IMG/VR virus record: IMGVR_UViG_3300044797_000098 | Coordinates: 62,001 to 126,000 of that record | Length of the DNA: 64,000 nucleotides | Direction: 5' to 3' (one strand) | Part shown: positions 1-64,000 of the stretch, piece by piece | How the letters are laid out: every line of letters begins with the position of its first letter | How positions within the stretch are numbered: the stretch's first letter is position 1 | Made by a program: the position numbers and the translations under genes | Notes under the pieces: generated by a model | Told to the model about the DNA's origin: nothing | Databases searched by the model: none | What the model saw: only the letters and a program-made list of their open reading frames with translations

Positions 1-2
1 CA

Positions 3-3000
3 ACAAATAGTGATTGGGAACCAACGAGGACATTTGCTTTTGAGGTTCAACCAAATCCTTCATGGTCTCAGACAATTTGGTATATTGATCCACAGAGCAC
101 ATTTGGCGGTAATGACGCTAATGATGGACTGACTGCCAGCACACCAGTAAAAACCTGGGCACAAGTTATTTTACGATTTGGAACTTATTCTCCGCTATTA
201 AATCAAAATACCACATTTATATTTTTATCTAATCATACAGATAATAGTGATCCTGTTATATTTACGCCATATCTTGGTGGCAATGGAATCAATGTTGTAA
301 TAACAGGTGTATTGAATTCATCTAATCAAGTTTCAACCGGTGCATTTTCTGGATTGATCGCAAAAAATCGTAATACTGGGACATTACTGACCACAACATT
401 AACGAATGCGCCAGTTTCTGGATGGTTCGTGCATGACACAACTAATGATGGTTATTGCTGGGTATACAAAAACCCCAGTTCAAATGTTGCCGTTTTATCT
501 CAACCAATGGAATCTTCGGTTAGTGCTATTGGAATTGGTAATGCTTTCCCGTCAGAAATTAATAATACCGATGGTTATGATATCTACATAGCTTATGAAC
601 CTGTACACGTTAATATTACACAAATTACAACTCAATCTTCTGCTTCAGAAGAAAGTTATACTGCTGGTAGAGTAATCATACAAAATCTAGTTATTTTTGA
701 TCCTGGTAGTGATGATAATGATAGTGTCATACTTGGAAATTATGTAGCCCTTGTAGAAACAAGAATAGATAGATATTCCGTAATATATCAAACTGAATTA
801 TCAAGCGAGCTTCCAATTTTAAATTGTTTCATAGGAAATGCCGTAATAAGTGCGACAGCACTATTGCAAGGTGGTATCTTAGGAAGAGCATACGATGCAG
901 TTGCAGTAGAAATAACTCAGGGGTTTTATCCACAACTTGATGCAGATATTATATTAGCATATGATTTAGTTGCACTTTGTAATCTATATGTAGGATATTA
1001 TTATATTGAGCAGGGCGCAAATCTATTTGCATACCCTACAAGTAAGATAGAATGTATTGATTCATATGTTGATGGCTATGGAGCTGTGTGGGGGCCAGGT
1101 AATATAAATGTTGAATCTATTTACAGATACAATAATCCAATAGATAATACAGCAGTAGGATATTTTAAAAATACCGGTGGTATTACAATAAACAGTAAAT
1201 CAACAGCATATTCTTTTGACCCAAGCGGCAATGGTATATGGCGAAACAGAATACCAATTACTCCAGCACAATTGGATGCGTCATTATCAAGTGGTGGCTT
1301 TGCTGGGACAGCATCGATACCTGGCGGCGGAATAATTACTGCTTTTGGTAATGATGCACACGGATATAACTATGCTCCAAACGATGCATTAATGGTATCC
1401 AATTGGTGCATAGATCCACAATTCGGTAATGATTCGAATGATGGCAAAACATCCTTAACTCCAATTCGTACTTGGGCAGAGTTAGTTAGACGATGGGGAA
1501 CATCATCTCCAGTATTCAATGTACCGGTTATAATTACTTTCTTATCTGATCAGCTAACCAATACCGATCCGGTATATCTTAATCCTGCTTTCGGTGTAAA
1601 TGGCAGTCTAACTTTAATAGGTACACTACAACATCAATTTAATGTCAACTTAACTGGCGTTATACCTAAAAATCCTTCTGCCACTGGACCTAATCCAGCC
1701 GGTTTATTGCAAGCTAATTTAACAACCGCTGCCGATGGTTATGCCGGGTATTTGCTAATCAATAATACTCAGGGCGGAGCCGTTTGCTGGATTGATAGTA
1801 TCTCAAGTGGAATGGCAGTGTTGACCAATCCATACGTTCCTAATTACCCAACATATAATGCTTTACCTAATCAGGTCAATACCTTTACCAATGGTGATGC
1901 GATTTCCATTTATCAGCCCACCAAGATTTATGTCAGCGGATTTACCCAAGGTATTGGCGCTGGAACTATTCTTTTCGTTCATTTGTGGTTAGTTGATCCA
2001 ACTGGGACGGTCGGAAATACCGAAGTAGCTTTACCGCTTTCCTCCTCTTGTACCGAAACAAGATTAGATGTTTATGCTTTCTTCAATTTCGTTACCACAG
2101 AAGCTCCTGTTAATGCTTTGGTCAATTCTTGGTGCAACGGAGGTGTGATCATTTCTGGTGGTAGTATGATAGGTGGGGCTGCCGGGACCGCTTTGGTCAC
2201 TGCGGTTTCTATCAATGGATTTATTGACGGAGATGCCATTATTCACGGAGCAGCTTCCTTTGGTGACGTTCAAGGACAAGGGTTTTTTACTAATCAAATT
2301 GGTTCTGTTTATATAGACAATTCCAGCTTAGCTATTCCCGATAATACTACATACATTATTGGAGATTTATTATTGGACAGTGATGCTGGTACCAATTATA
2401 CCTACGGCATATATGGTCAATATAAATTAAATTTGAACGAGGTTTCCTGTAGACTAACCTATATCAACCCAAGCTCTGCTACATCGTGGTTTAAGGGAAC
2501 TCCTACTTTGCTAATGGATGGTCTTCCTTTTGCTAATGCTTATGATCGAACTCAAGATCCGGGAGTTTGGCATCCGGCTCGCGCCCTCACTCCAGCTAAC
2601 TTGGACTTACCAGTTATTCAGGGTGGATTTGGCGGATTAGCCATAGGTGACGGTGGTTCTATTATTAGTGATGGCTATCAAACCTCGTCTATTATCGTTC
2701 CTAGTTTATCTTTCTTCGTAGATCCTTCTAATGTTAGCGGGCTAGCTTCCGATGGTTATGATGGTCTAACTTCATCAACTCCTATTTTGACAATCGCCGA
2801 ATTGAATCGTCGATATCGTGGTCGTACTGTTACCACTATAAATACAGTTACCTTTATGAGTGATGTGCTATCTGATGATGATTTATTAGATCTATCAACA
2901 GTTAGTTTGGGAACCGGCGGAGCAATAAATTATGTTGGCACTCCGCATATTACACATACAGGAACATTAACCTCTGGAACAGTACCAATAAATCCAGCAA

Positions 3001-4073
3001 TAAATCAACGACAAGTAATAGAAGATACCGGTCTTGGAGTCAATGGATGGACTGGTTACGACGGATATTATATATCTAGTATTAGCGATAGTTATGATGC
3101 TTGGATAGTTAAGGTAGATGGTACAGTAAGCGCGGACAAGGCATTTACCACGCGCCCATATAACCTTTCAACTAATGAAATTGGCATGTTTTCAAGCGGA
3201 TCCTCCTATCAAATTGCTATTGGTAGTAATATGATGATTGGAAACATTTCTCCAACAGTATTAACACCGCCACAATCATTTGGTAACCAGGGAGTTACCT
3301 TCAAGGATTTCAATTTTATTCCAACTGGTGGAATACCATTAATAATAGATAATACTGGTATTGTATTTACTAGATGTAAGTTTTCAGATCCTTTTGCAAC
3401 TGCTTATGGTAATGATAGTACTACCTTATATAATTGTAATTTAGGTAATTCTCCAGTAGGTCCGCCAAGTACGTACTTGAGTACGCAAGGTATTCAATCA
3501 ACATCAATAGGTGGTATTGGTATGTTTGCTGGATTGTATAATTCATACGGCTCGGATTTTTGCCAATTTTTACTTTTAGGCTTGGATGTATATGTAACGG
3601 GATGGGGACTTTTAATAGATCCATTTGCTATTTCATCATTAACTATCACGGGTTACAATAGTGTTGGTGTGTTCAGTGGTGTTCAAATTCATGACACGAT
3701 TTCTCCAACAGCAGCTATTCTTTGTAATAAAACCATAATATTTGGCGATAGTACGATATCACCTGCTGCACCATATAATGCTGGTTTTATTTGGGGGACT
3801 GGAAATGATGGATATGGTATGGTGATTTCATCTGGTGTTACGGTCACTTTGGATAGCACTATAATACCAATTCTAACAGGAGCATTAGGAGATTTTGCTT
3901 TTGATAACAAGGGCGGACTAATCACTACGGGTCGCGCATGGAATGAATTAACCGGTACCTGGACAAGTCCAATAAACACTAATTGGGCTAATTTTATATT
4001 ATCAATTGGATCCAGTGGATTTGGATATAACGCTCACAATGTAGCAAATAATACCGCTCTCGTAGCAATATAG
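3..4073 (+). CDS. Large virion fibre/adhesin-like protein, 5'-partial, built from three tandem ~440-aa modules
   Basis: The frame is open from base 3 (TNSDWEPTRTFAF...), so 312 is not the true start. Three modules open with WYIDPQ..GNDANDGLTASTPVKTW, WCIDPQFGNDSNDGKTSLTPIRTW and FFVDPSN..SDGYDGLTSSTPILTI, and each closes with a W..(I/L)T.AN/Q....GF motif. G/S/T/N-rich and K/E-poor. Confidence 0.7.
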   Translation, partial: TNSDWEPTRTFAFEVQPNPSWSQTIWYIDPQSTFGGNDANDGLTASTPVKTWAQVILRFGTYSPLLNQNTTFIFLSNHTDNSDPVIFTPYLGGNGINVVITGVLNSSNQVSTGAFSGLIAKNRNTGTLLTTTLTNAPVSGWFVHDTTNDGYCWVYKNPSSNVAVLSQPMESSVSAIGIGNAFPSEINNTDGYDIYIAYEPVHVNITQITTQSSASEESYTAGRVIIQNLVIFDPGSDDNDSVILGNYVALVETRIDRYSVIYQTELSSELPILNCFIGNAVISATALLQGGILGRAYDAVAVEITQGFYPQLDADIILAYDLVALCNLYVGYYYIEQGANLFAYPTSKIECIDSYVDGYGAVWGPGNINVESIYRYNNPIDNTAVGYFKNTGGITINSKSTAYSFDPSGNGIWRNRIPITPAQLDASLSSGGFAGTASIPGGGIITAFGNDAHGYNYAPNDALMVSNWCIDPQFGNDSNDGKTSLTPIRTWAELVRRWGTSSPVFNVPVIITFLSDQLTNTDPVYLNPAFGVNGSLTLIGTLQHQFNVNLTGVIPKNPSATGPNPAGLLQANLTTAADGYAGYLLINNTQGGAVCWIDSISSGMAVLTNPYVPNYPTYNALPNQVNTFTNGDAISIYQPTKIYVSGFTQGIGAGTILFVHLWLVDPTGTVGNTEVALPLSSSCTETRLDVYAFFNFVTTEAPVNALVNSWCNGGVIISGGSMIGGAAGTALVTAVSINGFIDGDAIIHGAASFGDVQGQGFFTNQIGSVYIDNSSLAIPDNTTYIIGDLLLDSDAGTNYTYGIYGQYKLNLNEVSCRLTYINPSSATSWFKGTPTLLMDGLPFANAYDRTQDPGVWHPARALTPANLDLPVIQGGFGGLAIGDGGSIISDGYQTSSIIVPSLSFFVDPSNVSGLASDGYDGLTSSTPILTIAELNRRYRGRTVTTINTVTFMSDVLSDDDLLDLSTVSLGTGGAINYVGTPHITHTGTLTSGTVPINPAINQRQVIEDTGLGVNGWTGYDGYYISSISDSYDAWIVKVDGTVSADKAFTTRPYNLSTNEIGMFSSGSSYQIAIGSNMMIGNISPTVLTPPQSFGNQGVTFKDFNFIPTGGIPLIIDNTGIVFTRCKFSDPFATAYGNDSTTLYNCNLGNSPVGPPSTYLSTQGIQSTSIGGIGMFAGLYNSYGSDFCQFLLLGLDVYVTGWGLLIDPFAISSLTITGYNSVGVFSGVQIHDTISPTAAILCNKTIIFGDSTISPAAPYNAGFIWGTGNDGYGMVISSGVTVTLDSTIIPILTGALGDFAFDNKGGLITTGRAWNELTGTWTSPINTNWANFILSIGSSGFGYNAHNVANNTALVAI

Positions 4074-4076
4074 CAG

Positions 4077-4469
4077 TTATCTATACAATGGATAATGCCG
4101 ACAACGCCAGCATAATAATTTAGTCTCTTCAAAATTGGCGCTTGCCATTGGAAAAAACTCATCACATTCACAGCAACGCATACCATCTAATCTGCTGTGT
4201 ATTGCAATTATATTATGTTCTGTTATGAAATAAGCATAGCTGTCTATAAATCTTTTATCTATCTTATATCTTCGTAAATTATCCGAAGACAAATAAACAC
4301 TGCAATCAAGAAAATAATTACTTGGTAAATAAATCATATATCCATTATTGTGTATGGATATAATCTCAAATACTTTTTTTTCGCAACCGGTTTCCTCGTA
4401 AACATTTACGATTTTATTTTCTTTTATCTTGCAAACTACTTTATCACCGGGCGAGCAATGTAGTCCCAT
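4077..4469 (-). CDS. Hypothetical protein with C-terminal Cys4 zinc finger
   Basis: CCECDEFF...CWRCR at the C-terminus; ends convergently with ORF 3-4073. Confidence 0.6.
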   Translation of the reverse strand: MGLHCSPGDKVVCKIKENKIVNVYEETGCEKKVFEIISIHNNGYMIYLPSNYFLDCSVYLSSDNLRRYKIDKRFIDSYAYFITEHNIIAIHSRLDGMRCCECDEFFPMASANFEETKLLCWRCRHYPLYR

Positions 4470-4491
4470 ATACTATATATGGGATTATTGG

Positions 4492-4971
4492 CTATTTTGT
4501 TGGCTCATTGTAAAAATACACACTAACACCCTCTTCTACCAGACCCTTAATAAGTAGATCTTGCAGCTCTGGTATTGCAGAGGTTAGTAGAGTTGATACG
4601 TGAACGCTTGCTTTTTCATACTTAGCTTTTTCACTGACTTTCTTAATAGCTGCTTGTAATGCTTTCTGATCTACCTTACCAGTTTTATCTTGTACCAACA
4701 TGGATATAGCCCATGTGTCAGAAGATACGGCTGTTTCGTTTAATGAACCAAGCTTAAAATTCATTTGAGTTGCATACCAATATGAATTATCTTCCTTTAC
4801 CTTAGCCCATCGTTTTGCTAATATCAAACTTAGTGGCGAAGTGAATTTTCCATCTTGACCAACAACATTAAGAATAAAACGAAGTCCTGCATTTTCTGGC
4901 GCTAAAACTGATGCGTTGACTATTTTTGTTTTACCTTGTGCTATGAACCTTTTATCTAATTTATTATCCAT
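4492..4971 (-). CDS. Macrodomain-like protein (Appr-1-p processing family), degenerate
   Basis: Spacing follows bacterial Poa1-like macrodomains: AP..G...I.NV..G......I.KRW, F.LG....V....W..M..Q, A....ASVH. The Gly-rich ADP-ribose loops are replaced. Confidence 0.55.
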   Translation of the reverse strand: MDNKLDKRFIAQGKTKIVNASVLAPENAGLRFILNVVGQDGKFTSPLSLILAKRWAKVKEDNSYWYATQMNFKLGSLNETAVSSDTWAISMLVQDKTGKVDQKALQAAIKKVSEKAKYEKASVHVSTLLTSAIPELQDLLIKGLVEEGVSVYFYNEPTK

Positions 4972-4980
4972 TTGTGTCTC

Positions 4981-5595
4981 CTAATTTTGATATATCATCA
5001 ATGTAATTTCTTTTAATTTATTTTCTAGATCTGACCTATTTATTTTATCTAACTCAAAATGCAATGATTTGAACCCAAGTTTTTCACCACCACGCACATT
5101 TTCAATTCTATCATCTAAATATAAGCATCCTTTAAATTCCGGATTCATGTCTAAGAATGTTTTATAATATAAGAAACTGGGTTTTCTTGCCCCAACCTCG
5201 CAACTAAAAAACTTTATACTATAGTGGTATAAAAAACCACCTAAAATATTTCCCATCAATGCAGCGTGCTCTATTCCTATATTGCTCAGCAGCGCTATTT
5301 TAACGTCTTCTTCTAATAATTTTTCTAAAAACCCCACAACAGTGGTATCTGCGGTAATTACTTTATTCCATTCTTCTATTAAATTTTGTATGATAATGGG
5401 CGATTTAATCTTAAAATGATCTCTAAGTTCGTCCGATATTTGGGTCAAACCCATATCGTGTAACTTTGTGGTTCTATGTAAGAAATAATTTACATCCTCT
5501 AATGGAAGATTAAGTGTTTTAGATAATTCGTTTAAAAAATTATCAAACTTTACATTGCAAACAACATTACCAAGATCAACCGCCAAATATTTCAT
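4981..5595 (-). CDS. HAD-superfamily phosphatase (YihX/glucose-1-phosphatase-like)
   Basis: Motif I VDLGNVV, motif II LSN, motif III RKP, motif IV LDD..EN. Confidence 0.85.
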   Translation of the reverse strand: MKYLAVDLGNVVCNVKFDNFLNELSKTLNLPLEDVNYFLHRTTKLHDMGLTQISDELRDHFKIKSPIIIQNLIEEWNKVITADTTVVGFLEKLLEEDVKIALLSNIGIEHAALMGNILGGFLYHYSIKFFSCEVGARKPSFLYYKTFLDMNPEFKGCLYLDDRIENVRGGEKLGFKSLHFELDKINRSDLENKLKEITLMIYQN

Positions 5596-6545
5596 AGCTC
5601 TCCTAAGTATTCCGATATAAATTTAACTTTTTCATTTAATTCTATTTCTATTTTATTGGACTGAGTAAAATTATCCGATATGCATCCAAAATTATAATGC
5701 CTATTTACCATTGATATAATAATGCTTTCTATATCGTCGTATCTTGGATATGTTATATTATATTTTTGATTATAGAATGCATCCGCTGCAAACACGGCAG
5801 TTCCATCTGATACAAAATATTTACAATTTTCAATATATTGCTCATATATGGAATCTTTTGATATATCCTCTATCTTTAGATCATCAAAAGATTCATTCAT
5901 ATACGGTGAAAATAATATAGAGTTTTTATTTTTCAACTCATTTATAATATTTTTATTTGATTTTAGTAACGCTAAAAAATAATCAATTTTTTTATTTCCA
6001 TATCCCAGAATAAAACTTGGGCGCGCCCACTCATAGTTATTGGAAATAATGTTATTATATTGAGAATCACAAATATGTGATAATACAAATCGTCTATTGG
6101 AATTATTCAATAAATTTAAAATATAACCATTTCTTTTTGGACTGGAATCAAGTAAATGAAAATAGTTTTTATGTATTCCTAAATTATATTTCACATCATT
6201 ATTCATAGCATAATAAAAATTAATTGGACTGAACTGCCATAATTTTATATTTAATTCCAGTGCTATTGTACTTGTATAAATCTCAAAATCAGAAATTATT
6301 AGATCCGGAGCAAATCGCTTAATCTCATTAGAATAATATGTATAATTTCCATTAAAAGAAATCTCTTCTGGATTGGTAAAATTGAGCAAGCTATCAAGCA
6401 TATAATCTGCATCGAGATCGCCAAGCGATTTTTTAAATGCAGCGATTTTTATGTTATAATTTTTATGCTGAATAGATTGTAAAAATCGTTTTAATTGGTA
6501 ATATGAACCAATTCTATTTCCAGCACTATATAATATTTTTAGCAT
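5592..6545 (-). CDS. Glycosyltransferase-like protein (GT-B fold, MJ1255-like), divergent
   Basis: MLKILY.A.N start, PDLIISDFE motif and a C-terminal SDG..F..DA.Y..K pattern. Confidence 0.5.
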   Translation of the reverse strand: MLKILYSAGNRIGSYYQLKRFLQSIQHKNYNIKIAAFKKSLGDLDADYMLDSLLNFTNPEEISFNGNYTYYSNEIKRFAPDLIISDFEIYTSTIALELNIKLWQFSPINFYYAMNNDVKYNLGIHKNYFHLLDSSPKRNGYILNLLNNSNRRFVLSHICDSQYNNIISNNYEWARPSFILGYGNKKIDYFLALLKSNKNIINELKNKNSILFSPYMNESFDDLKIEDISKDSIYEQYIENCKYFVSDGTAVFAADAFYNQKYNITYPRYDDIESIIISMVNRHYNFGCISDNFTQSNKIEIELNEKVKFISEYLGEL

Positions 6546-7159
6546 TATTTTTTTGCTAAATCTCTAATTAAATTAGCCTGTTTCAAAAACAAATCTTTTG
6601 TCATGCGAACATCTGCTGAGGCCCGATGGGCTTTCTCTTTTTTTATACCGTATTTCTGAACCAACCCATTCAAATTATAATATTCGCTTGGTTCTGTTAT
6701 TCCTATAACATCCATAAATACCTGTATTTGCATTGTATCTAGTGCATATCTTTTTGAAAATGGGAACGTCTCTCCGGCTCCAACTTTGTTCCACGTTGCA
6801 ATAAGCATATCTTTATCGAATCCGCAAATATTATGACCAACAAGAAATCGTTCTTCTGATGTATGAAGGTCGTTCATTAGCCAGTTTTCAATTTCGGCGG
6901 TGGCTTTTTCTGTTGGTATGTATATCTCTCTGCCTTCTTTTGTATTGTGTAACAAGTCTTCCAAATTATGACCATTAACCCGTAATGCGTCAGGTTGAAT
7001 GTTATCTATTCTAATCGGTTTCATACACCAAGTTTTTTGGTCTCCGGTGGATAGACGGTAGAATGATACCTCAATGACATCGTGTTCTAACGTAAGTCCG
7101 GTGGTTTCTACGTCCGTCACATATAATTCGTATTTCATATATCTCTCCTGCTCCAACAA
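6545..7159 (-). CDS. DEDDh 3'-5' exonuclease (DNA polymerase III epsilon-like)
   Basis: ExoI DVETTG, ExoII GHNI.FD, ExoIII HRASADV. The start may be the ATG of MKYELY. Confidence 0.9.
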   Translation of the reverse strand: MLEQERYMKYELYVTDVETTGLTLEHDVIEVSFYRLSTGDQKTWCMKPIRIDNIQPDALRVNGHNLEDLLHNTKEGREIYIPTEKATAEIENWLMNDLHTSEERFLVGHNICGFDKDMLIATWNKVGAGETFPFSKRYALDTMQIQVFMDVIGITEPSEYYNLNGLVQKYGIKKEKAHRASADVRMTKDLFLKQANLIRDLAKK

Positions 7160-7201
7160 TTATAGATAGCAGAAAAATAAACACAACACATAAATAATAA
7201 A

Positions 7202-7567
7202 TTATTTTACTAATAATTTTTTTAAATTTTTTCTTAAACTTAAGAGTGATTTAATCCCAGTTTTACCTTGTGCTATCAAAAATTTAAATCCTTCGGTCGT
7301 TCTAAGATATTCTTTTTCTTTTTTTGAAATCTTTGTGCCATCCAATACAAAAATAATTTTATTATTCTCAAATATGTTCCATCTTTCATTTTTATTTGAT
7401 GATATTCGTTTTACTCTAATAACTTTTTCTTTAATATTATTTTCTTCGTGAAATAAATCATCATTATCAAACTTACTAAATGTATGTTTTATTCTTGTGT
7501 TATCGTGAGAGTATTCGATATCAGTGGAAGTTATTGATGAACTATAATCATTAGAATATCTTTGCAT
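7202..7567 (-). CDS. Hypothetical basic protein
   Basis: 121-aa ORF in operon context; start uncertain. Confidence 0.55.
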   Translation of the reverse strand: MQRYSNDYSSSITSTDIEYSHDNTRIKHTFSKFDNDDLFHEENNIKEKVIRVKRISSNKNERWNIFENNKIIFVLDGTKISKKEKEYLRTTEGFKFLIAQGKTGIKSLLSLRKNLKKLLVK

Positions 7568-7578
7568 ATATTTCTTTC

Positions 7579-8784
7579 TTACTTAGAAACCGAATCCGCT
7601 GCTGTCAAACCGGTAATAGCAGCATATAAAATACCGCTTTGCCCAGATGCTTCTCCGGCGCAAAACATATTTTGTATATCTGTTTCTAAATTATTTTTAA
7701 TATTTATTTTTGGAATTGATGGTAAAATAGTCGGAACGTGGTAATAACCTTTGCTTATAACTTCTGGCATAAATTGCCCTATTTGTTTAATAGCGCCGGG
7801 TAACCAATTATATTCTGGAATAATTGATATTTTACTTTTATTTTTTAATATGAGAGAGACTTTTTCTTTTATTATTCTGTCATTCGTTAATATAAATACT
7901 AATTGACCAATTCTATTAGTCTGCTCAAATCCATTATTTTCGAAATGTCTAGTGCCTATTAAATTAAATGATACGTTATTAGATTTCCATCTGGCTTCGT
8001 TGCTTCTGAATGAGGTAATTGCCATATCCACATGATCTTCCGGAATAACAGTTCCGCTCCATGACATTGGGCCTATTTCTAATTCGCAATTCGTAATTGA
8101 ACAATTTGATTTATTAAAATCTTTCATTAAATGTGAGTTTAATTCAATTCTGACCCCAAACTTTGATACATTATTATCTGTAATTATATTTAATGATTTA
8201 TATAAATCACTTGTCCAACGCCAACCGCTTCTACCAGTACAAATTATTAATTTTTTGCACGCTATTTGTTTTGTTGGAGATGTTATTATGAAACCTTTTT
8301 TATTTTTTACAACGCTGGTAATTTCTTCATCAAAACATAATGATATTTTATTTTCAATATCATTAACTATTTTTTTTGATAGTGCGTGTATTTCTTTTGG
8401 AAAGATTTGTACATAATCGTTTTTAATTATTTCAAACCCGTTTTTTTTGATTTTTTTATCTAAATTTATTTTAGGTCCCTGGTCTTTAATTATAGTTAAA
8501 TCAAATATATTTTTAACATAATTATTGAACCATTTTGAGGCTGTATTTGTTTTACGCGTGCCTATTAATTGTAATACTTTATCAATATCTGATTGATATA
8601 ATTTTCCATCGCCAGTTGGAAGTGTTCCGAGAAATCCGGTCATTTGAGACCGTCTTTTTCCCGGAGGAGATCCCTCATCGAAAAGTATAATTTTCATTCC
8701 TTTATGTTCTTTTGCCAATTTAAGAGCAGCAAAAGTTCCAGAAACACCAGATCCTATAATAGCAACATCAAAATTATTAGCCAT
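7579..8784 (-). CDS. FAD-dependent oxidoreductase (COG2509/HI0933-like)
   Basis: Rossmann motif VAIIGSGVSG, CTGRSG and a C-terminal ET....FCAGEASG..GI..AA.TG. Confidence 0.8.
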   Translation of the reverse strand: MANNFDVAIIGSGVSGTFAALKLAKEHKGMKIILFDEGSPPGKRRSQMTGFLGTLPTGDGKLYQSDIDKVLQLIGTRKTNTASKWFNNYVKNIFDLTIIKDQGPKINLDKKIKKNGFEIIKNDYVQIFPKEIHALSKKIVNDIENKISLCFDEEITSVVKNKKGFIITSPTKQIACKKLIICTGRSGWRWTSDLYKSLNIITDNNVSKFGVRIELNSHLMKDFNKSNCSITNCELEIGPMSWSGTVIPEDHVDMAITSFRSNEARWKSNNVSFNLIGTRHFENNGFEQTNRIGQLVFILTNDRIIKEKVSLILKNKSKISIIPEYNWLPGAIKQIGQFMPEVISKGYYHVPTILPSIPKINIKNNLETDIQNMFCAGEASGQSGILYAAITGLTAADSVSK

Positions 8785-8915
8785 AGATATCCTTTGATGA
8801 TATCTATATCGTGCTAAAATAAATTGAAAATTAAAACGTTAACCATTTAACTGTAACAACATCTGTTACATCTATTTTGACTTCTTTTAGTGCATTAGCA
8901 GGGTCATTGAAACGC

Positions 8916-8947
8916 GAAGCCTCTGCCTTAAGGCAGAGGTAGTTCAC
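8916..8947 (+). mobile_element. Orphan right end of an IS200/IS605 (or IS607) TnpB-type element
   Basis: GAAG + perfect 20-bp palindrome CCTCTGCCTTAAGGCAGAGG + TAGTTCAC, the characteristic subterminal hairpin and TCAC end. No tnpA/tnpB ORF is adjacent. Confidence 0.65.
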
Positions 8948-9003
8948 AACAATATAATTAACTATTAGCAGTGGTGATGCTAAAAAATTGGTATTACTAT
9001 AGA

Positions 9004-10257
9004 ATGGCAATACTTTTTCCAGCAGGGATCGACAATTCGAGTACCTTACCCACAGTGATTGACAACATCACGCCTGTGCAGGCAAGTGATGTTAATATTT
9101 TACGTGATGCAATAATCGCTATTGAAGCTTGTCTAGGAATCAAACCACAAGGAATCTACACAACCGTACGTGCTAGATTAGATGCACTAGATATGATCAT
9201 AGCGTCTATTATTTCCGGTGGTGGCGGAGGAGGAGGCGGTGGAGGATCTGTTAATTTTGCTGGTGATTTAACTGGTACATCAAATCATCAAGTCGTTATT
9301 GGATTGCAAACAAGACCAGTAAATCCTATAACACCAATACCGGGCCAGGCATTAATTTTTGATGGATATCAATGGAATCCAAGCACTAATTTTTTGGGAC
9401 AAGAGATTATCACAGGACCAATACTTTCAACATCAGAAAATACCGGGTTAATAGAATTAGACGGTAAGTTCATAGTAAATGGTATATCTATTTCCTCGTC
9501 ATCCACTTCCGATATGGGACAAGGTATTATTTATTATGATTCTACTTTGAATAAGTTTCAAGTATCCGAGGACGGCGGTTCATACGTAAATCTTGTTGGT
9601 GGCTCCTCAGGAGGCGTTGCCAGTGGTGATTTGGATGGATATTACCCTGATCCGGTTGTAATTGGCTTACAAACAATACCAGTAAATCAAACAGTTCCAA
9701 CGCCAGGTCAAGCACTAATATATGATGGCTATGAATGGACTCCTGGAAGCAATTTTATTAGTCAAGATATATTCACCACTGGTAGTATAACTACCGGACC
9801 GGATTTATCAACATCCACTACCACAGGATTACTAACGCTAGATGGCAAAATGATTATCAATAGTATTGATACATCATTAATATCCGATGCTGGTCAAGCA
9901 ATAATCTATTTTGATGGTTATACAAATAATTTATTGATATCAGAAAATGGTAATTCTTATGTAAGTATTTTTGCTGATATTCGTAATATAAACAACGTTA
10001 GCGGAAACTATACCACAACCCAGCAGGATTCTACTATATTAGTAATTTCAAGTTCATCACCAATAACAATTAATTTGGTTAACAGTCCAATAACTGGAAC
10101 AATACAAACCGTGAAAGACAAGTCAGGTAATGCAGGAACTTACAACATAACTGTACAATCTTCTGCGCTTATCGATGGATTATCTATTTATGTAATTTCT
10201 GCTAATAATGGTAAGGCAAGTTTTATATTCGATGGCAGCAATTGGTATAGCATATAA
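9004..10257 (+). CDS. Virion fibre-like protein (paralog of 17509-18699)
   Basis: ATG 9004 (MAILFPAGID) aligns with the paralog start. Two internal repeats GDL.G...V.GLQT.PVN..P.PGQALI.DGY.W; C-terminal IT.L...P..G....KD..G.A..YNI domain. Confidence 0.75.
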   Translation: MAILFPAGIDNSSTLPTVIDNITPVQASDVNILRDAIIAIEACLGIKPQGIYTTVRARLDALDMIIASIISGGGGGGGGGGSVNFAGDLTGTSNHQVVIGLQTRPVNPITPIPGQALIFDGYQWNPSTNFLGQEIITGPILSTSENTGLIELDGKFIVNGISISSSSTSDMGQGIIYYDSTLNKFQVSEDGGSYVNLVGGSSGGVASGDLDGYYPDPVVIGLQTIPVNQTVPTPGQALIYDGYEWTPGSNFISQDIFTTGSITTGPDLSTSTTTGLLTLDGKMIINSIDTSLISDAGQAIIYFDGYTNNLLISENGNSYVSIFADIRNINNVSGNYTTTQQDSTILVISSSSPITINLVNSPITGTIQTVKDKSGNAGTYNITVQSSALIDGLSIYVISANNGKASFIFDGSNWYSI

Positions 10258-10285
10258 TAATTTTGTATATTCAATAGGAACATAA

Positions 10286-13200
10286 ATGTCTTTTACCGGA
10301 AAACCAACTAATGCTAATGAACTAATTCTTTGGAATGGTACGGAGTTTTATAGTGGTAAATTAACTGGCAATAATATCGATACAACTTCCACCACAGCCA
10401 TACAAATAAATGGTGAGTTCATTGGAACATCTTTTGGTGTTAATAATGGAACAACAATACCAACAATTGCAAGTGGTACCGGAGTTCCAAGTACAACACC
10501 CCCAGATGGTTCATTATTTATGCGAACCGATGGTACATCAACAAGTGGATTATACACGTATCAAGCAGGAGTATGGAGTTCGGTTGCAGGCAGTGGAGTA
10601 TTTAGTGCTGGCGGAGATCTTTCTGGTACATCGTCAAGTCAAACCGTAATAGGTATTCAAGGTAATCCTGTTGAATCAGGTATACTTGGAAGTGCGCAAG
10701 ACGGTTATGTATTGACTTGGGTTAATGCATCCGATCAGTGGCAACCAAAACCAACTACAACTGAAACAGTGGATATATTCGGTGATGTTAATGGTACAAC
10801 CGCTGCATCAACTGTTGTTGCAATACAGGGAAACACCGTAACATCTGGTGCTCTTACAAAAGGTCAGTTTTTTGTCGCAACGAGTACAAGTAACTGGGCT
10901 CCAACAACATTATCAGGAGATGTTAGTGAAAGTGCTACAACACCTGGAAAATTAACTGTAATTCAAATAAACGGTTCAACTGTTCCGGCTGGTGGTTCGC
11001 TAACAACAGGAAATGTATTACAAGTCAATGGCAGTAGTAGTTTAACTTATTCAGCAATAAATCTTGCCGGTGGTAGCAATTATGTTACCGGTGTTCTTCC
11101 AACTGCTAATCAAGCAAATCAAACTTTATCGGGTGATGTTACTGGAACAACAAACTCAAATATAGTTGCGTCATTGGACGGATACTCATTACCGAGTCCA
11201 ACTCCCGGTGTATTAGAGGAAATAGGCGGAAGTCTAGTCTGGAGTACAGTAAATCTTGCAAGCAGTACTTACGTATCTGGTATATTACCAACAGCAAATC
11301 AAGCTAATCAATCACTAACTTTGACCGGTGATATTACTGGAACTGGAACAACTGCAAGCACCAGCACTACATTAGCAACAACAGGTGTAACTGCCTCTAG
11401 TTATGGTAGTTCAACACAAGTTGGAACCTTTACTGTTGATGCAAAAGGCAGATTAACCGCTGCATCAAATGTAACTATATCTGGTACTACACCAGGCGGT
11501 AGCGCAGGAGGAGATCTTAGTGGAACTTATCCTAATCCAACTATTGGATCATTAGATGGCTATACTTTACCGTCACCTACAGCAGGCGTGTTAGAAGAAG
11601 TTGGCGGAAATCTTGTATGGAGCACTGTTAATTTAGCGAGTTCTACATACGTTAGCGGAGTGTTACCAACTGCAAACCAAGCTAATCAAACTTTATCTGG
11701 TGATGCCACTGGTAATACAGGTGCAGTTGTAATTAATCTAAGCGGTGATGTTACTGGTCGAGTAGGCTCAACCGTATTATCTGCAATTGATGGATATTCA
11801 TTACCAAGTCCCGGACAATATCAAGGCGTATTACAATCAGCAAGTAATGGAACTTTAACTTGGGGACCTGTAAATCTTGCTTCATCAAATTATGTTACTG
11901 GTATCTTGCCAACTGCAAATCAAGCTGCCCAAACAATGGGCGGAGACGTTTCTGGAACAACTGCAAGTGCAACAGTAATTAAAGTTGATGGCGTATCTTA
12001 TCCAGCAAGCCCAAGCACTAATACAGTACCAGTTGTTACTGCAAGTAATACCGTTACATACCAGCAAATTGCCGACGCTCAAGTGTCTGCAACTGCTGCA
12101 ATCGCTGGTACAAAAATAAGCCCTAATTTTGGAACTCAAAATGTAACTACATCTGGTAATATAACAACAACAAGTACCGGATCTATTACATCAAATACAA
12201 CTGTAACAGCAGTTAGTGGAGTTATTACTCCGTCAGTTGATACATCTGGGGCATCTACACTAACACTTGGAACAACCAATGCTACCAAGGTACAAATTGG
12301 TACAAGTGGTAACACAACTGAAGTACTTGGCAATTTACAAGTTGATGGTGCTGAAACAATTATTGGTACAAGTGTGTTCCAACAAGCTGCAACATTCGAG
12401 GGTAATACAACAGTTGCTGATGGTTATAGTTTTACAGTGATCGGTGCTACTGGCGGAACATTCTCTATAAACGGAGATGGAGCATCCACATTATCAACTA
12501 GTTCAGGCGCATTGACTATTGATGGTTATGCTAGCACGCTTATACAAGCAAATGGGTCTACTCAAATAGATGTTAGCACTAATGGAGTACAACTATTCTC
12601 TGGATCACAATCACTTGGCGGAGGAGTTGGAGTACTTGGATTTACTAATGCAACAACGAACCCAACAACTAATCCATCAAACGGCGCTATACTTTATTCA
12701 TCAGGTGGCGTACTAAATATACGACAATCTAATGGTACCACATTCCCAATTACATCTGGTGCAACTGCATTTACTGCTGGTGGAGATTTATCTGGAACAG
12801 CAACAAGCCAACAAGTAATATCATTGACTGGTACTACCGGAACAGTTAGTACGGCGTCGTCCACAAGCACAATTCAATTCAATACATCTTCAACATCACC
12901 AACATTTAATCAAGCAAATAATACGGCTGCTTCTGGAACTGGAACAGCACTAACAGTACAAGCACAAAACGCTACAGGAACGACAAGTACTGGTGGTGCA
13001 TTACATCTAACATCAGGAACTGGTACAAGTACAGCAGGAAATGTTCTAATTCAAACCGGTGGCACTACACAATTAACTGTATCACCAAGCGGAGTTACAT
13101 TAGCTTCATTAGCCGGCGGAGGATCACAAGCATTCGTTACTGTTAGCACTGGTGGCGTAATATCCACAACTGCTATGGCTGCTGGTGGAGATCTATCTGG

Positions 13201-14845
13201 TACATATCCAAATCCAACTGTTGCAAAAGTAGACGGAGTTTCTTACCCAGCCAGTCCAAGCACAAATACAGTACCGGTTGTTACTGCAAGTAATACCGTT
13301 ACATACCAGCAAATTGCTAATGCCCAAATATCATCTACGGCTAATATAGCTGTTAGTAAATTAGCTGCTGGTACAGCTGCACAATTATTGCTTAATAATT
13401 CTACACCTACTCCAACTTGGACAACGGTTAGCGGTGATGCAACAATATCATCTACTGGTAGCATTACAGTTGTATCTTTGGATGGTTATTCTCTACCAAG
13501 CCCAACTCCTGGTGTTTTACAAGAGGTTGGTGGTAATTTAGTATGGGGTGCAGTCAATCTAGCTTCTTCTACCTACGTTACCGGTGTTCTTCCAACTGCA
13601 AATCAAGCCAATCAATCGCTTACACTAACGGGTGATGTAACAAGTTCAGGTGGCACAACAGGATCAGCATCTACAACGGTTGCAAAAATACAGGGAGTTA
13701 CAATCAGCGGAACTCCAAGTGCTGGTTATGTGCTGGAAGCAACGTCTTCAACTGCTGCTTCTTGGCAAGCACCAAGTAGTGATATCATATTAGGTGGTGA
13801 TGTAACTGGAACTGCAACTGCAAATATTGTATCATCAATCGACGGTTATTCACTCCCAAACCCAGGGCAACATCAAGGTGTATTGCAATCTGCAAGCAAT
13901 GGCACGCTCTCTTGGAGCACAGTAAATCTTGCATCAAGTTCATACGTATCTGGTAATCTTCCAGTTACAAACATTGCTCCTGGTACTTCTGCTCAAGTAT
14001 TAATGAGCAACGGAACTCCTGCAACAACTTGGACTACATTAAGCGGTGATGTTACAGTAAATGCGACTGGTGGCACAACAGTCAATAGTATTAGCGGAAG
14101 CTCACCAATAAATATAACACCAGCAACATTACAATGGGCACAAGGTACTGTTACACCAGTAATAAATCAAGCAGCTGCAGCAGCTAACGGAACATCTTTC
14201 ACAATAAGTGCACAAAACGCTGGCGGAAGTAACCATATCGGCGGAAATCTAGTTTTATCATCTGGGGCTAAAACTGGTAGCGGATACGATGGTTATATAT
14301 ATCTAGAAGCTGGTGGAAATGTAGAAGCATTCGTTATGTCTGCTGATGCAACAAGCGACGGTGGTTTCGGTATTGGTACTACACCCGGAAGTGATCCAAC
14401 AATTACTCGTGGTTCTGGTATTCCAACCACAACTCAACCAAATGGAAGCCTTTTCTTACGAACTGACGGAACTAATGCTTCGGCTCTATATGTCCGACAA
14501 TCGGCTGTTTGGTCTGCTATTGCCCCTGGTCTCCCTGGTCTCGCTGCCCCTGTTACAGCGGGTATCAGAACGATTACTGGAACTTATACTGTGGATGCAT
14601 CAGGCAATGATTATCTCATTTATATCAACTCAGCATCTGCTTTCAATCTCACATTACCAGCACCGACAACTGGGCGCGTGATTGTTGTCAAAGACATATC
14701 GGGTGCATTGGAAACGCACAATTGCACTCTCGTCCGACACGGAAGTGAAAACATCGAAGGGCTTGCAGCATCAAGAGTTCTCAATACCAACTTTGGTAAT
14801 TACACGATTACGTCTGATGGAACAAACTGGTTTATAGGAAACTAA
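10286..14845 (+). CDS. Long tail-fibre-like protein with GD(L/V)(S/T)G and VNLASS.YV.G.LP repeats
   Basis: 1519 aa, T/S/G-rich, many shaft-type repeats, AGGA RBS; shares its C-terminal domain with 9004 and 17509. Confidence 0.8.
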   Translation: MSFTGKPTNANELILWNGTEFYSGKLTGNNIDTTSTTAIQINGEFIGTSFGVNNGTTIPTIASGTGVPSTTPPDGSLFMRTDGTSTSGLYTYQAGVWSSVAGSGVFSAGGDLSGTSSSQTVIGIQGNPVESGILGSAQDGYVLTWVNASDQWQPKPTTTETVDIFGDVNGTTAASTVVAIQGNTVTSGALTKGQFFVATSTSNWAPTTLSGDVSESATTPGKLTVIQINGSTVPAGGSLTTGNVLQVNGSSSLTYSAINLAGGSNYVTGVLPTANQANQTLSGDVTGTTNSNIVASLDGYSLPSPTPGVLEEIGGSLVWSTVNLASSTYVSGILPTANQANQSLTLTGDITGTGTTASTSTTLATTGVTASSYGSSTQVGTFTVDAKGRLTAASNVTISGTTPGGSAGGDLSGTYPNPTIGSLDGYTLPSPTAGVLEEVGGNLVWSTVNLASSTYVSGVLPTANQANQTLSGDATGNTGAVVINLSGDVTGRVGSTVLSAIDGYSLPSPGQYQGVLQSASNGTLTWGPVNLASSNYVTGILPTANQAAQTMGGDVSGTTASATVIKVDGVSYPASPSTNTVPVVTASNTVTYQQIADAQVSATAAIAGTKISPNFGTQNVTTSGNITTTSTGSITSNTTVTAVSGVITPSVDTSGASTLTLGTTNATKVQIGTSGNTTEVLGNLQVDGAETIIGTSVFQQAATFEGNTTVADGYSFTVIGATGGTFSINGDGASTLSTSSGALTIDGYASTLIQANGSTQIDVSTNGVQLFSGSQSLGGGVGVLGFTNATTNPTTNPSNGAILYSSGGVLNIRQSNGTTFPITSGATAFTAGGDLSGTATSQQVISLTGTTGTVSTASSTSTIQFNTSSTSPTFNQANNTAASGTGTALTVQAQNATGTTSTGGALHLTSGTGTSTAGNVLIQTGGTTQLTVSPSGVTLASLAGGGSQAFVTVSTGGVISTTAMAAGGDLSGTYPNPTVAKVDGVSYPASPSTNTVPVVTASNTVTYQQIANAQISSTANIAVSKLAAGTAAQLLLNNSTPTPTWTTVSGDATISSTGSITVVSLDGYSLPSPTPGVLQEVGGNLVWGAVNLASSTYVTGVLPTANQANQSLTLTGDVTSSGGTTGSASTTVAKIQGVTISGTPSAGYVLEATSSTAASWQAPSSDIILGGDVTGTATANIVSSIDGYSLPNPGQHQGVLQSASNGTLSWSTVNLASSSYVSGNLPVTNIAPGTSAQVLMSNGTPATTWTTLSGDVTVNATGGTTVNSISGSSPINITPATLQWAQGTVTPVINQAAAAANGTSFTISAQNAGGSNHIGGNLVLSSGAKTGSGYDGYIYLEAGGNVEAFVMSADATSDGGFGIGTTPGSDPTITRGSGIPTTTQPNGSLFLRTDGTNASALYVRQSAVWSAIAPGLPGLAAPVTAGIRTITGTYTVDASGNDYLIYINSASAFNLTLPAPTTGRVIVVKDISGALETHNCTLVRHGSENIEGLAASRVLNTNFGNYTITSDGTNWFIGN
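12032..13317 (+). repeat. Exact 41-bp direct repeat (12032-12072 and 13277-13317) inside a duplicated fibre module
   Basis: GTTGTTACTGCAAGTAATACCGTTACATACCAGCAAATTGC occurs twice; both copies encode KVDGVSYPASPSTNTVPVVTASNTVTYQQIA. Confidence 0.85.
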
Positions 14846-14846
14846 C

Positions 14847-15683
14847 ATGGCAAATGGATTTTCAAAAGTAGTTTTCACTGCAAGTAGCACTCCATGGGTT
14901 TGTCCCGCGGGTATAACAGAAGTCTTACTTATTGGCTTTGGGGGTGGCGGTGGAGGCGGTGGTGGTCAATCAGGATCTGGCACTACAACGCAAACTGGTG
15001 GTGGTGGTGGAGGTGGTGGAGGCTCTATTCAATCTTCTGTCTATGTTTCGGTTGTGCCGGGAACTACTTATACCGTTGCAATAGGTGCAGGCGGACTAGG
15101 TGGTGCTGCTGGCAACAATGGTAGTCCGGGTGGTAATAGCACTTTCGGATCACTTGCAACATTCTATGGGGCTTCTGGTGGAGGACAAGGAGTCTTTTCA
15201 GGAACCTATGGCGGGGCTTCTTTTACGGATGGCTATCAAGGTGGAACCAATGTCTATTCCTATTCAATCGGTTCAGCAGCTGGCTCTACTCCCAACTTTC
15301 TTACTCCTGGTGCTGGTGGCAATAGTCCTGGCTCTAGCGGTGCTATCAACGGTGCAGCTGGTAATAACGGCAATGCCAATCTTGTCAACGGGTCTGGTGG
15401 TATTGCGGGCGCTGCTGGAACCAAAGCGACCAATTCAGGTGGTTGCGGAGGTGGTGGTGGCGGTGGTGGACCTAATGGCAGTGGTGGCAATGGTGGCAAT
15501 GGTGGCAACGGCATATCGTCCGGCACTGCTGGCTCAGGGAGCGTTGGAGGCTCTGCCAATGCTAATTCAGGAGCAGGTGGTGGAGGAGGCGGTCAAGGCG
15601 GTAACGGCACTACTGCTGGCACTGGTGGCGCTGGTGGTAATGGTGGTAGCGGTCAGATAACACTTATAGCAGTGGGTTTCTAA
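14847..15683 (+). CDS. Glycine-rich phage tail-associated protein
   Basis: FT.S..W.CPAG...V....GGGGGG, V.PG..Y...IGAGG and a terminal GG.GGSG.I, typical of phage Gly-rich domains. Confidence 0.75.
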   Translation: MANGFSKVVFTASSTPWVCPAGITEVLLIGFGGGGGGGGGQSGSGTTTQTGGGGGGGGGSIQSSVYVSVVPGTTYTVAIGAGGLGGAAGNNGSPGGNSTFGSLATFYGASGGGQGVFSGTYGGASFTDGYQGGTNVYSYSIGSAAGSTPNFLTPGAGGNSPGSSGAINGAAGNNGNANLVNGSGGIAGAAGTKATNSGGCGGGGGGGGPNGSGGNGGNGGNGISSGTAGSGSVGGSANANSGAGGGGGGQGGNGTTAGTGGAGGNGGSGQITLIAVGF

Positions 15684-15684
15684 A

Positions 15685-17184
15685 ATGGCTTCTCAACTTT
15701 TTCCAATCCCATTAGGTGTTGGTGTAGGGGGAAAAGATGATCCTTTTCAACTTCCACCAAACAAGCTATTACAACTGTATAACGGAATCTTTCGTTATAC
15801 GAATAGAGTTGATCTGCGCTGGGGATATAATTCCCTTGGAAAACAGATTGTTGGTTCTAATCTAACAATCACTTCTGGCGCAGCGATCAATGCTTTTGAA
15901 CAAGAGCTTCTTATCTATGATAATACATATGCCTACTCATATAGCAAGACAGAAAATGCTTGGCTAAATCGTGGTATTGAAAGATCTGTTATAGTTTCTT
16001 CTCAACTTATTATAGCAAACAACAATCAACAACTTTCACCAGACTTAGCGATTCTCAATGGAATTGAAGTTTTCGTATGGGAAGATTCACTTGGAACATT
16101 GAGATATTCTGTATTCGATTCATCTGTTGGCAATGTCATTCTCAATAATAACATTCTTTATACTGGTTGCCCGTCTGCCAATGTTAGACCAAAAGCCATG
16201 AGCTTTGCTGCATCTAATATGATTCCAATCTTCTTTGTGAATGCCAGCGGGCAACTACTGTTCGTTGTAATAAATCCAAACAATCCAACAAAAATCAATA
16301 CATACGCACAGATTCTTGCCAATGGATTATCCAATCCAGCATACTATGATGCAACCGTTGTTGGAAGTTCTATCTACATAGCTTACTATACTTCAACATC
16401 AGTTCAACTTATTCAAGTCAATTCCAATTTTATTATCCAAAGTCAAGTGCAGGTTGCAACAATATCATCAGTTCCAACTGGGTCGATCAATGTTGGTTCA
16501 GACTTATTGAATAACATCTATGTTTCATTCGTTGATAATAGTTCTAACACAACAGTGCAAACAGCAGTATATAGTTCAAGCCTTGTTCAACTTTCTGCTC
16601 CAACAGCAACTATAACTCAATCAACAGGCACTATCGCATCCGTTGCATCAATCAATGGAATGGTTTATGCAGAAGCAAAAGGGTCTGTTGTAGGCGGAGT
16701 CTATAACAATGTTATATACCAGAATACAATCTCCACTGCTGGCACCGTTGGTTCTACATCTGTATTTATTAGATCTCTTGGACTTGCATCAAAACCATTT
16801 TATTACAACGGAGTTGTTTACGTCAATGTTGCATCACAATCAGCATTGCAACCAACATACTTTACATTAGACAGTTCTGCTAATGTTGTAGCAAAGATGC
16901 TTCCCGGTCTTGGCGGAGGTTTGATTCAATCATCTGATTATACTCTACCAGAATGTCCATCATATTCAACTGGTATATTCAAGTTTCCCAATCTTCAATA
17001 TGGTGTTCCGATATCAGAAGAAGGTGTTGTCTTTGGTCTTCTTGGAGTGAATTGCACAACTCTCAACTTCTATAATTCCAATCAATTCCTCTCTGCCATA
17101 ATGAACAATTCATTATATACAGTTGGTGGTATCCTTCAACAATATGACGGATCAAAATACTTCGAGTCAGGTTATCGCTTCTAG
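15685..17184 (+). CDS. Beta-rich structural protein, probably 3'-truncated (resembles the N-terminal part of podovirus-type tail/stabilisation proteins)
   Basis: N-terminus PLG.G...K.D...LP..KL..L.N....R.GY, then beta-propeller-like repeats; stops abruptly at GG.LQ.YDG..YFESGYRF*. Confidence 0.5.
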   Translation: MASQLFPIPLGVGVGGKDDPFQLPPNKLLQLYNGIFRYTNRVDLRWGYNSLGKQIVGSNLTITSGAAINAFEQELLIYDNTYAYSYSKTENAWLNRGIERSVIVSSQLIIANNNQQLSPDLAILNGIEVFVWEDSLGTLRYSVFDSSVGNVILNNNILYTGCPSANVRPKAMSFAASNMIPIFFVNASGQLLFVVINPNNPTKINTYAQILANGLSNPAYYDATVVGSSIYIAYYTSTSVQLIQVNSNFIIQSQVQVATISSVPTGSINVGSDLLNNIYVSFVDNSSNTTVQTAVYSSSLVQLSAPTATITQSTGTIASVASINGMVYAEAKGSVVGGVYNNVIYQNTISTAGTVGSTSVFIRSLGLASKPFYYNGVVYVNVASQSALQPTYFTLDSSANVVAKMLPGLGGGLIQSSDYTLPECPSYSTGIFKFPNLQYGVPISEEGVVFGLLGVNCTTLNFYNSNQFLSAIMNNSLYTVGGILQQYDGSKYFESGYRF

Positions 17185-17506
17185 CAATTTACTTGGACAA
17201 TTATCAATGGGCGGATCTGGGGCTTACACTGGCGTTACTTCTTTTGCTGGTTTGGCAAATGCTGTCGGTAATGGTTCTTATACTGGTGGAGCAGCTGGTG
17301 GTACTTTTGGTGGCGGTGGCGGTGGAGCCGGACCTCAAGGTGCTGGTGCAGCAGGCGGAGCCTCTGGAGCTGGCGGTTCTTCTGCTAGTGCTAATACGGG
17401 AGCGGGTGGTGGTGGTGGTGGCGGTGCAAATGGATCGAGTGGGTTTGCCTCTGGTGCTGGTGGTGCAGGTGGATCCGGATCTTTGCAAATCACTTATGTT
17501 CTATAA
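17170..17506 (+). pseudogene. Headless C-terminal fragment of a second glycine-rich protein
   Basis: GGGGGGAGPQGAG...SASANTGAGGGGGGG...GGAGGSGSLQITYVL parallels the C-terminal half of 14847-15683. It lacks the N-terminal CPAG module and a credible start, and is in a different frame from the upstream ORF. Confidence 0.6.
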
Positions 17507-17508
17507 TT

Positions 17509-18699
17509 TTAGACCGTAATCCACATTCCCCCATCCCATACAACAATAATACCTTCATAATTAACAGCAATTATGTAATCACTTGCACCATCAATCATAT
17601 TACCATTACCATCGACTATAATATTGTATGCGGAAGCACTGCCTCTACCATCTTTAATATTAATTATCTGGCCAATAAAAGGATTATCTAATAATGTTAT
17701 TGTTATTGAGCTCGCAATAACTCCAACTGATATGATATTATCAGTTAATAATACTGTATAGTTTTCATTAATAATAACTACATTATTTAGAACATTAAAG
17801 CTTTCAATTTTTTTAGCTTCCCATTCATTATCTGCATTAACCCAAGTTAGAACATATCCGTCTTGTATAGAACTATTAATCCCTGGTTTTACAGGGTTTC
17901 CTTGAATTGCAATCACATTGGCAGCATTAGTATTACCGGATAGATCACCACCTAATAATTGGTACGCTTGATTATTTACAGGAAGGATACCAATAATATA
18001 TTCAGTTCCACCCGCAAGATTAACTGCACCATATATGAGATTGCTGCCTGATACCTGCAAAACATTACCAGTATTTCCTATTGTCGATACCGGCGAACCA
18101 TTTATACCAATAACAGTTTGATTTGTTGAAGTTCCGGAGAGATCTCCACCAGCAAAAAAATTACCGCTACTAACTAACGGAACATATGCATAACCATCCT
18201 GACTTACTAAAAATTGATTTGTATATCCGTCAAAGTAAATTATACCCTGCCCAGGATCTGATACATAACTTGTTGTAATGGCATTTATGATAATCTTACC
18301 AGTTAAATCAAATAATCCCGTCATTTCTGACGTGCTCTCTATCGGACCTGATGTTATTCCACCTGTTGTAGATATGTTTTGATCTAGGAAATTATTACCA
18401 CCATCTACCGTTGGCCCCCAGGCGAATCCATTCCAAATAATTGTTTGTCCTGGCTCTGGTATTCCGTAAGAAATTATTGAACCAGCACCTTGTTGATTGA
18501 ATATTGTAGCTTCTAATGCATCTAATCGAGCACGAACCGTATTAAATATACCTTGCGGTTTCACGCCAAGGCACGCTTCGATGGCTAATATTGCATCACG
18601 TAATATATTTACACTCTCAGCTTTAACAACAGAAATGTTATCACGCACTGTTGGAAGCGTGATGGAAGAATCTATTTGTGCTGGGAACACAGTTGCCAC
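17509..18699 (-). CDS. Virion fibre-like protein, mosaic paralog of 9004 and 10286
   Basis: N-terminus VNILRDAILAIEACLGVKPQG..TVRARLDAL is nearly identical to 9004; the middle has IQGNPV..QDGYVLTWVNA and VNLAGG..Y..GILP as in 10286. GTG 18699 is the likely start. Confidence 0.75.
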   Translation of the reverse strand: MATVFPAQIDSSITLPTVRDNISVVKAESVNILRDAILAIEACLGVKPQGIFNTVRARLDALEATIFNQQGAGSIISYGIPEPGQTIIWNGFAWGPTVDGGNNFLDQNISTTGGITSGPIESTSEMTGLFDLTGKIIINAITTSYVSDPGQGIIYFDGYTNQFLVSQDGYAYVPLVSSGNFFAGGDLSGTSTNQTVIGINGSPVSTIGNTGNVLQVSGSNLIYGAVNLAGGTEYIIGILPVNNQAYQLLGGDLSGNTNAANVIAIQGNPVKPGINSSIQDGYVLTWVNADNEWEAKKIESFNVLNNVVIINENYTVLLTDNIISVGVIASSITITLLDNPFIGQIINIKDGRGSASAYNIIVDGNGNMIDGASDYIIAVNYEGIIVVWDGGMWITV

Positions 18700-18732
18700 A
18701 ATAATATGTGGCAATATCGATATTTTGCTATA

Positions 18733-19272
18733 TTATGATATTAATACTGCATCAATTAATCTTATACGCTCCTGCATACTATCTGTATTTATTTGATAGT
18801 ATTTAATTGAATACATTTCTAATAATAGTTTTAACATAGCATCTATACTGACAACGGCATCCCAATTTAATTGTTCACGAACACCATCATTTTTCAATGT
18901 TGCTTTTGATGGACGAACAAAAAATATGATTGCATCTTTTAGACTATTTATGTATTCCTCGAACTCTGGACGTTTAATTAACTCATTAGTGATTGTGGAG
19001 TGTTGGGCTGAATATGCAACAGAATCCAATAGTGATCTATCTGCAACAAAATCAATTAATTTAGATTCTTCTAATAATTGACGATTGAATACTTCTGCTT
19101 GATAGGAATTAACTATTTTAATATCTGAACGAAGCGAATCGACATTTAATTCATTTTGACTAAGTACCATCCTCGCTACTTCTGTTAGCATAGGAAGATT
19201 ATATTTTTCCGATGTATAGCGAGCAAGAGTCGATTTTCCTGAACTATGTGATCCAATATAATATATTTTCAT
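18733..19272 (-). CDS. AAA_28/NadR-type P-loop nucleotide kinase
   Basis: MKIYYIGSHSSGKSTLA, EVAR, DRSLLD, DGVR. ATG 19272 overlaps the upstream stop (ATGA). Confidence 0.8.
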   Translation of the reverse strand: MKIYYIGSHSSGKSTLARYTSEKYNLPMLTEVARMVLSQNELNVDSLRSDIKIVNSYQAEVFNRQLLEESKLIDFVADRSLLDSVAYSAQHSTITNELIKRPEFEEYINSLKDAIIFFVRPSKATLKNDGVREQLNWDAVVSIDAMLKLLLEMYSIKYYQINTDSMQERIRLIDAVLIS

Positions 19273-19631
19273 AGTATGGATACGAACTTTTCTATATCTG
19301 AAAAACAATCTAATAATGTTTTTTCATCTATGGCCGGCATAAAAAATCTGTAATAATGCGTATCTGTTATTGTATGGTAATAAAAATATGGCATATTCAT
19401 TTCTTCACAAGACTCTGGTATATTCATTTGTTCATCCATATTTTTATGGGCAGTTTGAATATCAATACCTGGTCGCCAGACTACCACTTCAAAACCCCTA
19501 CCAGGAGTACATTTTTTTATCGGTTCACACCAATAATTTTTAAATTTGGTTTTATATATTGTCTTAACTAATTTAACCGAAAACTTATTTAATAAATCCT
19601 CTAACTTTTGAGAATGAATAAATGTATTCAT
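19269..19631 (-). CDS. Hypothetical protein
   Basis: 120-aa ORF with an AGGT RBS. Confidence 0.6.
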   Translation of the reverse strand: MNTFIHSQKLEDLLNKFSVKLVKTIYKTKFKNYWCEPIKKCTPGRGFEVVVWRPGIDIQTAHKNMDEQMNIPESCEEMNMPYFYYHTITDTHYYRFFMPAIDEKTLLDCFSDIEKFVSIL

Positions 19632-19651
19632 CTTTACCTGTCTTTCTAATA

Positions 19652-20320
19652 TTATAGTACTACGAAATCTCTATCAATAAATAATACTAATGTATTCGGA
19701 TCTTTTGCAAATCCAAGTTTTTGTACGATGTTGCCAGTATTTGATGGTGGCGTGACTGTAAATCCGCCTGCAACAACATCCAAATAATATGTAGCAGTCG
19801 TTATTAATCCTGATTGTCCGCCGAGTTCTCCGTAGTATAATACAACTGCTCGATCGATTGCCGGTTTAGATTGAACTACACCAATAACCGGTTGTGATAT
19901 TGGTTCTGTAGCACTGGCTAAATCAACATAATCTGATGAAGTTAAATATACAACATCATTCACATTTACATTTACCGAACAAGTATACATTCCTGAAACA
20001 CTTCCCGATTGTTCGAATGGGTTTCCTGTACCGGTCGTGATACCATTTCGATTTAAAAATCCAGTGAATGTTGGATCGAATGACATTAGATTGACATTAC
20101 TTTGAAATATTTTAATTTGTTTCGTTCTAAACTTATAGTATAATTCACCTTTTATTAAAGATGATTTTATTTCTTCTTCCGATATGCCACGGATTTTCAT
20201 CAAATCTATATATGCGCCAGGAGCAACTGGATTGTTAAATATATTAATCCATTTTATAGATATATTTTGTACTATAAATACAATATCCGTAGGATTGCGC
20301 CGGTATGCAAAAATGTTCAT
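19652..20320 (-). CDS. Putative structural protein with C-terminal capsid-cement/DUF2190-like domain
   Basis: DVVYL....V.LASA....VIGVV...V...GEL...GL...YYL...G.....P...G..VQ.LG.A pattern. Confidence 0.5.
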   Translation of the reverse strand: MNIFAYRRNPTDIVFIVQNISIKWINIFNNPVAPGAYIDLMKIRGISEEEIKSSLIKGELYYKFRTKQIKIFQSNVNLMSFDPTFTGFLNRNGITTGTGNPFEQSGSVSGMYTCSVNVNVNDVVYLTSSDYVDLASATEPISQPVIGVVQSKPAIDRAVVLYYGELGGQSGLITTATYYLDVVAGGFTVTPPSNTGNIVQKLGFAKDPNTLVLFIDRDFVVL

Positions 20321-20340
20321 ATCAATAATATACGAAAAAA

Positions 20341-20511
20341 TTAGCCTATTTGTATTAGTCGTTGGAATTGATCCATTGTCAATTCGACCGAATTGGCTAT
20401 TGTTTCTAATGGCTTATCTTTATTTTTTGCTACTATTGTTATTATGATTTTATTTGGTGATGGAGATTTAGAAACTTCAATATAAGAATGATCGGTGAAT
20501 TGGATTTTCAT
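20341..20511 (-). CDS. Small hypothetical protein (56 aa, not in the ORF track)
   Basis: MKIQFTDHSYIEVSKSPSPNKIIITIVAKNKDKPLETIANSVELTMDQFQRLIQIG* fills the gap directly after map. Confidence 0.6.
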   Translation of the reverse strand: MKIQFTDHSYIEVSKSPSPNKIIITIVAKNKDKPLETIANSVELTMDQFQRLIQIG

Positions 20512-20514
20512 AAT

Positions 20515-21309
20515 TTATTTTCTATCAGTAATTACTTCTATTTTGTCTTCATGTAGATAGACTGTATGTTCGAAGTGAGCGGACATATCTGCCTCGCACC
20601 ATACTGTCCAACCATCTTTATCTGTCCAAGTTTTCGTTGATCCGCTGGTTAACATTGGTTCGACAGCAAGAGTTAAATTTTCTTGCAATCGCACTCCTTC
20701 GTTTTCATTTGCTTTATTTGGTACAAATGGCTGAGCATGAGGAGTATCCCAATTTAAGGAATGCCCACCATATTTAGTTATACATCCATGACCTTTATTT
20801 TTAGCATATTTACTAATAGCATTACCAATACAACCTAATCGTTTTCCAATTTTTATTGCATCAATTCCTGCATACAATGCCTGTTCCGTATTTTTTATTA
20901 AATCTATATGCTGTTGTGATTTTGGTTCCCCATATATTACTGTTATGGCTGAATCAGCAATTGCCTTATTATATGTAGCGCCCAAATCGAAGCTAACAAC
21001 ATCGCCTTCTTTTAACCTATAATCTGATGGCACCCCATGTACTAATTGCTTATTTATACTGATACATACCCCATATGGAAATCCTTTGTATCCACGAAAT
21101 GTTTGTTGGCAACCATGTCTCTCTATATATTCACCAGCCATATTATTTAGTTCGAGCATAGTCATAGTGGTTTTTTCTTTTACCGCATTCTCTAATAATT
21201 GTAAGGCACCGGCAACGACCTTACCAGCGATACGTTGCCGTTCTAGCCAAACATTATCTTGCAAAATTATGAAATCACTAATTGATGATTTATCTTGCAC
21301 GATTCTCAT
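20515..21309 (-). CDS. map: Type I methionine aminopeptidase
   Basis: CISIN..VHGVP, FDLG, ADSA, GH, PH, VEPM, SAHFEHTV; all metal ligands are present. Confidence 0.95.
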   Translation of the reverse strand: MRIVQDKSSISDFIILQDNVWLERQRIAGKVVAGALQLLENAVKEKTTMTMLELNNMAGEYIERHGCQQTFRGYKGFPYGVCISINKQLVHGVPSDYRLKEGDVVSFDLGATYNKAIADSAITVIYGEPKSQQHIDLIKNTEQALYAGIDAIKIGKRLGCIGNAISKYAKNKGHGCITKYGGHSLNWDTPHAQPFVPNKANENEGVRLQENLTLAVEPMLTSGSTKTWTDKDGWTVWCEADMSAHFEHTVYLHEDKIEVITDRK

Positions 21310-21319
21310 AACATCCTTA

Positions 21320-21568
21320 TCAGTTTCTACCTACTGAATTAAACCATGAATGCGGAACATGATCTACTTTTTCATATTCAACACCATCTGCATCCAATGC
21401 AGCTCTTGCTTTACAGCGCATACATTGTATTTTTGTGCCCGGTGTCGAGCCAAAAGTTGGCTGTCCTGTTTCTGGATCGGACCCAAAAAAACATGAGCCA
21501 CCAACTTCGTAACAAGTACATCCACCAACTGTCATTGATTTAACTAGCGCAATAGTATTATCATGCAT
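21320..21568 (-). CDS. Small Cys-rich hypothetical protein
   Basis: CTC...CMRC; operon context. Confidence 0.55.
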   Translation of the reverse strand: MHDNTIALVKSMTVGGCTCYEVGGSCFFGSDPETGQPTFGSTPGTKIQCMRCKARAALDADGVEYEKVDHVPHSWFNSVGRN

Positions 21569-21577
21569 AATTTATGC

Positions 21578-21931
21578 CTATTCGTCTTCCGGCGCTTGTA
21601 CCGAAGTTATACCTTTTTCATCAACAACAACTTTTCCTGTTGGTTGTTCTGATGTTTTCTTTATACCTGAAAACTTTTTCATAACGGTTTCAGTATCTTC
21701 AGTTGAGGTAGCTGTATAATGACGAGTTTCAGTCTTTACCACTGGCTCTTTACCAACCAAGGATAGATCTAACTTTAGTGTTAGACTAACTATGGTTTGA
21801 TCCAATGTTTTTACTATATTTTGGACGTTCTTTAGATCTTCTCGTGATAGTTTTATTGTTTCATTATTAACTGAACTCGACATAAAATTACGAACCACAA
21901 TTAGATTAGCAATATCTTGTAATATTTTCAT
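21578..21931 (-). CDS. Hypothetical protein
   Basis: 117-aa ORF, tightly packed with its neighbours. Confidence 0.6.
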   Translation of the reverse strand: MKILQDIANLIVVRNFMSSSVNNETIKLSREDLKNVQNIVKTLDQTIVSLTLKLDLSLVGKEPVVKTETRHYTATSTEDTETVMKKFSGIKKTSEQPTGKVVVDEKGITSVQAPEDE

Positions 21932-21933
21932 TT

Positions 21934-22173
21934 TTAGCTCTTCCTTGTTATAGCACCGTCTTCATTAAGTAAATCACCATCTGATAGATGATACTTAAGT
22001 GCAAGACGTAAAATTACGTTATTATATGTAGCTTCTGCTGTTTCACTTTGCGAACGAGCCAAATCTCGTTTTGATTTAGCGAGATCGAGTGAGTGTTTAT
22101 CGCTGTCTGTTAGACGTTCAACTACTTCTACATTTGATGGTGTAGCAACCGGTGTATTTTGATCTTCTGGCAT
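21934..22173 (-). CDS. Hypothetical coiled-coil protein
   Basis: Strong AAGGAG RBS; lies downstream of a sigma70-like promoter. Confidence 0.7.
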   Translation of the reverse strand: MPEDQNTPVATPSNVEVVERLTDSDKHSLDLAKSKRDLARSQSETAEATYNNVILRLALKYHLSDGDLLNEDGAITRKS

Positions 22174-22211
22174 TTTTATCTCCTTTGCCTATCAATTAGG
22201 CTATAACTAAC

Positions 22212-22239
22212 AATATATCAACGATTAATTGTTTGTCAA
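22212..22239 (-). promoter_or_regulatory. Sigma70-like promoter
   Basis: TTGACA-N16-TATATT with an extended TG, upstream of 22173. Confidence 0.65.
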
Positions 22240-22257
22240 GGATTTTTATTATTTTTA

Positions 22258-23622
22258 TTATAGGATTTCTGACGCTAATGTTGCAAGCGGTGAGCGCTCG
22301 CCTTTTGTCAGCAATACACTACCACATATATCGTAGCCTTTAAATTTTTCAATGGCATGAATTAGTGCATTATTGGCAGAATCTAACTGCATGTTATCTA
22401 TTTGTTTTAAATCTCCGAGCAATACTATCTTACTGCCTTCTCCTATACGAGTAATCATTGTTTTTAATTCGTGGAGACTACTATTTTGAACCTCGTCAAT
22501 AATAATGAATGCATTAGGTAATGAACGCCCCCTAAGGTAGGATAGAGCCTCCATCTCAATTAATCCCTTCTCCATCATTAATGATAGATATGGATCTACG
22601 CCATCTTTATTATTCTTATTCATTTTGGAGCTCGAGTTTTTTATTAAAAAATTCAAGTTATCTCTGAATGATGCCAAAAACGGATCTAATTTTTCTTGTT
22701 TAGATCCTGGAAGAGTGCCAAGATCTTTCCCTACCGAAACGATTGGTTTCATTATTATTAATTTATCATATCGTTTTTCTTGCGACTCCAAAACGCTATG
22801 CAACCCAGCAGCAAGCGATAGCAATGTTTTTCCAGTACCACTTGGCCCGGCTAATGATACAAGATTAACTGAACTATCTAACAAAAGATCCAATGCGAAG
22901 TTTTGCTCAGAGCTTTTTGGCGACACACCAAAAACATTTTTATGTTTTTTAATTTCTACAATTTCTTTTTTACCAGCACGAAATCTTCCGTACCCAAGCA
23001 AGTCTTCTTTTGATGATTTTAATACGAGTATATCGTTAGCACGCAATTCATTTTTTTCTATAAAAACATCATTAACATCTATGAAATGATTGCCGTAAAA
23101 CTCGTTTGTTTGATCGCTATCTATTTCTAGTTCTCTAACACTGTTATATATTTCATCAGCAGATTTATATCTATCTTTTGTATAATCTTCCGCGGATAGC
23201 CCAAGAGCTTTGGCACGTATGCGTAATGCAATATCTTTACTAATCAATATTACTTTTTCAGTACGATTCAATTTATTTAATTTTATTGCACACGATAGTA
23301 TTCTATTATCACCATATAAAAATGTTCCAAGTGATTTATCTTCCTCGGTATTATGATCTATTTTTAATAGAATATTATTTTCTAATTTTATACCTTTTTC
23401 GATATCCTTATTATTTGGTAATAATCCATCTAGTGTCCTAATAACTGTTCTTGCATTTTTGCCAGTTTCATCAAAAAACTTCTTTAACTTATCTAATTCC
23501 TCTAAAACTGTTATTGGTATAATTACTATATTATCATTAAAACTTTTGAAGCTTAAAGGATCATACACCAACACCGACGTATCAAGTACATAGATTTTTT
23601 TCACTGTTATCTCCGTTTGCAA
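22258..23622 (-). CDS. phoH: PhoH-family ATPase with N-terminal PIN domain
   Basis: PIN motifs VLDTSV, EELD, DNRIL, SKDIALR; Walker A GPSGTGKT; RGRSL, IIDEVQN, TRIGEGSK, GDLKQID. Confidence 0.92.
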   Translation of the reverse strand: MQTEITVKKIYVLDTSVLVYDPLSFKSFNDNIVIIPITVLEELDKLKKFFDETGKNARTVIRTLDGLLPNNKDIEKGIKLENNILLKIDHNTEEDKSLGTFLYGDNRILSCAIKLNKLNRTEKVILISKDIALRIRAKALGLSAEDYTKDRYKSADEIYNSVRELEIDSDQTNEFYGNHFIDVNDVFIEKNELRANDILVLKSSKEDLLGYGRFRAGKKEIVEIKKHKNVFGVSPKSSEQNFALDLLLDSSVNLVSLAGPSGTGKTLLSLAAGLHSVLESQEKRYDKLIIMKPIVSVGKDLGTLPGSKQEKLDPFLASFRDNLNFLIKNSSSKMNKNNKDGVDPYLSLMMEKGLIEMEALSYLRGRSLPNAFIIIDEVQNSSLHELKTMITRIGEGSKIVLLGDLKQIDNMQLDSANNALIHAIEKFKGYDICGSVLLTKGERSPLATLASEIL

Positions 23623-23657
23623 GAAATTATTTATATCGAACTAAATTATATTGATTA

Positions 23658-24026
23658 TTACTCCTTTCTATTATCTTGTTCAAAAACTGTCCAAAAATCA
23701 ATACTCATTTCCATATATAATTTCTTGTTCGGATCTATTTGTGAAGGATCCTTTTTTATTTTATATAGTGGTTTTTTCCACTCTGCAATAAGTTCTTTTT
23801 CAACATAAATCTTTAAACTACCATCTGGAATATTCATGATTGTGATACCATAAAATCCAAGTGATTTTCTCATTTTTATTTTTTCTTCAATAGAAAGAGG
23901 CTCCTCGGATTTGTAGTCTATGCCTACTTCGAGAGCCTCTAAAATAGTTTTAATGAAGCGAGCTTGTTCCTGCGCTTCTATGTTTTTAGTATTTTCGTCT
24001 CGTTTAATTAAGATGGTGTAACGCAT
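23658..24026 (-). CDS. Hypothetical protein
   Basis: About 122 aa; ATG at 24026, or TTG at 24032. Confidence 0.6.
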   Translation of the reverse strand: MRYTILIKRDENTKNIEAQEQARFIKTILEALEVGIDYKSEEPLSIEEKIKMRKSLGFYGITIMNIPDGSLKIYVEKELIAEWKKPLYKIKKDPSQIDPNKKLYMEMSIDFWTVFEQDNRKE

Positions 24027-24067
24027 TCGCAATCTTAATATAATACGAAAAAAATAGTAAATCTAAC

Positions 24068-26569
24068 CTAGCATTTTGAAAAACTGCAATCTTTGCAGCG
24101 AAGACAACCTTCTTGGTATATAAGTGTGTTTTCTTGCTTGCAGGACGGGCACACTTTTTCAGCTGATGATTTAGATCCATCTTCAATGTATGATTTAAGT
24201 ACTCTTGCCATAACTTTTGAGAATGAAGTTATATCAGAATATTTATCTTTTTGTAATTGTTCCACGATATATTGAACTGGAACACCGTGTCTTAATGACA
24301 ATGATATTGTCCGCGAGAATGCACCAAAATTAGCATTCTCAAAAACATTGGCAATATCTTTAATTGTCATTTGATCATCTCCCTCGCCAATAATTAAATT
24401 ATATGTTGAAATACCATCTACTTTACCATTTTTTTGGATTTGACCCGTCTTATGTTTATTTGGAATATCTACATATTTCGATAGTCCTCCGAACACTTCG
24501 TATGGCTGACCATTCAATAGACCAACGAACATAGTCCATTGTTCTCCTTGTATTTTTGCTTTCTTTATATCGCAAGGAAGTATGTCGGGTCGTTTTGGAG
24601 CCATAACCGTGTGTATTACATCAGGTCGATCATCGTTTAATTTGCTTTGTTCTGAATTAACCAAAACACCCGTCCTACAACCATCACGATATACCGTAAA
24701 TCCTTTACACCCTGATTCCCATGCTTTCATATATACTTCTGATACAAGTTCTTTTGTAGCTGAATTAGGCAGATTGCAAGTTTTTGAAATCGAATGATCT
24801 ATTGATTTTTGTGCTACGGCCTGCATTTCCACTGATGCAACCCAATCAATATCATTTGATGTTGCTTCCCAGTATGGTGATTTTTTAATATCAGTTTCAC
24901 CTGTAATTTTCATCCATTGAGCTACGCCATGATGATATACCGTAAACTCTTGCCACTTATCTCCCATTTGATCGGTAAAATCAACACGTGCATTTTTATC
25001 ATTTGGATTAATTTTTTTACGACGGACGTATGATAGTGAATATGCTGGTTCAATACCGGATGTTGTTTGTGTTAATGTGGATACACTTCCTGTTGGCGCT
25101 GTTGTAGTTAGTGCAATATTTCTACGACCTGTTTTTTTCCACATCTTTATCACATCATTACCACAATCAGACATAATAGAATTAAGATATGCATGTTTCT
25201 TTTCTTTTTCATAACTAAATACTGGAAATGCTCCGCGTTCTTCCGCAAGAATGCAAGACGAAGTATGGGCGCCAACTGCTAACATACGATATATCTGACC
25301 TGTAATTTCTATCGATTTCTTTGATCCATATTTAATATTTAGCATTGCTAATGCATCACCAAGCGCTGTAATTCCAAGACCTGTTCTTCTACCACCCTCG
25401 TTAGCCTTCAAAACTTTTTTCCATAAATTTAATTCAACTAATTTAGCTTCTTCTGGTTCTGGATCATTTTCAACTTTGGCAATAATCCTATTAATTGCTT
25501 CAATTTCTAAATCTATAATATCATCCATTAAACGTTGTGCTTTGATTACATGATCTTTAAATAGGTCAAAATTAAATGATGCTCGTTTAGTAAATATATT
25601 ATCTACATATGATGTGAGATTTAATGCTACTAATCTACAAGCATCATATTTTGACAAAACAATTTCACCGCATGGATTACTGCTAATTGATTGATATCCC
25701 TCTTCTTTATAGATATCTGCCGGTGTGTTTCTTTGGACTTCATCCCAAAACATTAATCCCGGCTCTGCACTTGCCCAAGCCGAATCAATTATCTGATTCC
25801 ATATCTCTTTGGCTTTAATTGTTTTAGTTATTTTTGCCTCCTCTACACTAAAATTAACTGGCCAGCGAAGCGTGTATTCGCTATCATTTTTTACCGCTTT
25901 CATAAAATCATCATTTAGCCTTATAGAGATATTAGCCCCTGTGACTTTTGTCAAATCTCGTTTTATATTTATGAATGTTTCTATTTCTGGATGATTAATT
26001 GATATTGTAATCATCTCTGCACCACGCCTACCATTCATTGCAACTTCACGACATGTATTGCTAAAACGCTCCATAAAAACACCAATACCGTCTGTTGTTT
26101 TTGCTGCATTTGATGTTGATACACCTTTTGGACGTATTCCTGATATATCGTGTCCGCAACCTCCGCGTCGTTTAAATATCTGAGCCAACTCTTGATCTGC
26201 AAGTAATATACCGCCATATGAATCTAACTTATTAGAATAAACCCCTTGTATAACAAAACAATTAGACAAACTCTGAATTTGATATGGATTTCCAATAGCT
26301 GACATTGGGCTTCCTTGTGGAACAATATATTTAAACTTATCTAATAACGCAAATATTTCTTCCTCATTCATAGGATTAGGATATTTTTTTTCTATTCTGG
26401 CAAACTCTTTTGCTAACCTCCAATGCATATCTGTTGGCGTTAATTCTAAATACTCTCCTTTTTCATTTTGTAAGGCATATTTATCTGTGAATACTTTTGC
26501 AGCCAATTCATCTCCATTAAAATAACTTTGTGAGGCCTCTAAAACTTGTTCATAAGTATATTTTTTCAT
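24068..26569 (-). CDS. nrdJ: Class II (adenosylcobalamin-dependent) ribonucleotide reductase
   Basis: SNCF, RRGA.M, NPCGE, GRRTGLG, TTAPTG, SKTCN, KGFTVYRDG and a C-terminal CPSC...C..C...C ribbon; no beta-subunit gene nearby. Confidence 0.92.
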   Translation of the reverse strand: MKKYTYEQVLEASQSYFNGDELAAKVFTDKYALQNEKGEYLELTPTDMHWRLAKEFARIEKKYPNPMNEEEIFALLDKFKYIVPQGSPMSAIGNPYQIQSLSNCFVIQGVYSNKLDSYGGILLADQELAQIFKRRGGCGHDISGIRPKGVSTSNAAKTTDGIGVFMERFSNTCREVAMNGRRGAEMITISINHPEIETFINIKRDLTKVTGANISIRLNDDFMKAVKNDSEYTLRWPVNFSVEEAKITKTIKAKEIWNQIIDSAWASAEPGLMFWDEVQRNTPADIYKEEGYQSISSNPCGEIVLSKYDACRLVALNLTSYVDNIFTKRASFNFDLFKDHVIKAQRLMDDIIDLEIEAINRIIAKVENDPEPEEAKLVELNLWKKVLKANEGGRRTGLGITALGDALAMLNIKYGSKKSIEITGQIYRMLAVGAHTSSCILAEERGAFPVFSYEKEKKHAYLNSIMSDCGNDVIKMWKKTGRRNIALTTTAPTGSVSTLTQTTSGIEPAYSLSYVRRKKINPNDKNARVDFTDQMGDKWQEFTVYHHGVAQWMKITGETDIKKSPYWEATSNDIDWVASVEMQAVAQKSIDHSISKTCNLPNSATKELVSEVYMKAWESGCKGFTVYRDGCRTGVLVNSEQSKLNDDRPDVIHTVMAPKRPDILPCDIKKAKIQGEQWTMFVGLLNGQPYEVFGGLSKYVDIPNKHKTGQIQKNGKVDGISTYNLIIGEGDDQMTIKDIANVFENANFGAFSRTISLSLRHGVPVQYIVEQLQKDKYSDITSFSKVMARVLKSYIEDGSKSSAEKVCPSCKQENTLIYQEGCLRCKDCSFSKC

Positions 26570-26607
26570 TCCTATTCCTTCTCACATTTAAGATAGTTCT
26601 ATATTAT

Positions 26608-26631
26608 GTTTTCAGCAAGATCGCTGAAAAC
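26608..26631. promoter_or_regulatory. 9-bp inverted repeat between the sigma gene and nrdJ
   Basis: GTTTTCAGC-aagatc-GCTGAAAAC; no U-tract on the coding strand, so an operator or RNA hairpin is more likely than an intrinsic terminator. Confidence 0.4.
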
Positions 26632-26640
26632 TAAAAACTT

Positions 26641-27270
26641 TTATAGTCGGATATTTTTTTTCAAAACATCCAGCGCGCCATCAATCATTTTCATGCAATG
26701 AAAACGTGATAGCTTCATTTTTCTACAAACTTTACTAATTGACATTGGCTTATCGCCATCAACACCGAACACAAGATTTACTAATTTCCTTTGTTCATCA
26801 TTTAAATTTTCCATTGCAACATCTATTACTTTTGTTATTTCTAATAATTCTGTTAATTTATCTGGTGTATTTTTTTCCTCTTTAAAAACTGGCATTTTAG
26901 TTTCTCTGTGTGGAACATTTGCTTTTGCGAACTTTAAAGGATATCTTATCACCGTATGGGTATTTGCTGAACGAACAATCCTTGTTTCTATATATTTATG
27001 AGCCCACCAGAAAAAATTACCTTTATTTGGATTATAGTTATTCATCGCTCTAACTAACATCTCTAACCCTTCCTGATTTAAATCTTCATAGTTAGAAAAT
27101 CCTTTATATTTATTTGTCCTCATAGATATTAAATAATAAAACTTTTTTATACATAATTGTTCGTGTTTTTTGAATGACTGAATATCTTCTTCCTTTTTTG
27201 TTTCCTCGCTTCGATTTTTTAGTTCAATAAACGTTGTCATTAAATCCTGAGCTTCATCGATAGATATCAT
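26641..27270 (-). CDS. Sigma70-family RNA polymerase sigma factor
   Basis: Region 2 YEDLNQEG...A...YNP.KG.F..WA..YI; region 4 L...QR......FG......S...V.....LSR. ATG 27270 is preferred because the track start lies in the -35 box. Confidence 0.88.
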   Translation of the reverse strand: MISIDEAQDLMTTFIELKNRSEETKKEEDIQSFKKHEQLCIKKFYYLISMRTNKYKGFSNYEDLNQEGLEMLVRAMNNYNPNKGNFFWWAHKYIETRIVRSANTHTVIRYPLKFAKANVPHRETKMPVFKEEKNTPDKLTELLEITKVIDVAMENLNDEQRKLVNLVFGVDGDKPMSISKVCRKMKLSRFHCMKMIDGALDVLKKNIRL

Positions 27271-27310
27271 TCTTACCAGCCTTTTGAGCACATTAGTATG
27301 CTCAACAATC

Positions 27311-27339
27311 AATATAAGACACTTGTAAAAAGATGTCAA
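27311..27339 (-). promoter_or_regulatory. Sigma70-like promoter for the phage sigma gene
   Basis: TTGACA-N17-TATATT, with the same CTTGACA...TATATTG context as 22212-22239. Confidence 0.7.
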
Positions 27340-27400
27340 GATATGTTGATCACTATTTTAGGTTTTGTGTAAAAAAGATACTTCGTTAGTGATAGAAAAC

Positions 27401-27598
27401 TTACTTAGAATAGTTATCTTTACTCCAACAATTTCCTGTTAGGACGAAACTTGTTTGTGATATCAAACGCTTAGGCGGAGGACTTATTTTTCCATTTTCT
27501 TTGCATGTGGGACACTCTTGCAATGGATCGTCATGAACTGATTGAACTGCTTCAAACTCTTTATCGCAAGTTTCACAATAATAACAATAAGTTGCCAT
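27401..27598 (-). CDS. FmdB-family zinc-ribbon protein
   Basis: MATY.Y.CETC...FE..Q......L..CPTC......RLIS..SF.L.G..W..D.Y. Confidence 0.85.
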   Translation of the reverse strand: MATYCYYCETCDKEFEAVQSVHDDPLQECPTCKENGKISPPPKRLISQTSFVLTGNCWSKDNYSK

Positions 27599-27599
27599 A

Positions 27600-27833
27600 T
27601 TATTTACCCTTATTCATAATCTTGGAAATTACATCTTGTGCTATCTTATTGGCTTCATCTTCTGATATTATATTTGTTTTTACTTTGCTATCTACTTCGG
27701 TGAGTATTTTTTGCAATCGTTTTAGACTGCGCGATGGCTTCGGAGTCTTGCCTTGTTGCACATCATCGAATGCTTTTTTTAATTCTTCGATTGCAAAATT
27801 GATTACTTGTTTTTTACTATCGTTTTCTGACAT
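27600..27833 (-). CDS. Hypothetical protein
   Basis: 77 aa with an AGGA RBS. Confidence 0.6.
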   Translation of the reverse strand: MSENDSKKQVINFAIEELKKAFDDVQQGKTPKPSRSLKRLQKILTEVDSKVKTNIISEDEANKIAQDVISKIMNKGK

Positions 27834-27843
27834 TTGTTATTTC

Positions 27844-28170
27844 CTATATTAGGAGTATAAAATCATTTGTATGATTTTCTTTTTCAATAATCTTTATTGT
27901 TTTATCATTTATTTCAGTGAATGAAATTATATATCGTTCATTAAAATCTGATTTATCACCTAATTTTTTTATAGCTTTTGCCTGTTGCTTATCTACGCTA
28001 CGAACATAATTAAGTAATTCATTTTTATCACTCATTATGGTGTGGATTATTCGACTATACCTATTGCCTTGTATTGTTCCATTAGTAAAATTAGGATATC
28101 TTTTATCAAAAAAATATTTATCTGCAACTCCATAATAGATTTTATCGGGGTCGATTTCTTTTTCCAGCAT
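27844..28170 (-). CDS. Hypothetical protein
   Basis: 108 aa with a GAGG RBS; overlaps the upstream gene. Confidence 0.55.
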   Translation of the reverse strand: MLEKEIDPDKIYYGVADKYFFDKRYPNFTNGTIQGNRYSRIIHTIMSDKNELLNYVRSVDKQQAKAIKKLGDKSDFNERYIISFTEINDKTIKIIEKENHTNDFILLI

Positions 28171-28462
28171 CTAATCCTCGTTGTATTTGTTCATATTTAG
28201 CCTCGCCAATAAAATTGGAATAAACTTTTTCCGAACTGTATAATTCTTTTGCAAACTTTTGCCCATCTTCTTTTGTTTTGGCAATTAGATCATGTCCTGT
28301 TAGTTCAACAATGCCCCTCCCGCCCAGACTAATTAAATGTATTATGTTTCCTTTGGCATTACATTTGGGGCAGGTGTCTGGATCAGGCGCTTTTATTGAT
28401 TGTTCTAATTCCCATTCGTGATTACATTCTGGCGATTCATGTTTAAATTCATATACTGGCAT
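28142..28462 (-). CDS. FmdB-like zinc-ribbon protein with C-terminal extension
   Basis: MPVYEF.H...C.HEWE..Q.......CPKC.....LIS; His replaces the first Cys. Confidence 0.75.
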   Translation of the reverse strand: MPVYEFKHESPECNHEWELEQSIKAPDPDTCPKCNAKGNIIHLISLGGRGIVELTGHDLIAKTKEDGQKFAKELYSSEKVYSNFIGEAKYEQIQRGLDAGKRNRPR

Positions 28463-28470
28463 TTTATTCC

Positions 28471-29853
28471 TTATTGTTTATTGTTTATTTTGTCTGAAAT
28501 ATCTTCTGGATCTGTTTTCGTACTACTATCAGTATAAGCATCATTTATTAATGCGCAACACTCCATGTGCTTTTTTAATTTACCACTGGTCAATTCTCCA
28601 CGTCTATTTTTTACCATCTCAACGCTAAAATCAGGGCAATGTTTTTCATTGGATCTTGTATTGATTACAACAATCATATCACAATTATCCGATATCATCG
28701 TACTTCTGCGAAAATCTTTTATTCCAAAATTACCCTCTTTACCACCACCCTTTGGATTCAACTGAACTGCACTTAATACTATAATTTCTTTTGCCCTCGC
28801 TAATTCATGAACCCCTTCGGATATTTGTCCTTGAACTAGCCAATCATCTGTAGCATCTGTATCAACATCCATTAAATTTAAATAATCAATAACAACAACG
28901 TCTGGTTTACCATATTGAAGCGCGTAGTCATCAATCATATTTTCTAATGCTTCTGGTGTTGCTTTTCTTGGTAAATCAATTACGGTAAAATGCTTATTGT
29001 AGTTCTTAATAAATTTAAATGCATTTGCAACACGAGCTTTTTGTTCCTCATCTAATGTTGCGTCTCTGATAGATTTTTGTGGAACCATAGCTATTCTCGC
29101 CATTGCTCTTTGCATATAATCTTCATAATTCATCTCTAATGAGAACAGCAATATATTGGAACCGTTATGAAAATTAGACGTCATTGATAGTTCATTATTG
29201 CCAATCCACATTTGAATAGCAGTATTCATTAGTAATAGTGATTTACCTGAACTAGTTATGCCAGCGAAAATTACCAACTCTCCTGATTTCAATCCTGAAT
29301 TGGCGCGATCTATAAAATCATATCCTGTTTTTACGCCAGCATTATAATTTGGATCTTTTATTTTATTATTATATGTGTTTCTAAAATCATCAGCGTAATC
29401 TTTTAAATTTCCCTTTTTATATGAACCTATCTGATTTACATTCTTTATATTATTCAATACTGTCTGTATATCACTAACACTCTTCTTTAAATCAATCTTA
29501 TCTATCTCACCAATATTTTCTTTTAGATTTAAAATTAGTTTTTCTGAATACCTCTTCTTCAATTTTTCTAAATCGTGCTTATACTCTTTATCATCATAAT
29601 TGAACGCCATTATCCTATCGAATAATTGATCTGTGTGCTCAGCGAATGCTTTATTTTTTGCAGGGTCAATACGCTCTAATATTACACGCTTAGTGGGAAC
29701 GTCTTTATATACACGAATATATTCAATAACCAATTTAGCAAAACGCCAAGCGCTCGGATCAAACAACTTCTCATTGCAATCGTGCGCAAACTCTAATGCG
29801 TATTTACGATTGGTTAGAATTGTTTTTAATATAGATAGATCTAGATCATTCAT
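28471..29853 (-). CDS. dnaB: DnaB-like replicative helicase
   Basis: Walker A GITSSGKS, FSLEM, VIDYL, AVQLN, KNRRG. Confidence 0.9.
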   Translation of the reverse strand: MNDLDLSILKTILTNRKYALEFAHDCNEKLFDPSAWRFAKLVIEYIRVYKDVPTKRVILERIDPAKNKAFAEHTDQLFDRIMAFNYDDKEYKHDLEKLKKRYSEKLILNLKENIGEIDKIDLKKSVSDIQTVLNNIKNVNQIGSYKKGNLKDYADDFRNTYNNKIKDPNYNAGVKTGYDFIDRANSGLKSGELVIFAGITSSGKSLLLMNTAIQMWIGNNELSMTSNFHNGSNILLFSLEMNYEDYMQRAMARIAMVPQKSIRDATLDEEQKARVANAFKFIKNYNKHFTVIDLPRKATPEALENMIDDYALQYGKPDVVVIDYLNLMDVDTDATDDWLVQGQISEGVHELARAKEIIVLSAVQLNPKGGGKEGNFGIKDFRRSTMISDNCDMIVVINTRSNEKHCPDFSVEMVKNRRGELTSGKLKKHMECCALINDAYTDSSTKTDPEDISDKINNKQ

Positions 29854-30188
29854 ATTAGCACCATAAGTTTATTTATTCTTTCCGCATCAATTTTAATTTC
29901 CATAAATGTATCCCAATCTTTATCTCGTAATGTATTCATATAAACATAATATGCCATTAATAATCTAATATCTTGATGCCCATCTAAATCCGATACGGTT
30001 GCAAGATCGCTAAAAAATCCGGCAATTGGTCCAGTTAATCCATAGTATCCATTTTGGGATCTTACACGTTTTATAAACTCTAAACAAAACTGTGTATGTT
30101 CTTCTGTTCCGAACTCATCAGCAAACTCTGGGCGACCTTGTGAGAATGACCAATCAATAAAACTATTTATATGTTGTTCTATACTCAT
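29850..30188 (-). CDS. Hypothetical protein between loader and helicase
   Basis: ATGA overlaps on both sides; ends INKLMVLI. Confidence 0.65.
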   Translation of the reverse strand: MSIEQHINSFIDWSFSQGRPEFADEFGTEEHTQFCLEFIKRVRSQNGYYGLTGPIAGFFSDLATVSDLDGHQDIRLLMAYYVYMNTLRDKDWDTFMEIKIDAERINKLMVLI

Positions 30189-30922
30189 TGTTTTTGTGTT
30201 TTTCTAAAATCTTCTGAAAGAATGGGTATAATCTTTACCCTATTAAATAGTGACTCAATGCTTGTTTTTATACTACCGGTGAATGCATTAATTGGGTTGG
30301 GGCTATTACTGGCGAATAATGTTGGAATCTTATTCTGCGTTCTTGTTCTAAATAAATGCTCCGCTGTTCGCCCAAAAAGATCTGCTCCGCCATCACTTAC
30401 ATAGCGTGAGTCAAACTCATCAACTACAAGCCAATCTACCATTGCAAGCTCTCTCTGCGAAAAATACTTATCATAACTTGGTGAATTAATCAATACATTT
30501 ATCATATCGCTCAACGTGGTATATAAGCAACTGTAGTTTTTCTGGCAGGCAATCTTAAGAATACTTGTAAGAACAAAACTTTTTCCAATTCCGTGCGAAC
30601 CCGCCAGACAAATTGACATACCGCTATCATACATCTTTGGAAGATTTCCAACAACCTGATCATATGTCTTTTTTAATTCTTTACTGCCAGTAAAACTACT
30701 CATTTCAAGATCCCAAAACTCTATTGGGATGTTAGCTTCGGCATATCTATTATAAGCAATCAACATAATACTACAACGTTCACACAACCCGTCATATGCC
30801 TGCTCTATTCGTGTTATGTTCTTTTTAGAACAAGTCTCGCAACCTTGAACCAATGACAATATTTTTCCTTCTACCTTGCGCTGTGGTAGGTTATTTAATG
30901 CTGTCGATCTAATTATACTCAT
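30185..30922 (-). CDS. DnaC/IstB-like helicase loader ATPase
   Basis: N-terminal C..C/C..C, ANIP, Walker A GSHGIGKS, Walker B LVVDEFD, R......T..ASN. Confidence 0.85.
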   Translation of the reverse strand: MSIIRSTALNNLPQRKVEGKILSLVQGCETCSKKNITRIEQAYDGLCERCSIMLIAYNRYAEANIPIEFWDLEMSSFTGSKELKKTYDQVVGNLPKMYDSGMSICLAGSHGIGKSFVLTSILKIACQKNYSCLYTTLSDMINVLINSPSYDKYFSQRELAMVDWLVVDEFDSRYVSDGGADLFGRTAEHLFRTRTQNKIPTLFASNSPNPINAFTGSIKTSIESLFNRVKIIPILSEDFRKTQKQ

Positions 30923-31306
30923 TTATTTCTTTTTTACTCCAAATAACATTGATAGCGATGAACCATAACTTGTTGATACATTACCACTTGGCTCATGTGA
31001 TGTTAGTTTTTCTTTTATTTCTTCTAACTCTACCTTATTGAGTTCTGTTTTCAATTCAGCGAGCGTCTTAATGTCATTAAGAGACTTAATTGTTTTTTCA
31101 GCAACCTCGTTGTATTCTTCGTGAATATTTGTTTCGCTGAATGTAAAAAATAAGACATCGTCGAGTGTCTTTTGTATGACGGTTATTTTATTATTTGTTA
31201 GGGATTTTATGGCTGATTTAGTATCGCTCCAAGATATTACTTGCCCGCTGACTTGAACGCCGTGTCTAAAAAATATAGTAATTTGTGAGTTTATTGGAGG
31301 GATCAT
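30923..31306 (-). CDS. Hypothetical protein with Sm/Hfq-like N-terminal motif
   Basis: ITIFFRHGVQVSGQVISWSD resembles the Sm1 motif. Confidence 0.45.
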   Translation of the reverse strand: MIPPINSQITIFFRHGVQVSGQVISWSDTKSAIKSLTNNKITVIQKTLDDVLFFTFSETNIHEEYNEVAEKTIKSLNDIKTLAELKTELNKVELEEIKEKLTSHEPSGNVSTSYGSSLSMLFGVKKK

Positions 31307-31596
31307 ATTAATATCATATACTTTCTCATCTCATCTGCGTAATGCGGATAGTTATTAATAATATGTTGAAAACACACATCCCAATCATATAATATCTCTT
31401 GCGTTATAAACTTAATTACATTTGGAATGGGATTCATCCCCTTACTTTCATATGTTGCAATAAACTTATTCAAGTATCCTGTTGTATATGGAACCCCATG
31501 GTCTTGTAGCTCAATCACTTCAGTAAAATCTGTATCATATAATGTATGATGAATTGAGGGAAGTTTTAAAAAACTTAATTCGTCTTTTATAAACAT
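31303..31596 (-). CDS. Hypothetical protein
   Basis: 97 aa with a GAGGT RBS; ends EMRKYMILI. Confidence 0.65.
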   Translation of the reverse strand: MFIKDELSFLKLPSIHHTLYDTDFTEVIELQDHGVPYTTGYLNKFIATYESKGMNPIPNVIKFITQEILYDWDVCFQHIINNYPHYADEMRKYMILI

Positions 31597-31856
31597 TACC
31601 TCAACCTATTTGCTAAATCTTCTGCATACAACGCGAGCCACCCATTTGTATATAAACACTCGGATACTTGCGAGTCTTGAACTAATTTTTCAACAACTCC
31701 GGGCGGTAAGTGATCTCGCATCAATTCATATAGAAAACTAATCAATTTACTATCACGCTCTATATGACCGCTGGCTTCTCGTAATGTATTGATTTCTTGT
31801 TGTCTATCTATTTTCTTATCGGTTTCACTTGTCCAATGAGCTGGTATATTTGTCAT
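31596..31856 (-). CDS. Hypothetical protein
   Basis: The ATG of MTNIPAHW follows the upstream stop directly. Confidence 0.6.
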   Translation of the reverse strand: MTNIPAHWTSETDKKIDRQQEINTLREASGHIERDSKLISFLYELMRDHLPPGVVEKLVQDSQVSECLYTNGWLALYAEDLANRLR

Positions 31857-31857
31857 T

Positions 31858-32313
31858 TTATTTTCTATTACCAAAATAGCGGTATCCTTGTTTTTCCGCA
31901 ATCTCCACGCAATCATTTAATAAATAACTAAGTGGATTTTTAACTTGATCTGGATACTTACCCTCAAATCTAGAAAACGGCTTTGTTGTTAGTGTTTTGA
32001 ATTCATTATCGTAAGCACCCTCTTCTATTCCACAACATAGGCAAACTCTATATTCATTATGATGATCAGAATAATCATCAAGATATGATCCATTATATTG
32101 TGAGCGCCTACATACTGTATGAGTATGCTGACATTCTTTTCGTAATTGTTCTAATGCCTTGCTAGCTTCGGCTTTTAGAAATGCTTCTTCTTTTTTGGAA
32201 TCGGTTTCGTGTGCGAGTTTTATACAGGATATGTAGTCGTGTCGTAGGGTTGGTGCGTTGTTCATGCTAAGCGTTTTTTCTACATTCCTTAATATCTTGA
32301 TCTGTTCCACCAT
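31858..32313 (-). CDS. Hypothetical protein with C.H...C..C zinc motif
   Basis: CQH...RVCLCCGIEE; start uncertain. Confidence 0.6.
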   Translation of the reverse strand: MVEQIKILRNVEKTLSMNNAPTLRHDYISCIKLAHETDSKKEEAFLKAEASKALEQLRKECQHTHTVCRRSQYNGSYLDDYSDHHNEYRVCLCCGIEEGAYDNEFKTLTTKPFSRFEGKYPDQVKNPLSYLLNDCVEIAEKQGYRYFGNRK

Positions 32314-34192
32314 TTTCTTTTATTTTTCTTTTGAGTCTTTCAATATCTCTATTAATTTGATCTCTATCACTATTATGTAATTGTTCTGTAGTTCTGGCAG
32401 AATTAAATTTAGCAATTTTTTGGGCTGTAGCTAAATCAGCCGATACTCCGCTACCTATACCAATACCATATACATCTTTGGCTTCATTTTTTTTAGTAAG
32501 ACGATCTGCTTTTTTGTATTCTTTTATTAAATCTTTTTTGTATCTTTCAAGCATTATTGTGTTTTTGATATTCATTGTATTATCTTCCTTATAATTATAA
32601 AAACTATTTAATTTATTTATTTCTTCGTCTGATTTGTTGAACTTTCTACCTTTCATAGATCTTTGAACTAATTCATGCATATACTGAATAGCGTTTTTCT
32701 TTTTTTCTTCACTAACCCAAAATGGGTATGGAAGTTTTTCAAAATCTTTTGACTGTATATTACGAGTATGATTTAATACTTCTTTTAGAATACGAGTACA
32801 TAAACTAGTTAATGACCATCCAAGAATAAACCATAATTCATCCTGATCTACACCATCACGAAGAAACGCGCAAGGTGCCCCACTATCTAATATGTATCCA
32901 GCTGGTAGGTATCTCATATTTAATGATTGGGAAACCAGTTGCCACGATAGTCCTTCTTTTTCAAAGAACGGTTTTCCTCCAACACCATGAAGATACCAAT
33001 TACCATTCTTTTTAAATGTTAAAACCGCATCACCATTATTTTTCCAAAAAATAGCATTTTTTGGTTGTTCATACACTATATTTGATGAAGCCTTATTATA
33101 AAATTTATAATCAGGATGGGGAAGCCTGATAATTTTTTCTTTATTTAAAGGTATCATTTTAACATTACGTTTAGTTGCTCCAGACTTTTCTAATCTAGTT
33201 ATTTCCTCTATACGGTTTTTACTTAATTTGCCTAACCGTGCTCTAGATTTTTCATTAGCCATTGTAATAGGATCTTTAAAAAAATTAAAACTTAAATGTT
33301 CATGGATTTTACCATCATCAATTTCTCTTAAAAATAACTCATTACATCCTATGGTCATACCGCTTGATGCAACCATAAAATCACCTATTTTTTTATCAGA
33401 AAATAATGGAATAAATTCATTTGCAATTTGCCAAGATTTATTACCAGTTAAATCTATTACATTTCTATTTAACCGTTTATCATTAACAATGACGTGATTA
33501 CTTTTTTTATCTAATATAAAATCTATAATTACCATAGGCTGATTAGTTTCATCAGAAAATTCTTCTAATTTATCTATTTTTGTTTTACCACGATTTAAAA
33601 GAAATTCACGCAACCCCTTCATAGTCGGAATAGTTAAAAAACTATCACTGCAAATAAATTTTAGTTGACCTTTTTTTGCCAACATCTCTACGCAGGCTAC
33701 TATAAAAAAACTATATGTTTCTTTTTTTATTTTTAATCCATCACGATTTCCATATTTATTATCTAACTCATCCTGAATGGATGACTCTATCGTTCCGCCG
33801 AATGGCGGGTTTCCAACAATAAAATCAAATTTTTTATTATCAAATTTTGATTTAAAAAAATCATTACATATTATATTATGATTTTTTGGAAGTGCTCCAA
33901 ATATTTTTTCTAATTTCTCTAATGAGCTTTTATAAGCAACACTATCTAGCTCCACTGCAAATATATTTTTAGTTAATGTTTTAATGAGGCGTTCGTTTTT
34001 ATTACCAGTATGTAATTGCATAAAACGATTTACCAATGGTATTAAAAATGAACCATCTCCAGAACTAGGCTCTAATACAACCGACTTAGCTGTCAGCGGT
34101 AATGAGTCTACTATTTTAGATGCAGTTTCTTTTGGTGTAAAAAATTGCCCTAATTGACTTTGCTGATCACGATCCAATCTTGCTTTATTCAT
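32267..34192 (-). CDS. N6-adenine DNA methyltransferase (gamma class, TaqI/Eco57I-like) with a fused C-terminal extension
   Basis: LGQFFTP, motif I LEPSSGDGSF, motif IV IVGNPPF, then a target-recognition region. Confidence 0.88.
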   Translation of the reverse strand: MNKARLDRDQQSQLGQFFTPKETASKIVDSLPLTAKSVVLEPSSGDGSFLIPLVNRFMQLHTGNKNERLIKTLTKNIFAVELDSVAYKSSLEKLEKIFGALPKNHNIICNDFFKSKFDNKKFDFIVGNPPFGGTIESSIQDELDNKYGNRDGLKIKKETYSFFIVACVEMLAKKGQLKFICSDSFLTIPTMKGLREFLLNRGKTKIDKLEEFSDETNQPMVIIDFILDKKSNHVIVNDKRLNRNVIDLTGNKSWQIANEFIPLFSDKKIGDFMVASSGMTIGCNELFLREIDDGKIHEHLSFNFFKDPITMANEKSRARLGKLSKNRIEEITRLEKSGATKRNVKMIPLNKEKIIRLPHPDYKFYNKASSNIVYEQPKNAIFWKNNGDAVLTFKKNGNWYLHGVGGKPFFEKEGLSWQLVSQSLNMRYLPAGYILDSGAPCAFLRDGVDQDELWFILGWSLTSLCTRILKEVLNHTRNIQSKDFEKLPYPFWVSEEKKKNAIQYMHELVQRSMKGRKFNKSDEEINKLNSFYNYKEDNTMNIKNTIMLERYKKDLIKEYKKADRLTKKNEAKDVYGIGIGSGVSADLATAQKIAKFNSARTTEQLHNSDRDQINRDIERLKRKIKENGGTDQDIKECRKNA

Positions 34193-35057
34193 TATAATCC
34201 CTCAAATTAAATTTTGACTGATCTAATATACTATTTTCTTTATAGTTAGAAATATCAGTTTTAAACTGCTCTATTGTTTTAGTTCTATTTTCAATTAAAA
34301 TTTGTGTTTTTGATTCTATTAATTTATACAAATAATTTATTTTTTCATTCATTGTTTTTGATGATATCGGAAATATTTTATGCTTACTATTCATATACTC
34401 ATAAAATTTGCTATTATTTAGCATAAGTTGTCCGGGGCCAGCATCAAAAGATACAAAATCCATTATTAATAGATCTAATAAATCTGCTAAATAAATAGAA
34501 ACTGATACCCCAATATTATTGTAATATACAAAACTTTCAATTATAAGATAATATGAGTCAATTTGATTTTGTATCATTGCATTTAATAATTTTCTACCAG
34601 AAACTAAATTTGGTTGCCCTGTATGTTTTATTATCTTTGCGTTTTCTAATTTAATGTTTGCTATTTCAGTAAGTTTTGATTTTTCTTTTTCTGTTTTAGC
34701 TTTAAGTAAATCTTTTTCTAATTTTAGTTTTATTTTATCTGATTTTACCTGACATGAATCCTCTACGAAGTGAATTTTATTATTGGTCGGATTGTAAATA
34801 TTACAATTTAACGGTTTAATCCAAAAATCCCCCATGGAACGATCGCTTTCTTCGTCATCTTTTGTTTGCATTGCAATTTTATAGTTTAATTGCAACATAT
34901 TTGCGGTTTGTTCTTGTGCGTATGTTGCTAAACTATGACCACGTTCTTTTTTTGCACTATTTTTAATATAGTCTAGAAATTTTTTTTCTTTGCAATGATT
35001 GTCCCAATCATTCTGCAATAAAATTACTATATTTTCTAATATATCTAGATTAATCAT
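34185..35057 (-). CDS. Putative type II restriction endonuclease
   Basis: Overlaps the methyltransferase start; E....RSMGD.W......NP.N.K resembles a PD-(D/E)xK variant. Confidence 0.5.
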   Translation of the reverse strand: MINLDILENIVILLQNDWDNHCKEKKFLDYIKNSAKKERGHSLATYAQEQTANMLQLNYKIAMQTKDDEESDRSMGDFWIKPLNCNIYNPTNNKIHFVEDSCQVKSDKIKLKLEKDLLKAKTEKEKSKLTEIANIKLENAKIIKHTGQPNLVSGRKLLNAMIQNQIDSYYLIIESFVYYNNIGVSVSIYLADLLDLLIMDFVSFDAGPGQLMLNNSKFYEYMNSKHKIFPISSKTMNEKINYLYKLIESKTQILIENRTKTIEQFKTDISNYKENSILDQSKFNLRDYNE

Positions 35058-35099
35058 ATTGCCTTTATATTATTTAAAGTTATGCGTATAATATACAAA

Positions 35100-35681
35100 T
35101 TATTTCACCCTTTCCAATATTTTTAAATCCATTCCAGCCCCAACCAACGCATCCATCAATACCCTATATTCTTCACTCTCCCTAATAAATGCAAGCTCTC
35201 CATAATTATTAATTGGTGCATTGAATGATTTTATAATTGTCATATAATTTGGGGGAATGGGTGTTGAACGATCAACGCTCGCATTTGGTATGAGTTTTAG
35301 AAACTTATACTTATTAACATCTATCGGGTTTGCCAATATTGCAATGCTGGTAATTCTCTTTTGTTTTGCCACAATTATCGTTTGAAAGAACCAGTCTAAA
35401 TAATCTTTGAGGATTTGAGGATCGCTTGACAATTGTTGTGATATTTTTTTTATGTTTTGTATTTCCCAGCTTTTTGAAGGAGCCGTGTGATTGAACTTGA
35501 ATGTGTAATCAACGCCGTAATGGTTTTTGTATAATTTAACCCAATAAGCGATCACATGGACGGGACGCCAGTCTTTTGTTGGAAGGGTTTCAATTTCTGG
35601 GAATTGGCTGAACCATTTTTGGTAAGATTTACTAACCGCATCAGTTAATGATGGCTCAGTTTGTGTTTTATTTAGTTTCAT
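35100..35681 (-). CDS. Hypothetical phage protein
   Basis: 193-aa helical ORF in the replication region. Confidence 0.65.
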   Translation of the reverse strand: MKLNKTQTEPSLTDAVSKSYQKWFSQFPEIETLPTKDWRPVHVIAYWVKLYKNHYGVDYTFKFNHTAPSKSWEIQNIKKISQQLSSDPQILKDYLDWFFQTIIVAKQKRITSIAILANPIDVNKYKFLKLIPNASVDRSTPIPPNYMTIIKSFNAPINNYGELAFIRESEEYRVLMDALVGAGMDLKILERVK

Positions 35682-36574
35682 TTTTTCTCATGTCGTGTTT
35701 TATCTCTGCCATCTTCCCAATTTTTCTTTGCTGAGTACGGTCTTAGATTTTTTAATGACCAACATTTTAAAAAATTAGGATGATCATAACTATTGAATTT
35801 AAGATCCGATTGCGGTTTTATATGATCTAACTGCCAAGTCCAAGTAGAACTATCATTTTCATTCCAGGTTTTAGGATCATATTTTCCATGATTATTTAGG
35901 GTCATCCATACTTTACCATTATGGTCTAAGTTTTCTGACATACTAAATTGCTTTATTATATGTTCCCATAGCTGTTCTGGCGTCCAAGGAAATTTATCTT
36001 TGCAAGATATTTTATTCTTAGACAACCCTTGTTTTTTTAAAATCGAGCGTACTGCCGTAGAAATATCTTTCATACATTTCCACACTGGATCTGTTTTTCT
36101 TTTATTACTTTCATATTTATTTTTGGTCTTATTTATTTTATCTTTATTATTTTTTCTATAATTCTTTTGGTAATCCCATATTTCTTGTTTTTCTTCTTCG
36201 GAAAGAAGAAGATATTCTTTTCGCCATTTCTCGTTCAATCTATCACTGTTCTCTTCACGATATTTTTTATTATATTTTTTTATATTATCAGCGTTTTTCT
36301 TAGAATATTCCTTTTGGTATTCTAATACCTCATCTCTTTTTTCAGCATAACGAATTCTGGATTTTTTTACTAATCTTTCTTTATTATTTAAATAATATAG
36401 ACGGTGTAATTCTTTATGCTTTTCTTTTAATTTTTCTTTGTTATTTTCACTATATAATTTATTATATTGGCTAACACAGATCTTACACTTTGGAAACTTC
36501 TTTTTTAATTGACAATTAGTAAATTGATCTATAGTTTTTTCTTTTGAGCAAAATTTACAAAATATTTGTTCCAT
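35678..36574 (-). CDS. HNH-type (homing-like) endonuclease
   Basis: N-terminal C..C...C..C, K/E-rich helical repeats, WQLDHIKP...CWSL.NLRP....N. Confidence 0.75.
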   Translation of the reverse strand: MEQIFCKFCSKEKTIDQFTNCQLKKKFPKCKICVSQYNKLYSENNKEKLKEKHKELHRLYYLNNKERLVKKSRIRYAEKRDEVLEYQKEYSKKNADNIKKYNKKYREENSDRLNEKWRKEYLLLSEEEKQEIWDYQKNYRKNNKDKINKTKNKYESNKRKTDPVWKCMKDISTAVRSILKKQGLSKNKISCKDKFPWTPEQLWEHIIKQFSMSENLDHNGKVWMTLNNHGKYDPKTWNENDSSTWTWQLDHIKPQSDLKFNSYDHPNFLKCWSLKNLRPYSAKKNWEDGRDKTRHEKK

Positions 36575-36636
36575 AGCAAGTTCTCCGAATACAACTAAAT
36601 ATACGGATCATGTATAATTATCACAACCAAATCTAA

Positions 36637-38106
36637 TTATTTATCAATAAATTCTTTTGGCATTTTTATAACGAACTCTGGTTCGGTCTCATAAATACTT
36701 TTTCTAATTAGCGAATGTTTTTTCAGAAACTTTATGTCGTCCATCGTTTCGACTATTGCAACATAAGGCTTATTTTTACCATCCCTCAAAACTCTTCCGA
36801 TCCTTTGCAATGTTTTTACACTACTTTTACCTGACCCAGCTAATACCAACGCACTCAATGTTTTTACATCGATTCCAATGTCGTATATCATACTTGCCAC
36901 GATACATTTAGATTTACCGCTGAGCAGGTTTTCTTTCACCTGTGCTCGCTTCTTCGTTGTATCTTTACCATTGAGGAACTCGGTGTCAATACCTTTATTT
37001 TCAAATAATTTTAACAATGTTTTTCCGTGGGCCAGGACTTTGAAAAGAACTAAAACTTGATACCCTTTATTAATTAGTTTTTCTGCTTCTGACACGAGTA
37101 TATTATTTCTGTATTCATTATTTACTACATGATCACTATATACCGTTTGATATGGTGTATCATATTTAGCATAGCCTTTTATATACACGAACTTGATCAT
37201 TGGTTTTGCAAGGATACCCCGCTTAATTAATTCTGATGCTTTTACTTCGTGTATATTATTGCCCAGTATTCCCGTTAGTAATAAATCTGCGCCATCATCT
37301 CTTTTTGGTGTTCCACTATACGAAAACAATCTTTCTGGCTGTATAACTTTATATATACTTCTAATTGTTTTAGCCCCAGCGATATGGCATTCGTCTAAAT
37401 GAACTATCTTCGCATTTTTCATACAATCAATTATTTTTTTCGTATTACTCTCGTCGAACTTCTCATCCGAACTTATATCATCTAATAAAATATCTTTTGG
37501 TTTCAATCCTAATGCTTTACCCAATGTCCAGACTGATGCTATTGTTATATTACCTATTTGGCATATACCATCACCAACGATACCGATCTCTTGATCAAAT
37601 AGTAATGAAAAGAATGAATGAAATTGATGTAGCAACTCTTTGGAAATTACAAGCATCAATGTAGGCTTACCGAATTGTGCTGTTATCAATGCTGCCGTTA
37701 GACTCTTACCTGAACCCGTTGCGTGCTTATATATTGCACGATCTTTATCCAACGCATAATTTACTGCATCCAACTGATAGTCATATGGAACTAAATCTAA
37801 TTTTTTTAGATTATGAGATATATCTATACTTTTTGTTGGAATGATTGGTAATTTTTGATTTATGATTTCTAATTGTTTATTATTCTTTATATAAAAATCA
37901 TTTACATAATTAACTAATCCTGAATAGAACTCTTGTTTTTTATTGAGGAGATATTCTTTTCCATCCCAATGATGACGTTTAAATGCTGGACTGAACTCTG
38001 CTCCCTCATATTTAAACGATAGGTGATTATGTAATTGTTTTAGAAAAACTAAATCATCTTCTTCTATGATTTTAGAAAACTTCTCTTTGACTAGGAGCTT
38101 GGTCAT
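36637..38106 (-). CDS. Superfamily 2 helicase (UvsW-like)
   Basis: YQ, ATGSGKS, DECH, SGTP, GID, QRIGR. Confidence 0.9.
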   Translation of the reverse strand: MTKLLVKEKFSKIIEEDDLVFLKQLHNHLSFKYEGAEFSPAFKRHHWDGKEYLLNKKQEFYSGLVNYVNDFYIKNNKQLEIINQKLPIIPTKSIDISHNLKKLDLVPYDYQLDAVNYALDKDRAIYKHATGSGKSLTAALITAQFGKPTLMLVISKELLHQFHSFFSLLFDQEIGIVGDGICQIGNITIASVWTLGKALGLKPKDILLDDISSDEKFDESNTKKIIDCMKNAKIVHLDECHIAGAKTIRSIYKVIQPERLFSYSGTPKRDDGADLLLTGILGNNIHEVKASELIKRGILAKPMIKFVYIKGYAKYDTPYQTVYSDHVVNNEYRNNILVSEAEKLINKGYQVLVLFKVLAHGKTLLKLFENKGIDTEFLNGKDTTKKRAQVKENLLSGKSKCIVASMIYDIGIDVKTLSALVLAGSGKSSVKTLQRIGRVLRDGKNKPYVAIVETMDDIKFLKKHSLIRKSIYETEPEFVIKMPKEFIDK

Positions 38107-38316
38107 TTACCACTTCTCGTATCCTTCTGATATTCTCTTACTCAATTTCTTATTAAATTCAATTCTTTCTAATTCTTTTCGTCTTCGATTGCAAAAATCA
38201 CATTGACAATCGCATCCGTCTTTATGTTGTTCCCCACCAACACAATAATGCTGATTATCATTTTTCGATACTAATTTTTCATTAGGATTTACTTTTATTT
38301 TATATTTCTTGCTCAT
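38107..38316 (-). CDS. Small Cys-rich hypothetical protein
   Basis: H..GCDCQCDFC. Confidence 0.55.
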   Translation of the reverse strand: MSKKYKIKVNPNEKLVSKNDNQHYCVGGEQHKDGCDCQCDFCNRRRKELERIEFNKKLSKRISEGYEKW

Positions 38317-38329
38317 TTATGAAATTTAA

Positions 38330-38626
38330 TCAGATTTCTTTTTTATATATTTTCTTGAACTTAAACTTAGCAGCCCTAGCTTCACGCTCTATCCTATGTT
38401 CTTCCGTTTCTACTATTGGTTCAGGTGGCACATAAGGCTTTGTTTTATCGGTTAATGCATAATATATTGATATCGGTATGGTTATAGGAAAGAATAAAAC
38501 ATACAATCCTACTCCAACAAGCACTAATCTACCAAATGAACTATATAAATCATGTCTATCATCTACCCATTCCCACATTTTATCTATCGGATTTTTCATT
38601 TTTTGCCAATTTGATTTGTTTTTCAA
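38330..38626 (-). CDS. Small membrane protein
   Basis: Hydrophobic stretch LVLVGVGLYVLFFPITIPISIYYAL. Confidence 0.55.
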   Translation of the reverse strand: MKNKSNWQKMKNPIDKMWEWVDDRHDLYSSFGRLVLVGVGLYVLFFPITIPISIYYALTDKTKPYVPPEPIVETEEHRIEREARAAKFKFKKIYKKEI

Positions 38627-38894
38627 ATATCTTTTCTATTTCATCTAGTTCCGCTATAAAATAGGCAGAAAAATCTCCTGAATAACACTCTACTTCATAA
38701 ACTGGTTTATTTTTCTTTTGCGCAATTAATGCTAATCTAAATCCATTTTGTACTTCATTTTCAGCTCTAACTTTTCCAGATATGGTATAATGATCGGCTG
38801 ATTTAATCAATATGGTATCTATATAATCAAACTCATAATTATTATATAATAATTGCATTAAATTATTTAACTTTTTGGATCGTTTTATTTTCAT
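38580..38894 (-). CDS. Hypothetical protein
   Basis: 104 aa, ATGA-coupled to the upstream gene. Confidence 0.55.
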   Translation of the reverse strand: MKIKRSKKLNNLMQLLYNNYEFDYIDTILIKSADHYTISGKVRAENEVQNGFRLALIAQKKNKPVYEVECYSGDFSAYFIAELDEIEKIFEKQIKLAKNEKSDR

Positions 38895-39313
38895 TTCAAT
38901 ACCAACATAGCTTCTATTTTTTCAATGCTCTGTTTATCATCCCATCTATTATTAAACATTTTGACCAAATCTTCGCATCTCTTTCTTTGATCAATAAATG
39001 CCTCAATTATCCTCATTAGATCTTTCTTTTCTTTTGATTTTTTATCGTCATCTATTCTAATGGCGATATGACACTTTGGACAATTGAATACCTTTTCTGT
39101 TGGTGGGGATACGTAATTAACGCCAGAACTACCGCTAACTAAATACTGCCCCGATAGTGTTGGACTAGGGATATATCCTAATACCCCTACATGCGATTGA
39201 GCAGCTACCGAACTAAGTGGGCTATAAGCACCACGAGCACCACCAAGATCACCGCTATATTCTTTTGCTGATTCTGTTTCGATTAACTTATATGAACATT
39301 GAGGACAAAACAT
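38891..39313 (-). CDS. Zinc-ribbon protein with a low-complexity insert
   Basis: CPQC and CPKC are separated by a ~70-aa G/S-rich segment. Confidence 0.6.
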   Translation of the reverse strand: MFCPQCSYKLIETESAKEYSGDLGGARGAYSPLSSVAAQSHVGVLGYIPSPTLSGQYLVSGSSGVNYVSPPTEKVFNCPKCHIAIRIDDDKKSKEKKDLMRIIEAFIDQRKRCEDLVKMFNNRWDDKQSIEKIEAMLVLK

Positions 39314-40413
39314 TATATGTGCAATACATTCTTTGCAAAATTAGCGATTAGATTCATAACATTATTCCAAAAATTAGGAGGCAATGTTGGATGAGCAGGT
39401 CGTGCCGGTGATGGCGCAACTGCATCGGGATTTGGTGCAGGATCTGTTGGATGGATAGGATCCGGCGCTGCTACGACTGTTGGCAATGATGGAACTATTA
39501 CAGGTATTGCTATTGATACCACTGCACCTTGTAAAACTGTTTTTGTTGCTGGGCCTGCAATTCCATCAACTGGAAGCCCATGTGTTGATTGAAATGCTTC
39601 AATCGCTGCTATGGTTTTTGGTCCGTTATTACCGTCTTCTATTAGTGGTGTTCCTGCGCCTCCTAATAGATTCAATGCATGCTGAACATCTACCATTGTA
39701 TTGATTGGTGTCCCTACTGGTGGAGGTGGCGTTTGCGGAGCCGTATTGACCGTAGGAACGCTCGTTCCGGTCATTCTGGGGGTTTGTACGCCCCATAGGC
39801 TGAGGTCAATTGCAAGGTCGGTATCAACATTTACACCATTTGGAAGCTTTGCTGTTCCGCCACTGTTTTGCCATAATACATATGAGTTCCAAGGCTTTGG
39901 AATCATTGGACTATTTGCTTGATATGAGGCAATCCATAATGGGTAGTCTGCAAATTGTGCAGGATTTCCTATAGTTTGCATAAAGTTTGGATATGTGTAA
40001 ATTGGGATTTTTTTACCGCTCAGTCGTTCATATTCTTGGAGATATGTCAATGTCCATTCAACAATTTGATTTGCTGAGCAGCCCCACTTTTTCCAATCAT
40101 TTTGCATCGGCCATTCCAAATCCAAGCTCGCTAACTCACCAGCAGCAGCCTTAAAATGGAGCTGTGCTTGAATCACCGGATCTCGTGTTGGCTGTGAAGA
40201 TAGCGGAGGTAATGGAAACGCAAAATTATATGCCATTGGCAACATTCCTGCGTTTTTTGTTCCTGCTATATTTTTAGTGTAATTTATGTCTGTTCCGCTA
40301 TTGCCAATGGCACATCTGCTTATAATGAACTTTGTTCCCTGTTGTGCTAAAAGATCAAATTGCACTGTGCCTTGTATAACGCTGATATCGTAGCCCTTGT
40401 AAAAATTAGTCAT
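39313..40413 (-). CDS. Endolysin: GH25 muramidase plus peptidoglycan-binding domain
   Basis: GYDISVIQG, LDLE, IYT, YPLWIASY, WQ.S, VDTD; Pro-rich linker; VQ.ALN...DG..GP.T..AI..FQ..HGL.VDGIAGP.T. Confidence 0.92.
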   Translation of the reverse strand: MTNFYKGYDISVIQGTVQFDLLAQQGTKFIISRCAIGNSGTDINYTKNIAGTKNAGMLPMAYNFAFPLPPLSSQPTRDPVIQAQLHFKAAAGELASLDLEWPMQNDWKKWGCSANQIVEWTLTYLQEYERLSGKKIPIYTYPNFMQTIGNPAQFADYPLWIASYQANSPMIPKPWNSYVLWQNSGGTAKLPNGVNVDTDLAIDLSLWGVQTPRMTGTSVPTVNTAPQTPPPPVGTPINTMVDVQHALNLLGGAGTPLIEDGNNGPKTIAAIEAFQSTHGLPVDGIAGPATKTVLQGAVVSIAIPVIVPSLPTVVAAPDPIHPTDPAPNPDAVAPSPARPAHPTLPPNFWNNVMNLIANFAKNVLHI

Positions 40414-41756
40414 TTATTACTTTCCTTTATCATTGGAATAATTTGTTCCATAACATATTTTTCTAACTTTGAACCAATATATTCTCTTCCATCGATCCAA
40501 ATTAATTTAATATTATTATCATCACATAATTGTTGTTTATAATTATCTCGTTCATGCTGATCTTTAAAATTAACTATTGCTCGTTCTAATGAAATACCAC
40601 CAAAACAAACTGGCTGGTAATGTTGCCTACCATTATATTCAATTATAGTATTTATTAATGGTAAATAAAAATCTGCTCTTAAATTTTTATCTACATTTGG
40701 AATAATTTCTTTTATTAGTTTTTCATGTTGAAACTTGATACCACTTAATTTGAGTAAATCAAATATCAATTTTGCATTTTTTCCGACCCCACACGCTGGG
40801 CACCCCTCTTCGCGATTTAATATGCCTTTTGGCTTTGCCTTCCAAATATAGCCACAATCATTTACTAAGCACTGAAAATCAATTGCCGTATGATTATTTA
40901 TATAATCTCCTAATCTTTTGACATTTCTATTTTTTAATCGTTCATCAACGTTTTGATTATTTAGTTTCAATGTGCCGGCGCATTGCGGACAACCATTGAT
41001 ATTATTAGGAATAATTTGCCAAACATATCCGCATCCGTCTATCAAACACTTAAATCTACATAAGGTCGCACCATTAATAATTTCATCCATTCTTTGGATA
41101 TTTTTACCAATTAGTCTTTCATCAACAATTTTATTGTTTAATGGAAGTTTTCCCCCACATCGCGGACAGCCTGTTTTGTTATTTAACACACCATTCGGTG
41201 ATGTCTTCCATATAAAATTGCAGCCCTGTATTAAACACTGAAAACCAATTTCAGTCATAGCATTTACACAATTATCTAGTCTTCTTATATTTCTTTCACC
41301 TAATCGTTGATCAATAATTTTATTTGTTAATGGAGCTAAGCCAGCACATTGAGGACATCCACTTTTAATATTTAAAATACTAGCGGGGGCTGCATTCCAA
41401 ATATATCCACAAGTATTTACTAAACATTCAAAATCTATTTCAGTATGATTATTTACATAATTTCCTATTCTTTTAATATTTCTATTTATTAATTTTTCAT
41501 CAATAACTTTATTATTTAATTTAGCATTACCTGAGCATTGTGGGCAGCCGTGCCCACCAAAAATATCGTCTGTCCTAGTTTTCCAAATATACATACAAGT
41601 TTCTACTAAACATTGAAAATTAATAGCAGTCCAACTATTTATATAGTTATCTAGCCTTTTGATTTTTCTATCGACTAATCTGGTATCGACAATATCATTA
41701 TTTAGCTTTTTCATTTTATTTTTAAATAACGTGTATTTATTACTTTCTTCGATCAA
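40410..41756 (-). CDS. Zinc-ribbon-repeat protein with C-terminal Vsr/DUF559-like endonuclease (homing-type)
   Basis: Five ~62-aa repeats L.N..VD.RL..RNIKR...Y.N....I.F.CL...C.YIW........GCP.C, then ADFYLP...IEYNGRQHY. Confidence 0.8.
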   Translation of the reverse strand: MIEESNKYTLFKNKMKKLNNDIVDTRLVDRKIKRLDNYINSWTAINFQCLVETCMYIWKTRTDDIFGGHGCPQCSGNAKLNNKVIDEKLINRNIKRIGNYVNNHTEIDFECLVNTCGYIWNAAPASILNIKSGCPQCAGLAPLTNKIIDQRLGERNIRRLDNCVNAMTEIGFQCLIQGCNFIWKTSPNGVLNNKTGCPRCGGKLPLNNKIVDERLIGKNIQRMDEIINGATLCRFKCLIDGCGYVWQIIPNNINGCPQCAGTLKLNNQNVDERLKNRNVKRLGDYINNHTAIDFQCLVNDCGYIWKAKPKGILNREEGCPACGVGKNAKLIFDLLKLSGIKFQHEKLIKEIIPNVDKNLRADFYLPLINTIIEYNGRQHYQPVCFGGISLERAIVNFKDQHERDNYKQQLCDDNNIKLIWIDGREYIGSKLEKYVMEQIIPMIKESNK

Positions 41757-43152
41757 CTACGTTTCCGCCAACGAACTTTCCAAATGTACTAGTTTTATTA
41801 GCAATTTTATCTTTGATTTTTTGTGCATCACTTATTGTTGTATTTTTCCCAGTATTTAGGGCTACGTTTAAATTACGTGCAGTTTCTTTTTCTTTAACAA
41901 CACTTGATAGATTTTTTATTTCTTCTGTTAGTTGTGTGGTGCGTTCTGCTGGAATACCGAGCCCCGAGAAAAATGAATAAATCTTAACAACATTTCGTGG
42001 TTCATCTATTTCATATATTCCTCGAAATATTTCAGGAGTTCCACACTGTTCTGTCAATAGCGCATTAGCATAATTGATTGCAACGGCTGGAATATCTTTC
42101 CAGCATGTCTTATTTGCTGCTACAATAAATCCAACATATTTACTCTCCTTGATATTAAATCCACTCGCAAGTAAATTATTATTCATATTTGAAATTATAG
42201 CTTCTGCAATCGAAGTCTCGGAACTATAATCTTCTATCTCCATTGAACCATATGTAGAATAACCTGATGAATCGATTAGAATTTTAAGCCATTCCATACT
42301 ATCTAAACTTTTAATCGATGATGGTGATGATGATAGGATATTGAACATATCCAGTGGTTCAACTATCGCTTTATTTGCAACCGAATAAAAATCCATTTGG
42401 CCCACATTAGAATAAATTGCCTCTATTCTTGCATTATCCACTAAAATAATATTAGCAACCTTTTTATTTTGTAAGTCTTTTGATAGAACCGCTAATGTTT
42501 CCATGGCATTAGATTTTGCCTTAAGATCCTCTGAATGCATTGGCAATATGCCAATAATTATAATTGGTTTTCCTAATTCATTTAATATATTTACTAATAC
42601 CTCACAACTACCAGCTCCGCTTCCACCGCCCAATGATGAGCATAACACAAATACTTGCGCATCGCCTAACTGCTTGCTAACCATTTCCTTGATAGCATCA
42701 GCATTAGCTTCCGCTGCATCTCTACCAATACTTAGTGTTCGTGCAGCGCCACCGATAGTATTGTACTCCAATAATAATTTATTACTTTCAGGAACATCTA
42801 TATACTTAAGATCATTCTGCGTCGTATTTAATACAACGCAATCATAGTTAAATTCACGAAACTGCTGGGCTAATTTACTTCCCGCTTGTCCTGATCCAAT
42901 TATTCCAAAATTAATTGATCGTTCCTTTTTTACTGGCTTTACACTCATTGTTTCCTCTTGTTTAACTATATCAATATCTTTCGTTTTTTCTGCTAATTTT
43001 GCTTTTAATTTTGCGAGTTTTTCTTGATCGATATCCATTGCTGGCTGTTCGTTTGTTATGTCATCCACAATGGTTTCTTCTACTAAGTTTAGTTTTGTAG
43101 TCTGAGCGCTCATTTTAGTTTTTCCCTTTTCATTTACGAATCCACTGCCCAT
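41740..43152 (-). CDS. Tubulin/FtsZ-family GTPase (PhuZ/TubZ-like)
   Basis: GSGQAG, NT...D, GGAA, signature GGGSGAG, LP...E, VDN, T7 loop LDSME. Confidence 0.88.
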   Translation of the reverse strand: MGSGFVNEKGKTKMSAQTTKLNLVEETIVDDITNEQPAMDIDQEKLAKLKAKLAEKTKDIDIVKQEETMSVKPVKKERSINFGIIGSGQAGSKLAQQFREFNYDCVVLNTTQNDLKYIDVPESNKLLLEYNTIGGAARTLSIGRDAAEANADAIKEMVSKQLGDAQVFVLCSSLGGGSGAGSCEVLVNILNELGKPIIIIGILPMHSEDLKAKSNAMETLAVLSKDLQNKKVANIILVDNARIEAIYSNVGQMDFYSVANKAIVEPLDMFNILSSSPSSIKSLDSMEWLKILIDSSGYSTYGSMEIEDYSSETSIAEAIISNMNNNLLASGFNIKESKYVGFIVAANKTCWKDIPAVAINYANALLTEQCGTPEIFRGIYEIDEPRNVVKIYSFFSGLGIPAERTTQLTEEIKNLSSVVKEKETARNLNVALNTGKNTTISDAQKIKDKIANKTSTFGKFVGGNVVDRRK

Positions 43153-43196
43153 AATTTAATCCTATCTTGGTTTACGACAATATTGTAAAATTATTT

Positions 43197-45284
43197 TTAT
43201 TTTAGAAACCACGGATTTTTTTGATACCAATTAACCGTAGTGGCGATGCCATCTTTAAATTTTATCTTTGATTTCCAATTTAATTCATTTTTGATTTTAT
43301 CGCAATTTACCGAATAACGAAAGTCATGCCCATTGCCACGAGGATCTGTAATATGTTCCACAAGATTATGACCGCCACCCATGGCATTGCATACTTCTTG
43401 CACAACCTCTATATTGGAGTATTCTTGATTTGATGATATATTATATATTGTATTTACTTTATCAGATCCTAATATGGATAGCAACGCATCACAATTATCA
43501 TCAACAAATGTCCATTCACGAAGAAACGAGCCATTGCCATACACTGGTATCTTTTGATTATTCATAATTGATTTTATTATTACTGGAATAAGTTTCTCTG
43601 ATTGTCTCGGGCCATAATTATTTGACGCGCGAGTAATTACATATGGAAGTCCGAATGAGTTATTCGCTGCTTTGATTATTAACTCACCTGACGCTTTTGA
43701 GGCACTGTATGGATTTTTAGGATCTAATGGCGCCTCTTCTGTCCAAGGAAGGTCATTGGGTGATTTCAACGCGCCCATAACTTCGTCAGTATTTCCTGAA
43801 AAAGCAATCTTGCCATTTCTTTCTATTAAAAAGTTTTTATTATCAGCAACTGTTAAGCACCATATTTTTCCCTTATACTGTTGTCTTGTTGGTTTTGGAA
43901 GTAATATTAAACGTTGATTGGCAAATCCAACGTCATTGGCATCACCTGCAATTTTTCTTCCATTTATAAATGATTCGCAATGCCTTCTACCAACGTTAGG
44001 CTGGCATCCCAGCATCGCTCCCAAATAACATAATTGTGCTGTTAATTTTTCTGAAACCGTTGTTATTTGTGGAACACGTCCTTTAATACCAAATCCATGT
44101 CCATCGGAATCATGTATACCTCGCCATAATAATTTTAATAAATCTGTTCCGTGATTAAACATCCATTCTGGAATATGTTTATTTTTAGCGTACTTACCAA
44201 AGTTATCAAAAAACTCCATCCATTCTTTTGATCCAAAATATACGTGTTCGCCAGATTTTCCTTTTTGCAGACTATATTTTATATTAAGTGTAGTTAATGC
44301 TATCTCTAATGATTTTCTGGCTTTATCATTTTCTGGAACATCGAAAAATATTCTATATGAACGACTTAATGTCGTTTCTTGCGAACCACGTTTTTCTGGT
44401 TTTAAAAATCTACCAGTTTTTGGATCTCTACCTAATTTCAATCTTTCTTGATATGAAAGACCGCTTTTATTATGTGTTATCTTTTCTTGATATGCAGTAA
44501 ATCCATCTCCAATATATACTCCGCATAAATAAAATAATGCTCTTGCATCTACCATTCCTATGTTTGGAACATTTATTTGTTCTGCTGATATTTTATTTAT
44601 CTCACCTCTCGGTAAATAATTTTTTTCTTCGGAAATCTCTAATTCTTCCGCAGTATACCATTGTAATTTACAAATTTCATTTGTGGGGTGATCTGCACAT
44701 ATAAATCTATGATTAGGTGTAACAACTAAATCTGTCCTTTTACTATCAAAATGCATCATATCACCATCATAATCCTGAACTATTATTTTTTTAATTGGCT
44801 TCTCTTCCACACTACCGGTATCAGGATTAATTGTTAAAACTAATTCATTTTCTTTTAATTCTTGCCAGGTTTTAAATCCGTTTTTTGTTACTGCTCTTGT
44901 TTGCTCATCATAACAAGATGTATATACTAATTTCTTAACTCCCCATTTCACACAAGCATTCACAATAACTTGTGTCCCGAGAACATTAGAACGAATGAAC
45001 TCATTAGGATTTTTTAATGAGTCATCAACGAAGCTACAAGCAGCAGCGTGCAAAACAATTTCTGGTTTCACATACTCAAAAATCCTATTTATAATATGTT
45101 CATCGCATATATCTGCAAGATAGAATGAGTGGCTTTTGTGTTCGTAGATATTATTTAATAATGATGATTTAGATATTCTATCGATAGATACTATATCATA
45201 TGGAACTTTATCGTAAATTGCTTTACGAATAAAATTAGACATTATAAATCCACAGGAGCCTGTAATTAGTAATTTCTGTTTCAT
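43197..45284 (-). CDS. rmlB: dTDP-glucose 4,6-dehydratase containing an intein
   Basis: ITGSCGFI, H.AA.S.VD.S, S|TDEV split by the intein, PYSASKA, SNNYGP.Q.EKLIP, REW..V.D, GHD.RY. Exteins total 320 aa. Confidence 0.9.
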   Translation of the reverse strand: MKQKLLITGSCGFIMSNFIRKAIYDKVPYDIVSIDRISKSSLLNNIYEHKSHSFYLADICDEHIINRIFEYVKPEIVLHAAACSFVDDSLKNPNEFIRSNVLGTQVIVNACVKWGVKKLVYTSCYDEQTRAVTKNGFKTWQELKENELVLTINPDTGSVEEKPIKKIIVQDYDGDMMHFDSKRTDLVVTPNHRFICADHPTNEICKLQWYTAEELEISEEKNYLPRGEINKISAEQINVPNIGMVDARALFYLCGVYIGDGFTAYQEKITHNKSGLSYQERLKLGRDPKTGRFLKPEKRGSQETTLSRSYRIFFDVPENDKARKSLEIALTTLNIKYSLQKGKSGEHVYFGSKEWMEFFDNFGKYAKNKHIPEWMFNHGTDLLKLLWRGIHDSDGHGFGIKGRVPQITTVSEKLTAQLCYLGAMLGCQPNVGRRHCESFINGRKIAGDANDVGFANQRLILLPKPTRQQYKGKIWCLTVADNKNFLIERNGKIAFSGNTDEVMGALKSPNDLPWTEEAPLDPKNPYSASKASGELIIKAANNSFGLPYVITRASNNYGPRQSEKLIPVIIKSIMNNQKIPVYGNGSFLREWTFVDDNCDALLSILGSDKVNTIYNISSNQEYSNIEVVQEVCNAMGGGHNLVEHITDPRGNGHDFRYSVNCDKIKNELNWKSKIKFKDGIATTVNWYQKNPWFLK
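43791..44915 (-). mobile_element. 375-aa intein with LAGLIDADG homing endonuclease
   Basis: Starts CYDEQT, block B VTPNHRF, LAGLIDADG-like YLCGVYIGDG and LWRGIHDSDG, block F IWCLTV..NKNF, ends SGN followed by +1 Thr. Confidence 0.92.
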
Positions 45285-46120
45285 TTTTTACTCTTGTATA
45301 GATTATAGTTTGGATTACTTGTATATAATTGATGATCTTCCTTTATTACATTACCCCATTTTTTGCGGAATAGATTTACATTATGTTGCATAAATAGACG
45401 ATTTGTTTTTGTTGTTTTTAACGTTGCGGATTCTTCGTGAAAGATATTTGTTTCACCGCAATATACAACTTTTTTATTCATATTAAATTTGATAGATAGA
45501 TTCATATCAATATCGTCGAACGCCCAAATAAATTGCTCGTCAAATCCGTTTAATCCGCTCTTGTTCGTTTTACAAGTATTCTCAAATAATCCGGCACGAA
45601 TTAATAATACTGCTCCTGTGCAAGCGTTGAACTCACGATTCTTTCGTGCATTCGCATCTTCCATCTCACCTAACCTATAATGCCAAGGAAGCATGTCTTT
45701 ATTACGATCCCATTCTATCCCAGCGTGTTGCAATTTTCTTGTATCGGTATAATTTAGTTTTGCGCCAACAACACCGACATCATCATCGTTATCCATAATT
45801 TTCATCATATTTTTGATTGACGCAGTATCGTTGAAAACTATATCATTATTCAATAATAATATGTAATCACTTTCTTTTGGTGATGCTTCCTTGAATAAAA
45901 CATTACATCCTTGTGCGAAGTTTTGTAAATTATCCTTCCATTGTATTGGAACTATATTAGGATTATTCAATCCATTTAGATATTCTATCGAACCATCATT
46001 AGAACCATTTTCTTTTACTAACCATTTGTAATCAATGTTATTTAGTGATTTGATTAGTGTTGGAGCAAGTTTTTCTAATTTAGATTTACCGTTCCAAGTA
46101 AGCGTCAATATATATAACAT
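45281..46120 (-). CDS. Family 2 glycosyltransferase
   Basis: ENGSNDG, NFA.G.N, LLNND, VGAKL, TGA.LL, GFDE....DD.D, H.ES.T. Confidence 0.9.
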   Translation of the reverse strand: MLYILTLTWNGKSKLEKLAPTLIKSLNNIDYKWLVKENGSNDGSIEYLNGLNNPNIVPIQWKDNLQNFAQGCNVLFKEASPKESDYILLLNNDIVFNDTASIKNMMKIMDNDDDVGVVGAKLNYTDTRKLQHAGIEWDRNKDMLPWHYRLGEMEDANARKNREFNACTGAVLLIRAGLFENTCKTNKSGLNGFDEQFIWAFDDIDMNLSIKFNMNKKVVYCGETNIFHEESATLKTTKTNRLFMQHNVNLFRKKWGNVIKEDHQLYTSNPNYNLYKSKK

Positions 46121-47134
46121 TTAGAACCCTACGCTAATATTAGCCCCACCAAATATATGACCACCTGTATCCATTTGAAATGATGGGCCAATATATGTAT
46201 TATCCACGATGCCTTTTGGCAATAGACCACCGATATTAAATGATATTGGATTCAATATTCCTGCTACTTTTTTAGTTCCAGTTTCATAACCAACTCCTAA
46301 TTGCAGGATTGATATGGCTGGCGATACTTTTGTTGTACCATAACTCATTATACCTAATGTTAGACCGGCGTTAGCTGAACCACCAAATTTAGTAAAATCT
46401 ACGGCAGCTCCACCAGTACCAAAAAGACGAGGATTCCAAAATGAGAACGATGGCGCAGGATATGTTTCCTCGAACTTTCCAGTACTAACATTTATGGGAA
46501 CCGTTTTACCGTTTGATGTGATTTGCATTGTATTATACATAACGTGTTTGCCATCTGCCGTTGTTCCAAGCACACTATTCACCGAATATGTTCGTGGATA
46601 GATATCCTCGCTCCACGGAGTTTTACTTGATGCATCGAATGAAACATTACCTACGGGTACTGTTGTTCCTGTAAATTGTTCATTCAACTCCAAGTGCTGA
46701 ACATTGCTTGTATAACCATATGGATCGGCATTAGGGCAAGGGATTTGTTTTCCATTACAATCTACCGTTGGTACCGTTGATGGATGAGTATCAGGCGTTG
46801 TGCTTGTAGAACCAACGTTTGTTGCTACTGTACCGCCACTATTGACTGATACGTGATTGATACCAGTAATTTGAGCGCCAAGCGTGCTCAAATCTTTGCT
46901 AATTGTATTGAGATTTATGTCATTTTGTTTTGCAAAATTATTCAAATCGTCTTTTGACACATATGACGATTGAGATCGAACAATCTGATCTGCTAATTGT
47001 TTTTGTGTAATTACGGATTGATTTATTGCAGTTTGCATATTATGCATTTCTATCTGTTGGTAAATAATAAATCCAACTGCTCCAAATACAACTACGCCAG
47101 CAACTATTAAAATTATCTTTGTTATTAAATTCAT
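46121..47134 (-). CDS. Membrane-anchored protein with beta-strand C-terminus
   Basis: N-terminal TM helix, short coiled coil, amphipathic Gly-rich beta strands ending GANISVGF. Confidence 0.6.
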   Translation of the reverse strand: MNLITKIILIVAGVVVFGAVGFIIYQQIEMHNMQTAINQSVITQKQLADQIVRSQSSYVSKDDLNNFAKQNDINLNTISKDLSTLGAQITGINHVSVNSGGTVATNVGSTSTTPDTHPSTVPTVDCNGKQIPCPNADPYGYTSNVQHLELNEQFTGTTVPVGNVSFDASSKTPWSEDIYPRTYSVNSVLGTTADGKHVMYNTMQITSNGKTVPINVSTGKFEETYPAPSFSFWNPRLFGTGGAAVDFTKFGGSANAGLTLGIMSYGTTKVSPAISILQLGVGYETGTKKVAGILNPISFNIGGLLPKGIVDNTYIGPSFQMDTGGHIFGGANISVGF

Positions 47135-47172
47135 TTTACTTCCTTTGCACTCAATTTAGTGATGAAAACAAT

Positions 47173-47838
47173 TTACGCACCCCAGTCTTTAAGAAATACT
47201 TTTCTACCATCATTGTATAATTTATTTATATTTGCTGGGTTAGTGGATTTTTGTCTATAATGTATAACGGGCACTGATACCACCTTAAATGGTATCCCGA
47301 GTTTTCTTGCACGGAAACTTAAATCGCCATCATTGAAATAAAAATACTTTTCATTCCATATCTGTCCATCACCAAGATCTAATTTGTTCCAGTTTTCTTT
47401 TGATGATGCAACACACCAACCTGACATATATGAATTACCATCTAGATATGTATTTGCTTCACGAATAAAATTAAATTTATCATCTAACTGACCCATTGTT
47501 GGCCCAACGATAGCATCACAGTTTTCTATAATATCATTAGTCCAATTATCATAATTATCATTTACTTTAATATCATTGTTGAGAAATAATACATTATTTG
47601 CCCTTGATGCTCTATAACCTATATTGCATCCTTTGGAATGCAAATAATTTTCATTATTTCTAATATAGACAAATCTTGGATCTGTTATTTTTTCTAATTC
47701 TTTTTGTGTATCATCTGTTGATGCATTATCTACAATAATTATTTCATTATTATTGGATAGTTTAAATAGATCATTGACACAAGATTTTGTAAATGACCAT
47801 TTATTATACACTGGTATTATGATACTTAAATCATACAT
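47173..47838 (-). CDS. Family 2 glycosyltransferase
   Basis: SIIIPVYN, VDNASTD, FLNND, YF.D.DL..RA. Confidence 0.9.
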   Translation of the reverse strand: MYDLSIIIPVYNKWSFTKSCVNDLFKLSNNNEIIIVDNASTDDTQKELEKITDPRFVYIRNNENYLHSKGCNIGYRASRANNVLFLNNDIKVNDNYDNWTNDIIENCDAIVGPTMGQLDDKFNFIREANTYLDGNSYMSGWCVASSKENWNKLDLGDGQIWNEKYFYFNDGDLSFRARKLGIPFKVVSVPVIHYRQKSTNPANINKLYNDGRKVFLKDWGA

Positions 47839-48959
47839 TATACCGCCAAATCTAATATTCTTTTCGTTATTGTCATCCAGTTGTAATTTTTTTCAGTTTC
47901 CTCTATGTTGGCTTTATATTTTTTTAATAACTCATTCTTGTTGGAAACGGCATATTTTAATTTAACTACACCATCATCTAAATCTGGCTTGAATGCTTTT
48001 GTACCCTTGCTTTGCCAATACAAATAATTACCGGGAACCAAAAACTCTTTGCCATCAATTAATATAGAATTATCATCATTTAAAAAATCTAAAAATCCAC
48101 CGTATCTTGGTGCAATGTTAATTAACCCTAACGCGTTGGCTTCTAATGCACACATACCAAAACCTTCCGTATTACTTGCAGTAAATACGATATCACAAGA
48201 TTTATATAATGAATATATATTTGGTATATATTCTCTTATTATTTCTACTTCTGCGTGATTTTTATACTTAAACTCAAAATCACCAAATATATCTCTAAAT
48301 GATAGCTCAAATGGTTGAGTTGGATTTTTCTCTTTTACTTTTAATATTAAACACACATCGTCTGATTTATTAAATGCTTTTCCATAAATATCTAAAAGAC
48401 CACCTATATTTTTCCTTCGATGTATTTGACCTAATGGCTGAACGAGTATTTTATTTGTTTTCTTTGTTTTTAATTTGAACGGCATGGCTGATTTGATCTG
48501 ATCAAAATCAACACCATGTGGGATTACCGTCATAGCATTTTCTGGTATGCCAGAATCTAAAAAGATTTGTTTTGCAAAATTAGATGGTGGAAGCAATTTA
48601 TCTGCGAACTTGTAAGATTTTGCAAAACCATCTGGGATGGAGTTTTTACCAGCGAACTCATAACACCATATTCCAAATCTATTTTTATTAGAATGTGAAA
48701 GATATACTTGCATATTTTTTAATGCTGTATATGAAATTGACATATCATAATTATTATCTGGTAATTTACCAAATATTAACTTATTTTCTTCTGATGCACC
48801 TATTAAGTATTTTCTTAAATTTTCTGGTATATTTTTTTCACCATCGGTTGAGAATAAGTTAACATTATGACCTTGTGATATTAAGGCGGTTGCTATTCCA
48901 CGACCAACATGTGCCCAAGAATGATTAGCATTTAAAAATTGACGCATTATTATACGCAT
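47838..48959 (-). CDS. Family 4 glycosyltransferase (GT-B)
   Basis: PS.F, VIPHGVD, RKN, EGFGM..LEA. Confidence 0.9.
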   Translation of the reverse strand: MRIIMRQFLNANHSWAHVGRGIATALISQGHNVNLFSTDGEKNIPENLRKYLIGASEENKLIFGKLPDNNYDMSISYTALKNMQVYLSHSNKNRFGIWCYEFAGKNSIPDGFAKSYKFADKLLPPSNFAKQIFLDSGIPENAMTVIPHGVDFDQIKSAMPFKLKTKKTNKILVQPLGQIHRRKNIGGLLDIYGKAFNKSDDVCLILKVKEKNPTQPFELSFRDIFGDFEFKYKNHAEVEIIREYIPNIYSLYKSCDIVFTASNTEGFGMCALEANALGLINIAPRYGGFLDFLNDDNSILIDGKEFLVPGNYLYWQSKGTKAFKPDLDDGVVKLKYAVSNKNELLKKYKANIEETEKNYNWMTITKRILDLAV

Positions 48960-48988
48960 ACTTATGCTATATCACGTGATATATTTTT

Positions 48989-51900
48989 TTATTCGCCACC
49001 ACCATATATTTCAAATGTCGGCCCAGTATTTCCGCTTGGGTTATAAGTGTTATCACCGCTATATAATGTAGATGTGCTATATGTTTGTGTTCCATTTGTT
49101 GGTGATCCAACGAGATCATCATAAATGCCAGTTGATATTGGTGAATATCCGGGCGTTGGTCCATTTGGCATTGCAAAAACATTACTAATCAATACAGTGG
49201 CAGTTCCGCCACTCAATGTTAGCTGACCAGTATTAAAAGCGTGACCGGTTGTTTCACCAATAACATTTAGACTTACAGTGCCGGTTGGTAAAGCAAATGA
49301 ACCACTAACAGTAATAGTTATAGTAATATCACCTCCTGGTGGTGGATTATTATAATCTGATGGACTACCAGTAATTGTTATTGTAATTGTTGGTGTTGCA
49401 CATTGATAGAAGTAAGATGTAACAGTAGATGTAACAGCATTATACGAAGAACTACCACCATAGGAAGCTTGCACCGTATGATATCCTTGTTGTTCGGTTC
49501 CACCAAAATTAGTGCCACTGATTGCTATGCCAGGATAAGATGTATCAATACCACCTCTATGTATTAAATTACCGGTCAATGCCGTTGTAACACCGTCTAT
49601 TAATAATGTAACTGTTCCAGTAACATTATGAGATCCATCACCAATTAAGTCTACATAATCCGTAGTACTTGGATTTCCAGCGGTAGTGCTGTTGGTAAAG
49701 TTTTGAGATATGGAAGGTGTTAATTTAGAAACAACGAACCCGCCTATGAATTGACTTGAACCATTAAAATTGGAATCGCCGACATAGTTTGCTTGAAGTT
49801 GATAGGTGCCAGCAGTTGGAATATTTAAACTGCCAAGCGTTGCAACATTTGCGCTTATTACACCGGAACCTAAACTAGTAAATGGTGATACTATTGTAAA
49901 TGTTATGCTACCAGATGGACCTGGCGAAACCACATATTGTGGATTAACTGTTGCACTAAGACTAAATGTACTAAATACCGTTTCACCAGATGACGGTGAT
50001 GCTGTGAATGGATTAATTGTTGTACTGGCTTTATTTACAGTTTGTGTAACTGTATTTGATGTACTTGGCCCATTATTACCATCACCAGAATACACTACAG
50101 TGATCGAGTGTGAACCAGCTGTCAATAATGCGTAAGATGTAGTATTTGTTGGTAATGTAGTTGTGGCAAATGTAACACCGCCGTTTTTGAATGTTAATGT
50201 ACCAGTTGGACTAGATCCATTTACGGTTGCGGTAAATATAACGGCTTGACCATATGTTGATGTTGGTAAGTTAGACAACAATGTTGTTGTGGTTGGCGAA
50301 GCTGTAACAGTTTGTGTGAAATTTATAGATGTATTTCCATTAAAATTTGCATCACCAGAATATGTGCTAGTTATTGTATGTGCTCCAATTGTTAACCCTG
50401 AATATGCGAGTGATCCTGTTCCACTAATTAATGAAATCGCTCCATTAATATTTACTCCGCCATTTTTAAATTGAACTGTACCTGTTGGTGTCCCGGTTGT
50501 AACAGATGTTACAGTTGAACTAAATGTTGTTGATTGATTAATGGCAGTGGTTGGAATAGAAGAATTAATTGATACTGAAACATTTGCTTTACTAACAGTT
50601 TGATTTGGTGATAGTGATATAGATGCCGAATTGTAAATCATATCTCCGTTGTAATTTGCAGAAATTGTATGATAAGCTGGAGACAAGGTTGGTGTAGCTA
50701 ACAACGCTGATGTTGATGTTTGGGCAGAACCAGCCACGAGTGTAATCGGAGCACCAAAATTAGTACCATCAATTACGAATTGTACGGTACCAGTTGGTGT
50801 TCCCTGTGTACCGACTGCTGTACCGAAAAATATTACACTATTACCGTAAATAGACGGATTAGCACTTGATGATATTGTAAATGTTGGAGTTAATCTATTA
50901 ATAACTTGGAATACTGTATTTGATGTATCTGGCGCATATGTTGAATCACCGCTATACACTGCTGTTATTGGATGGGTGCCTGGAAGTAGTTGTGTTGGAG
51001 ACAGTGAAAATGTTGCTATTCCACCAACTAATCCCTGAACAGAACCAAGGTTTACTCCGTTGTCTTGGAATTGCACGGTACCCGTTGGAGTACCCAATGA
51101 ACCACTTACGGTGGCAGTAAATATTACGCCAGATGTTCCGTAATTTACTGTTGGCATATTCGATATTAAAAATGTAGATGAAGCTTCTGCTGTTATTGTT
51201 TCTACAACAGTGTTTGATGTTGGACTTGGGTTATTATTAGGATCACCACCATAGATAGCAGTTATATTATATACACCTGTTGTTAAACTACTAGTGGAAT
51301 ATGTTGCTACACCAGATCCATTCACGGTGGCAGGACTTCCCATAGGACTTCCGCCATTATAGAATTGAACAGTACCGGTTATTGGTCCATTGTTAACTCC
51401 TACAACAGTAGCAGTAAATGTTATACTTACACTTGCTGGTGATGTAGGAGCAGATGACATCAATGTTGTAGTCGTATTTTGTTTATTTATCACCTCACTT
51501 ATAGCATTAGATGTGCTGATTAAATAATTAGTATCACCAGAATATTTAGCGGTAAGAGAATGCGGTGATAGAGGTACGCTAAATAATGGAACATTTAATG
51601 TGGCCAATCCAGAACCATTTATAGTAACCGCACTACCAATAGCAGTTACACCATCATAGAACGTAACAGTTCCAGTTGGAATAGTAAAGGCAGATGAAAC
51701 AGTTGCTGACAATAATACAGCCGTTCCCCACGTTACAGGATTCGCTGATGTAATCAATGTTGTCATACTTGGTAATTGATTTACCACTTGCACTAATATA
51801 GGTGATGTAGATAAACTAAAATTACTATCACCAGAATATTGTGCAGTTATATTATGATTACCAGCAGTTAATGTAGAAACCATTAATGATCCCGAATTGA

Positions 51901-52615
51901 CAGAAACACCAGATGTACCAATAACCGTTGCGCCATCATAAAATGTAATTGTACCAGTTGCAACACCGCCAGCTGGTACTGTTATAGCAGCTGAAAAAGT
52001 TATGCTTCCACCATAGTTAGATGGATTAGCGTTTGAAAATACTGCTATTGATGAGGAAAACTCGCTGACTGTAATTAATGCAGGAAACGAAAAGCCACCG
52101 CCAAATATATTATCTCCGCTATATTCTGCTATAACCGCATGTGTTCCACCACTTAATACCACTGGCACCGACATCGCTGAACCGCCAACAAGAGTTTCTG
52201 TATCTATTACATTTACACCGTCGAGAAATGTGACCATTCCTGTTGGAGTACCGCCAGTTCCAGTAACAGTTGAAGAAAATGTTATAAGTGTACCATATGC
52301 TATGCTTGTGGCGGAAGGCATGATTGTAGTTGTTGATTGTGCTAGATTTACAATATCTACTTCCAATACATTTGAGAAACCGGGAGCAAAGTTTTGATCA
52401 CCAGCATAATAAGCTGTCATTTCATGTACGCCGAGCCCTAAAACGATAGATGAAATATTAAATGTAAATTGACCATTATTACCTAATCTACCAACCGAAA
52501 TAGTATGATTTTTATCTTGTAAAATAACTGTTCCAGTTGGAGTTAATAATATCCCGGAGGATAGTACTAAAACATTTATTATTACAGGATCACCTAATGC
52601 TATTATGAGTGCCAT
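48989..52615 (-). CDS. Ig-like (Big_3-type) repeat virion protein
   Basis: About 12 tandem ~95-aa repeats TT.L.S..P..G..VTF.A.V....PTG.V.F..G.......G.H.ITA.YSGD.N. Confidence 0.88.
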   Translation of the reverse strand: MALIIALGDPVIINVLVLSSGILLTPTGTVILQDKNHTISVGRLGNNGQFTFNISSIVLGLGVHEMTAYYAGDQNFAPGFSNVLEVDIVNLAQSTTTIMPSATSIAYGTLITFSSTVTGTGGTPTGMVTFLDGVNVIDTETLVGGSAMSVPVVLSGGTHAVIAEYSGDNIFGGGFSFPALITVSEFSSSIAVFSNANPSNYGGSITFSAAITVPAGGVATGTITFYDGATVIGTSGVSVNSGSLMVSTLTAGNHNITAQYSGDSNFSLSTSPILVQVVNQLPSMTTLITSANPVTWGTAVLLSATVSSAFTIPTGTVTFYDGVTAIGSAVTINGSGLATLNVPLFSVPLSPHSLTAKYSGDTNYLISTSNAISEVINKQNTTTTLMSSAPTSPASVSITFTATVVGVNNGPITGTVQFYNGGSPMGSPATVNGSGVATYSTSSLTTGVYNITAIYGGDPNNNPSPTSNTVVETITAEASSTFLISNMPTVNYGTSGVIFTATVSGSLGTPTGTVQFQDNGVNLGSVQGLVGGIATFSLSPTQLLPGTHPITAVYSGDSTYAPDTSNTVFQVINRLTPTFTISSSANPSIYGNSVIFFGTAVGTQGTPTGTVQFVIDGTNFGAPITLVAGSAQTSTSALLATPTLSPAYHTISANYNGDMIYNSASISLSPNQTVSKANVSVSINSSIPTTAINQSTTFSSTVTSVTTGTPTGTVQFKNGGVNINGAISLISGTGSLAYSGLTIGAHTITSTYSGDANFNGNTSINFTQTVTASPTTTTLLSNLPTSTYGQAVIFTATVNGSSPTGTLTFKNGGVTFATTTLPTNTTSYALLTAGSHSITVVYSGDGNNGPSTSNTVTQTVNKASTTINPFTASPSSGETVFSTFSLSATVNPQYVVSPGPSGSITFTIVSPFTSLGSGVISANVATLGSLNIPTAGTYQLQANYVGDSNFNGSSQFIGGFVVSKLTPSISQNFTNSTTAGNPSTTDYVDLIGDGSHNVTGTVTLLIDGVTTALTGNLIHRGGIDTSYPGIAISGTNFGGTEQQGYHTVQASYGGSSSYNAVTSTVTSYFYQCATPTITITITGSPSDYNNPPPGGDITITITVSGSFALPTGTVSLNVIGETTGHAFNTGQLTLSGGTATVLISNVFAMPNGPTPGYSPISTGIYDDLVGSPTNGTQTYSTSTLYSGDNTYNPSGNTGPTFEIYGGGE

Positions 52616-52621
52616 ATATTC

Positions 52622-55600
52622 CTAACTAATAATAACGATTGATGGATCTGGGCATACAGTATTTGTTGGAGGTGGATTTGGAACACCGAATATATTTTGT
52701 GTTTTTGTTGAATTGACGTAGATTGGTGTATTATTCCAACCAGCTTTCTTAAGATATACTGTAACTTCTATTTTTGTATTTAATGTTTGTTTTACTGGAT
52801 CTTGATACAAATTAGTAAAATTTAATGTCAATAGCCCGGTTGAATAATTTATTGATACTCCTATTTTACCATCAACAATAATCCCTGTAATACATTGTGG
52901 ATCAATACCATCTAATTGTGGTGAAAATGATTGAACTGCTGTTCCAAATCTAATCTGATTTAGATTTAGCGCATTTAAAGTCACGTTTGTACAGTCAGCG
53001 AACTTCATGGCTCTATAACCAAGATTTGTGTATCCAGTGCCAGTAACATCAGCAATAAAATCAGTTAACAAATTAACACTGTGTTCAGTATCAAATGATA
53101 CTTCTGGTATCTCAAATAAAATTGTTGACATTTCATAATCCATTTTCATAAAGTAACCATCTGGTCGTAAAAATTGTCCTCCATTATTTACTATAAGATT
53201 ATTTGATATGAAAAAATCATTTCTGCCTGGATCAAATGGTTGAGCTCTTGGAAATGTTTGTGATATTACACCTGGAACATAACATAAGGGATTAGTATAA
53301 CCTGTTTGATAGTTGAAAGATGCTTGAACCAATCTTGGATTGGAATTAACCACTACACTTGATTGATCCCATACTAATTGACTCATTATACTGAATGATA
53401 GTGGATTATATTGAAGATTTTGATTAGCAAATAAAGTATATCCATCTAAATATACATCTGGTAACGGATGTAATGTATCACCCCTATTTGTGCCATTTGA
53501 TGGGTAATCATCATTTCTGTCTATATATTTTTCCAATGTGAGACGAATAGCATTAAATGATGTTCCTATTTTATTTGCAGGAGATGTTGTGGCTGGTATT
53601 GGAGCAACGGCATTTACATAGTTTGATATATAATTTATATCAGTTGCATTTAAGATCATATCACCATTTATATCTGATCTCATAATTTCTAATATAGTAT
53701 CTGATGTGTAATATTGTTTTTGTATTGTTATATCATTATTACTTATTAAATTTACAATAGAAAATGAACCATTATTTCCTGGACTGGTTACTGAATTAAA
53801 AATTGCAAATGTATCACCGCCTAAGTTTGATATGCTATTAAAATTAGCTGATGCGCTTCCAAAATTGGCTTGCGCCCCATTAGATGGATTTGGGACTAAA
53901 ATACCATCACTGCCAGATGCTATTATATTTAATGATGGATCCAGCACTTGCCACTGTAAATAACCATCAGCAACAAATAATTCTGTTTGTTGAATATATT
54001 GACTATAACTTGGTATGATATTTAAATTTACTGTTGCGAGTTGTTGTGCTAAGGCTAAATCATTATCATCTACAATGCCATCACCATTAACATCACCATA
54101 AATCATTGAAATATATTCTGCTTTTGATATTTTGTAATAAAATGATGGATTAGCTGTGTTTGGAATTATTTTTGCACCATTCAATGAGCCATTCACCAAT
54201 AATGATACTAACTCTATTATATTTTGATCATATCGATATCCATCAGTAGGGTCGGTTATTACTTTTATTACAATTTGATTCCCAACCATCCCATATTCGT
54301 GAAAGGCTGCTGTTAATGTTGAATTGAATGCGTTATATGTTTTTACATTTTGATCTGATATCGTACCAATAATTAACGGCTCCGAGACATTTTGTATATT
54401 AGCTAATGATGTGGCATTCAATAATGTAATTGATGGCTCAAATTGTTGTTGTGTAAAGACAGGTTCACCGGTTCGCTCACTCTGAACAGGAACACTATCT
54501 ACTGTTATTGCTTGTAATAATGCATAATATAAATCATTTCTAACAAACTGAATATCATTAAGAACATAATCTTGTGTCAGTCCTGTTGTTGGGTTTATCT
54601 GTGTCTTGGGAACGAAGACACCGTTACCAGCATCGTATGCCTGACCATCTGAAACTTTTGCTGAATCTGTCCATACTTGAAACCATAATGATTGCTCTGG
54701 TACATCTACCCATACGCTACCATTGAATAATGTTTCCCAAGTGTTTGATGCCTTGTTTGTACCGACTGCCAATTGTATTTGACATGTATCTGCTGATCCT
54801 GCTCGTTTTACCGTAACAGCGTAATAGGTTCCTGATTGGATCACTAATCCGGAACCAACGGGCGTGTTACTAAATATGAAATCAACGGGTTGCGGAACTG
54901 TATTTAATTGAATACCGGATGCTAAAAGAGTCGAATAATTGACACTCAACTGTGCTAACGGTATATTAGATGGATCAAAATCTATTGGTGCTTGTGGTGT
55001 AATATCTGTTGGGCATGATACAGTAGATTGAAGTGGATATAAGCTAATTAATAAATCACCTGTCCATACTAGATTGCTCGGTGTAGTTTCATTTATTACT
55101 GAAAATAAAAGAGTTATTTTTTGTATATTATTTGTTGATGCTAAAAACTTTTGTGCTACCTGTGAGCTTACATCATTTTCAATGATGCTGGCATATGAAA
55201 GAGGGGCGGTGCTTATATCTAAATTATCTATATTGTAACTTGGTAATGCTGCTGCCAATGTGCCGGCTAACGTAGAACCAGTACTAACGAAAAAATCTCT
55301 AAAAAACAAATTGGGTTCAACATCTTGTGAGATCATTATACAATCTCTTGATAGAGTTAAAGGATTTGCTTCCTTAATTGTTATTACTCCACCAAGGTTT
55401 AACGATTGATTGGCTGCTCCTATGAAATCATTGAATAATAAGGTTAATATAGATCTATAATGTTTTGAACTTAATTGTTTTTCATTTCTATCAAATGTAA
55501 ATCTATCATATTGTAAATTATTTTGAAAATCTAATCCAATAATCAATACTTTAACCGTTCTATTACCAGAAGCTTTTGAACCACATAACTCAATTTGTAA

Positions 55601-55855
55601 TTGATTTCCATTATTACTATCTGACGGTTGCGATTGAATACTGATTGGTTTGCCATCTAATAACCCATTAGCAGATTCTGAATTAAATAATACACGCTGA
55701 ATCAACGAATCTGGCAAAACACCTGAACCAAAATGACTATCGATTATTCCAGACTGTATTATATTGTCGTGGGTTTGCTCTAATGTTAAATTGGTATTAT
55801 CAACATTCATCGTATCGAAAAATAAATTCTGTGGTGAAGAAACAGGGATTCGCAT
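52622..55855 (-). CDS. Large structural protein with two dockerin/EF-hand-like motifs
   Basis: 1077 aa, beta-rich; GDVNGDGIVDDNDL and SDINGDMILNATDI; lies in the baseplate gene run. Confidence 0.6.
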   Translation of the reverse strand: MRIPVSSPQNLFFDTMNVDNTNLTLEQTHDNIIQSGIIDSHFGSGVLPDSLIQRVLFNSESANGLLDGKPISIQSQPSDSNNGNQLQIELCGSKASGNRTVKVLIIGLDFQNNLQYDRFTFDRNEKQLSSKHYRSILTLLFNDFIGAANQSLNLGGVITIKEANPLTLSRDCIMISQDVEPNLFFRDFFVSTGSTLAGTLAAALPSYNIDNLDISTAPLSYASIIENDVSSQVAQKFLASTNNIQKITLLFSVINETTPSNLVWTGDLLISLYPLQSTVSCPTDITPQAPIDFDPSNIPLAQLSVNYSTLLASGIQLNTVPQPVDFIFSNTPVGSGLVIQSGTYYAVTVKRAGSADTCQIQLAVGTNKASNTWETLFNGSVWVDVPEQSLWFQVWTDSAKVSDGQAYDAGNGVFVPKTQINPTTGLTQDYVLNDIQFVRNDLYYALLQAITVDSVPVQSERTGEPVFTQQQFEPSITLLNATSLANIQNVSEPLIIGTISDQNVKTYNAFNSTLTAAFHEYGMVGNQIVIKVITDPTDGYRYDQNIIELVSLLVNGSLNGAKIIPNTANPSFYYKISKAEYISMIYGDVNGDGIVDDNDLALAQQLATVNLNIIPSYSQYIQQTELFVADGYLQWQVLDPSLNIIASGSDGILVPNPSNGAQANFGSASANFNSISNLGGDTFAIFNSVTSPGNNGSFSIVNLISNNDITIQKQYYTSDTILEIMRSDINGDMILNATDINYISNYVNAVAPIPATTSPANKIGTSFNAIRLTLEKYIDRNDDYPSNGTNRGDTLHPLPDVYLDGYTLFANQNLQYNPLSFSIMSQLVWDQSSVVVNSNPRLVQASFNYQTGYTNPLCYVPGVISQTFPRAQPFDPGRNDFFISNNLIVNNGGQFLRPDGYFMKMDYEMSTILFEIPEVSFDTEHSVNLLTDFIADVTGTGYTNLGYRAMKFADCTNVTLNALNLNQIRFGTAVQSFSPQLDGIDPQCITGIIVDGKIGVSINYSTGLLTLNFTNLYQDPVKQTLNTKIEVTVYLKKAGWNNTPIYVNSTKTQNIFGVPNPPPTNTVCPDPSIVIIS

Positions 55856-55870
55856 TATATATTCCTATAT

Positions 55871-56902
55871 TTATGTCACATTATTACGATTACGATCATA
55901 TTTACCGATTTTAGCAAAATAACATTGTTGGCACCAACTTCCGTCTTTTATCACTCCCGGTGGGTAGGCATCCCAAATATGGTTATTTTGACATTTAAAT
56001 TTCATAGATTTCCAATTATAGTATTCTGATAGGCATTCACCACCGTTGTTTTTAGCGATCATTCTAGCATCTTCAATAGTATATTTTCTATTTGTTGGTA
56101 CCAAAATTCCATTACTATCAAAACTGATTTTACCGTAGTATGCCTTACTTATATCTATGACAATATCATCAAAATTATTTGGTAAATTAATTTTTAATTC
56201 CATACATTGATTTTTAATTAATTGTTTTAAATCACTTAATTTAGTCATCGAAAATAACTCTGGTATAATTATTATTTTTGCCCCCATATTTTTTGCTAAT
56301 TGTATTTTATATACATCATTATATTTTAGTCTTTCAAACGCATCATTATTAATTTGTGAAAGTTTTACGTAGTGCTGTCTTCCATTATGTTCAAAACCTA
56401 TACCTAATTCTTTACAATATCCATCTAATTCTAATTTTCTACCTTTATCACCCATTAACCATTCTGGCCTAATCGATGGAAATGGTTTTCCAAAAATTTG
56501 CTCAAAATATTCCCTACATATTCGCTCATATAATGAACTTGAACAAATAGAGCACCATTGCCCATATTTTATATCGTTATAGCATCTTTGAAATTCATGC
56601 CCATAAAAACATTTTATTTTTAATGGCTTGTGAATGTGCTTATATTCACTTAAACATGTACCGCCCTTAGCTTCTATTGTGTCATTTACTTCTTTTTGTG
56701 TAAATTTTCTTGTACCACCACAGTCGGGACACCATCTTCCGCTCTTAATCGAGTAATATGGAGCGGACCACACATATCCACATTCAAAACATTTCCATTC
56801 CATTTTAGTACGCGCAGTTATATATATAACACTCAAACATTGTCCATTTTTTGATTTTGCTAAATTTTGCGCATCCTCAATGGTTAATTTTTTTGGCATC
56901 AA
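55871..56902 (-). CDS. Zinc-ribbon-repeat endonuclease (homing-type)
   Basis: G.CLS..Y......W.C..H.W........WC..C repeats flank LELDGY....FEHNGRQHY. Confidence 0.8.
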   Translation of the reverse strand: MMPKKLTIEDAQNLAKSKNGQCLSVIYITARTKMEWKCFECGYVWSAPYYSIKSGRWCPDCGGTRKFTQKEVNDTIEAKGGTCLSEYKHIHKPLKIKCFYGHEFQRCYNDIKYGQWCSICSSSLYERICREYFEQIFGKPFPSIRPEWLMGDKGRKLELDGYCKELGIGFEHNGRQHYVKLSQINNDAFERLKYNDVYKIQLAKNMGAKIIIIPELFSMTKLSDLKQLIKNQCMELKINLPNNFDDIVIDISKAYYGKISFDSNGILVPTNRKYTIEDARMIAKNNGGECLSEYYNWKSMKFKCQNNHIWDAYPPGVIKDGSWCQQCYFAKIGKYDRNRNNVT

Positions 56903-56914
56903 TTTCCTTACTCT

Positions 56915-59900
56915 TTACATATAATTAATATACACTTGGCTATTTGCTGGTTTCAATGTATTTATCAATTCTTCGAGCACCTGTTTTACTACGGGATTAT
57001 CTGCTAATATATCAAAGGAATCATAAACATTAATAGTAAAATCACTTAGTCCAGTGGTGCTATTTTTTAGTGTAGCAAAATTAGTATTTTTAGTAACTAA
57101 TGTATCAAAATCTAATAGTAAGGTTGTATATAAATCTGGTGTTACTGGTAAAACTATATTTGTATTTGTGCTATAATTTACATCTAATGATTCACCAAAT
57201 GGCATAAATAACGGTCGAGATTGATTACTAATTCGTAAATTATCTATTAATGCAAATGCCCCATTAGTTCCTGAAAAATCTGATCCTATGAATAATTCGT
57301 TGATAGTATCCTTAAAAACTATGCTTGCCTGCATTGTATTTTGACCAGTAAATGACGAACCGAATACTTGATTTTGACCGTATAATAACCCATTACCAAA
57401 TAGCACGTTTCCTCGTTCGTATCCGTCGACGAAAAACCTAATTTCATCTGTTCCTAATCCAGAATTAACTTTAAATGTTGCTTTTAATCGATGCCAAGTT
57501 CCCTTAGACCAATAGGCAGGAACCCGTATTTGATATACGACACTAGATGCTGTTATACTAAAATTAATATATCCGCTTGGATCTTTAAATATGGATATTC
57601 TATCACCATTAGTTCCAGTTGGGATATAATTGACAATAACAGGAGTTTGTTGATTTGGAAGCGCTCTATTTAGATATAATGTTTGCATGTCTGATGCAAT
57701 AACTCCGCCAGCAAAATAATCCACGCTCTGGCTACCAATTTGTAATTTTACATTAAGTACTTTTGATACTCTTCCAGAGACTTTTACCGTGGCGTTATTG
57801 GTGCTAATTACTTGTTGGCTTACAATACCAGAAGCATCAAAATAATATCTATAATTTGGATCATTTCCAGTATCATAAATTGGATTGACCCAAAACTCTA
57901 TCGTTCCCTCTTGCTTAGACGTTAATATACCAGTATTATCTATTATCATTGGTTTATTAGTAAGTACAATACTTTTACCAAAATTATCATTTACACTAAT
58001 AGATGATTGAATAAATTGATCTGATGCAGTTGTATAGATAGATGAATTATTAGTAAATGGGAATGAATCAAAATGTAGTAACATTAGTGTGTTGGCTGTT
58101 GGTTGTAATGCTTTCAACGAATTAAAATCCTTAGTAATTGTTTCTTGGTTAGCACCAACCATTTCACCAACTCTTACGTCAGTTAATTTTTCAGATACAA
58201 TCATTAATTCATCTAACGTACCATTTAAGATATTATGACCAGTAAAATCAGTACCAACATATGAATATAAATTAGTTACGCCCATAGGAATAGTCAAATA
58301 GGTATAATATTCGAACTCATATAATCCCTGAACTAAGTTGTAAGGCTGTCCTGGAACGGTTAAATTTTCTAATGTAAAATATCCATTTTGCAGACCGCTC
58401 CTATATGTACTTACTGTTAGTATTTCATATAGACCACCAGATGCAATAGGAGATGGTAATGCCGGAGATATTGTTATACTTTTGTAATCTGATGAAACAG
58501 CAGTTATTTGATACTGACCAGCACTAACTGATGGAGAAGTTATTATCAAATAGTTTCCGATTGTTTGTGAGGAAAAGAAATTATTAAGATCTGTAACCGT
58601 ATTACCGCTACCAGTTAAAGTATTACCAACAGCAGTTTGATAGCTATATCGTATTGTTGGTACAGTAATACTATTTTCTGCAACTGTTATTGGACTAACT
58701 TCCTGAATAGAAATAACAACACAGTTTTTAGTCGGATCTATTGGAGTACAATTTACTGCTACATAACTAACTGAGGTAAATTGTGATATCGTTGATAGCG
58801 TGGTATTTTCAGTAAAAGTTAGTATTTCTGGTGATGAGGTGTTATTAGTTCCGTAAATTGAAACGATTACGGGACTAGAATAATCAATATTAGTACCAGA
58901 TATATACACAGAAACAGTTCTACCGTTATCAGATATGGATGGCTGATCTGTATTTATATTATTAGATATAAAGGTATTACCAACTAATGTAGAATTACCC
59001 GGCCCAATATTATATCTATCAAGCAAAATATGAGTAATTTTTACATCTGATAGTAAAATTGGAGATGGTAATCTTGTTTTTATTATATTTGTTGTATTAC
59101 CCCATATATAATATTTTTGATTAATTAATCTATGATTTAATCCAAGTGTTCGTATTAATACGATATCATTTGGCAGAGCTTTATCCAGTATCGTTAGAGT
59201 TACAGTATCATCTGAGTTTCTAATTATACTATATGCTGGATGCAGTGCTCTGAGCCCAGGTATTTCTTGTTCCTTGTTAGAATAAATATAGAATGGTGCA
59301 GAAACATAACTAGCCGGCATGTTGTCATTTAAAATTAGATTCTGTCCATTAACAGACAAAATAACATAATTTGCAGCAAAACCGCTTTCAACTATCCTAA
59401 TTAGGTATCCTGGTAGTACGCCCAATGTTGAGAAATTAGTGGAAGGTGAGCTGACAATATTATATCCATCTGTTGTTTGCAGATCTGTTCCGTTTAATGT
59501 TGAATGCAATAATGATATTGCGATATTTGGATATAAATCTATTTCTGTTAATACATTGAATGAGGTTTTATTTACCGAGAATGAAGCCCCAGTCATCAAC
59601 AATGGCATCGGTGATGCCAATGTTAGTGTATTACCGTTTACATTTAATATTAGATATCCAGAAATAGAAAATCCGGGCTCTTCGATATATATTGTGCCAC
59701 CATTAACAACACCATAAGCACTAAAATTTAATGATGATGTTACAATATTTGAGCCAAGCGTTGTGACCAAATCAGTTGATGAAACGATAGCTGATGTTAT
59801 TAATCCAACAATTTCTTCCGGATCTACTGTTCTAAACTTCTCATGAAGATATGGTCCTACGTTACTTCCATATTTTATTATATTTGGTACCTCTTGTCCA

Positions 59901-62900
59901 TCAATAAATAAATGTAATTCATCTCTATTATTTTTTGTATTGATTGCCCACGATGCTGCGACGTGATGCTGCTGTCCTGCCATCCAAGAAGAAATATCGG
60001 CATCCACCGTAGAGTTTCTACCATCTCTATCGAATACTCTAAAATTTAAATATCCGCTTTCATCTTTATATATAGAAAATCTATTATGATCTTTATCTTT
60101 TCCAAAATCAAAAATATAATGATGATAGTCTGCTATAAATGTTATCCCCTGGTTTACATTATTGATTCCTGATATACTATAAGATACAGTATTATTTGCA
60201 CTAAATATCCTGTCTGATGGTGGTTGCACGTGTGCTAATGACCTTACATTATAGAAGTTTCCGTCCGTTTTTATTGAAACCTGATAGTTTTTTATACCAT
60301 ATCCATCAGCATATCCGTCTAAAATATCCACATACCATCTATTTATATTTGTGTATGGATCATTGGTCAGGTAAATAAATACTCCATCTTTACTTTTGTT
60401 GGGTATTCCAAGAACAGAACTATTTTTAATTACAGAAAATGAATATCCGTCTGAGAACTCTGGATGGAAAGCGCCTGCACCAAGGAAAATATTTTGTGGC
60501 AGTAACGGTTGTCCATTTTTAGTTATTCTAAATGTTAATTCAGATTGGTTATCTATTCCATTCCAATTAGGGATTACCCAACATTCAAAAGAGCCCTGTT
60601 CGAGCCTAACATTAGAAACAGTCGGAAATTTAATAATCTGGCCAGGCGTGTTCACAACAACGCCGTCATCATATTTAGCGGTAACTAATTGAAAAGAGCC
60701 ACTCGTAGTTATAGGCTCTGGATTTAATAAATCACTTCCAAGTGACCAATTTTGAAATGCAGATTCTATTATTTGAGGTGGAGTGTGAACAATAGTATTT
60801 ACTATGTTGCTCATAGATTCAATTGTTGGTCCCTGAGGAAAAGAGCTCATTGCAGCTATAAGAGCGTCCCTATATCTTTCTCGTTCAAATGAAACATCTA
60901 AACTATTTAGTATTGGTATATTAATTAGTGTTCCGAAGTTTTTCAATAGCGCGTCTCGTAATGCGCCAACCTTATAGCTAGCATAGTATGTATCACCAGC
61001 ACTTAATGCCATAGATGTACTAAAATCTAATATATTATCACCATATTCATAACTAATAATTATTTCATCAGCAAGATATGTATAATCGATATAATATCCA
61101 CCCTTATCATAATCTACAATAACTCTATATAGATTATTTATTGTGTATGAATATATTAATTGAATTGCATCACCAATTTGTGGAGAATTAATATTTGGTA
61201 ATATTAATTTTAATTGATTGCCTAAAATAATTGTTCCAGAATCATTCCATAATTGAGCGCTATCTGAAAGTCTTGTTATCTGTATATTTAGCGTAATATT
61301 AGGAGAAAGATATTGTAATGAGGTATTAGCTAATATATAATAATTTGTTCCATCAAATTGAATTGAATGGTATTCAGTAAATAATAGAGAGCTTACAGTT
61401 ATATTTTTTCCATTAAATGTGGAAGCCTGAGAAAAATTAATTGGATTTATATTATTTAATAAATCTTCATATTCATATAATCCTCTTATATATCCAATGT
61501 AATTAGATACACCCGGAGAAAATATAGCATTTATAAATACGCCAACTTGATTATTATATACTTGATATGGATATTCAGAGTTTCCATTCAAAAAACCTTC
61601 GTTTGCAATATCGAATGTTGTTGGTAATATACTGCCATCAGTAAAACTTGTATATGAAAATTGTTTTGTTTTTTGTTCTAATGTATTTAATTGATAGTAG
61701 ATATCATCAACTGAGATTAAATGAGGATTTATTGGCGAAATATACCCGCGCTTATACGATATAGAACCAACCGAGTATGATTGAGATGATGATACATAGC
61801 ACCATACTATACCATTAATATAATCTATTTGGTAATCACCTACATTTTGTAATCTTGATGTATTTTGTGTTTCATTAGAAGAGTTGTCAAAATATATTTC
61901 TTGAATAAATATGTTAATATTAGAAAATGATACGCTTGAATTAAATGATGAACCTATTTCGTCTTGTGAGGAGGAAATTAAATTATTATTATTTAGAAAA
62001 AATTTAAATATATTTCCATCTGTCAATGTCATCACAGCACCAACAGAAAGAGTTTCATTTGTAATATTTTGAAATGATGCTCTTTCACCAGTTAGACTAA
62101 CTATATTTGGAGCTTTTATATAACTAAAAAATATTTGATTATTTGTCCATCGTAATATACTATACACTTCACCGGTGGTTTGATTAAATATTCTGAATAC
62201 ATCTGTCACTGGAAAATTTAATGGCTGTATAGTATTTACTGCTATCAATCTATTATCTATATATTCATTTAAAACTTCGATATGCGATGATACGATATAA
62301 TCTATGCCCTGTGCCAATACCTCTTCATAATTAAATATTATGTTGGCAGATGATCCTATTAAACTACCATTTGGCAATCCTACAAGCTCAAAACTATCTG
62401 AATCATATACATAATCTATTTGTGATTTAAAAACATATCTGTATGTATATGTTGCCAATGGAGGATATGCGCCAGTTCCAGTTTTATTATTATCTTGTCC
62501 ATACACATATACGTTTCCTGAACTATAATCTATTGAGTATTCACCAATTTGAGATGGCAAATAATCTAATCTAAATGGTAATTCATACAAAAATGCAGGA
62601 TGCGGTATGTTTGAATCTGGCGGTTCATTCGGATCGGTAAATACAACACTGCCTATACTGCCAATAGTATCATTATTTGTTACTATTGGAGCGTGCATTA
62701 GTGTAAATGTATTTTCTAGCGGTGGTAGTACCTCACGACCAGACGAAAGAACTGTATCTACAACTAGTGATGTTGGATCGAGAACTTTTCCAGTATCTTT
62801 ATATTCATAAGTTACCTGAACATAAGCAATATTTTCTGTGGAAAAATTAGGATCATTTAATATACCTCTATTTAATATAACTTGATTATCTAATAATAAT

Positions 62901-63775
62901 TCGTATGTAAAAGAGTTATCTGGATCATACAGTGAATTAAGTATTTGATATCCATACTCCTGTATATTATAGTTGTATGGTGGCAATGAAGAATCATATA
63001 CGAATAAAACACTATTCAATATAATTACAAATCTTTTAGTAAAATTAATCGTAAAAGTATCTTGATTAAATGTTCCAGTTTTATCAACAGTAACGAGAGG
63101 TAGGTTTTCTGAATAACTAGTTGCCTGCAACGATACAGGATAGTTCGGAAACAACGAAATGGATGTAATATTTTGTACAGGATCACTTGTTGGATTAATG
63201 CCAACCCTTAAAATTTCATACGCGCCTTCCTCATTAAGTCTGTCATATGGACCGTTGCCTCTTGTTTTAAATTCATCAATTATTGTAGTTGTTAAATAGT
63301 TTTCATTTTTTGATTGTCTTATATCATATAGTGATTTAGAAAATATAGTTGATAGACCTTGTATATAATTTGATATTACTGATGGGCTGTCTAAATTATA
63401 TACATTGTTTCTAAGAAAATTATTTAGATATATTTGTACTGGGTTACTTGAATCTAATGGCCCTAATATTAATTGTCTATTTGTTATTCCATCATTTAAA
63501 ATAAATGCATCACCATTTAATGAACTAAATGGCACTTGACTGGTTGATTGAAAAATTATGAAATATGCTGCTTGTGGTACTAATGGTTGTGTCGTTATGT
63601 ACAATAAATCATTTGAAACAGTAACAATTAGGACTGATGGGTTAGAAACACCCGGAGTTTGAGCACTTATTATTATATTACCAGTATTTATGTTTTCATT
63701 TAAAGATTCTGAAAACTTGGCAGTAATATTAGTGCTATCTACTACTGTTACAGATATAATTCTTAAATTAGCCAC
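56915..63775 (-). CDS. Very large baseplate/tail-associated protein with LamG-like domains
   Basis: 2286 aa; GSFECWV.P...HHVAASW...LFIDG and GTIEFWVNP...WHRL...FFVDG...IDNLRIS; follows the baseplate-J-like gene. Confidence 0.7.
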   Translation of the reverse strand: MANLRIISVTVVDSTNITAKFSESLNENINTGNIIISAQTPGVSNPSVLIVTVSNDLLYITTQPLVPQAAYFIIFQSTSQVPFSSLNGDAFILNDGITNRQLILGPLDSSNPVQIYLNNFLRNNVYNLDSPSVISNYIQGLSTIFSKSLYDIRQSKNENYLTTTIIDEFKTRGNGPYDRLNEEGAYEILRVGINPTSDPVQNITSISLFPNYPVSLQATSYSENLPLVTVDKTGTFNQDTFTINFTKRFVIILNSVLFVYDSSLPPYNYNIQEYGYQILNSLYDPDNSFTYELLLDNQVILNRGILNDPNFSTENIAYVQVTYEYKDTGKVLDPTSLVVDTVLSSGREVLPPLENTFTLMHAPIVTNNDTIGSIGSVVFTDPNEPPDSNIPHPAFLYELPFRLDYLPSQIGEYSIDYSSGNVYVYGQDNNKTGTGAYPPLATYTYRYVFKSQIDYVYDSDSFELVGLPNGSLIGSSANIIFNYEEVLAQGIDYIVSSHIEVLNEYIDNRLIAVNTIQPLNFPVTDVFRIFNQTTGEVYSILRWTNNQIFFSYIKAPNIVSLTGERASFQNITNETLSVGAVMTLTDGNIFKFFLNNNNLISSSQDEIGSSFNSSVSFSNINIFIQEIYFDNSSNETQNTSRLQNVGDYQIDYINGIVWCYVSSSQSYSVGSISYKRGYISPINPHLISVDDIYYQLNTLEQKTKQFSYTSFTDGSILPTTFDIANEGFLNGNSEYPYQVYNNQVGVFINAIFSPGVSNYIGYIRGLYEYEDLLNNINPINFSQASTFNGKNITVSSLLFTEYHSIQFDGTNYYILANTSLQYLSPNITLNIQITRLSDSAQLWNDSGTIILGNQLKLILPNINSPQIGDAIQLIYSYTINNLYRVIVDYDKGGYYIDYTYLADEIIISYEYGDNILDFSTSMALSAGDTYYASYKVGALRDALLKNFGTLINIPILNSLDVSFERERYRDALIAAMSSFPQGPTIESMSNIVNTIVHTPPQIIESAFQNWSLGSDLLNPEPITTSGSFQLVTAKYDDGVVVNTPGQIIKFPTVSNVRLEQGSFECWVIPNWNGIDNQSELTFRITKNGQPLLPQNIFLGAGAFHPEFSDGYSFSVIKNSSVLGIPNKSKDGVFIYLTNDPYTNINRWYVDILDGYADGYGIKNYQVSIKTDGNFYNVRSLAHVQPPSDRIFSANNTVSYSISGINNVNQGITFIADYHHYIFDFGKDKDHNRFSIYKDESGYLNFRVFDRDGRNSTVDADISSWMAGQQHHVAASWAINTKNNRDELHLFIDGQEVPNIIKYGSNVGPYLHEKFRTVDPEEIVGLITSAIVSSTDLVTTLGSNIVTSSLNFSAYGVVNGGTIYIEEPGFSISGYLILNVNGNTLTLASPMPLLMTGASFSVNKTSFNVLTEIDLYPNIAISLLHSTLNGTDLQTTDGYNIVSSPSTNFSTLGVLPGYLIRIVESGFAANYVILSVNGQNLILNDNMPASYVSAPFYIYSNKEQEIPGLRALHPAYSIIRNSDDTVTLTILDKALPNDIVLIRTLGLNHRLINQKYYIWGNTTNIIKTRLPSPILLSDVKITHILLDRYNIGPGNSTLVGNTFISNNINTDQPSISDNGRTVSVYISGTNIDYSSPVIVSIYGTNNTSSPEILTFTENTTLSTISQFTSVSYVAVNCTPIDPTKNCVVISIQEVSPITVAENSITVPTIRYSYQTAVGNTLTGSGNTVTDLNNFFSSQTIGNYLIITSPSVSAGQYQITAVSSDYKSITISPALPSPIASGGLYEILTVSTYRSGLQNGYFTLENLTVPGQPYNLVQGLYEFEYYTYLTIPMGVTNLYSYVGTDFTGHNILNGTLDELMIVSEKLTDVRVGEMVGANQETITKDFNSLKALQPTANTLMLLHFDSFPFTNNSSIYTTASDQFIQSSISVNDNFGKSIVLTNKPMIIDNTGILTSKQEGTIEFWVNPIYDTGNDPNYRYYFDASGIVSQQVISTNNATVKVSGRVSKVLNVKLQIGSQSVDYFAGGVIASDMQTLYLNRALPNQQTPVIVNYIPTGTNGDRISIFKDPSGYINFSITASSVVYQIRVPAYWSKGTWHRLKATFKVNSGLGTDEIRFFVDGYERGNVLFGNGLLYGQNQVFGSSFTGQNTMQASIVFKDTINELFIGSDFSGTNGAFALIDNLRISNQSRPLFMPFGESLDVNYSTNTNIVLPVTPDLYTTLLLDFDTLVTKNTNFATLKNSTTGLSDFTINVYDSFDILADNPVVKQVLEELINTLKPANSQVYINYM

Positions 63776-63998
63776 TTGTAATACTTTCTTGTGCTATTGA
63801 AACCGTATTAGCGACGAAATATTGATTTTCTTGAGCGGTAATCGTTAATACTTGACCACCTGTACCATCGACATTAAAATATACTACGCGAACTCGTTCC
63901 ACGCCATCTACCGATTGTGCTGCTGAAATTAACATAGATGAATTTAACACTCCGCCTAATTGATTTGTATTAATTGTTGATGTAACAGCATTTTTTAC
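63768..63998 (-). CDS. C-terminus of a baseplate J/wedge-like protein (5'-partial)
   Basis: The frame is open to the window edge: VKNAVTSTINTNQLGGVLNSSMLISAAQSVDGVERVRV...I....NQYF. Confidence 0.6.
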   Translation of the reverse strand, partial: VKNAVTSTINTNQLGGVLNSSMLISAAQSVDGVERVRVVYFNVDGTGGQVLTITAQENQYFVANTVSIAQESITSG

Positions 63999-64000
63999 AT

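What the first reader, a model, noticed from the sequence alone, without database searches (positions are those of the whole stretch)
3..63775. DGY tripeptide saturates virion proteins: candidate sequon for a phage-encoded virion modification (glycosylation) system
Seen (hand counts of D-G-Y): 8 in ORF 3-4073 (codons at 447, 570, 1071, 1734, 2670, 2751, 3060, 3807), 4 in 9004, 9 in 10286, 1 in 14847, 3 in 17509, 4 in 52622 and 5 in 56915 (including tandem DGYADGY), about 34 in total. I found only one in the non-structural proteins, and it is the family motif LELDGY of a nuclease. A rough composition estimate predicts well under 1 per 1200 aa. Codons vary (GAT/GAC, GGT/GGC/GGA), so selection is on the peptide and not on a DNA site. 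DGY is gained independently at homologous positions: NDANDGLT vs SDGYDGLT, YYDSTLN vs YFDGYTN, SEDGGSY vs SQDGYAY, VDGVSYP vs LDGYSLP, FIDGQE vs FVDGYE. It occurs in unrelated folds and is absent from the foreign-looking 15685 ORF and the Ig-repeat protein. Established: some phages glycosylate their virions, and Tyr O-glycosylation exists in bacterial S-layers. Inference: DGY is an acceptor or recognition motif in exposed beta-turns, plausibly for the phage's own glycosyltransferases. Other Tyr/Asp modifications, cross-linking or a docking motif are alternatives.
Basis: partly seen in the sequence, partly recalled or inferred. Interest (0 to 1): 0.92.

Follow-up and report, generated by a model that had tools for sequence, protein, structure and literature searches.

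The report
DGY motif on jumbo-phage tail proteins
The outer tail proteins of a large group of uncultured giant phages carry the three-residue motif Asp-Gly-Tyr about 13 to 20 times more often than chance, it is gained again and again at new positions, and it tends to travel with a phage glycosyltransferase gene, so it is probably a tag for a new kind of virion modification, though that is not proven.

Summary
I count 34 in-frame DGY in 9,052 aa of fibre and outer-baseplate proteins, against 1.6 expected. After collapsing repeats, 27 independent contexts remain (p ~1e-23). 41% of DG dipeptides are followed by Y, against 2.9% of other G. The non-structural ORFs have only one DGY, in an HNH nuclease.

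The motif is strict: DGF, NGY, EGY, DAY and DSY are at baseline. It acts at peptide level, since the DNA pattern occurs only in frame. It is clade-wide: across about 120 related jumbo-phage loci, the two big baseplate proteins hold 1,251 DGY against 97 expected, while neighbouring non-virion ORFs hold 29 against 34.

Positions turn over heavily, and DGYxDGYx arrays appear in loop insertions. Core tail proteins are close to baseline.

A GT4-type glycosyltransferase (47838-48959) lies downstream of the baseplate genes in 74 of 79 dereplicated loci. Five DGY-free homologues on four branches lack it at that position. Three DGY-rich loci also lack it in the sequence available, and three GT-positive lineages are DGY-poor.

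A phage-encoded Tyr-glycosylation sequon is the best reading (about 0.4). An unmodified binding motif is the main rival. No prior description was found.

The parts
3..4073 (+). Large fibre-like protein. The window holds only part of it; the full ORF is 1643 aa in L022 with 9 DGY. The window part has 8 DGY.
   Evidence: No Pfam or PHROG hit. An internal paralogous segment aligns GNDANDGLT with ASDGYDGLT.
4981..6545 (-). Sugar-related genes inside the fibre cluster: a HAD phosphatase like glucose-1-phosphatase (4981-5595) and a weak MJ1255/VC2487-family GT-B-like protein (5592-6545). These are candidate accessory modification genes.
   Evidence: In L196 this island, together with the RNase T and FAD oxidoreductase genes, directly follows the p1077 homologue.
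7579..8784 (-). FAD-dependent oxidoreductase of unclear substrate, in the same island.
   Evidence: Only generic Rossmann/FAD matches, all below curated cut-offs for any equivalog.
8971..10257 (+). Fibre protein of 428 aa with 4 DGY. It contains internal repeats in which YYDSTLN aligns with YFDGYTN.
   Evidence: Weak PHROG match to a tail fibre proximal subunit.
10286..14845 (+). Fibre protein of 1519 aa with 9 DGY. Five of them lie in repeated ..LDGYSLPSP.. shaft modules. Other copies of the module carry VDGVSYP.
14847..15683 (+). Glycine-rich protein like a tail fibre assembly protein, with 1 DGY.
15685..17184 (+). 499-aa protein in a GC-rich island, with 0 DGY.
17509..18714 (-). Fibre protein of 401 aa with 3 DGY. 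It is a paralogue of the 428-aa protein; EDGGSY there aligns with QDGYAY here.
43197..45284 (-). NDP-sugar 4,6-dehydratase/epimerase (RmlB/GDP-mannose-dehydratase type) interrupted by an intein.
   Evidence: Intein-less homologues of 317-329 aa occur in relatives.
45281..46120 (-). GT2 glycosyltransferase.
46121..47134 (-). Conserved 337-aa phage protein of unknown function. It is kept next to DGY-free p1077 homologues, so it is not the DGY-linked gene.
47173..47838 (-). GT2 glycosyltransferase.
47838..48959 (-). GT4-type GT-B glycosyltransferase ('GT1_373'), the candidate DGY-recognising enzyme. It is found downstream of the baseplate genes in 74 of 79 dereplicated loci.
   Evidence: AlphaFold model pLDDT 94. 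The best structural match is chlorovirus B736L, 3oy2, TM 0.71. Invariant residues are kept in all orthologues.
48989..52615 (-). Ig-like repeat protein (Big_3_5 x10) with 0 DGY. It is present only in close relatives.
52622..55855 (-). 1077-aa outer-baseplate protein ('p1077'). It has multiple beta-sandwich/CBM-like domains and a dockerin-like Ca loop. 4 DGY.
55871..56902 (-). HNH homing endonuclease inserted between the two baseplate genes. It has 1 DGY (LELDGY), consistent with chance.
56915..63775 (-). 2286-aa giant baseplate protein with two LamG/ConA-like domains and 5 DGY, including DGYADGY. It follows the Baseplate_J gene that lies just outside the window.

Best explanation
DGY is a short linear motif under recurrent positive selection in the exposed loops and beta-turns of the distal tail proteins of a broad clade of uncultured jumbo myoviruses. 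The proteins concerned are the fibres, the giant LamG protein and the 1077-aa outer-baseplate protein.

The most likely mechanism is that DGY is the recognition and acceptor motif (sequon) of a phage-encoded, cytoplasmic GT4-type glycosyltransferase (47838-48959). This enzyme would glycosylate the Tyr hydroxyl while or after the proteins fold. In most lineages the two GT2 enzymes would extend the sugar, and the RmlB-like dehydratase would supply an unusual NDP-sugar. A pre-existing Asp-Gly turn becomes a site simply by acquiring Tyr at the next position. New sites also arise as DGYx arrays inserted in loops. The result would be a glycan coat on the outermost tail parts.

Shown: the enrichment, its strictness, its peptide-level nature, the turnover, the restriction to distal tail proteins, the loop bias, the clade-wide synteny with the GT, and the joint absence in several lineages.

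Inferred: that the GT acts on protein, that DGY is what it reads, that Tyr is the acceptor, and what the glycan does.
For: - Enrichment is 21-fold in the window and 13-fold over 433,513 aa of homologues. Adjacent non-virion ORFs are at baseline.
- All three residues are required. In 52,949 aa of pooled homologues DGY occurs 194 times, against DGF 25, NGY 13, EGY 0, DAY 4 and DSY 3, which are all near expectation. A generic beta-turn or aromatic preference would tolerate N-G and F. Requiring the Tyr hydroxyl and the Asp carboxylate fits enzyme recognition.
- Turnover is high: 22 DGY columns among 21 p1077 homologues and 50 among the giant homologues. Typical changes are DGK/T/V/I/E/S to DGY, and arrays such as DGYADGYADGYVDGY appear in loop insertions.
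- 22 of 29 DGY columns fall in loops or insertions of the model, many in low-confidence flexible segments.
- Across about 120 loci down to 24-30% identity the gene order is gp25-like, Baseplate_J, giant, p1077, then the GT4 gene. All 74 dereplicated GT4-positive loci have at least one DGY in the module, median 3.2 per 1000 aa.
- L153 is DGY-rich (24 in 4,096 aa) with the GT4 gene alone, without the GT2, unk337 or RmlB genes.
- DGY-free homologues L146, L148 and L152 keep unk337 (L146 also RmlB) but lack the GT4 gene. The P0071 locus runs straight into UvsW. L147 has neither. These lie on four branches of the tree, and no other tripeptide replaces DGY there.
- The closest solved structure to the GT4 model is a chlorovirus putative glycosyltransferase. 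From my own knowledge, not checked in any paper read here: chloroviruses use virus-encoded enzymes to glycosylate their capsid protein in the cytoplasm.
Against: - No chemistry has been observed. There is no mass spectrometry, no cultured phage and no assay.
- The GT4 fold is generic (PglA, PimA, BshA, MshA and GlgM score alike), and nothing marks a protein acceptor.
- Adjacency is an imperfect proxy for presence in 200-470 kb genomes. L196, L244 and L247 are DGY-rich without a GT4 gene in the 2-10 kb held. L144, L145 and L151 keep a GT4 with all invariant residues but only 0.6-1.2 DGY per 1000 aa.
- Only 3-4 independent contrasts exist. None goes the wrong way, but a sign test cannot reach 0.05.
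- DGY is not depleted in cytoplasmic phage proteins (29 against 33.7). A promiscuous cytoplasmic tripeptide-reading enzyme might have caused depletion.
- No known Tyr-glycosylation system uses a DGY sequon. The S-layer review states that the sequence around glycosylated residues varies (PMC2943079).
- The GT cluster could serve DNA or host-envelope modification instead.
Confidence: 0.4

Rival explanations
1. DGY is an unmodified functional motif. A Tyr displayed on an Asp-Gly turn acts as a generic 'sticker' for weak, multivalent binding. The partner could be host surface polysaccharide or environmental polymers, or it could be another tail protein (a docking or assembly motif). The GT cluster does something else, and its loss together with DGY reflects a change of host or lifestyle.
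For: - The motif is restricted to the most distal, exposed tail proteins and is biased to loops.
- Tandem arrays in loops resemble avidity-building repeats.
- p1077 and the giant protein contain CBM-like, lectin-like and LamG domains.
- DGY-rich loci exist without an adjacent GT4, and GT4-positive loci exist with few DGY.
- There is no depletion in cytoplasmic proteins.
- Unrelated viral proteins also use GY-rich low-complexity arrays.
Against: - General stickiness or turn geometry should tolerate NGY, DGF, DGW and EGY, and none of these is enriched.
- The motif is spread over shaft repeats, LamG cores and many unrelated domains, rather than concentrated at receptor-binding tips.
- All five DGY-free homologues with known context lack the syntenic GT4.
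Confidence: 0.3
2. DGY marks a different covalent chemistry at Tyr or Asp. Possibilities include Tyr hydroxylation or oxidative cross-linking (dityrosine or DOPA-like), phosphorylation, nucleotidylation or sulfation, and Asp-Gly succinimide/isoaspartate-based cross-links that harden the distal tail. The enzyme would lie elsewhere in the 406-kb genome or in the fibre-cluster island (FAD oxidoreductase 7579-8784).
For: - The requirement for D, G and Y is strict.
- Asp-Gly is the sequence most prone to succinimide formation (established protein chemistry, from my own knowledge).
- An FAD oxidoreductase, a HAD phosphatase and a GT-like gene are embedded among the fibre genes, and in L196 they are placed directly after p1077.
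Against: - No kinase, sulfotransferase, tyrosinase or peroxidase was found in the window.
- The FAD protein matches only generic dinucleotide-binding regions.
- The gene whose absence tracks DGY loss is the GT4.
Confidence: 0.15
3. DGY is a by-product of shared ancestry, repeat duplication, amino-acid composition or a fold-specific conserved turn. Under this reading there is no selection on the tripeptide itself.
For: Some copies are duplicates: five LDGYSLPSP modules and three paralogue pairs. The structural proteins are G-, D- and Y-rich beta proteins.
Against: - 27 independent contexts remain after collapsing repeats, against 1.64 expected.
- The odds ratio for Y after DG is 23.
- Positions are mostly not conserved among homologues.
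- DGY-free homologues have the same folds.
- The motif occurs in unrelated domains.
Confidence: 0.03
4. DGY reflects a nucleic-acid signal (a DNA modification or restriction site, or an mRNA element) that happens to read as DGY.
For: None beyond the coincidence that the motif maps to a 9-nt degenerate pattern.
Against: There are 34 in-frame matches and 0 in the other two frames or antisense. The genes lie on both strands. Codons are mixed.
Confidence: 0.01

Closest known systems
Mycobacteriophage virion glycosylation (Freeman et al. 2023, Cell Host Microbe 31:1216, as cited and summarised in PMC12619734)
   Same: Phage-encoded glycosyltransferases are proposed or shown to modify the phage's own virion proteins inside the infected cell.
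   Different: There the glycans sit at the C-termini of the capsid and tail-tube subunits (PMC12619734), and the paper read here mentions no tripeptide sequon. Here the candidate sites are scattered DGY turns in fibres and outer baseplate, and the conserved enzyme is a GT4-type GT-B. Modification is not demonstrated here.
Chlorovirus glycosyltransferases (the chlorovirus putative GT B736L, PDB 3oy2, is the closest structure)
   Same: A putative glycosyltransferase encoded by a large DNA virus. 3oy2 is the best structural match to the GT4 model (TM 0.71) and a sequence-profile hit. From my own knowledge, not checked here: chloroviruses glycosylate their major capsid protein in the cytoplasm at non-canonical sites with their own enzymes.
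   Different: That is a eukaryotic virus, and as far as I know the capsid linkage is to Asn. B736L's own acceptor is not established. Sequence identity is about 15%.
Bacterial glycosylation sequons with an upstream acidic residue (Campylobacter D/E-X-N-X-S/T; Bacteroidota D-(S/T)-(A/I/L/V/M/T))
   Same: A minimal sequon in which Asp lies one or two residues before the acceptor, sited in exposed loops and easily gained or lost by point mutation (from my own knowledge).
   Different: Those act in the periplasm through lipid-linked glycans and oligosaccharyltransferases, with Asn or Ser/Thr acceptors. No OTase-like gene was seen in the window. Here the acceptor would be Tyr and the enzyme soluble.
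Tyrosine O-glycosylation of S-layer proteins (Paenibacillus alvei SpaA, Thermoanaerobacter; PMC2943079)
   Same: Gal- or Glc-to-Tyr O-linkages on an exposed prokaryotic surface protein, with rhamnose-containing adaptor saccharides. The phage cluster includes an RmlB-like gene.
   Different: Two to four sites per protein, with a variable sequence around the glycosylated residue, and transfer during secretion by an O-OTase. Here there are up to 13 sites per 1000 aa with a strict tripeptide.
HxH iron-binding motifs of the T4 gp37 fibre tip (a short structural motif repeated along a fibre)
   Same: A very short motif recurring many times in tail fibre proteins (from my own knowledge).
   Different: HxH sits at fixed positions of one fold and coordinates metal on the trimer axis. 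DGY turns over between positions and occurs in non-fibrous domains (LamG, beta-sandwich).

Membership tests
Protein glycosylation sequon (generic definition) | Short motif enriched in substrate proteins relative to non-substrates of the same genome | tested here: met
   34 against 1.64 expected in distal tail proteins. Across the clade, 1,251 against 96.8 in the baseplate proteins, and 29 against 33.7 in neighbouring non-virion ORFs.
Protein glycosylation sequon (generic definition) | Contains an acceptor side chain, and substitutions that remove it are not tolerated in the motif | tested here: met
   Tyr is required. DGF occurs 25 times against 13.7 expected, while DGY occurs 194 times against 11.7 expected. 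This shows only that Tyr matters, not that it is an acceptor.
Protein glycosylation sequon (generic definition) | Sites lie in solvent-exposed loops or turns | tested here: inconclusive
   22 of 29 DGY columns fall in loops or insertions, against 58% loop background in the AlphaFold model (pLDDT 76.8). No coordinates or accessibility values were available.
Protein glycosylation sequon (generic definition) | Co-occurs phylogenetically with a dedicated glycosyltransferase | tested here: inconclusive
   All 74 dereplicated GT4-positive loci have DGY. Five DGY-free homologues lack the syntenic GT4 (four branches). Three DGY-rich loci show no GT4 in the sequence held. Only 3-4 independent contrasts exist.
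Protein glycosylation sequon (generic definition) | A glycan is covalently attached at the motif | not testable with these tools
   This needs mass spectrometry or an enzymatic assay. The phage is uncultured.
Mycobacteriophage-type virion glycosylation | Glycans on the C-termini of the capsid and tail-tube subunits | not tested
   The capsid gene was not retrieved. The tube-like 209-aa protein (L259 1596-2222) has no DGY. Its C-terminus was not examined for Ser/Thr tracts.
S-layer-type Tyr O-glycosylation (OTase-dependent) | Membrane O-oligosaccharyltransferase with a lipid-linked glycan pathway (initiating transferase, flippase or ABC exporter) | tested here: not met
   No such domains were found among the window ORFs scanned with Pfam or NCBIfam. 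Only soluble GT2/GT4 enzymes and a dehydratase are present. The rest of the 406-kb genome was not seen.
GT4 family retaining glycosyltransferases (GT-B fold) | Two Rossmann-like domains and an EX7E motif | tested here: met
   Pfam Glycos_transf_1 and Glyco_transf_4 hits. AlphaFold pLDDT 94, and Foldseek TM about 0.7 to PglA, PimA, BshA and B736L. E265 and E273 are conserved eight residues apart.
Fold-specific structural motif (such as fibre HxH boxes) | The motif occupies conserved positions of one domain family | tested here: not met
   Only 1-2 of 22 and 2-3 of 50 DGY columns are widely conserved. The motif occurs in several unrelated domain types.

The most novel reading that the evidence does not exclude
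A large clade of jumbo phages runs a previously unknown cytoplasmic protein-modification system. In it, a soluble GT4 glycosyltransferase reads the minimal sequon Asp-Gly-Tyr and O-glycosylates the tyrosine on folded distal tail proteins. Phage lineages tune the density of their glycan coat by evolving DGY sites in and out of surface turns. This would be the first defined Tyr-glycosylation sequon and the first sequon-directed glycosylation of phage tails.
Probability: 0.35. Interest if true: 0.9.

Novelty: new variant of a known kind. Interest (0 to 1): 0.8.

Why it matters
If DGY is a sequon, it would be a three-residue, portable tag for Tyr glycosylation by a single soluble enzyme. That has obvious value for glyco-engineering. 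It would also give a sequence-only way to read which virion surfaces are glycosylated in uncultured phages.

It would extend virion glycosylation from mycobacteriophage capsids to the host-recognition apparatus of jumbo phages. There a glycan coat could affect adsorption, stability, or recognition by defences and grazers.

Even if the motif is unmodified, it remains unusual. It is a 13- to 20-fold, clade-wide, position-fluid enrichment of one strict tripeptide in one class of proteins. That is a clear example of selection on a short linear motif in phage structural proteins, and it calls for an explanation.

The signal is also easy to test, because one gene (47838-48959) and short DGY-bearing fragments are enough for a first experiment.

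Tried and rejected
- GenBank phage searches with a 22-kb stretch, the 1519-aa fibre and TubZ found nothing. Only the RNR gave distant hits, to Lak-like and crAss-like records, so no annotated relative could be used.
- Pfam, PHROGs, PDB sequence search, the protein atlas and Foldseek gave no firm identity for p1077 or the giant protein beyond LamG, a dockerin-like loop and CBM-like beta-sandwiches. The weak DUF4815 and phi812 baseplate leads were not pursued.
- A triple-DGY DNA scan of IMG/VR was meant to find independent clades. Most large-protein hits turned out to be the same superclade. The rest were low-complexity GYG/DGYG or DGY[DN]x pentapeptide arrays, which I judge to be a different phenomenon.
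- Testing GT2, unk337 and RmlB as the DGY-linked genes: rejected. L153 is DGY-rich without them, and L146, L148 and L152 are DGY-free with unk337 (L146 also with RmlB).
- Degenerate GT4 in DGY-poor lineages: rejected. All invariant residues are kept.
- A replacement motif in DGY-free lineages: none found.
- Sequon avoidance in non-virion proteins: not seen.
- Host assignment from MAG-binned relatives gave contradictory names, Gammaproteobacteria and Bacteroidales. No tRNAs are present in the window.
- Literature searches for DGY, virion glycosylation and Tyr glycosylation found no prior description. The 'moraphage' paper (PMC12619734) concerns a different, smaller jumbo-phage lineage.

Full report
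**What the window is.** The 64-kb window is bases 62001-126000 of IMGVR_UViG_3300044797_000098, a 406-kb uncultured jumbo-phage contig. It has no close relative among GenBank phages. On the left is a tail-fibre cluster (3-18714), interrupted by a small sugar and redox island on the opposite strand (4077-8784). In the middle are replication and metabolism genes: RNR, PhoH-PIN, DnaB, UvsW, a methylase, a GH25 lysin and TubZ. On the right, reading along the minus strand, are a 2286-aa LamG protein (56915-63775), an HNH endonuclease, a 1077-aa protein (52622-55855), an Ig-repeat protein, and then a glycosylation cluster. That cluster holds a GT4-type GT (47838-48959), a GT2, a conserved unknown protein, a second GT2 and an RmlB-like dehydratase with an intein. 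By fetching the contig beyond the window end I found tail sheath, a tube-like protein, a 1641-aa protein, a gp25-like wedge protein and Baseplate_J immediately upstream of the 2286-aa gene. By synteny, therefore, the giant protein and p1077 are outer-baseplate components. This assignment is inferred and not shown.

- Shuffling residues within each protein gives 1.64 on average and never more than 8.
- Among all tripeptides DGY is the extreme outlier in the structural set, and nothing comparable exists in the other genes.
- The two corrections named under 'would refute' do not remove the signal. 41% of DG are followed by Y against 2.9% of other G (odds ratio 23, p 5e-24). After merging contexts with at least 35% flank identity, 27 independent sites remain (p 1e-23).
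- The 9-nt pattern GAYGGNTAY occurs 34 times in frame and never out of frame or antisense, and codons are mixed, so the constraint is on the peptide.

**The motif is strict.** In 52,949 aa of divergent homologues DGY occurs 194 times (11.7 expected). DGF (25), NGY (13), EGY (0), DAY (4) and DSY (3) sit at or below expectation. A turn-forming or aromatic preference would not discriminate D from N or Y from F so sharply.

**It is a property of a clade.**
- Homologues of p1077 and the giant protein from about 120 loci in IMG/VR and other assemblies, down to 24-30% identity, hold 1,251 DGY in 433,513 aa (96.8 expected). The non-virion ORFs downstream in the same loci hold 29 in 231,810 aa (33.7 expected).
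- DGY is the top tripeptide even in the most distant members (L150, L153).
- Positions are fluid: 22 distinct DGY columns among 21 p1077 homologues and 50 among 21 giant homologues, mostly private to subclades. Typical substitutions are DGK/T/V/I/E/S to DGY.
- Loop insertions consist of DGYx arrays, for example six DGY within about 30 residues in L021.

**Where it sits.** Within this genome the core tail and inner baseplate proteins have 4 DGY in 7,288 aa (1.03 expected), against 34 in 9,052 aa for the fibres and outer baseplate. In an AlphaFold model of p1077 (29-sequence alignment, pLDDT 76.8), 22 of 29 DGY columns of the family map to loops or to insertions in loops. Many of these are in low-confidence segments of the C-terminal half. 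The tools gave no coordinates, so exposure is inferred from secondary structure only.

**Link to the glycosyltransferases.**
- The order Baseplate_J, giant, p1077, GT4 is conserved throughout.
- After dereplication, 74 of 79 loci with at least 1.5 kb of downstream sequence contain the GT4 orthologue. All 74 have DGY in the module, with a median of 3.2 per 1000 aa.
- A full HMMER scan of 1.84 billion representatives found only 164 relatives of p1077. Of the 58 full-length relatives, 12 have no DGY. I looked up eight of these 12.
- L146, L148 and L152 run from p1077 straight into the unknown 337-aa gene (L146 then RmlB) with the GT4 missing. The P0071 locus runs straight into UvsW with no sugar genes at all. 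L147 has two unrelated genes there. L149 has no downstream sequence. L144, L145 and L151 retain the GT4 and have 0 DGY in p1077, but 3-5 in the neighbouring baseplate proteins.
- Conversely L153, with 24 DGY in 4,096 aa, has the GT4 as the only sugar gene.
- On a tree of the p1077 family the GT4-negative loci fall on four branches. This singles out the GT4, and not the GT2s, the 337-aa protein or the dehydratase, as the gene that travels with DGY.

**Caveats on that link.**
- Adjacency is not presence. These genomes are 200-470 kb and most contigs are fragments.
- L196, L244 and L247 are DGY-rich with no GT4 in the 2-10 kb available. In L196 the fibre-cluster sugar island sits there instead.
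- The low-DGY lineages keep every invariant GT4 residue.
- With 3-4 independent contrasts, none contrary, the sign test cannot be significant.

**What the GT4 is.** It is a confident GT-B fold (pLDDT 94) with the EX7E pair. Its nearest solved structure is the chlorovirus putative GT B736L, followed by PglA, GlgM, PimA and BshA. Nothing in this identifies its acceptor.

**Interpretation.** The combination points to a specific reader of the tripeptide acting on assembled or folding surface proteins. The elements are strict three-residue specificity that includes a hydroxyl-bearing residue, recurrent gain in exposed turns and loop arrays, restriction to the outermost tail proteins, and joint presence or absence with one soluble GT. 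The most economical candidate is the adjacent GT4, using DGY as a Tyr O-glycosylation sequon. I put this at about 0.4. The main rival (0.3) is an unmodified Tyr-on-a-turn adhesion or docking motif. It explains the location and the arrays but not the exclusion of NGY, DGF and EGY, nor the GT4 pattern. Another covalent chemistry at Tyr or at the Asp-Gly bond (0.15) cannot be excluded. Ancestry or composition and nucleic-acid explanations are refuted.

**Comparison with what is known.** Phage-encoded virion glycosylation is established for mycobacteriophages, at the C-termini of capsid and tail-tube subunits (PMC12619734 citing Freeman et al. 2023). Tyr O-glycosylation is known in S-layers, where the sequence around the glycosylated residues is variable and transfer is by a membrane OTase (PMC2943079). 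That chloroviruses glycosylate their capsid with their own cytoplasmic enzymes is from my own knowledge. No searched paper mentions a DGY motif in phage proteins. If the sequon reading is right, this is a new variant of virion glycosylation, with a new acceptor motif, new target proteins and a new enzyme class. If it is wrong, the enrichment is still an unexplained and unusually clean case of selection on a short linear motif.

**Verdict.** Interest is 0.8.

Noticed in passing
window 43197-45284 (-): The RmlB/GDP-mannose-dehydratase-like gene is split by an intein of about 370 aa (Pfam Intein_splicing, residues 138-490). Relatives L145 and L146 carry intein-free versions of 317-329 aa.
   Followed up: partly
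window 55871-56902 (-) and 40410-41756 (-): An HNH homing endonuclease with a treble-clef zinc finger is inserted between the giant and p1077 genes in this genome only (absent in L002-L004). A second treble-clef protein lies next to TubZ. Copies of this family are scattered through the GT clusters of relatives.
   Followed up: partly
window 4077-8784 (-): An opposite-strand island sits inside the fibre cluster. It holds a HAD glucose-1-phosphatase-like protein, a weak MJ1255/VC2487-family GT, an RNase T-like exonuclease, an FAD oxidoreductase and three small unknown ORFs. In L196 the same island directly follows the p1077 homologue in place of the GT4 cluster.
   Followed up: partly
window 14001-17200: A GC-rich island (0.47 against about 0.33) covers the Gly-rich tail-fibre-assembly-like gene and the DGY-free 499-aa ORF. 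This suggests recent acquisition.
   Followed up: no
L065 1375-6457; L086 5682-10820: Unrelated viral contigs carry long arrays of the pentapeptide DGY[DN]x. L065 has three tandem paralogues of about 440 aa with 11-15 DGY each. L086 has a 1713-aa protein with 48 DGY in its N-terminal third. Function is unknown.
   Followed up: no
L091 3192-3809; L052 12682-13134; L053 1691-2419; L074 210-560; L106 13465-13947: Small viral proteins with low-complexity (S/D)GYG repeats, resembling Gly/Tyr-rich low-complexity domains. They occur in contigs of varied GC content.
   Followed up: no
window 35678-36574 (-) and homologues in L008, L012, L015, L016, L029, L061, L127: A 298-aa protein of unknown function recurs, often in more than one copy, next to the baseplate and GT genes of relatives. 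It may be a mobile or duplicated gene.
   Followed up: no
L251 7994-12085 and homologues (L003 2-3121 and others): In several loci, including this genome's own (L001), the window protein that best matches the gene upstream of the giant protein is p1077, at 30-42% identity. In this genome that gene is the 1364-aa Baseplate_J protein. This hints at a shared module between neighbouring baseplate genes. Which part of the protein matches was not checked.
   Followed up: no
L257, L258: Two relatives of this phage module are binned into bacterial MAGs labelled Gammaproteobacteria and Bacteroidales. The labels conflict, so the host remains unresolved.
   Followed up: partly
window 41740-43152 (-), 20515-21309 (-): A TubZ/PhuZ-like tubulin is conserved next to the GT cluster across the clade. 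A methionine aminopeptidase (Peptidase_M24) gene is also present.
   Followed up: no

Follow-up and report, generated by a model that had tools for sequence, protein, structure and literature searches.

A conserved C-terminal tail on small ORFan proteins with apparently unrelated bodies in an uncultured peat jumbo phage

Small ORFan proteins of an uncultured peat jumbo phage share a tail at their extreme C-terminus, a protein-level module of ~12 residues that is kept by purifying selection and requires exact C-terminal placement. The window analyzed here, 64,000 nucleotides long (positions 62,001 to 126,000 of IMG/VR record IMGVR_UViG_3300044797_000098), is part of the 406,470-bp contig of this phage. 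Structure models predict the tail to be an amphipathic C-terminal helix. We propose, at roughly even chances, that this helix is a common address or docking signal and that a single shared partner recognizes it at the free C-terminus.

We scored the last 12 residues of each protein with a position matrix (PWM) of the tail. Among the 495 called proteins, 60 carry the tail at a matrix score of at least 15 (the strict set) and 70 at a score of at least 5.5. Another 13 carriers are uncalled ORFs on the coding strand, giving ~83 small ORFan proteins in all. Tagged proteins thus account for ~16% of genes (about 1 in 6) and for nearly one-third of proteins of 55-140 aa, with a median size of 98 aa. 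With the same matrix, about 6-14 of 109,416 internal windows reached 5.5 and only 1 reached 15, the latter against 60 terminal matches, and no match occurred among 1,226 ORFs in non-coding frames (other frames or strand). Shuffling the termini 200 times yielded a mean of 0.17 matches and a maximum of 2, so the genome-wide enrichment over shuffled termini, which the sequence-only reading of the window had proposed as a check, is strong (60-70/495 versus 0.17). Nor is this enrichment circular, because a matrix built from family A only (the largest paralog family, described below) matched 21 C-termini outside that family versus 0.05 expected.

Tagged genes are strongly clustered, with 60 of the 70 lying within 240-380 kb, downstream of a sigma70-like promoter cluster, which fits an early or accessory region. 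The data sets found to contain the sequence are all DNA contig sets, with no RNA run among them. A block of large genes, presumed structural, is located at 126-220 kb, apart from the tagged genes.

The sequence-only reading had pointed to six otherwise dissimilar small ORFs of the window that end alike. All six C-termini are present at their stops, and their similarity is far above chance. The genes are indeed dissimilar apart from their ends, though the one at 31303 sits in an 18-member paralog family. Their membership proved uneven: two are strong carriers, one is moderate, one degenerate, one borderline, and one is no member. These genes and a neighboring helicase gene are as follows.

31303..31596, minus strand: tagged gene, 97 aa, paralog family A; tail YADEMRKYMILI encoded at 31306-31341
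29850..30188, minus strand: tagged gene, 112 aa, singleton body; tail DAERINKLMVLI encoded at 29853-29888
38891..39313, minus strand: tagged gene, 140 aa; tail SIEKIEAMLVLK encoded at 38894-38929
27844..28170, minus strand: degenerate member, 108 aa; end NHTNDFILLI, TAG stop, no overlap
19269..19631, minus strand: borderline member, 120 aa; end SDIEKFVSIL, ATGA at 19269-19272
7202..7567, minus strand: non-member, 121 aa; end NLKKLLVK, TAA stop
28471..29853, minus strand: DnaB-like helicase gene, whose ATG falls within the ATGA ending tagged gene 29850

The 31303 protein (PWM 25.1, strong) can be aligned to 17 paralogs and to about 25 metagenomic homologs, nearly all of which end DIEKYLxLx; its orthologs end MRKYIMLI and MRKYLLLL, and its AF2 model (pLDDT 89.7) places the tail in the last helix, residues 84-96. 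The 29850 protein (PWM 22.3, strong) has an ortholog in relative L013 that is 94% identical and ends ERINKIMVMA; no match was found within the L014 locus. The gene itself is flanked by an IstB/DnaC-like gene and the DnaB-like helicase gene, with an ATGA overlap at either end. The 38891 protein carries two CxxC zinc-ribbon motifs and a Gly/Ser-rich linker, and its gene comes after a GH25 endolysin gene. Its own score is moderate (PWM 5.9), and its orthologs, 51% and 73% identical overall, end SIERLEALLILK and TIEKIEAMLILK with scores of 10.8 and 13.7.

The remaining quoted ends are weaker. The 27844 protein scores -8.5, with orthologs ending EEHINKFLLLI in L013 (65% identical, score 14.5) and NDYLLLI in L014. 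The 19269 tail (PWM -7.3) retains DIEK and the hydrophobic register, with Ile instead of Leu at position -2, and its single diverged ortholog, at 70% identity, has the ending SDIEKLALIQ (score 3.4). The 7202 protein was ruled out as a carrier, scoring -20.3 and showing neither the K(-6)/L(-2) register nor the acidic positions. No significant Pfam or PHROG family was found for any of the six window proteins, 29850 included, or for any of the 70 tagged proteins, and an ESM Atlas feature search with 31303 and 29850 returned no usable match.

The tail consensus reads [DE](-10)-x-Φ(-8)-[ED](-7)-K(-6)-[YL](-5)-L(-4)-Φ(-3)-L(-2)-[ILVMQK](-1)-stop, as in D-I-E-K-Y-L-L-L-I-stop; it is acidic, Leu-rich, and without Gly. 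In the strict set, position -2 is Leu in 60/60 tails, position -6 is Lys in 51 and Arg in 6 more, and position -10 is Asp or Glu in 48. The last residue is Ile (20), Val (11), Gln (8), Leu (7), Met (6), Lys (5), or Thr (1), with Lys or Gln in 13 of the 60. In the tail DNA, codon positions 1, 2, and 3 hold 0.72, 1.01, and 0.43 bits, a three-base period that drops to zero past the stop codon, and Leu(-2) is written with five kinds of codon (TTG 26, TTA 23, CTA 8, CTG 2, CTT 1). Because information peaks at codon positions 1-2 and ends at the stop while the Leu(-2) codons vary, selection on the tail acts at the protein level.

Within family A, the tail is the best-conserved segment (2.92 versus 1.84 bits per column), and the top four conserved positions include L96, Y93, and K92. 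Across families, conservation at the charged positions, which presumably face the solvent, is on a par with that at the hydrophobic ones; this is expected for recognition by a common partner and not for packing on differing bodies. The earlier proposal of a terminal signal shared at the protein level fits this picture of amino-acid conservation, strictly C-terminal placement, unrelated bodies, and retention in relatives.

The tagged proteins form 51 BLAST clusters and about 7 body families plus about 30 singletons. Body types comprise families A, B, C (MORN-like), and E, zinc-ribbon proteins, and the singletons; the paralog families stand in tandem arrays (A, 18 members; B, 8-10; E, 6-8; C, 5). 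Comparison of tail-less bodies by hhalign gave probabilities of <=2% for every one of the 21 family pairs. When the tails were left on, the top local alignment for most pairs comprised the last 10-13 residues only, and families A and P aligned over 53 columns (60%). These profile comparisons show the bodies of differently tagged families to be unrelated as far as sequence can tell.

Family A adopts an alpha/beta fold, in which AF2 presents the tail as a well-ordered last helix (pLDDT about 90); searches with this fold (Foldseek versus PDB, VIA-align wide, BFVD) found nothing above noise (best Z 5.3). Family C consists of beta-hairpin repeats, aligned as DGPAxEY-x-NG-x-K-x-WY-x-NGK-x-HR. Its AF2 model, which we used for secondary structure alone because a pLDDT of 50.5 is low confidence, shows the tail as a helix. 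MORN repeats are tandem units of about 23 residues, of the type G-x-x-x-Y-x-N-G-x-x-H-G. Family C gave no Pfam match at E <= 0.01, and its tblastn matches are repeat proteins of PA5oct, Atu_ph07, and a Celeribacter phage. No obvious signal peptide was seen at the start of the tagged sequences inspected by eye.

Throughout the phage's clade the tail persists, whereas the bodies attached to it diverge, duplicate, give way to others, and come and go as whole gene units. Among the about 25 metagenomic homologs listed for family A, nearly all stop exactly one residue past the invariant Leu, and the tail residues are conserved across metagenomes down to about 22% body identity. Family A had no match among GenBank phages, and family B had no relative in viral_contigs. 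Even where body identity is down to 51%, orthologs retain the tail, its changes being conservative swaps. In a relative of 40% GC, family A bears it, as do MORN-like proteins of 1 to about 7 repeats, and relatives carry tailed genes whose bodies are missing from this genome. The tail is an add-on, because the MORN homologs in PA5oct and Atu_ph07 lack it.

Gene content differs between this genome and relative L037 by exact ATGA-to-ATGA units, and tagged ORFans turn over quickly between close relatives. Two indels were inspected in the L037 comparison: one is flanked by tails that are 17/24 identical, with the crossover at the last two codons, and the second shows microhomology at gene starts, not tails.

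The sequence-only reading had also linked the tails to ATGA overlaps with the next gene, and its four best cases bear this out (29850-29853, 31303-31306, 38891-38894, and 19269-19272), the last counting only with the next gene's in-frame ATG, not an upstream TTG, as start. In the strict set, 37/60 junctions have no overlap, 3/60 a one-base overlap, and 20/60 an ATGA overlap, so that translationally coupled ATGA pairs are found for 20/60 strongly tagged genes and not for the remaining two-thirds. Could the ending simply be a by-product of the downstream gene's needs, with a ribosome-binding site and ATGA packed into the last 20-30 nt? Several features agree with this: ATGA overlaps and TGA stops are enriched at tagged genes (odds ratios 4.0, p = 2e-5, and 3.2), the last three codons share synonymous codons above expectation (ratios 1.4-1.8), and the last codon ends in A in 44/60. 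Yet the 37 genes without overlap, the 30/60 with TAA or TAG stops, the three-base period peaking at codon positions 1-2, and the 0/1,226 matches in other-frame or other-strand ORFs all argue against it. Moreover, SD-like words occur behind 8% of tagged genes, the same as in random coding background, versus 36% at untagged ATGA junctions (p = 0.012), and synonymous codon sharing at positions -12 to -4 is random (observed/expected 0.92-1.2). A DNA-level constraint as the cause of the tail, which the earlier reading had kept in view, is therefore largely refuted, and we regard it as highly improbable. Instead, the ATGA overlap results from the tail and does not cause it, since over half of tagged genes lack ATGA and tail DNA lacks a Shine-Dalgarno sequence. 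A run of Leu/Ile/Val codons cannot hold such a sequence, so the next gene re-initiates at the ATGA or has its Shine-Dalgarno just past the stop; an overlapping ATGA is easy to form because the last codon is usually NNA. The helicase gene at 28471..29853, assigned through DnaB_C found in a relative's ortholog and in window proteins, illustrates the case of a downstream gene preceded by tail-coding DNA that lacks a Shine-Dalgarno. Related to this is the notion of a portable gene-end cassette, in which tail DNA plus ATGA would form a boundary where homologous or homeologous recombination inserts, deletes, and swaps small genes with coupling intact, the peptide being incidental. The exact ATGA-to-ATGA differences from L037, the one indel with similar flanking tails, and the rapid turnover of tagged ORFans favor it weakly. 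Tail DNA, however, is not conserved: it is about 60-70% alike between genes, its longest shared words are typically 6-8 nt, and its synonymous sites are randomized. The second indel used gene starts, and conservation of amino acids down to about 22% body identity is unexplained by a role of the DNA. We accordingly consider a cassette as the main function improbable, and recombination at tails is best seen as a side-effect that helps family expansion.

Two further explanations take the peptide itself as the conserved entity. The tail might be a portable capping or dimerization helix, a self-sufficient folding unit with no common partner, that stabilizes small beta-rich bodies or drives self-association and that spread from one ancestral small gene by duplication and domain shuffling. 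The confident AF2 helix contiguous with the fold in family A and the helix in family C are consistent with it, and the hydrophobic i, i+3, i+4, i+7 spacing is generic to helices, as is the E(-10)/K(-6) salt bridge that may form from i to i+4; many bodies look beta-rich, making a covering helix plausible, and the A-P alignment beyond the tail shows that part of the sharing is by descent. Conversely, a packing or dimerizing helix would not have to stop exactly one residue past the Leu in about 80 proteins, and it would have no reason to preserve K(-6) on the solvent side or acidic residues at -10 and -7 across unrelated bodies. An identical tail on MORN-like proteins of one to about seven repeats is likewise hard to reconcile with it, and the MORN proteins of other phages manage without a tail. 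On balance, we think this unlikely, though it deserves real weight. Plain paralogy, with a single fast-evolving family whose tail is the last recognizable part, is a poorer prospect. Large tandem families do exist, the divergence of small phage proteins is rapid, and kinship can escape profile methods, but a single domain cannot account for MORN-like beta-hairpin repeats, CxxC zinc ribbons, and an alpha/beta fold, body-only hhalign probabilities stay at <=2% throughout, and MORN relatives elsewhere are tail-free.

If the tail is a common address, the body would supply the individual target or activity of each protein, and the tail would send all tagged proteins to the same machine. Three read-outs can be envisaged. 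Ranked first, albeit not probable in itself, is a C-terminal degron through which a host AAA+ protease would clear early or accessory proteins at a set time; a signal for loading into the virion or a different phage assembly and docking on another host or phage hub are both doubtful. A tentative extension is a proteome-wide sorting system of the clade's own, in which the address helix would mark ~80 fast-evolving ORFan effectors for virion loading and co-injection or for post-early destruction, and new genes would become functional once recombined before a tail plus ATGA. Searches of the phage genome for an encoded reader found no ClpP, Lon_C, Tsp-like protease (Peptidase_S41), PDZ_2, HSP70, Cpn60 (GroEL), or DNA_pol3_beta_3 (beta-clamp). 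Nor does it contain a tmRNA, and hence there is no phage-encoded ssrA-like tag for comparison. In family A, the tail, an ordered helix in the model, may lie against the body, out of reach of a partner. Acceptance of Lys or Gln as the last residue (13/60) is unlike known carboxylate-reading systems and counts against the address reading.

Jumbo phages encode many small ORFans without detectable function, and one conserved C-terminal element on nearly a third of the 55-140-aa proteins means that these lend themselves to study as a single class. Should the tail prove to be an address tag, a 14-residue peptide could serve as bait for the shared partner, a simple sequence rule could spot accessory or effector genes in related metagenomic phages, and the tail might offer a transferable means to control protein fate in the host. 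It would also be a case of coding constraints shaping gene junctions, a hydrophobic tail without room for a Shine-Dalgarno leading to ATGA coupling. If the clade does run such a sorting system, it would parallel secretion or organelle targeting signals on the phage side and offer accessory-gene innovation a built-in "plug-and-play" site. Even as a merely structural helix, a 12-residue module shuffled among unrelated folds would be unusual.

In the literature searched, no account of a C-terminal motif common to phage ORFans was found. Searching IMG/VR with the tail as a DNA pattern gave 6 chance matches, none at an ORF end; this result is uninformative on absence elsewhere because the pattern matches just one gene in its own genome.

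Comparison with known systems reveals partial likenesses. The tail resembles AAA+ degrons in being a short, transferable, extreme C-terminal peptide with hydrophobic penultimate residues on many unrelated proteins. The ssrA tag (...YALAA, ClpXP) carries Tyr at -5 and Glu at -7, and so does the phage tail. C-motif 1, however, finishes in small non-polar residues (L-A-A-COOH or close variants); none of the 60 tails ends in Ala-Ala, and position -2 is always Leu. The Lon C-terminal His degron, x-[L/I]-[L/I/V]-H, places a terminal His after two hydrophobic residues and is carried by about 2-9% of the ORFs of various bacteria (PMC11986505). Hydrophobic -2 and -3 residues are present in the phage tails, but a His end in 0/60. 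The phage tail further differs from AAA+ degrons in being predicted helical and not unstructured, in its Lys at -6, and in its spread over ~16% of genes, all carriers being phage ORFans. A PDZ/Tsp-type ligand has a strictly hydrophobic last residue, recognized jointly with the free carboxylate by a PDZ-bearing reader of the same compartment; 13/60 tails end in Lys or Gln, and the phage has no PDZ_2 or Peptidase_S41. The beta-clamp motif (QL[SD]LF, with Gln at position 1 and Leu/Phe at 4-5) does not fit either, the tail having no Gln at the equivalent position and rarely Phe, and the phage no DNA_pol3_beta_3.

Encapsulin cargo recalls the capsid-loading idea of the sequence-only reading, since unrelated proteins share a C-terminal peptide of ~10 residues that docks inside an HK97-fold shell, the fold of tailed-phage capsids. 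In known encapsulin loading peptides, a Gly/Ser-rich stretch leads into a basic end (such as ...GSLxIGSLK...), and the cargo genes neighbor the shell gene; the phage tail is acidic, Leu-rich, and without Gly, and the tagged genes lie apart from the presumed structural block. The T4 capsid targeting signal is N-terminal and removed by the prohead protease. The phage tail, in contrast, is C-terminal with no protease site evident. In T4, the short phage-encoded targeting peptide sends unrelated small internal proteins into the prohead for co-injection; reviews include PMC3012670.

Modular turnover of accessory genes, seen here as ATGA-to-ATGA indels, also recalls the boundary sequences of lambdoid phages and the PeSL cassettes of T4-type phages. 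The PeSL cassettes, in work by Arbiol, Comeau and Krisch from 2010, are reportedly gene-boundary repeats tied to small-gene gain, loss, and shuffling. Such elements are non-coding DNA or RNA (promoter plus stem-loop) conserved in nucleotides, whereas the phage tail is coding and conserved as protein; PeSL-type nucleotide conservation was not found (synonymous sharing ratio 0.92-1.2, words typically 6-8 nt). Poxvirus ankyrin/PRANC (F-box-like) proteins and similar effector sets combine many target-binding bodies, paralogous or unrelated, with a constant C-terminal element that plugs into one host machine. They differ in kingdom and motif, PRANC being a domain of about 40-50 residues with Skp1 as partner and the phage tail having 12 residues. 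The tail may also bear a resemblance to the DnaK model peptide NRLLLTG, to the SspB XB motif ...LRVVK, and, in its D-I-E-K-Y-L segment, to the FtsZ C-terminal peptide D-I-P-x-F-L.

We identified a 12-residue C-terminal tail shared by otherwise unrelated small proteins of a virus whose genome is a single contig of 406,470 bp, the window being its bases 62,001-126,000. The source virus is a jumbo phage with a GC content of 33% and a CheckV completeness estimate of 95%, recovered from a peat metagenome; its partial relatives come from peat and rhizosphere samples. No close relative was found among GenBank phages, where the best helicase identity is only ~24%. The genome encodes DnaB, IstB/DnaC-like, UvsW-like and PhoH-like proteins, ribonucleotide reductase, a TubZ-like tubulin and a GH25 endolysin. 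The tubulin gene is 80-94% identical in both relatives:

Window 41740-43152, (-) strand: tubulin/FtsZ-family gene (Pfam Tubulin and a weak TubZ-like_C match on a relative's ortholog)

Genes were called with our own AT-trained Markov-model caller (495 genes, 459 on the minus strand). Start calls are approximate, and all tail analyses rest on stop codons alone. When a 12-residue position matrix was applied to the C-termini of the 495 called proteins, 60 scored >=15 and 70 scored >=5.5; among 109,416 internal windows, 1 and about 6-14 did so, respectively. The genome-wide enrichment of a last-12-residue motif over shuffled termini, anticipated from sequence alone, was thereby borne out, as shuffles averaged 0.17 matches. 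No tail occurred in the 1,226 ORFs of >=40 aa in non-coding plus-strand frames, and 13 further tailed ORFs, uncalled, lie on the coding strand, giving ~83 tagged genes in total. The signal is not circular, because a matrix built from a single family (family A) recovered 21 C-termini of other proteins against 0.05 expected.

Counting back from the stop codon (n = 60), the charged consensus positions are -10 (E/D, 48), -7 (E/D) and -6 (K 51, R 6), and the hydrophobic ones are -8 (I/L/V/M), -5 (Y 31, L 24), -4 (L 41), -3 (L/I/M/V) and -2 (L in all 60); the last residue is I/V/Q/L/M/K. Tagged proteins are small, with a median of 98 aa, and 66 of them fall among the genome's 226 proteins of 55-140 aa; their genes are clustered, 60/70 lying within genome 240-380 kb. 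All six C-termini quoted in the sequence-only reading are present, and the ATGA stop/start overlap was confirmed at the ends of its four best cases. As members of the motif they fared unequally: 31303, 29850 and 38891 (genes named by stop coordinate) are clear and are the only three clear members inside the window, comparison with its ortholog marks 27844 as a decayed member, 19269 sits on the borderline, and 7202 does not belong. The pattern extends well beyond what the sequence-only reading could show: genome-wide, ~27 of the genes upstream of the 68 ATGA junctions end in x-E-[KR]-[YL]-x-Φ-L-x.

The true number of tagged genes is higher, because a 68-aa gene ending VEDVEKYMLLR was missed by the gene caller and a short variant of the tail, ...GY-x-LLTEETMLLL without Lys at -6, escapes the matrix. 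The variant occurs on family E-like paralogs:

Genome 261,160-261,405: short tail variant
Genome 260,894-261,163: short tail variant
L037 (a relative's contig) 2988-3233: short tail variant

A tail-like sequence, KKEDIEKLRLLA, also lies at the N-terminus of a called 97-aa gene ending at genome 281,428 (internal score 19.0); this may reflect a miscalled start or what is left of a fusion to an upstream tagged gene that has since been lost.

BLAST with the last 16 residues removed divided the 70 proteins into 51 clusters, which were grouped into families by eye and alignment.

Tagged proteins grouped by body
Family A: 18 paralogs including window gene 31303, by alignment
Family B: 8-10 members, tandem array at 363-366 kb, ending ERHYKLLLLQ
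Family C: 5 members with MORN-like repeats
Family E: 6-8 members, ending GY-x-LLT-x-EQ-x-EK...
Others: several CxxC zinc-ribbon proteins and ~30 singletons

Between families, the bodies proved as dissimilar as had been claimed: without their last 13 residues, family profiles aligned with hhalign at <=2% probability in 21/21 pairs, and with tails kept, the best local alignment for most pairs covered the last 10-13 residues only. Families A and P alone align beyond the tail (60%, 53 columns). None of the 70 tagged proteins matched Pfam or PHROGs. An AF2 model of family A (42 sequences; pLDDT 89.7, pTM 0.82) predicts three beta-strands followed by four helices, with the tail as the final helix (residues 84-96); searches of PDB and BFVD returned no structural neighbour. 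The family C model is poor (pLDDT 50.5), with beta-hairpins followed by a terminal helix.

Tandem family A genes of three distant relatives are immediately followed by, or lie close to, an Alliinase_C/aminotransferase-like gene (contigs L024:10584-11600, L025:1063-2079 and L026:7615-8586). This conserved synteny may offer a clue to the functional partner of family A. This genome's own family A array is followed by a 340-aa gene (genome piece L009:9930-10952).

Comparison with relatives revealed that the tail is maintained while the bodies diverge. Tails of orthologs on two IMG/VR contigs are kept with conservative swaps: gene 31303 and its orthologs end MRKYMILI, MRKYIMLI and MRKYLLLL, and the tail of 38891 persists in an ortholog with only 51% identity overall. 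A family A profile search returned ~30 metagenomic homologs with identity down to ~22%, all but one ending DIEKYL-x-L-x-stop, and the tail is the best-conserved part of the family (2.92 versus 1.84 bits per column). On a 175-kb relative contig (40% GC), four family A genes and three MORN genes (87, 173 and 196 aa) all end ...IYGKENLQKFLLLI or a close variant, the MORN genes differing in repeat number with the tail constant. The tail is absent from the MORN-type proteins of phages PA5oct (Pseudomonas) and Atu_ph07 (Agrobacterium), which makes it an addition specific to this clade. Tailed genes are also present in two more relatives of the tag-rich region; three of these genes have bodies unmatched by BLAST among this genome's called proteins, and one of the three has its counterpart here in the 68-aa gene that the caller missed.

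The coding pattern indicates that the motif is selected as a peptide, because information at codon positions 1/2/3 (0.72/1.01/0.43 bits) has a clear three-base period and falls to zero right after the stop codon, five different codons encode the invariant Leu(-2), the stops of the 60 tagged genes are mixed (TGA 30, TAA 19, TAG 11), and synonymous-codon sharing between unrelated tagged genes at -12 to -4 is at chance level (ratios 0.92-1.2). The longest DNA words common to unrelated tagged genes are typically 6-8 nt. A weaker nucleotide bias marks the last three codons (ratios 1.4-1.8; final base A in 44/60).

A ribosome-binding site combined with ATGA overlap had been offered as a possible full explanation of the pattern. 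In its favor, tagged genes show an excess of ATGA overlaps (odds ratio 4.0, p = 2e-5) and of TGA stops (odds ratio 3.2); against it, only 20/60 tagged genes have the overlap, and Shine-Dalgarno (SD)-like words behind them at ATGA junctions stand at 8%, the level of random coding DNA, versus 36% at untagged ATGA junctions (p = 0.012) and 36-47% upstream of ordinary starts. GGAGG cannot be spelled by a tail rich in Leu, Ile and Val codons, which leaves the downstream gene two ways to start: re-initiation at an overlapping ATGA, or an SD located past the stop, as at 48% of short-spacer junctions behind tagged genes. SD scarcity in tail DNA thus explains the ATGA enrichment, and the junction architecture is a consequence of the tail, not its cause.

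DNA comparison with the relative's contig L037 showed arrays of small ATGA-joined tagged genes that differ by whole units: an extra 89-aa paralog in this genome, and extra 72-aa and 70-aa genes in L037. The upstream side of the first indel shows homology to one tail (41/51 nt), and its downstream side matches the sequence after the other tail (56/60 nt), with the crossover within the last two codons; the two tails are 17/24 identical. The second indel has repeated sequence at both gene starts. The proposed portable gene-end cassette therefore captures a real mode of unit-wise turnover, but tail DNA, at most a helper in that process, is not the reason for the motif.

Collectively, the tail is a peptide-level, strictly terminal, helical element, carried on unrelated bodies, conserved across the clade and rapidly shuffled. 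The earlier suggestion of a shared terminal signal holds to the extent of a conserved terminal peptide on unrelated bodies; that it serves as an address or docking tag we put at about an even chance. A common reader is suggested because the motif always stops exactly one residue past the invariant Leu, because K(-6), D/E(-10) and E/D(-7) are conserved like the hydrophobic positions across unrelated bodies, and because the tail outlasts the body in evolution and new bodies carry the same tail. Such a tag could be a C-degron for timed removal of the tagged proteins, a loading signal into the virion or another assembly (by analogy with encapsulin cargo peptides and the T4 capsid targeting sequence), or a docking element on another hub. 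For the degron reading, ssrA is an analogue, and the closest published one is the autonomous Lon degron x-[LI]-[LIV]-H (PMC11986505).

A portable helix with a structural or oligomerising role is the leading alternative and is considered less likely. The ordered helix of the family A model, which may be packed on the body, and the acceptance of K or Q as last residue speak against an address tag. No reader was found among phage-encoded proteins. Our literature search found no description of such a shared C-terminal motif; in kind it belongs with short C-terminal targeting or degradation peptides. Its novelty lies in its presence on ~16% of the genes of a phage, in a helical form rich in acidic residues, Lys and Leu, and in the way it is tied to gene-junction architecture and to gene turnover by whole units.

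We counted 19 intergenic copies of a conserved sigma70-like promoter form (TTGACAA, GC-rich 17-nt spacer, TA(C/T)ATT) in coding-strand orientation. Eight of these fall within 360-406 kb, and one immediately precedes the family B array. Examples are:

Genome 365,996: sigma70-like promoter
Genome 402,447: sigma70-like promoter
Genome 405,047: sigma70-like promoter
Window ~22,239: sigma70-like promoter
Window ~27,339: sigma70-like promoter

CTTGACAA was present in 9 intergenic regions versus 1.6 expected. Most tagged genes lie downstream of the promoter cluster, which fits early or accessory genes. The phage probably uses host RNA polymerase, because it has its own sigma-factor-like protein (window 26641-27339, identified by eye from its sequence). 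It has no tmRNA and only two tRNA genes:

L028 (genome piece) 1488-1562, (-) strand: tRNA-Lys(UUU)
L009 (genome piece) 12830-12903, (-) strand: tRNA-Ile(UAU)

AAA is the commonest codon at tail position -6 (37/60) and ATA at -1 (17/60); both are also typical AT-rich codons.

An 11-kb island of 47% GC (versus 33% for the genome) spans genome 37,673-48,617 (L029:17673-20000 and L001:1-8617). Within the 9 kb inspected, no more than two ORFs reach 200 aa; the island lacks tandem repeats, tRNA and Rfam matches, and received no gene predictions from the AT-trained caller. It could be foreign or decayed DNA, or else a chimeric assembly. Outside the window, four TnpB-like genes (Cas12f1-like TNB domain, two with OrfB_IS605), one of them at L028:9-1190 (-), turned up in the first batch of large proteins scanned, along with two patatin-like phospholipases and two Eco57I-type methylases. 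This minus-strand genome is interrupted at window 8971-17184 (+) by a block of four plus-strand genes (428, 1519, 278 and 499 aa) in which GC is elevated, at 44.6% for 12-16 kb; the Gly-rich ORF that comes next, at 17123-17506, overlaps the block. An unassigned protein of the batch scanned gave a very strong match to Big_3_5 (Ig-like; 5e-149). At window 38330-38626 (-), two genes beyond the GH25 endolysin (39313-40413) and tagged gene 38891 in the downstream direction, lies the gene for a small protein with an evident hydrophobic transmembrane segment; it is a possible holin-like partner in a lysis cluster.

What the first reader, a model, noticed from the sequence alone, without database searches (positions are those of the whole stretch)
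43197..48959. Glycan-synthesis cassette (GT4, GT2, GT2, RmlB) embedded in the structural/lysis gene run
Seen: four glycan enzymes and a membrane protein sit directly downstream of the baseplate/Ig genes and upstream of tubulin and endolysin, on the same strand with minimal gaps. Established: RmlB makes the 4-keto-6-deoxy intermediate for rhamnose-type sugars. Inference: late co-expression fits capsid/tail glycosylation better than DNA glucosylation, and these are the obvious candidate writers for the DGY motif. Host-surface conversion is the alternative.
Basis: partly seen in the sequence, partly recalled or inferred. Interest (0 to 1): 0.72.

Follow-up and report, generated by a model that had tools for sequence, protein, structure and literature searches.

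The report
Jumbo-phage glycan island beside tail-fibre genes
An uncultured 406-kb peat phage carries, right after its baseplate and fibre genes, a conserved but variable set of sugar-adding enzymes (one interrupted by an intein) that most likely coats its own virion proteins with rhamnose-containing glycans, though the target is not yet shown.

Summary
Window 43197-48959 (- strand) has five tightly packed genes: GT4 (373 aa), GT2 (221 aa), a 337-aa membrane-anchored protein, GT2 (279 aa) and an RmlB-like NDP-glucose 4,6-dehydratase. They follow a gp6-like baseplate wedge gene and 2286-aa, 1077-aa and Ig-repeat proteins, and precede TubZ, an HNH gene and a GH25 endolysin.

The module is a core feature of a large clade of uncultured jumbo phages. 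GT4 (5') and RmlB (3') bracket a variable interior: 5.8 kb here, about 16.6 kb in a relative, with GT6, GT11, pyruvyl- and methyltransferases.

Elsewhere the genome encodes a plant/Mimivirus-type 3,5-epimerase/4-reductase, which gives a two-enzyme NDP-L-rhamnose route. It has no RmlA, RmlC, ThyA-family base hydroxymethylase or polytopic flippase, polymerase or ligase.

The DGY tripeptide is enriched in virion-module proteins (74 found, 7.8 expected).

Best reading (about 0.45): soluble enzymes glycosylate fibre or baseplate proteins in the cytoplasm. Host-envelope conversion is a serious rival. Expression timing and acceptor are unproven.

The parts
48967..48974 (-). TGATATAG box, 7 nt upstream of the GT4 ATG; candidate promoter (-10-like) heading the island
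   Evidence: The motif is about 5-fold enriched within 25 nt of start codons genome-wide (19 genes). Upstream of GT4 it is exact in 6 of 13 related loci and a TGTTATA/CGTTATA variant in 4 more, although the surrounding spacer is not conserved.
47838..48959 (-). GT4-family (GT-B, retaining-type EX7E) glycosyltransferase, 373 aa; conserved 5' anchor of the island
   Evidence: It is present directly after the fibre genes in all 13 related loci. There are 490 homologue clusters, and the listed best 120 (47% identity or more) are unnamed or generically named metagenome proteins, many on contigs of 200-478 kb. No TM segment.
47173..47838 (-). GT2 (GT-A) glycosyltransferase, 221 aa, soluble
   Evidence: PF00535 70.8 bits. 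No TM segment, so it is not GtrB-like in architecture. Absent from L004.
46121..47134 (-). 337-aa envelope protein: N-terminal TM helix and coil, S/T/P-rich linker, beta domain, C-terminal small beta-barrel ending in Phe
   Evidence: AF2 pLDDT 82.6. Residues 232-337 match 8-stranded barrels, Z 9.6 to 5.6. Full-length AFDB match is named OMP beta-barrel protein, 5.7e-14. 148 homologues. It lies 123 kb from the island in relative G002.
45281..46120 (-). GT2 (GT-A) glycosyltransferase, 279 aa, soluble; candidate rhamnosyltransferase
   Evidence: PF00535 35.5 bits. AF2 pLDDT 92.4. Best PDB fold is Listeria RmlT (TDP-rhamnose enzyme), 8.8e-11, then TarP, AvpGT, SpsA and TarS.
44916..45284 (-). N-extein (residues 1-123) of the RmlB-like NDP-glucose 4,6-dehydratase
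   Evidence: The Rossmann motif is GSCGFIM. The extein ends ...VYTS, just before the catalytic Thr.
43791..44915 (-). Intein, 375 aa (residues 124-498): Cys1, TPNH block B, two LAGLIDADG motifs, C-terminal ...SGN followed by Thr+1
   Evidence: (PF14890, 24.3 bits, below cut-off). Orthologues at about 82% identity lack it (L002, L003). The same-site junction ...F[S/C]GN|TDEV was seen in 9 of 10 homologues inspected, out of 182 intein-length homologues. A second peat sample holds both junctions.
43197..43790 (-). C-extein (residues 499-695) of the dehydratase, with the TDE and YSASK catalytic motifs
   Evidence: dN/dS is 0.06 against L002.
48989..52615 (-). 1208-aa protein with ten Big_3_5 Ig-like domains; candidate surface decoration or fibre (only in the closest relatives)
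   Evidence: PF16640, 485 bits, 10 stretches.
52622..55855 (-). 1077-aa fibre/baseplate-associated protein; always immediately upstream of the island; DGY-rich
56915..63775 (-). 2286-aa Laminin_G_3 protein following the gp6-like baseplate wedge gene; carries a tandem DGY array
41740..43152 (-). TubZ-like tubulin; conserved 3' boundary of the island

Best explanation
This is a self-contained, cytoplasmic glycan-writing island that decorates the phage's own virion proteins, most plausibly the baseplate-distal fibre proteins encoded just upstream.

Proposed mechanism:
1. The host supplies dTDP- or UDP-glucose.
2. After its intein splices out, the RmlB-like enzyme makes the NDP-4-keto-6-deoxyglucose.
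3. An NRS/ER-type 3,5-epimerase/4-reductase, encoded 160 kb away, converts it to NDP-L-rhamnose.
4. The three soluble transferases (GT4, then the two GT2s) build a short glycan directly on folded or assembling virion proteins before lysis.

The interior of the island varies between relatives, so the glycan would differ from phage to phage.

Shown: the gene identities, the conserved position, the sugar-nucleotide enzymes and the lack of export machinery.
Inferred: the acceptor, the order of the transferases, the timing and the product sugar.
For: 1. Position. The island begins directly after the gp6-like wedge, 2286-aa, 1077-aa and Ig-repeat genes, on the same strand and without terminators. 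This holds in 13 loci, down to about 40% identity.
2. Conserved box. A TGATATAG-type box sits just upstream of GT4 across the clade, and also precedes two tail-module genes.
3. Soluble enzymes. All four enzymes lack TM segments. No protein of the 406-kb genome has more than 4 hydrophobic segments, so the phage encodes no Wzx, Wzy, ligase, GtrC or oligosaccharyltransferase.
4. Variable interior. Relatives fill the same slot with GT6, GT11, pyruvyl- and methyltransferases, or with an aminotransferase, acetyltransferase and dehydratase set. This is the pattern of an exposed, diversifying glycan.
5. Rhamnose route. The two-enzyme route parallels Mimivirus: PDB 7jid (UDP-L-rhamnose synthase) 5e-22, 4qqr 2.5e-37, and the putative dehydratase 6vlo 6.6e-43. 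RmlA and RmlC are absent.
6. DGY. The tripeptide is found 74 times against 7.8 expected in the virion block, and 16 against 10.2 elsewhere. DGF, NGY and DAY are not enriched. In 13 loci the upstream fibre proteins hold 125 (8.1 expected) and the downstream proteins 2. The positions turn over between homologues. T4 virion proteins show only 5 against 2.0.
7. Native genes. Composition matches the genome and the genes are under purifying selection, so this is not a recent moron.
8. Precedent. Mycobacteriophage capsid and tail-tube glycosylation, as summarised in PMC12619734.
Against: - No glycoprotein, transcript timing or acceptor has been observed.
- The only RNA evidence is a 267-nt contig from a relative.
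- The best fold matches of the 279-aa GT2 are enzymes that glycosylate wall teichoic acid (RmlT, TarP, TarS). However, all GT-A hits score similarly.
- Variable glycan islands are equally typical of host-surface conversion.
- The epimerase/reductase gene is not in the island, and was found in only 1 of 5 relatives' records, which are incomplete.
- The dehydratase scores below the NCBIfam equivalog cut-off.
- DGY may be a structural or ligand-binding motif; some copies lie in dockerin-like Ca-loop contexts.
Confidence: 0.45

Rival explanations
1. Host-envelope conversion. The soluble transferases add rhamnose-containing side groups to host lipid-linked or polymer acceptors (LPS core or O-antigen, capsule, teichoic acid or S-layer glycan) at the inner face of the membrane. 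The host's own exporters display them. This would block superinfection or stop progeny sticking to infected cells and debris.
For: - The best fold matches of the 279-aa GT2 are RmlT, prophage-encoded TarP and TarS, all cell-wall polymer glycosyltransferases.
- PHROG labels the GTs as 'moron/host takeover', and the 221-aa GT2 weakly matches 'GtrB-like O-antigen conversion'.
- An envelope protein (337 aa, IM anchor plus OMP-like barrel) is embedded in the cassette.
- Variable content is typical of surface-antigen loci.
Against: - No GtrA/GtrC-type, Wzx/Wzy or ligase-like polytopic protein is encoded anywhere in the genome.
- The 221-aa GT2 lacks GtrB's TM segments.
- By my own knowledge, experimentally known surface-converting phage glycosyltransferases are from temperate phages. 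This is a 406-kb phage whose island is a vertically inherited core feature tied to fibre genes.
- The 337-aa protein lies elsewhere in a relative.
Confidence: 0.27
2. DNA hypermodification. The transferases glycosylate modified bases in phage DNA to evade restriction.
For: - Phage GTs that put diverse glycans on DNA are known (Pyle et al. 2024, cited in PMC12619734).
- The island lies a few genes from UvsW helicase and DNA methylases.
- One fold match, AvpGT, is a nucleoside glycosyltransferase.
Against: - No ThyA-family hydroxymethylase; ThyX is present, which fits ordinary thymine.
- No Pfam match to T4-type DNA glucosyltransferases among the cassette proteins.
- The island is anchored to tail genes, not nucleotide-metabolism genes.
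- Pyruvyl-, methyl-, GT6 and GT11 enzymes in relatives point to complex oligosaccharides.
Confidence: 0.05
3. Mixed neighbours without one common target. The genes are co-located by phage synteny only. RmlB and the epimerase/reductase would boost a host rhamnose pool. The GTs would act on some other phage or host protein or small molecule. The 337-aa protein would be an independent envelope or lysis factor, for example a Lom-like or membrane-spanning protein near the endolysin.
For: - The 337-aa gene is unlinked from the island in G002.
- L004 keeps GT4, the 337-aa gene and RmlB but no GT2.
- A second GT locus and the epimerase/reductase lie 160-170 kb away.
- No spanin-like genes are evident next to the endolysin.
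Against: - GT4 and RmlB bracket the slot in every relative checked.
- Tight packing behind a single conserved promoter-like box.
- The interiors in relatives are all glycan enzymes.
Confidence: 0.15

Closest known systems
Mycobacteriophage virion glycosylation (Freeman et al. 2023, as summarised in PMC12619734)
   Same: Phage-encoded soluble glycosyltransferases and a proposed cytoplasmic decoration of virion proteins.
   Different: There the glycans sit on the C-termini of capsid and tail-tube subunits of siphoviruses of Actinobacteria. Here the phage is a 406-kb myovirus-like phage, the island follows the baseplate and fibre genes, it has its own sugar-nucleotide enzymes and a variable interior, and no glycoprotein has been shown. 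Only about 25% identity to actinophage GTs.
Mimivirus R141 / L780 UDP-L-rhamnose pathway and fibril glycosylation; chlorovirus capsid glycosylation (own knowledge; PDB 6vlo, 7jid, 3oy2)
   Same: A virus-encoded 4,6-dehydratase plus a bifunctional 3,5-epimerase/4-reductase, without RmlA or RmlC, and virus-encoded GTs. Sequence matches: 7jid 5e-22, 6vlo 6.6e-43, B736L 5e-4.
   Different: Those are eukaryotic giant viruses. Here the dehydratase is closer to bacterial RmlB (8e-74), carries an intein, and the two pathway genes are 160 kb apart.
Prophage TarP, and Listeria RmlT / S. aureus TarS wall-teichoic-acid glycosyltransferases
   Same: Soluble GT-A enzymes. RmlT uses TDP-rhamnose. They are the best fold matches of the 279-aa GT2.
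   Different: Only 13-17% identity. They carry extra oligomerisation or acceptor domains that are absent here. They act on Gram-positive cell-wall polymers, whereas the embedded 337-aa protein hints at a diderm host.
Gtr (GtrA/GtrB/GtrC) O-antigen conversion cassettes of temperate phages
   Same: Phage-borne GT2 enzymes; a weak PHROG hit to GtrB-like.
   Different: No flippase, no serotype-specific polytopic GtrC, no TM segments in the GT2, and no linkage to an integrase or attachment site.
Same-site inteins in RmlB-type dehydratases of uncultured bacteria, archaea and phages
   Same: Identical insertion point (S|TDEV), a conserved ...GN|T junction and a LAGLIDADG domain. 182 intein-length homologues at 37-60% identity, among them ones from Omnitrophota, Nitrososphaeraceae and a CPR bacterium.
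   Different: This is a new host gene copy only. A relative (L001) instead carries an intein between Y and S of the YSASK motif.
Lambda Lom-type outer-membrane barrel encoded after the tail-fibre genes (own knowledge)
   Same: A small beta-barrel envelope protein encoded at the distal end of a tail gene cluster.
   Different: The 337-aa protein has an N-terminal membrane anchor, a coil and an extra beta domain. There is no sequence similarity, and OM insertion is only inferred.

Membership tests
dTDP-glucose 4,6-dehydratase (RmlB, TIGR01181) | Whole-protein HMM score at or above the equivalog cut-off (365.1 bits) | tested here: not met
   302 bits with the intein and 328.5 bits for the intein-free orthologue. 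Five relatives score 298-357 bits. It is far the best family, but below cut-off.
dTDP-glucose 4,6-dehydratase (RmlB, TIGR01181) | Extended-SDR catalytic motifs: Thr-Asp-Glu and Tyr-x-x-x-Lys, plus an N-terminal Rossmann Gly motif | tested here: met
   TDEVMG follows the intein directly and YSASK lies downstream. The N-terminal motif is GSCGFIM, with the third Gly replaced.
dTDP-glucose 4,6-dehydratase (RmlB, TIGR01181) | Catalytic conversion of dTDP- (or UDP-) glucose to the 4-keto-6-deoxy sugar | not testable with these tools
   Needs an enzyme assay. The nucleotide preference is unknown.
Class 1 intein with LAGLIDADG homing endonuclease | Cys/Ser1, block B TxxH, C-terminal Asn, and Cys/Ser/Thr at +1 | tested here: met
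   C124, TPNH, N498 and T499.
Class 1 intein with LAGLIDADG homing endonuclease | Penultimate His | tested here: not met
   It is Gly (…SGN). The same GN ending was seen in all 9 same-site homologues whose junction was read, so it is a lineage trait. Pfam Intein_splicing scores 24.3 bits, below the cut-off of 35.8.
Class 1 intein with LAGLIDADG homing endonuclease | Insertion in a conserved active-site motif, with intein-free alleles in close relatives | tested here: met
   It is inserted at S|TDEV. L002 and L003 are intein-free, and L001 has an intein at Y|SASK instead.
Class 1 intein with LAGLIDADG homing endonuclease | Protein splicing activity | not testable with these tools
   Purifying selection on the C-extein (dN/dS 0.06) argues that the host gene is still used.
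GT4 glycosyltransferases (Pfam Glycos_transf_1 / Glyco_transf_4) | Pfam scores over the gathering cut-offs, and the EX7E motif | tested here: met
   41.8 against 26.4 bits and 30.0 against 28.5 bits. The motif reads EGFGMCALE.
GT2 glycosyltransferases (Pfam Glycos_transf_2) | Pfam score over the cut-off; GT-A fold with an acidic metal-binding motif | tested here: met
   70.8 and 35.5 bits against 23.3. NND takes the DxD position in both. The AF2 GT-A model has pLDDT 92.
NRS/ER-type NDP-4-keto-6-deoxyglucose 3,5-epimerase/4-reductase (partner gene, G000 265,329-266,204) | Closer to bifunctional plant/Mimivirus enzymes than to bacterial RmlD; YxxxK motif present | tested here: met
   4qqr 2.5e-37, 7jid 5e-22 and RmlD 3sc6 1.9e-6. 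TIGR01214 scores 41 bits against a cut-off of 224. The motif reads YSQTK.
Phage virion-glycosylation systems | Glycan covalently attached to virion proteins | not testable with these tools
   There is no isolate. Only context and motif statistics are available.
Phage virion-glycosylation systems | GT genes co-located and co-oriented with structural genes | tested here: met
Gtr-type O-antigen conversion | GtrA flippase, membrane-anchored GtrB and polytopic GtrC | tested here: not met
   The GT2 has no TM segments, and no protein in the genome has more than 4 hydrophobic segments. Small GtrA-like proteins were not searched by HMM.
DNA base glycosylation systems | A ThyA-family pyrimidine hydroxymethylase supplying the acceptor base | tested here: not met
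   PF00303 is absent from a record that is 95% complete, and ThyX is present. Other acceptor chemistries were not tested.

The most novel reading that the evidence does not exclude
A whole clade of uncultured jumbo phages writes its own, strain-variable, rhamnose-containing glycan coat onto tail-fibre and other virion proteins. The attachment would be through the tyrosine of a minimal Asp-Gly-Tyr sequon. That sequon is kept at 10-15 times the chance density and turns over in position like the glycan-shield sites of animal viruses. The machinery would be a fibre-linked island bracketed by a GT4 and an (often intein-bearing) RmlB, fed by a giant-virus-type two-enzyme rhamnose pathway.
Probability: 0.13. 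Interest if true: 0.85.

Novelty: new variant of a known kind. Interest (0 to 1): 0.6.

Why it matters
Virion glycosylation in phages has so far been demonstrated only for a few actinobacteriophages. In giant eukaryotic viruses, self-encoded glycan machinery is a hallmark of autonomy. A conserved but internally variable glycan island, wired to the fibre genes of a large environmental jumbo-phage clade, would extend that idea to huge phages.

It also gives a concrete, testable candidate sequon (DGY). And it shows a plant/Mimivirus-type rhamnose synthase in a phage, which finds only three weak matches (22-24% identity) among 50,697 deposited phage records. Glycan coats bear on host range, on trapping by debris or mucus-like matrices, and on immune recognition of phages.

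The two alternative intein sites in one sugar-pathway gene make a neat natural system for studying intein homing in phage populations.

Tried and rejected
- DNA search of the region against 50,697 phage records found no match. tblastn of the 1077-aa protein and of TubZ also found none, so there is no cultured relative.
- PHROG scans of 20 upstream virion-block proteins named only the gp6-like wedge and the sheath. The temporal class of the TGATATAG box could therefore not be inferred from gene functions.
- The sigma-70 promoter and terminator scan was at chance level.
- Transcript timing: no RNA run holds this phage. One metatranscriptome gave only a 267-nt, roughly 89%-identical contig in the 337-aa gene, which may even be DNA carry-over.
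- Foldseek of the 337-aa model against PDB gave nothing significant. Only VIA and AFDB clusters gave the barrel reading.
- PDB sequence searches of the three GTs gave generic GT hits with no information on the acceptor.
- Complex prediction of the three GTs with a DGY-bearing fragment of the 2286-aa protein gave no answer, neither for nor against.
- DGY as a simple inherited structural position is rejected: the positions are mostly not conserved between homologues.
- DGY as a generic beta-turn plus aromatic is rejected: DGF and DGW are not enriched.
- The 337-aa protein as an obligate part of the glycan machinery is rejected: it is unlinked in G002.

Full report
**What is there**

The window belongs to a single 406,470-bp IMG/VR viral record. 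CheckV estimates it at 95% complete. It has about 33% G+C and comes from a peat metagenome.

Between 43197 and 48959 the - strand carries five ORFs that abut or overlap, with gaps of -4 to 38 bp:
- A GT4-family transferase of 373 aa. It scores over the cut-off for Pfam Glycos_transf_1 and Glyco_transf_4 and has an EX7E motif.
- A GT2 of 221 aa.
- A 337-aa protein with one N-terminal hydrophobic helix.
- A GT2 of 279 aa.
- A 695-aa extended SDR whose best family is dTDP-glucose 4,6-dehydratase.

None of the four enzymes has a transmembrane segment.

Upstream on the same strand lie:
- a 1208-aa protein made of ten Big_3_5 Ig-like domains;
- a 1077-aa protein;
- an HNH endonuclease;
- a 2286-aa Laminin_G_3 protein;
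- just past the window edge, a 1363-aa gp6-like baseplate wedge protein (phrog_6, 1e-40), with the tail sheath further up.

Downstream lie a TubZ-like tubulin, a second HNH gene, a GH25+PG_binding_1 endolysin, small ORFs, a UvsW helicase and a DNA methylase.

The "RmlB" ORF is twice the normal length because residues 124-498 (window 43791-44915) are an intein. Its features are:
- Cys1;
- a TPNH block B;
- two LAGLIDADG motifs;
- a C-terminal ...SGN, followed by Thr499, which is the catalytic Thr of the TDEV motif.

Two orthologues at about 82% identity (L002, L003) lack the intein. A third (L001) instead has an intein between the Y and S of the catalytic YSASK motif.

The search found 182 dehydratase homologues of intein-bearing length, 37-60% identical to this one. 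They come from Omnitrophota, Nitrososphaeraceae, a CPR bacterium and large viral contigs. I inspected ten of them. Nine show the same ...F[S/C]GN|TDEV junction, so the unusual penultimate Gly is a lineage trait. The intein is thus a new member of an existing, though little-described, allele family.

A second peat sample holds identical contigs across both junctions. The C-extein is under strong purifying selection (dN/dS 0.06).

**The module is a clade feature with a variable interior**

Thirteen distinct related loci from IMG/VR and other assemblies keep the same order: 2286-aa, 1077-aa, GT4..., RmlB, TubZ. This holds down to about 40% amino-acid identity.

The GT4 family has 490 homologue clusters and the 337-aa family has 148. 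The sources give them no name or only a generic one, and many lie on contigs of 200-478 kb.

GT4 is always the first gene after the fibre genes. RmlB was found in all five relatives' records that I searched, and it directly precedes TubZ wherever I looked.

Between these two anchors the content changes:
- L004 has only GT4, the 337-aa gene and RmlB.
- L007 adds a Glyco_trans_1_2 enzyme, a PglD-like acetyltransferase, a DegT aminotransferase and another 4,6-dehydratase.
- In G002 the slot is about 16.6 kb. It holds three further GT2 domains, a GT2-GT6 fusion, a GT11, a polysaccharide pyruvyl transferase, a methyltransferase and extra SDRs.

All five window genes evolve under purifying selection (dN/dS 0.06-0.18) and match the genome's composition.

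**The sugar pathway**

The genome has no RmlA (PF00483) and no RmlC (PF00908). It does encode a 291-aa SDR at G000 265,329-266,204. This is not a bacterial RmlD:
- It matches the Arabidopsis 3,5-epimerase/4-reductase (4qqr, 2.5e-37).
- It matches the Mimivirus UDP-L-rhamnose synthase (7jid, 5e-22).
- It matches RmlD only at 1.9e-6, and scores 41 bits against a cut-off of 224 for TIGR01214.

Together with the dehydratase this gives a two-enzyme route from host NDP-glucose to NDP-L-rhamnose. Established knowledge holds that plants and Mimivirus use this route. A 45%-identical homologue exists in G002. Among 50,697 deposited phage records there are only three weak matches.

The 279-aa GT2 folds confidently (pLDDT 92). 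Its best solved neighbour is the TDP-rhamnose-dependent RmlT, although other GT-A enzymes score almost as well.

A second small glycan locus, with a GT2 and a methyltransferase-GT fusion, lies at 277.8-280.5 kb.

**Which acceptor?**

Against DNA:
- There is no ThyA-family hydroxymethylase, and ThyX is present.
- The island is anchored to tail genes.
- The enzymes in relatives point to complex oligosaccharides.

Against an autonomous lipid-linked export pathway:
- No protein in the genome has more than four hydrophobic 19-mers. So there is no Wzx, Wzy, ligase, GtrC or oligosaccharyltransferase.

That leaves direct cytoplasmic transfer, either to phage proteins or to host intermediates that the host then exports. 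I favour virion proteins (0.45) for these reasons:
- the conserved linkage to the fibre genes;
- the native, core character of the island;
- the variable interior;
- the parallel with giant viruses;
- the DGY statistics below.

Host-envelope conversion stays at about 0.27. The nearest folds are teichoic-acid glycosyltransferases, which include prophage TarP. Variable glycan loci also fit that role.

**The DGY motif**

- Genome-wide, DGY occurs 90 times against 18.5 expected. The five permutations of the same residues occur 13-35 times.
- 74 of the 90 lie in the virion block at 55-205 kb (7.8 expected). The rest of the genome has 16 (10.2 expected).
- DGF, DGW, NGY, EGY, DAY and DSY are not enriched, so all three residues matter.
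- In 13 related loci, the fibre proteins upstream of GT4 hold 125 DGY (8.1 expected). The proteins downstream hold 2 (6.3 expected).
- Positions are mostly not conserved between homologues, copy numbers differ, and tandem DGYxDGY arrays expand and contract.
- T4 virion proteins show only 5 against 2.0 expected.

This is the behaviour of a short linear motif selected for its presence, which fits a modification or ligand-binding site. But nothing ties it to these transferases, and some copies sit in dockerin-like Ca-loop contexts. The loci are also not phylogenetically independent, and the genome-wide counts rest on a simple ORF caller.

**Expression**

A sigma-70 promoter and terminator scan was at chance level.

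An 8-mer search of upstream regions found TGATATA[G/T]. It is about 5-fold enriched within 25 nt of start codons, at 19 genes. One copy lies 7 nt upstream of the GT4 ATG. At that place, 6 of 13 related loci have the exact box and 4 have a TGTTATA/CGTTATA variant, in spacers that are otherwise unconserved.

The same box precedes two tail-module genes (714 and 1641 aa). It also precedes genes just upstream of the epimerase/reductase and of the second GT locus. This suggests that the island has its own conserved promoter of a phage-wide class, but the timing of that class is unknown.

No RNA data for this phage exist in the runs served.

**The 337-aa protein**

The AF2 model (pLDDT 82.6) shows these parts in order:
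- an N-terminal membrane helix that continues as a coil;
- an S/T/P-rich linker;
- a beta domain;
- a C-terminal small barrel that ends in Phe.

The barrel aligns with 8-stranded barrels (Z 9.6 to a designed barrel; 5.6-6.0 to OmpA, OmpW and PagL). The full length matches an AFDB cluster named OMP beta-barrel protein (5.7e-14).

In G002 its homologue lies 123 kb from the island. I therefore treat it as an independent envelope factor. It may span or decorate a diderm envelope, and it could have a role in lysis or exclusion. I do not treat it as glycan machinery.

**Verdict**

The finding is a new variant of known kinds, namely phage and giant-virus self-glycosylation and RmlB inteins. Several features are, to my knowledge, undescribed:
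- a GT4...RmlB-bracketed variable island tied to jumbo-phage fibre genes;
- an NRS/ER-type rhamnose synthase in a phage;
- alternative intein sites in one gene;
- a virion-specific DGY motif.

Noticed in passing
G000 265,329-266,204 (- strand; outside the window, locus L021:7330-8205): A plant/Mimivirus-type bifunctional 3,5-epimerase/4-reductase (4qqr 2.5e-37; 7jid 5e-22). It completes a two-enzyme NDP-L-rhamnose route with the intein-bearing dehydratase. It finds only three weak matches among deposited phage records.
   Followed up: yes
window 1-17184 (+ strand block), 52622-63775, and G000 126-205 kb: The DGY tripeptide is 9.5-fold enriched in virion-module proteins (74 against 7.8 expected). 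The enrichment is specific for Asp, Gly and Tyr. Positions turn over between homologues, and there are tandem DGYxDGY arrays. In T4 virion proteins it is much weaker (5 against 2.0).
   Followed up: partly
window 48967-48974 and 18 other genes of G000: A TGATATA[G/T] box lies 1-22 nt upstream of start codons and is conserved upstream of GT4 in relatives. It is a candidate phage promoter that would give leaderless or short-leader mRNAs. Its temporal class is unknown.
   Followed up: partly
L001:13710-15794: A relative's dehydratase carries a different intein, inserted between Y and S of the catalytic YSASK motif (C1 ... VHN|S). So two alternative intein sites occur in one gene within an approximately 82%-identical phage group.
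   Followed up: partly
window 55871-56902 and 40410-41756: Two HNH/treble-clef endonuclease genes lie between conserved genes (2286-aa|1077-aa and TubZ|endolysin). Both are absent at these places in all relatives, so they are free-standing homing endonucleases.
   Followed up: partly
L006 about 17014-19659 and L015 about 18615-21017: The UvsW helicase homologues of two relatives are interrupted by roughly 1 kb. This may be another intein or endonuclease insertion.
   Followed up: no
window 46121-47134: The 337-aa protein combines an inner-membrane anchor with an OMP-like C-terminal barrel that ends in Phe. This suggests a diderm host and a possible membrane-bridging, exclusion or lysis role. 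No spanin-like genes are evident next to the endolysin.
   Followed up: partly
G000 277,830-280,484 (loci L022:5830-8484): A second glycan locus holds a 633-aa methyltransferase + Glyco_trans_1_2 fusion and a 244-aa GT2.
   Followed up: partly
window 48989-52615: A 1208-aa protein of ten tandem Big_3_5 Ig-like domains, present only in the closest relatives. Other relatives have three small ORFs in its place.
   Followed up: no
window 38330-38626: A 98-aa ORF with one strongly hydrophobic stretch lies about 0.7 kb downstream of the endolysin gene. It is a holin candidate.
   Followed up: no
window 36637-63775 compared with T4 (L042): The gene order gp6-like wedge, large wedge and fibre proteins, ..., UvsW echoes the T4 order gp6-gp12 ... 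uvsW. This hints at distant T4-like ancestry of the tail module.
   Followed up: no
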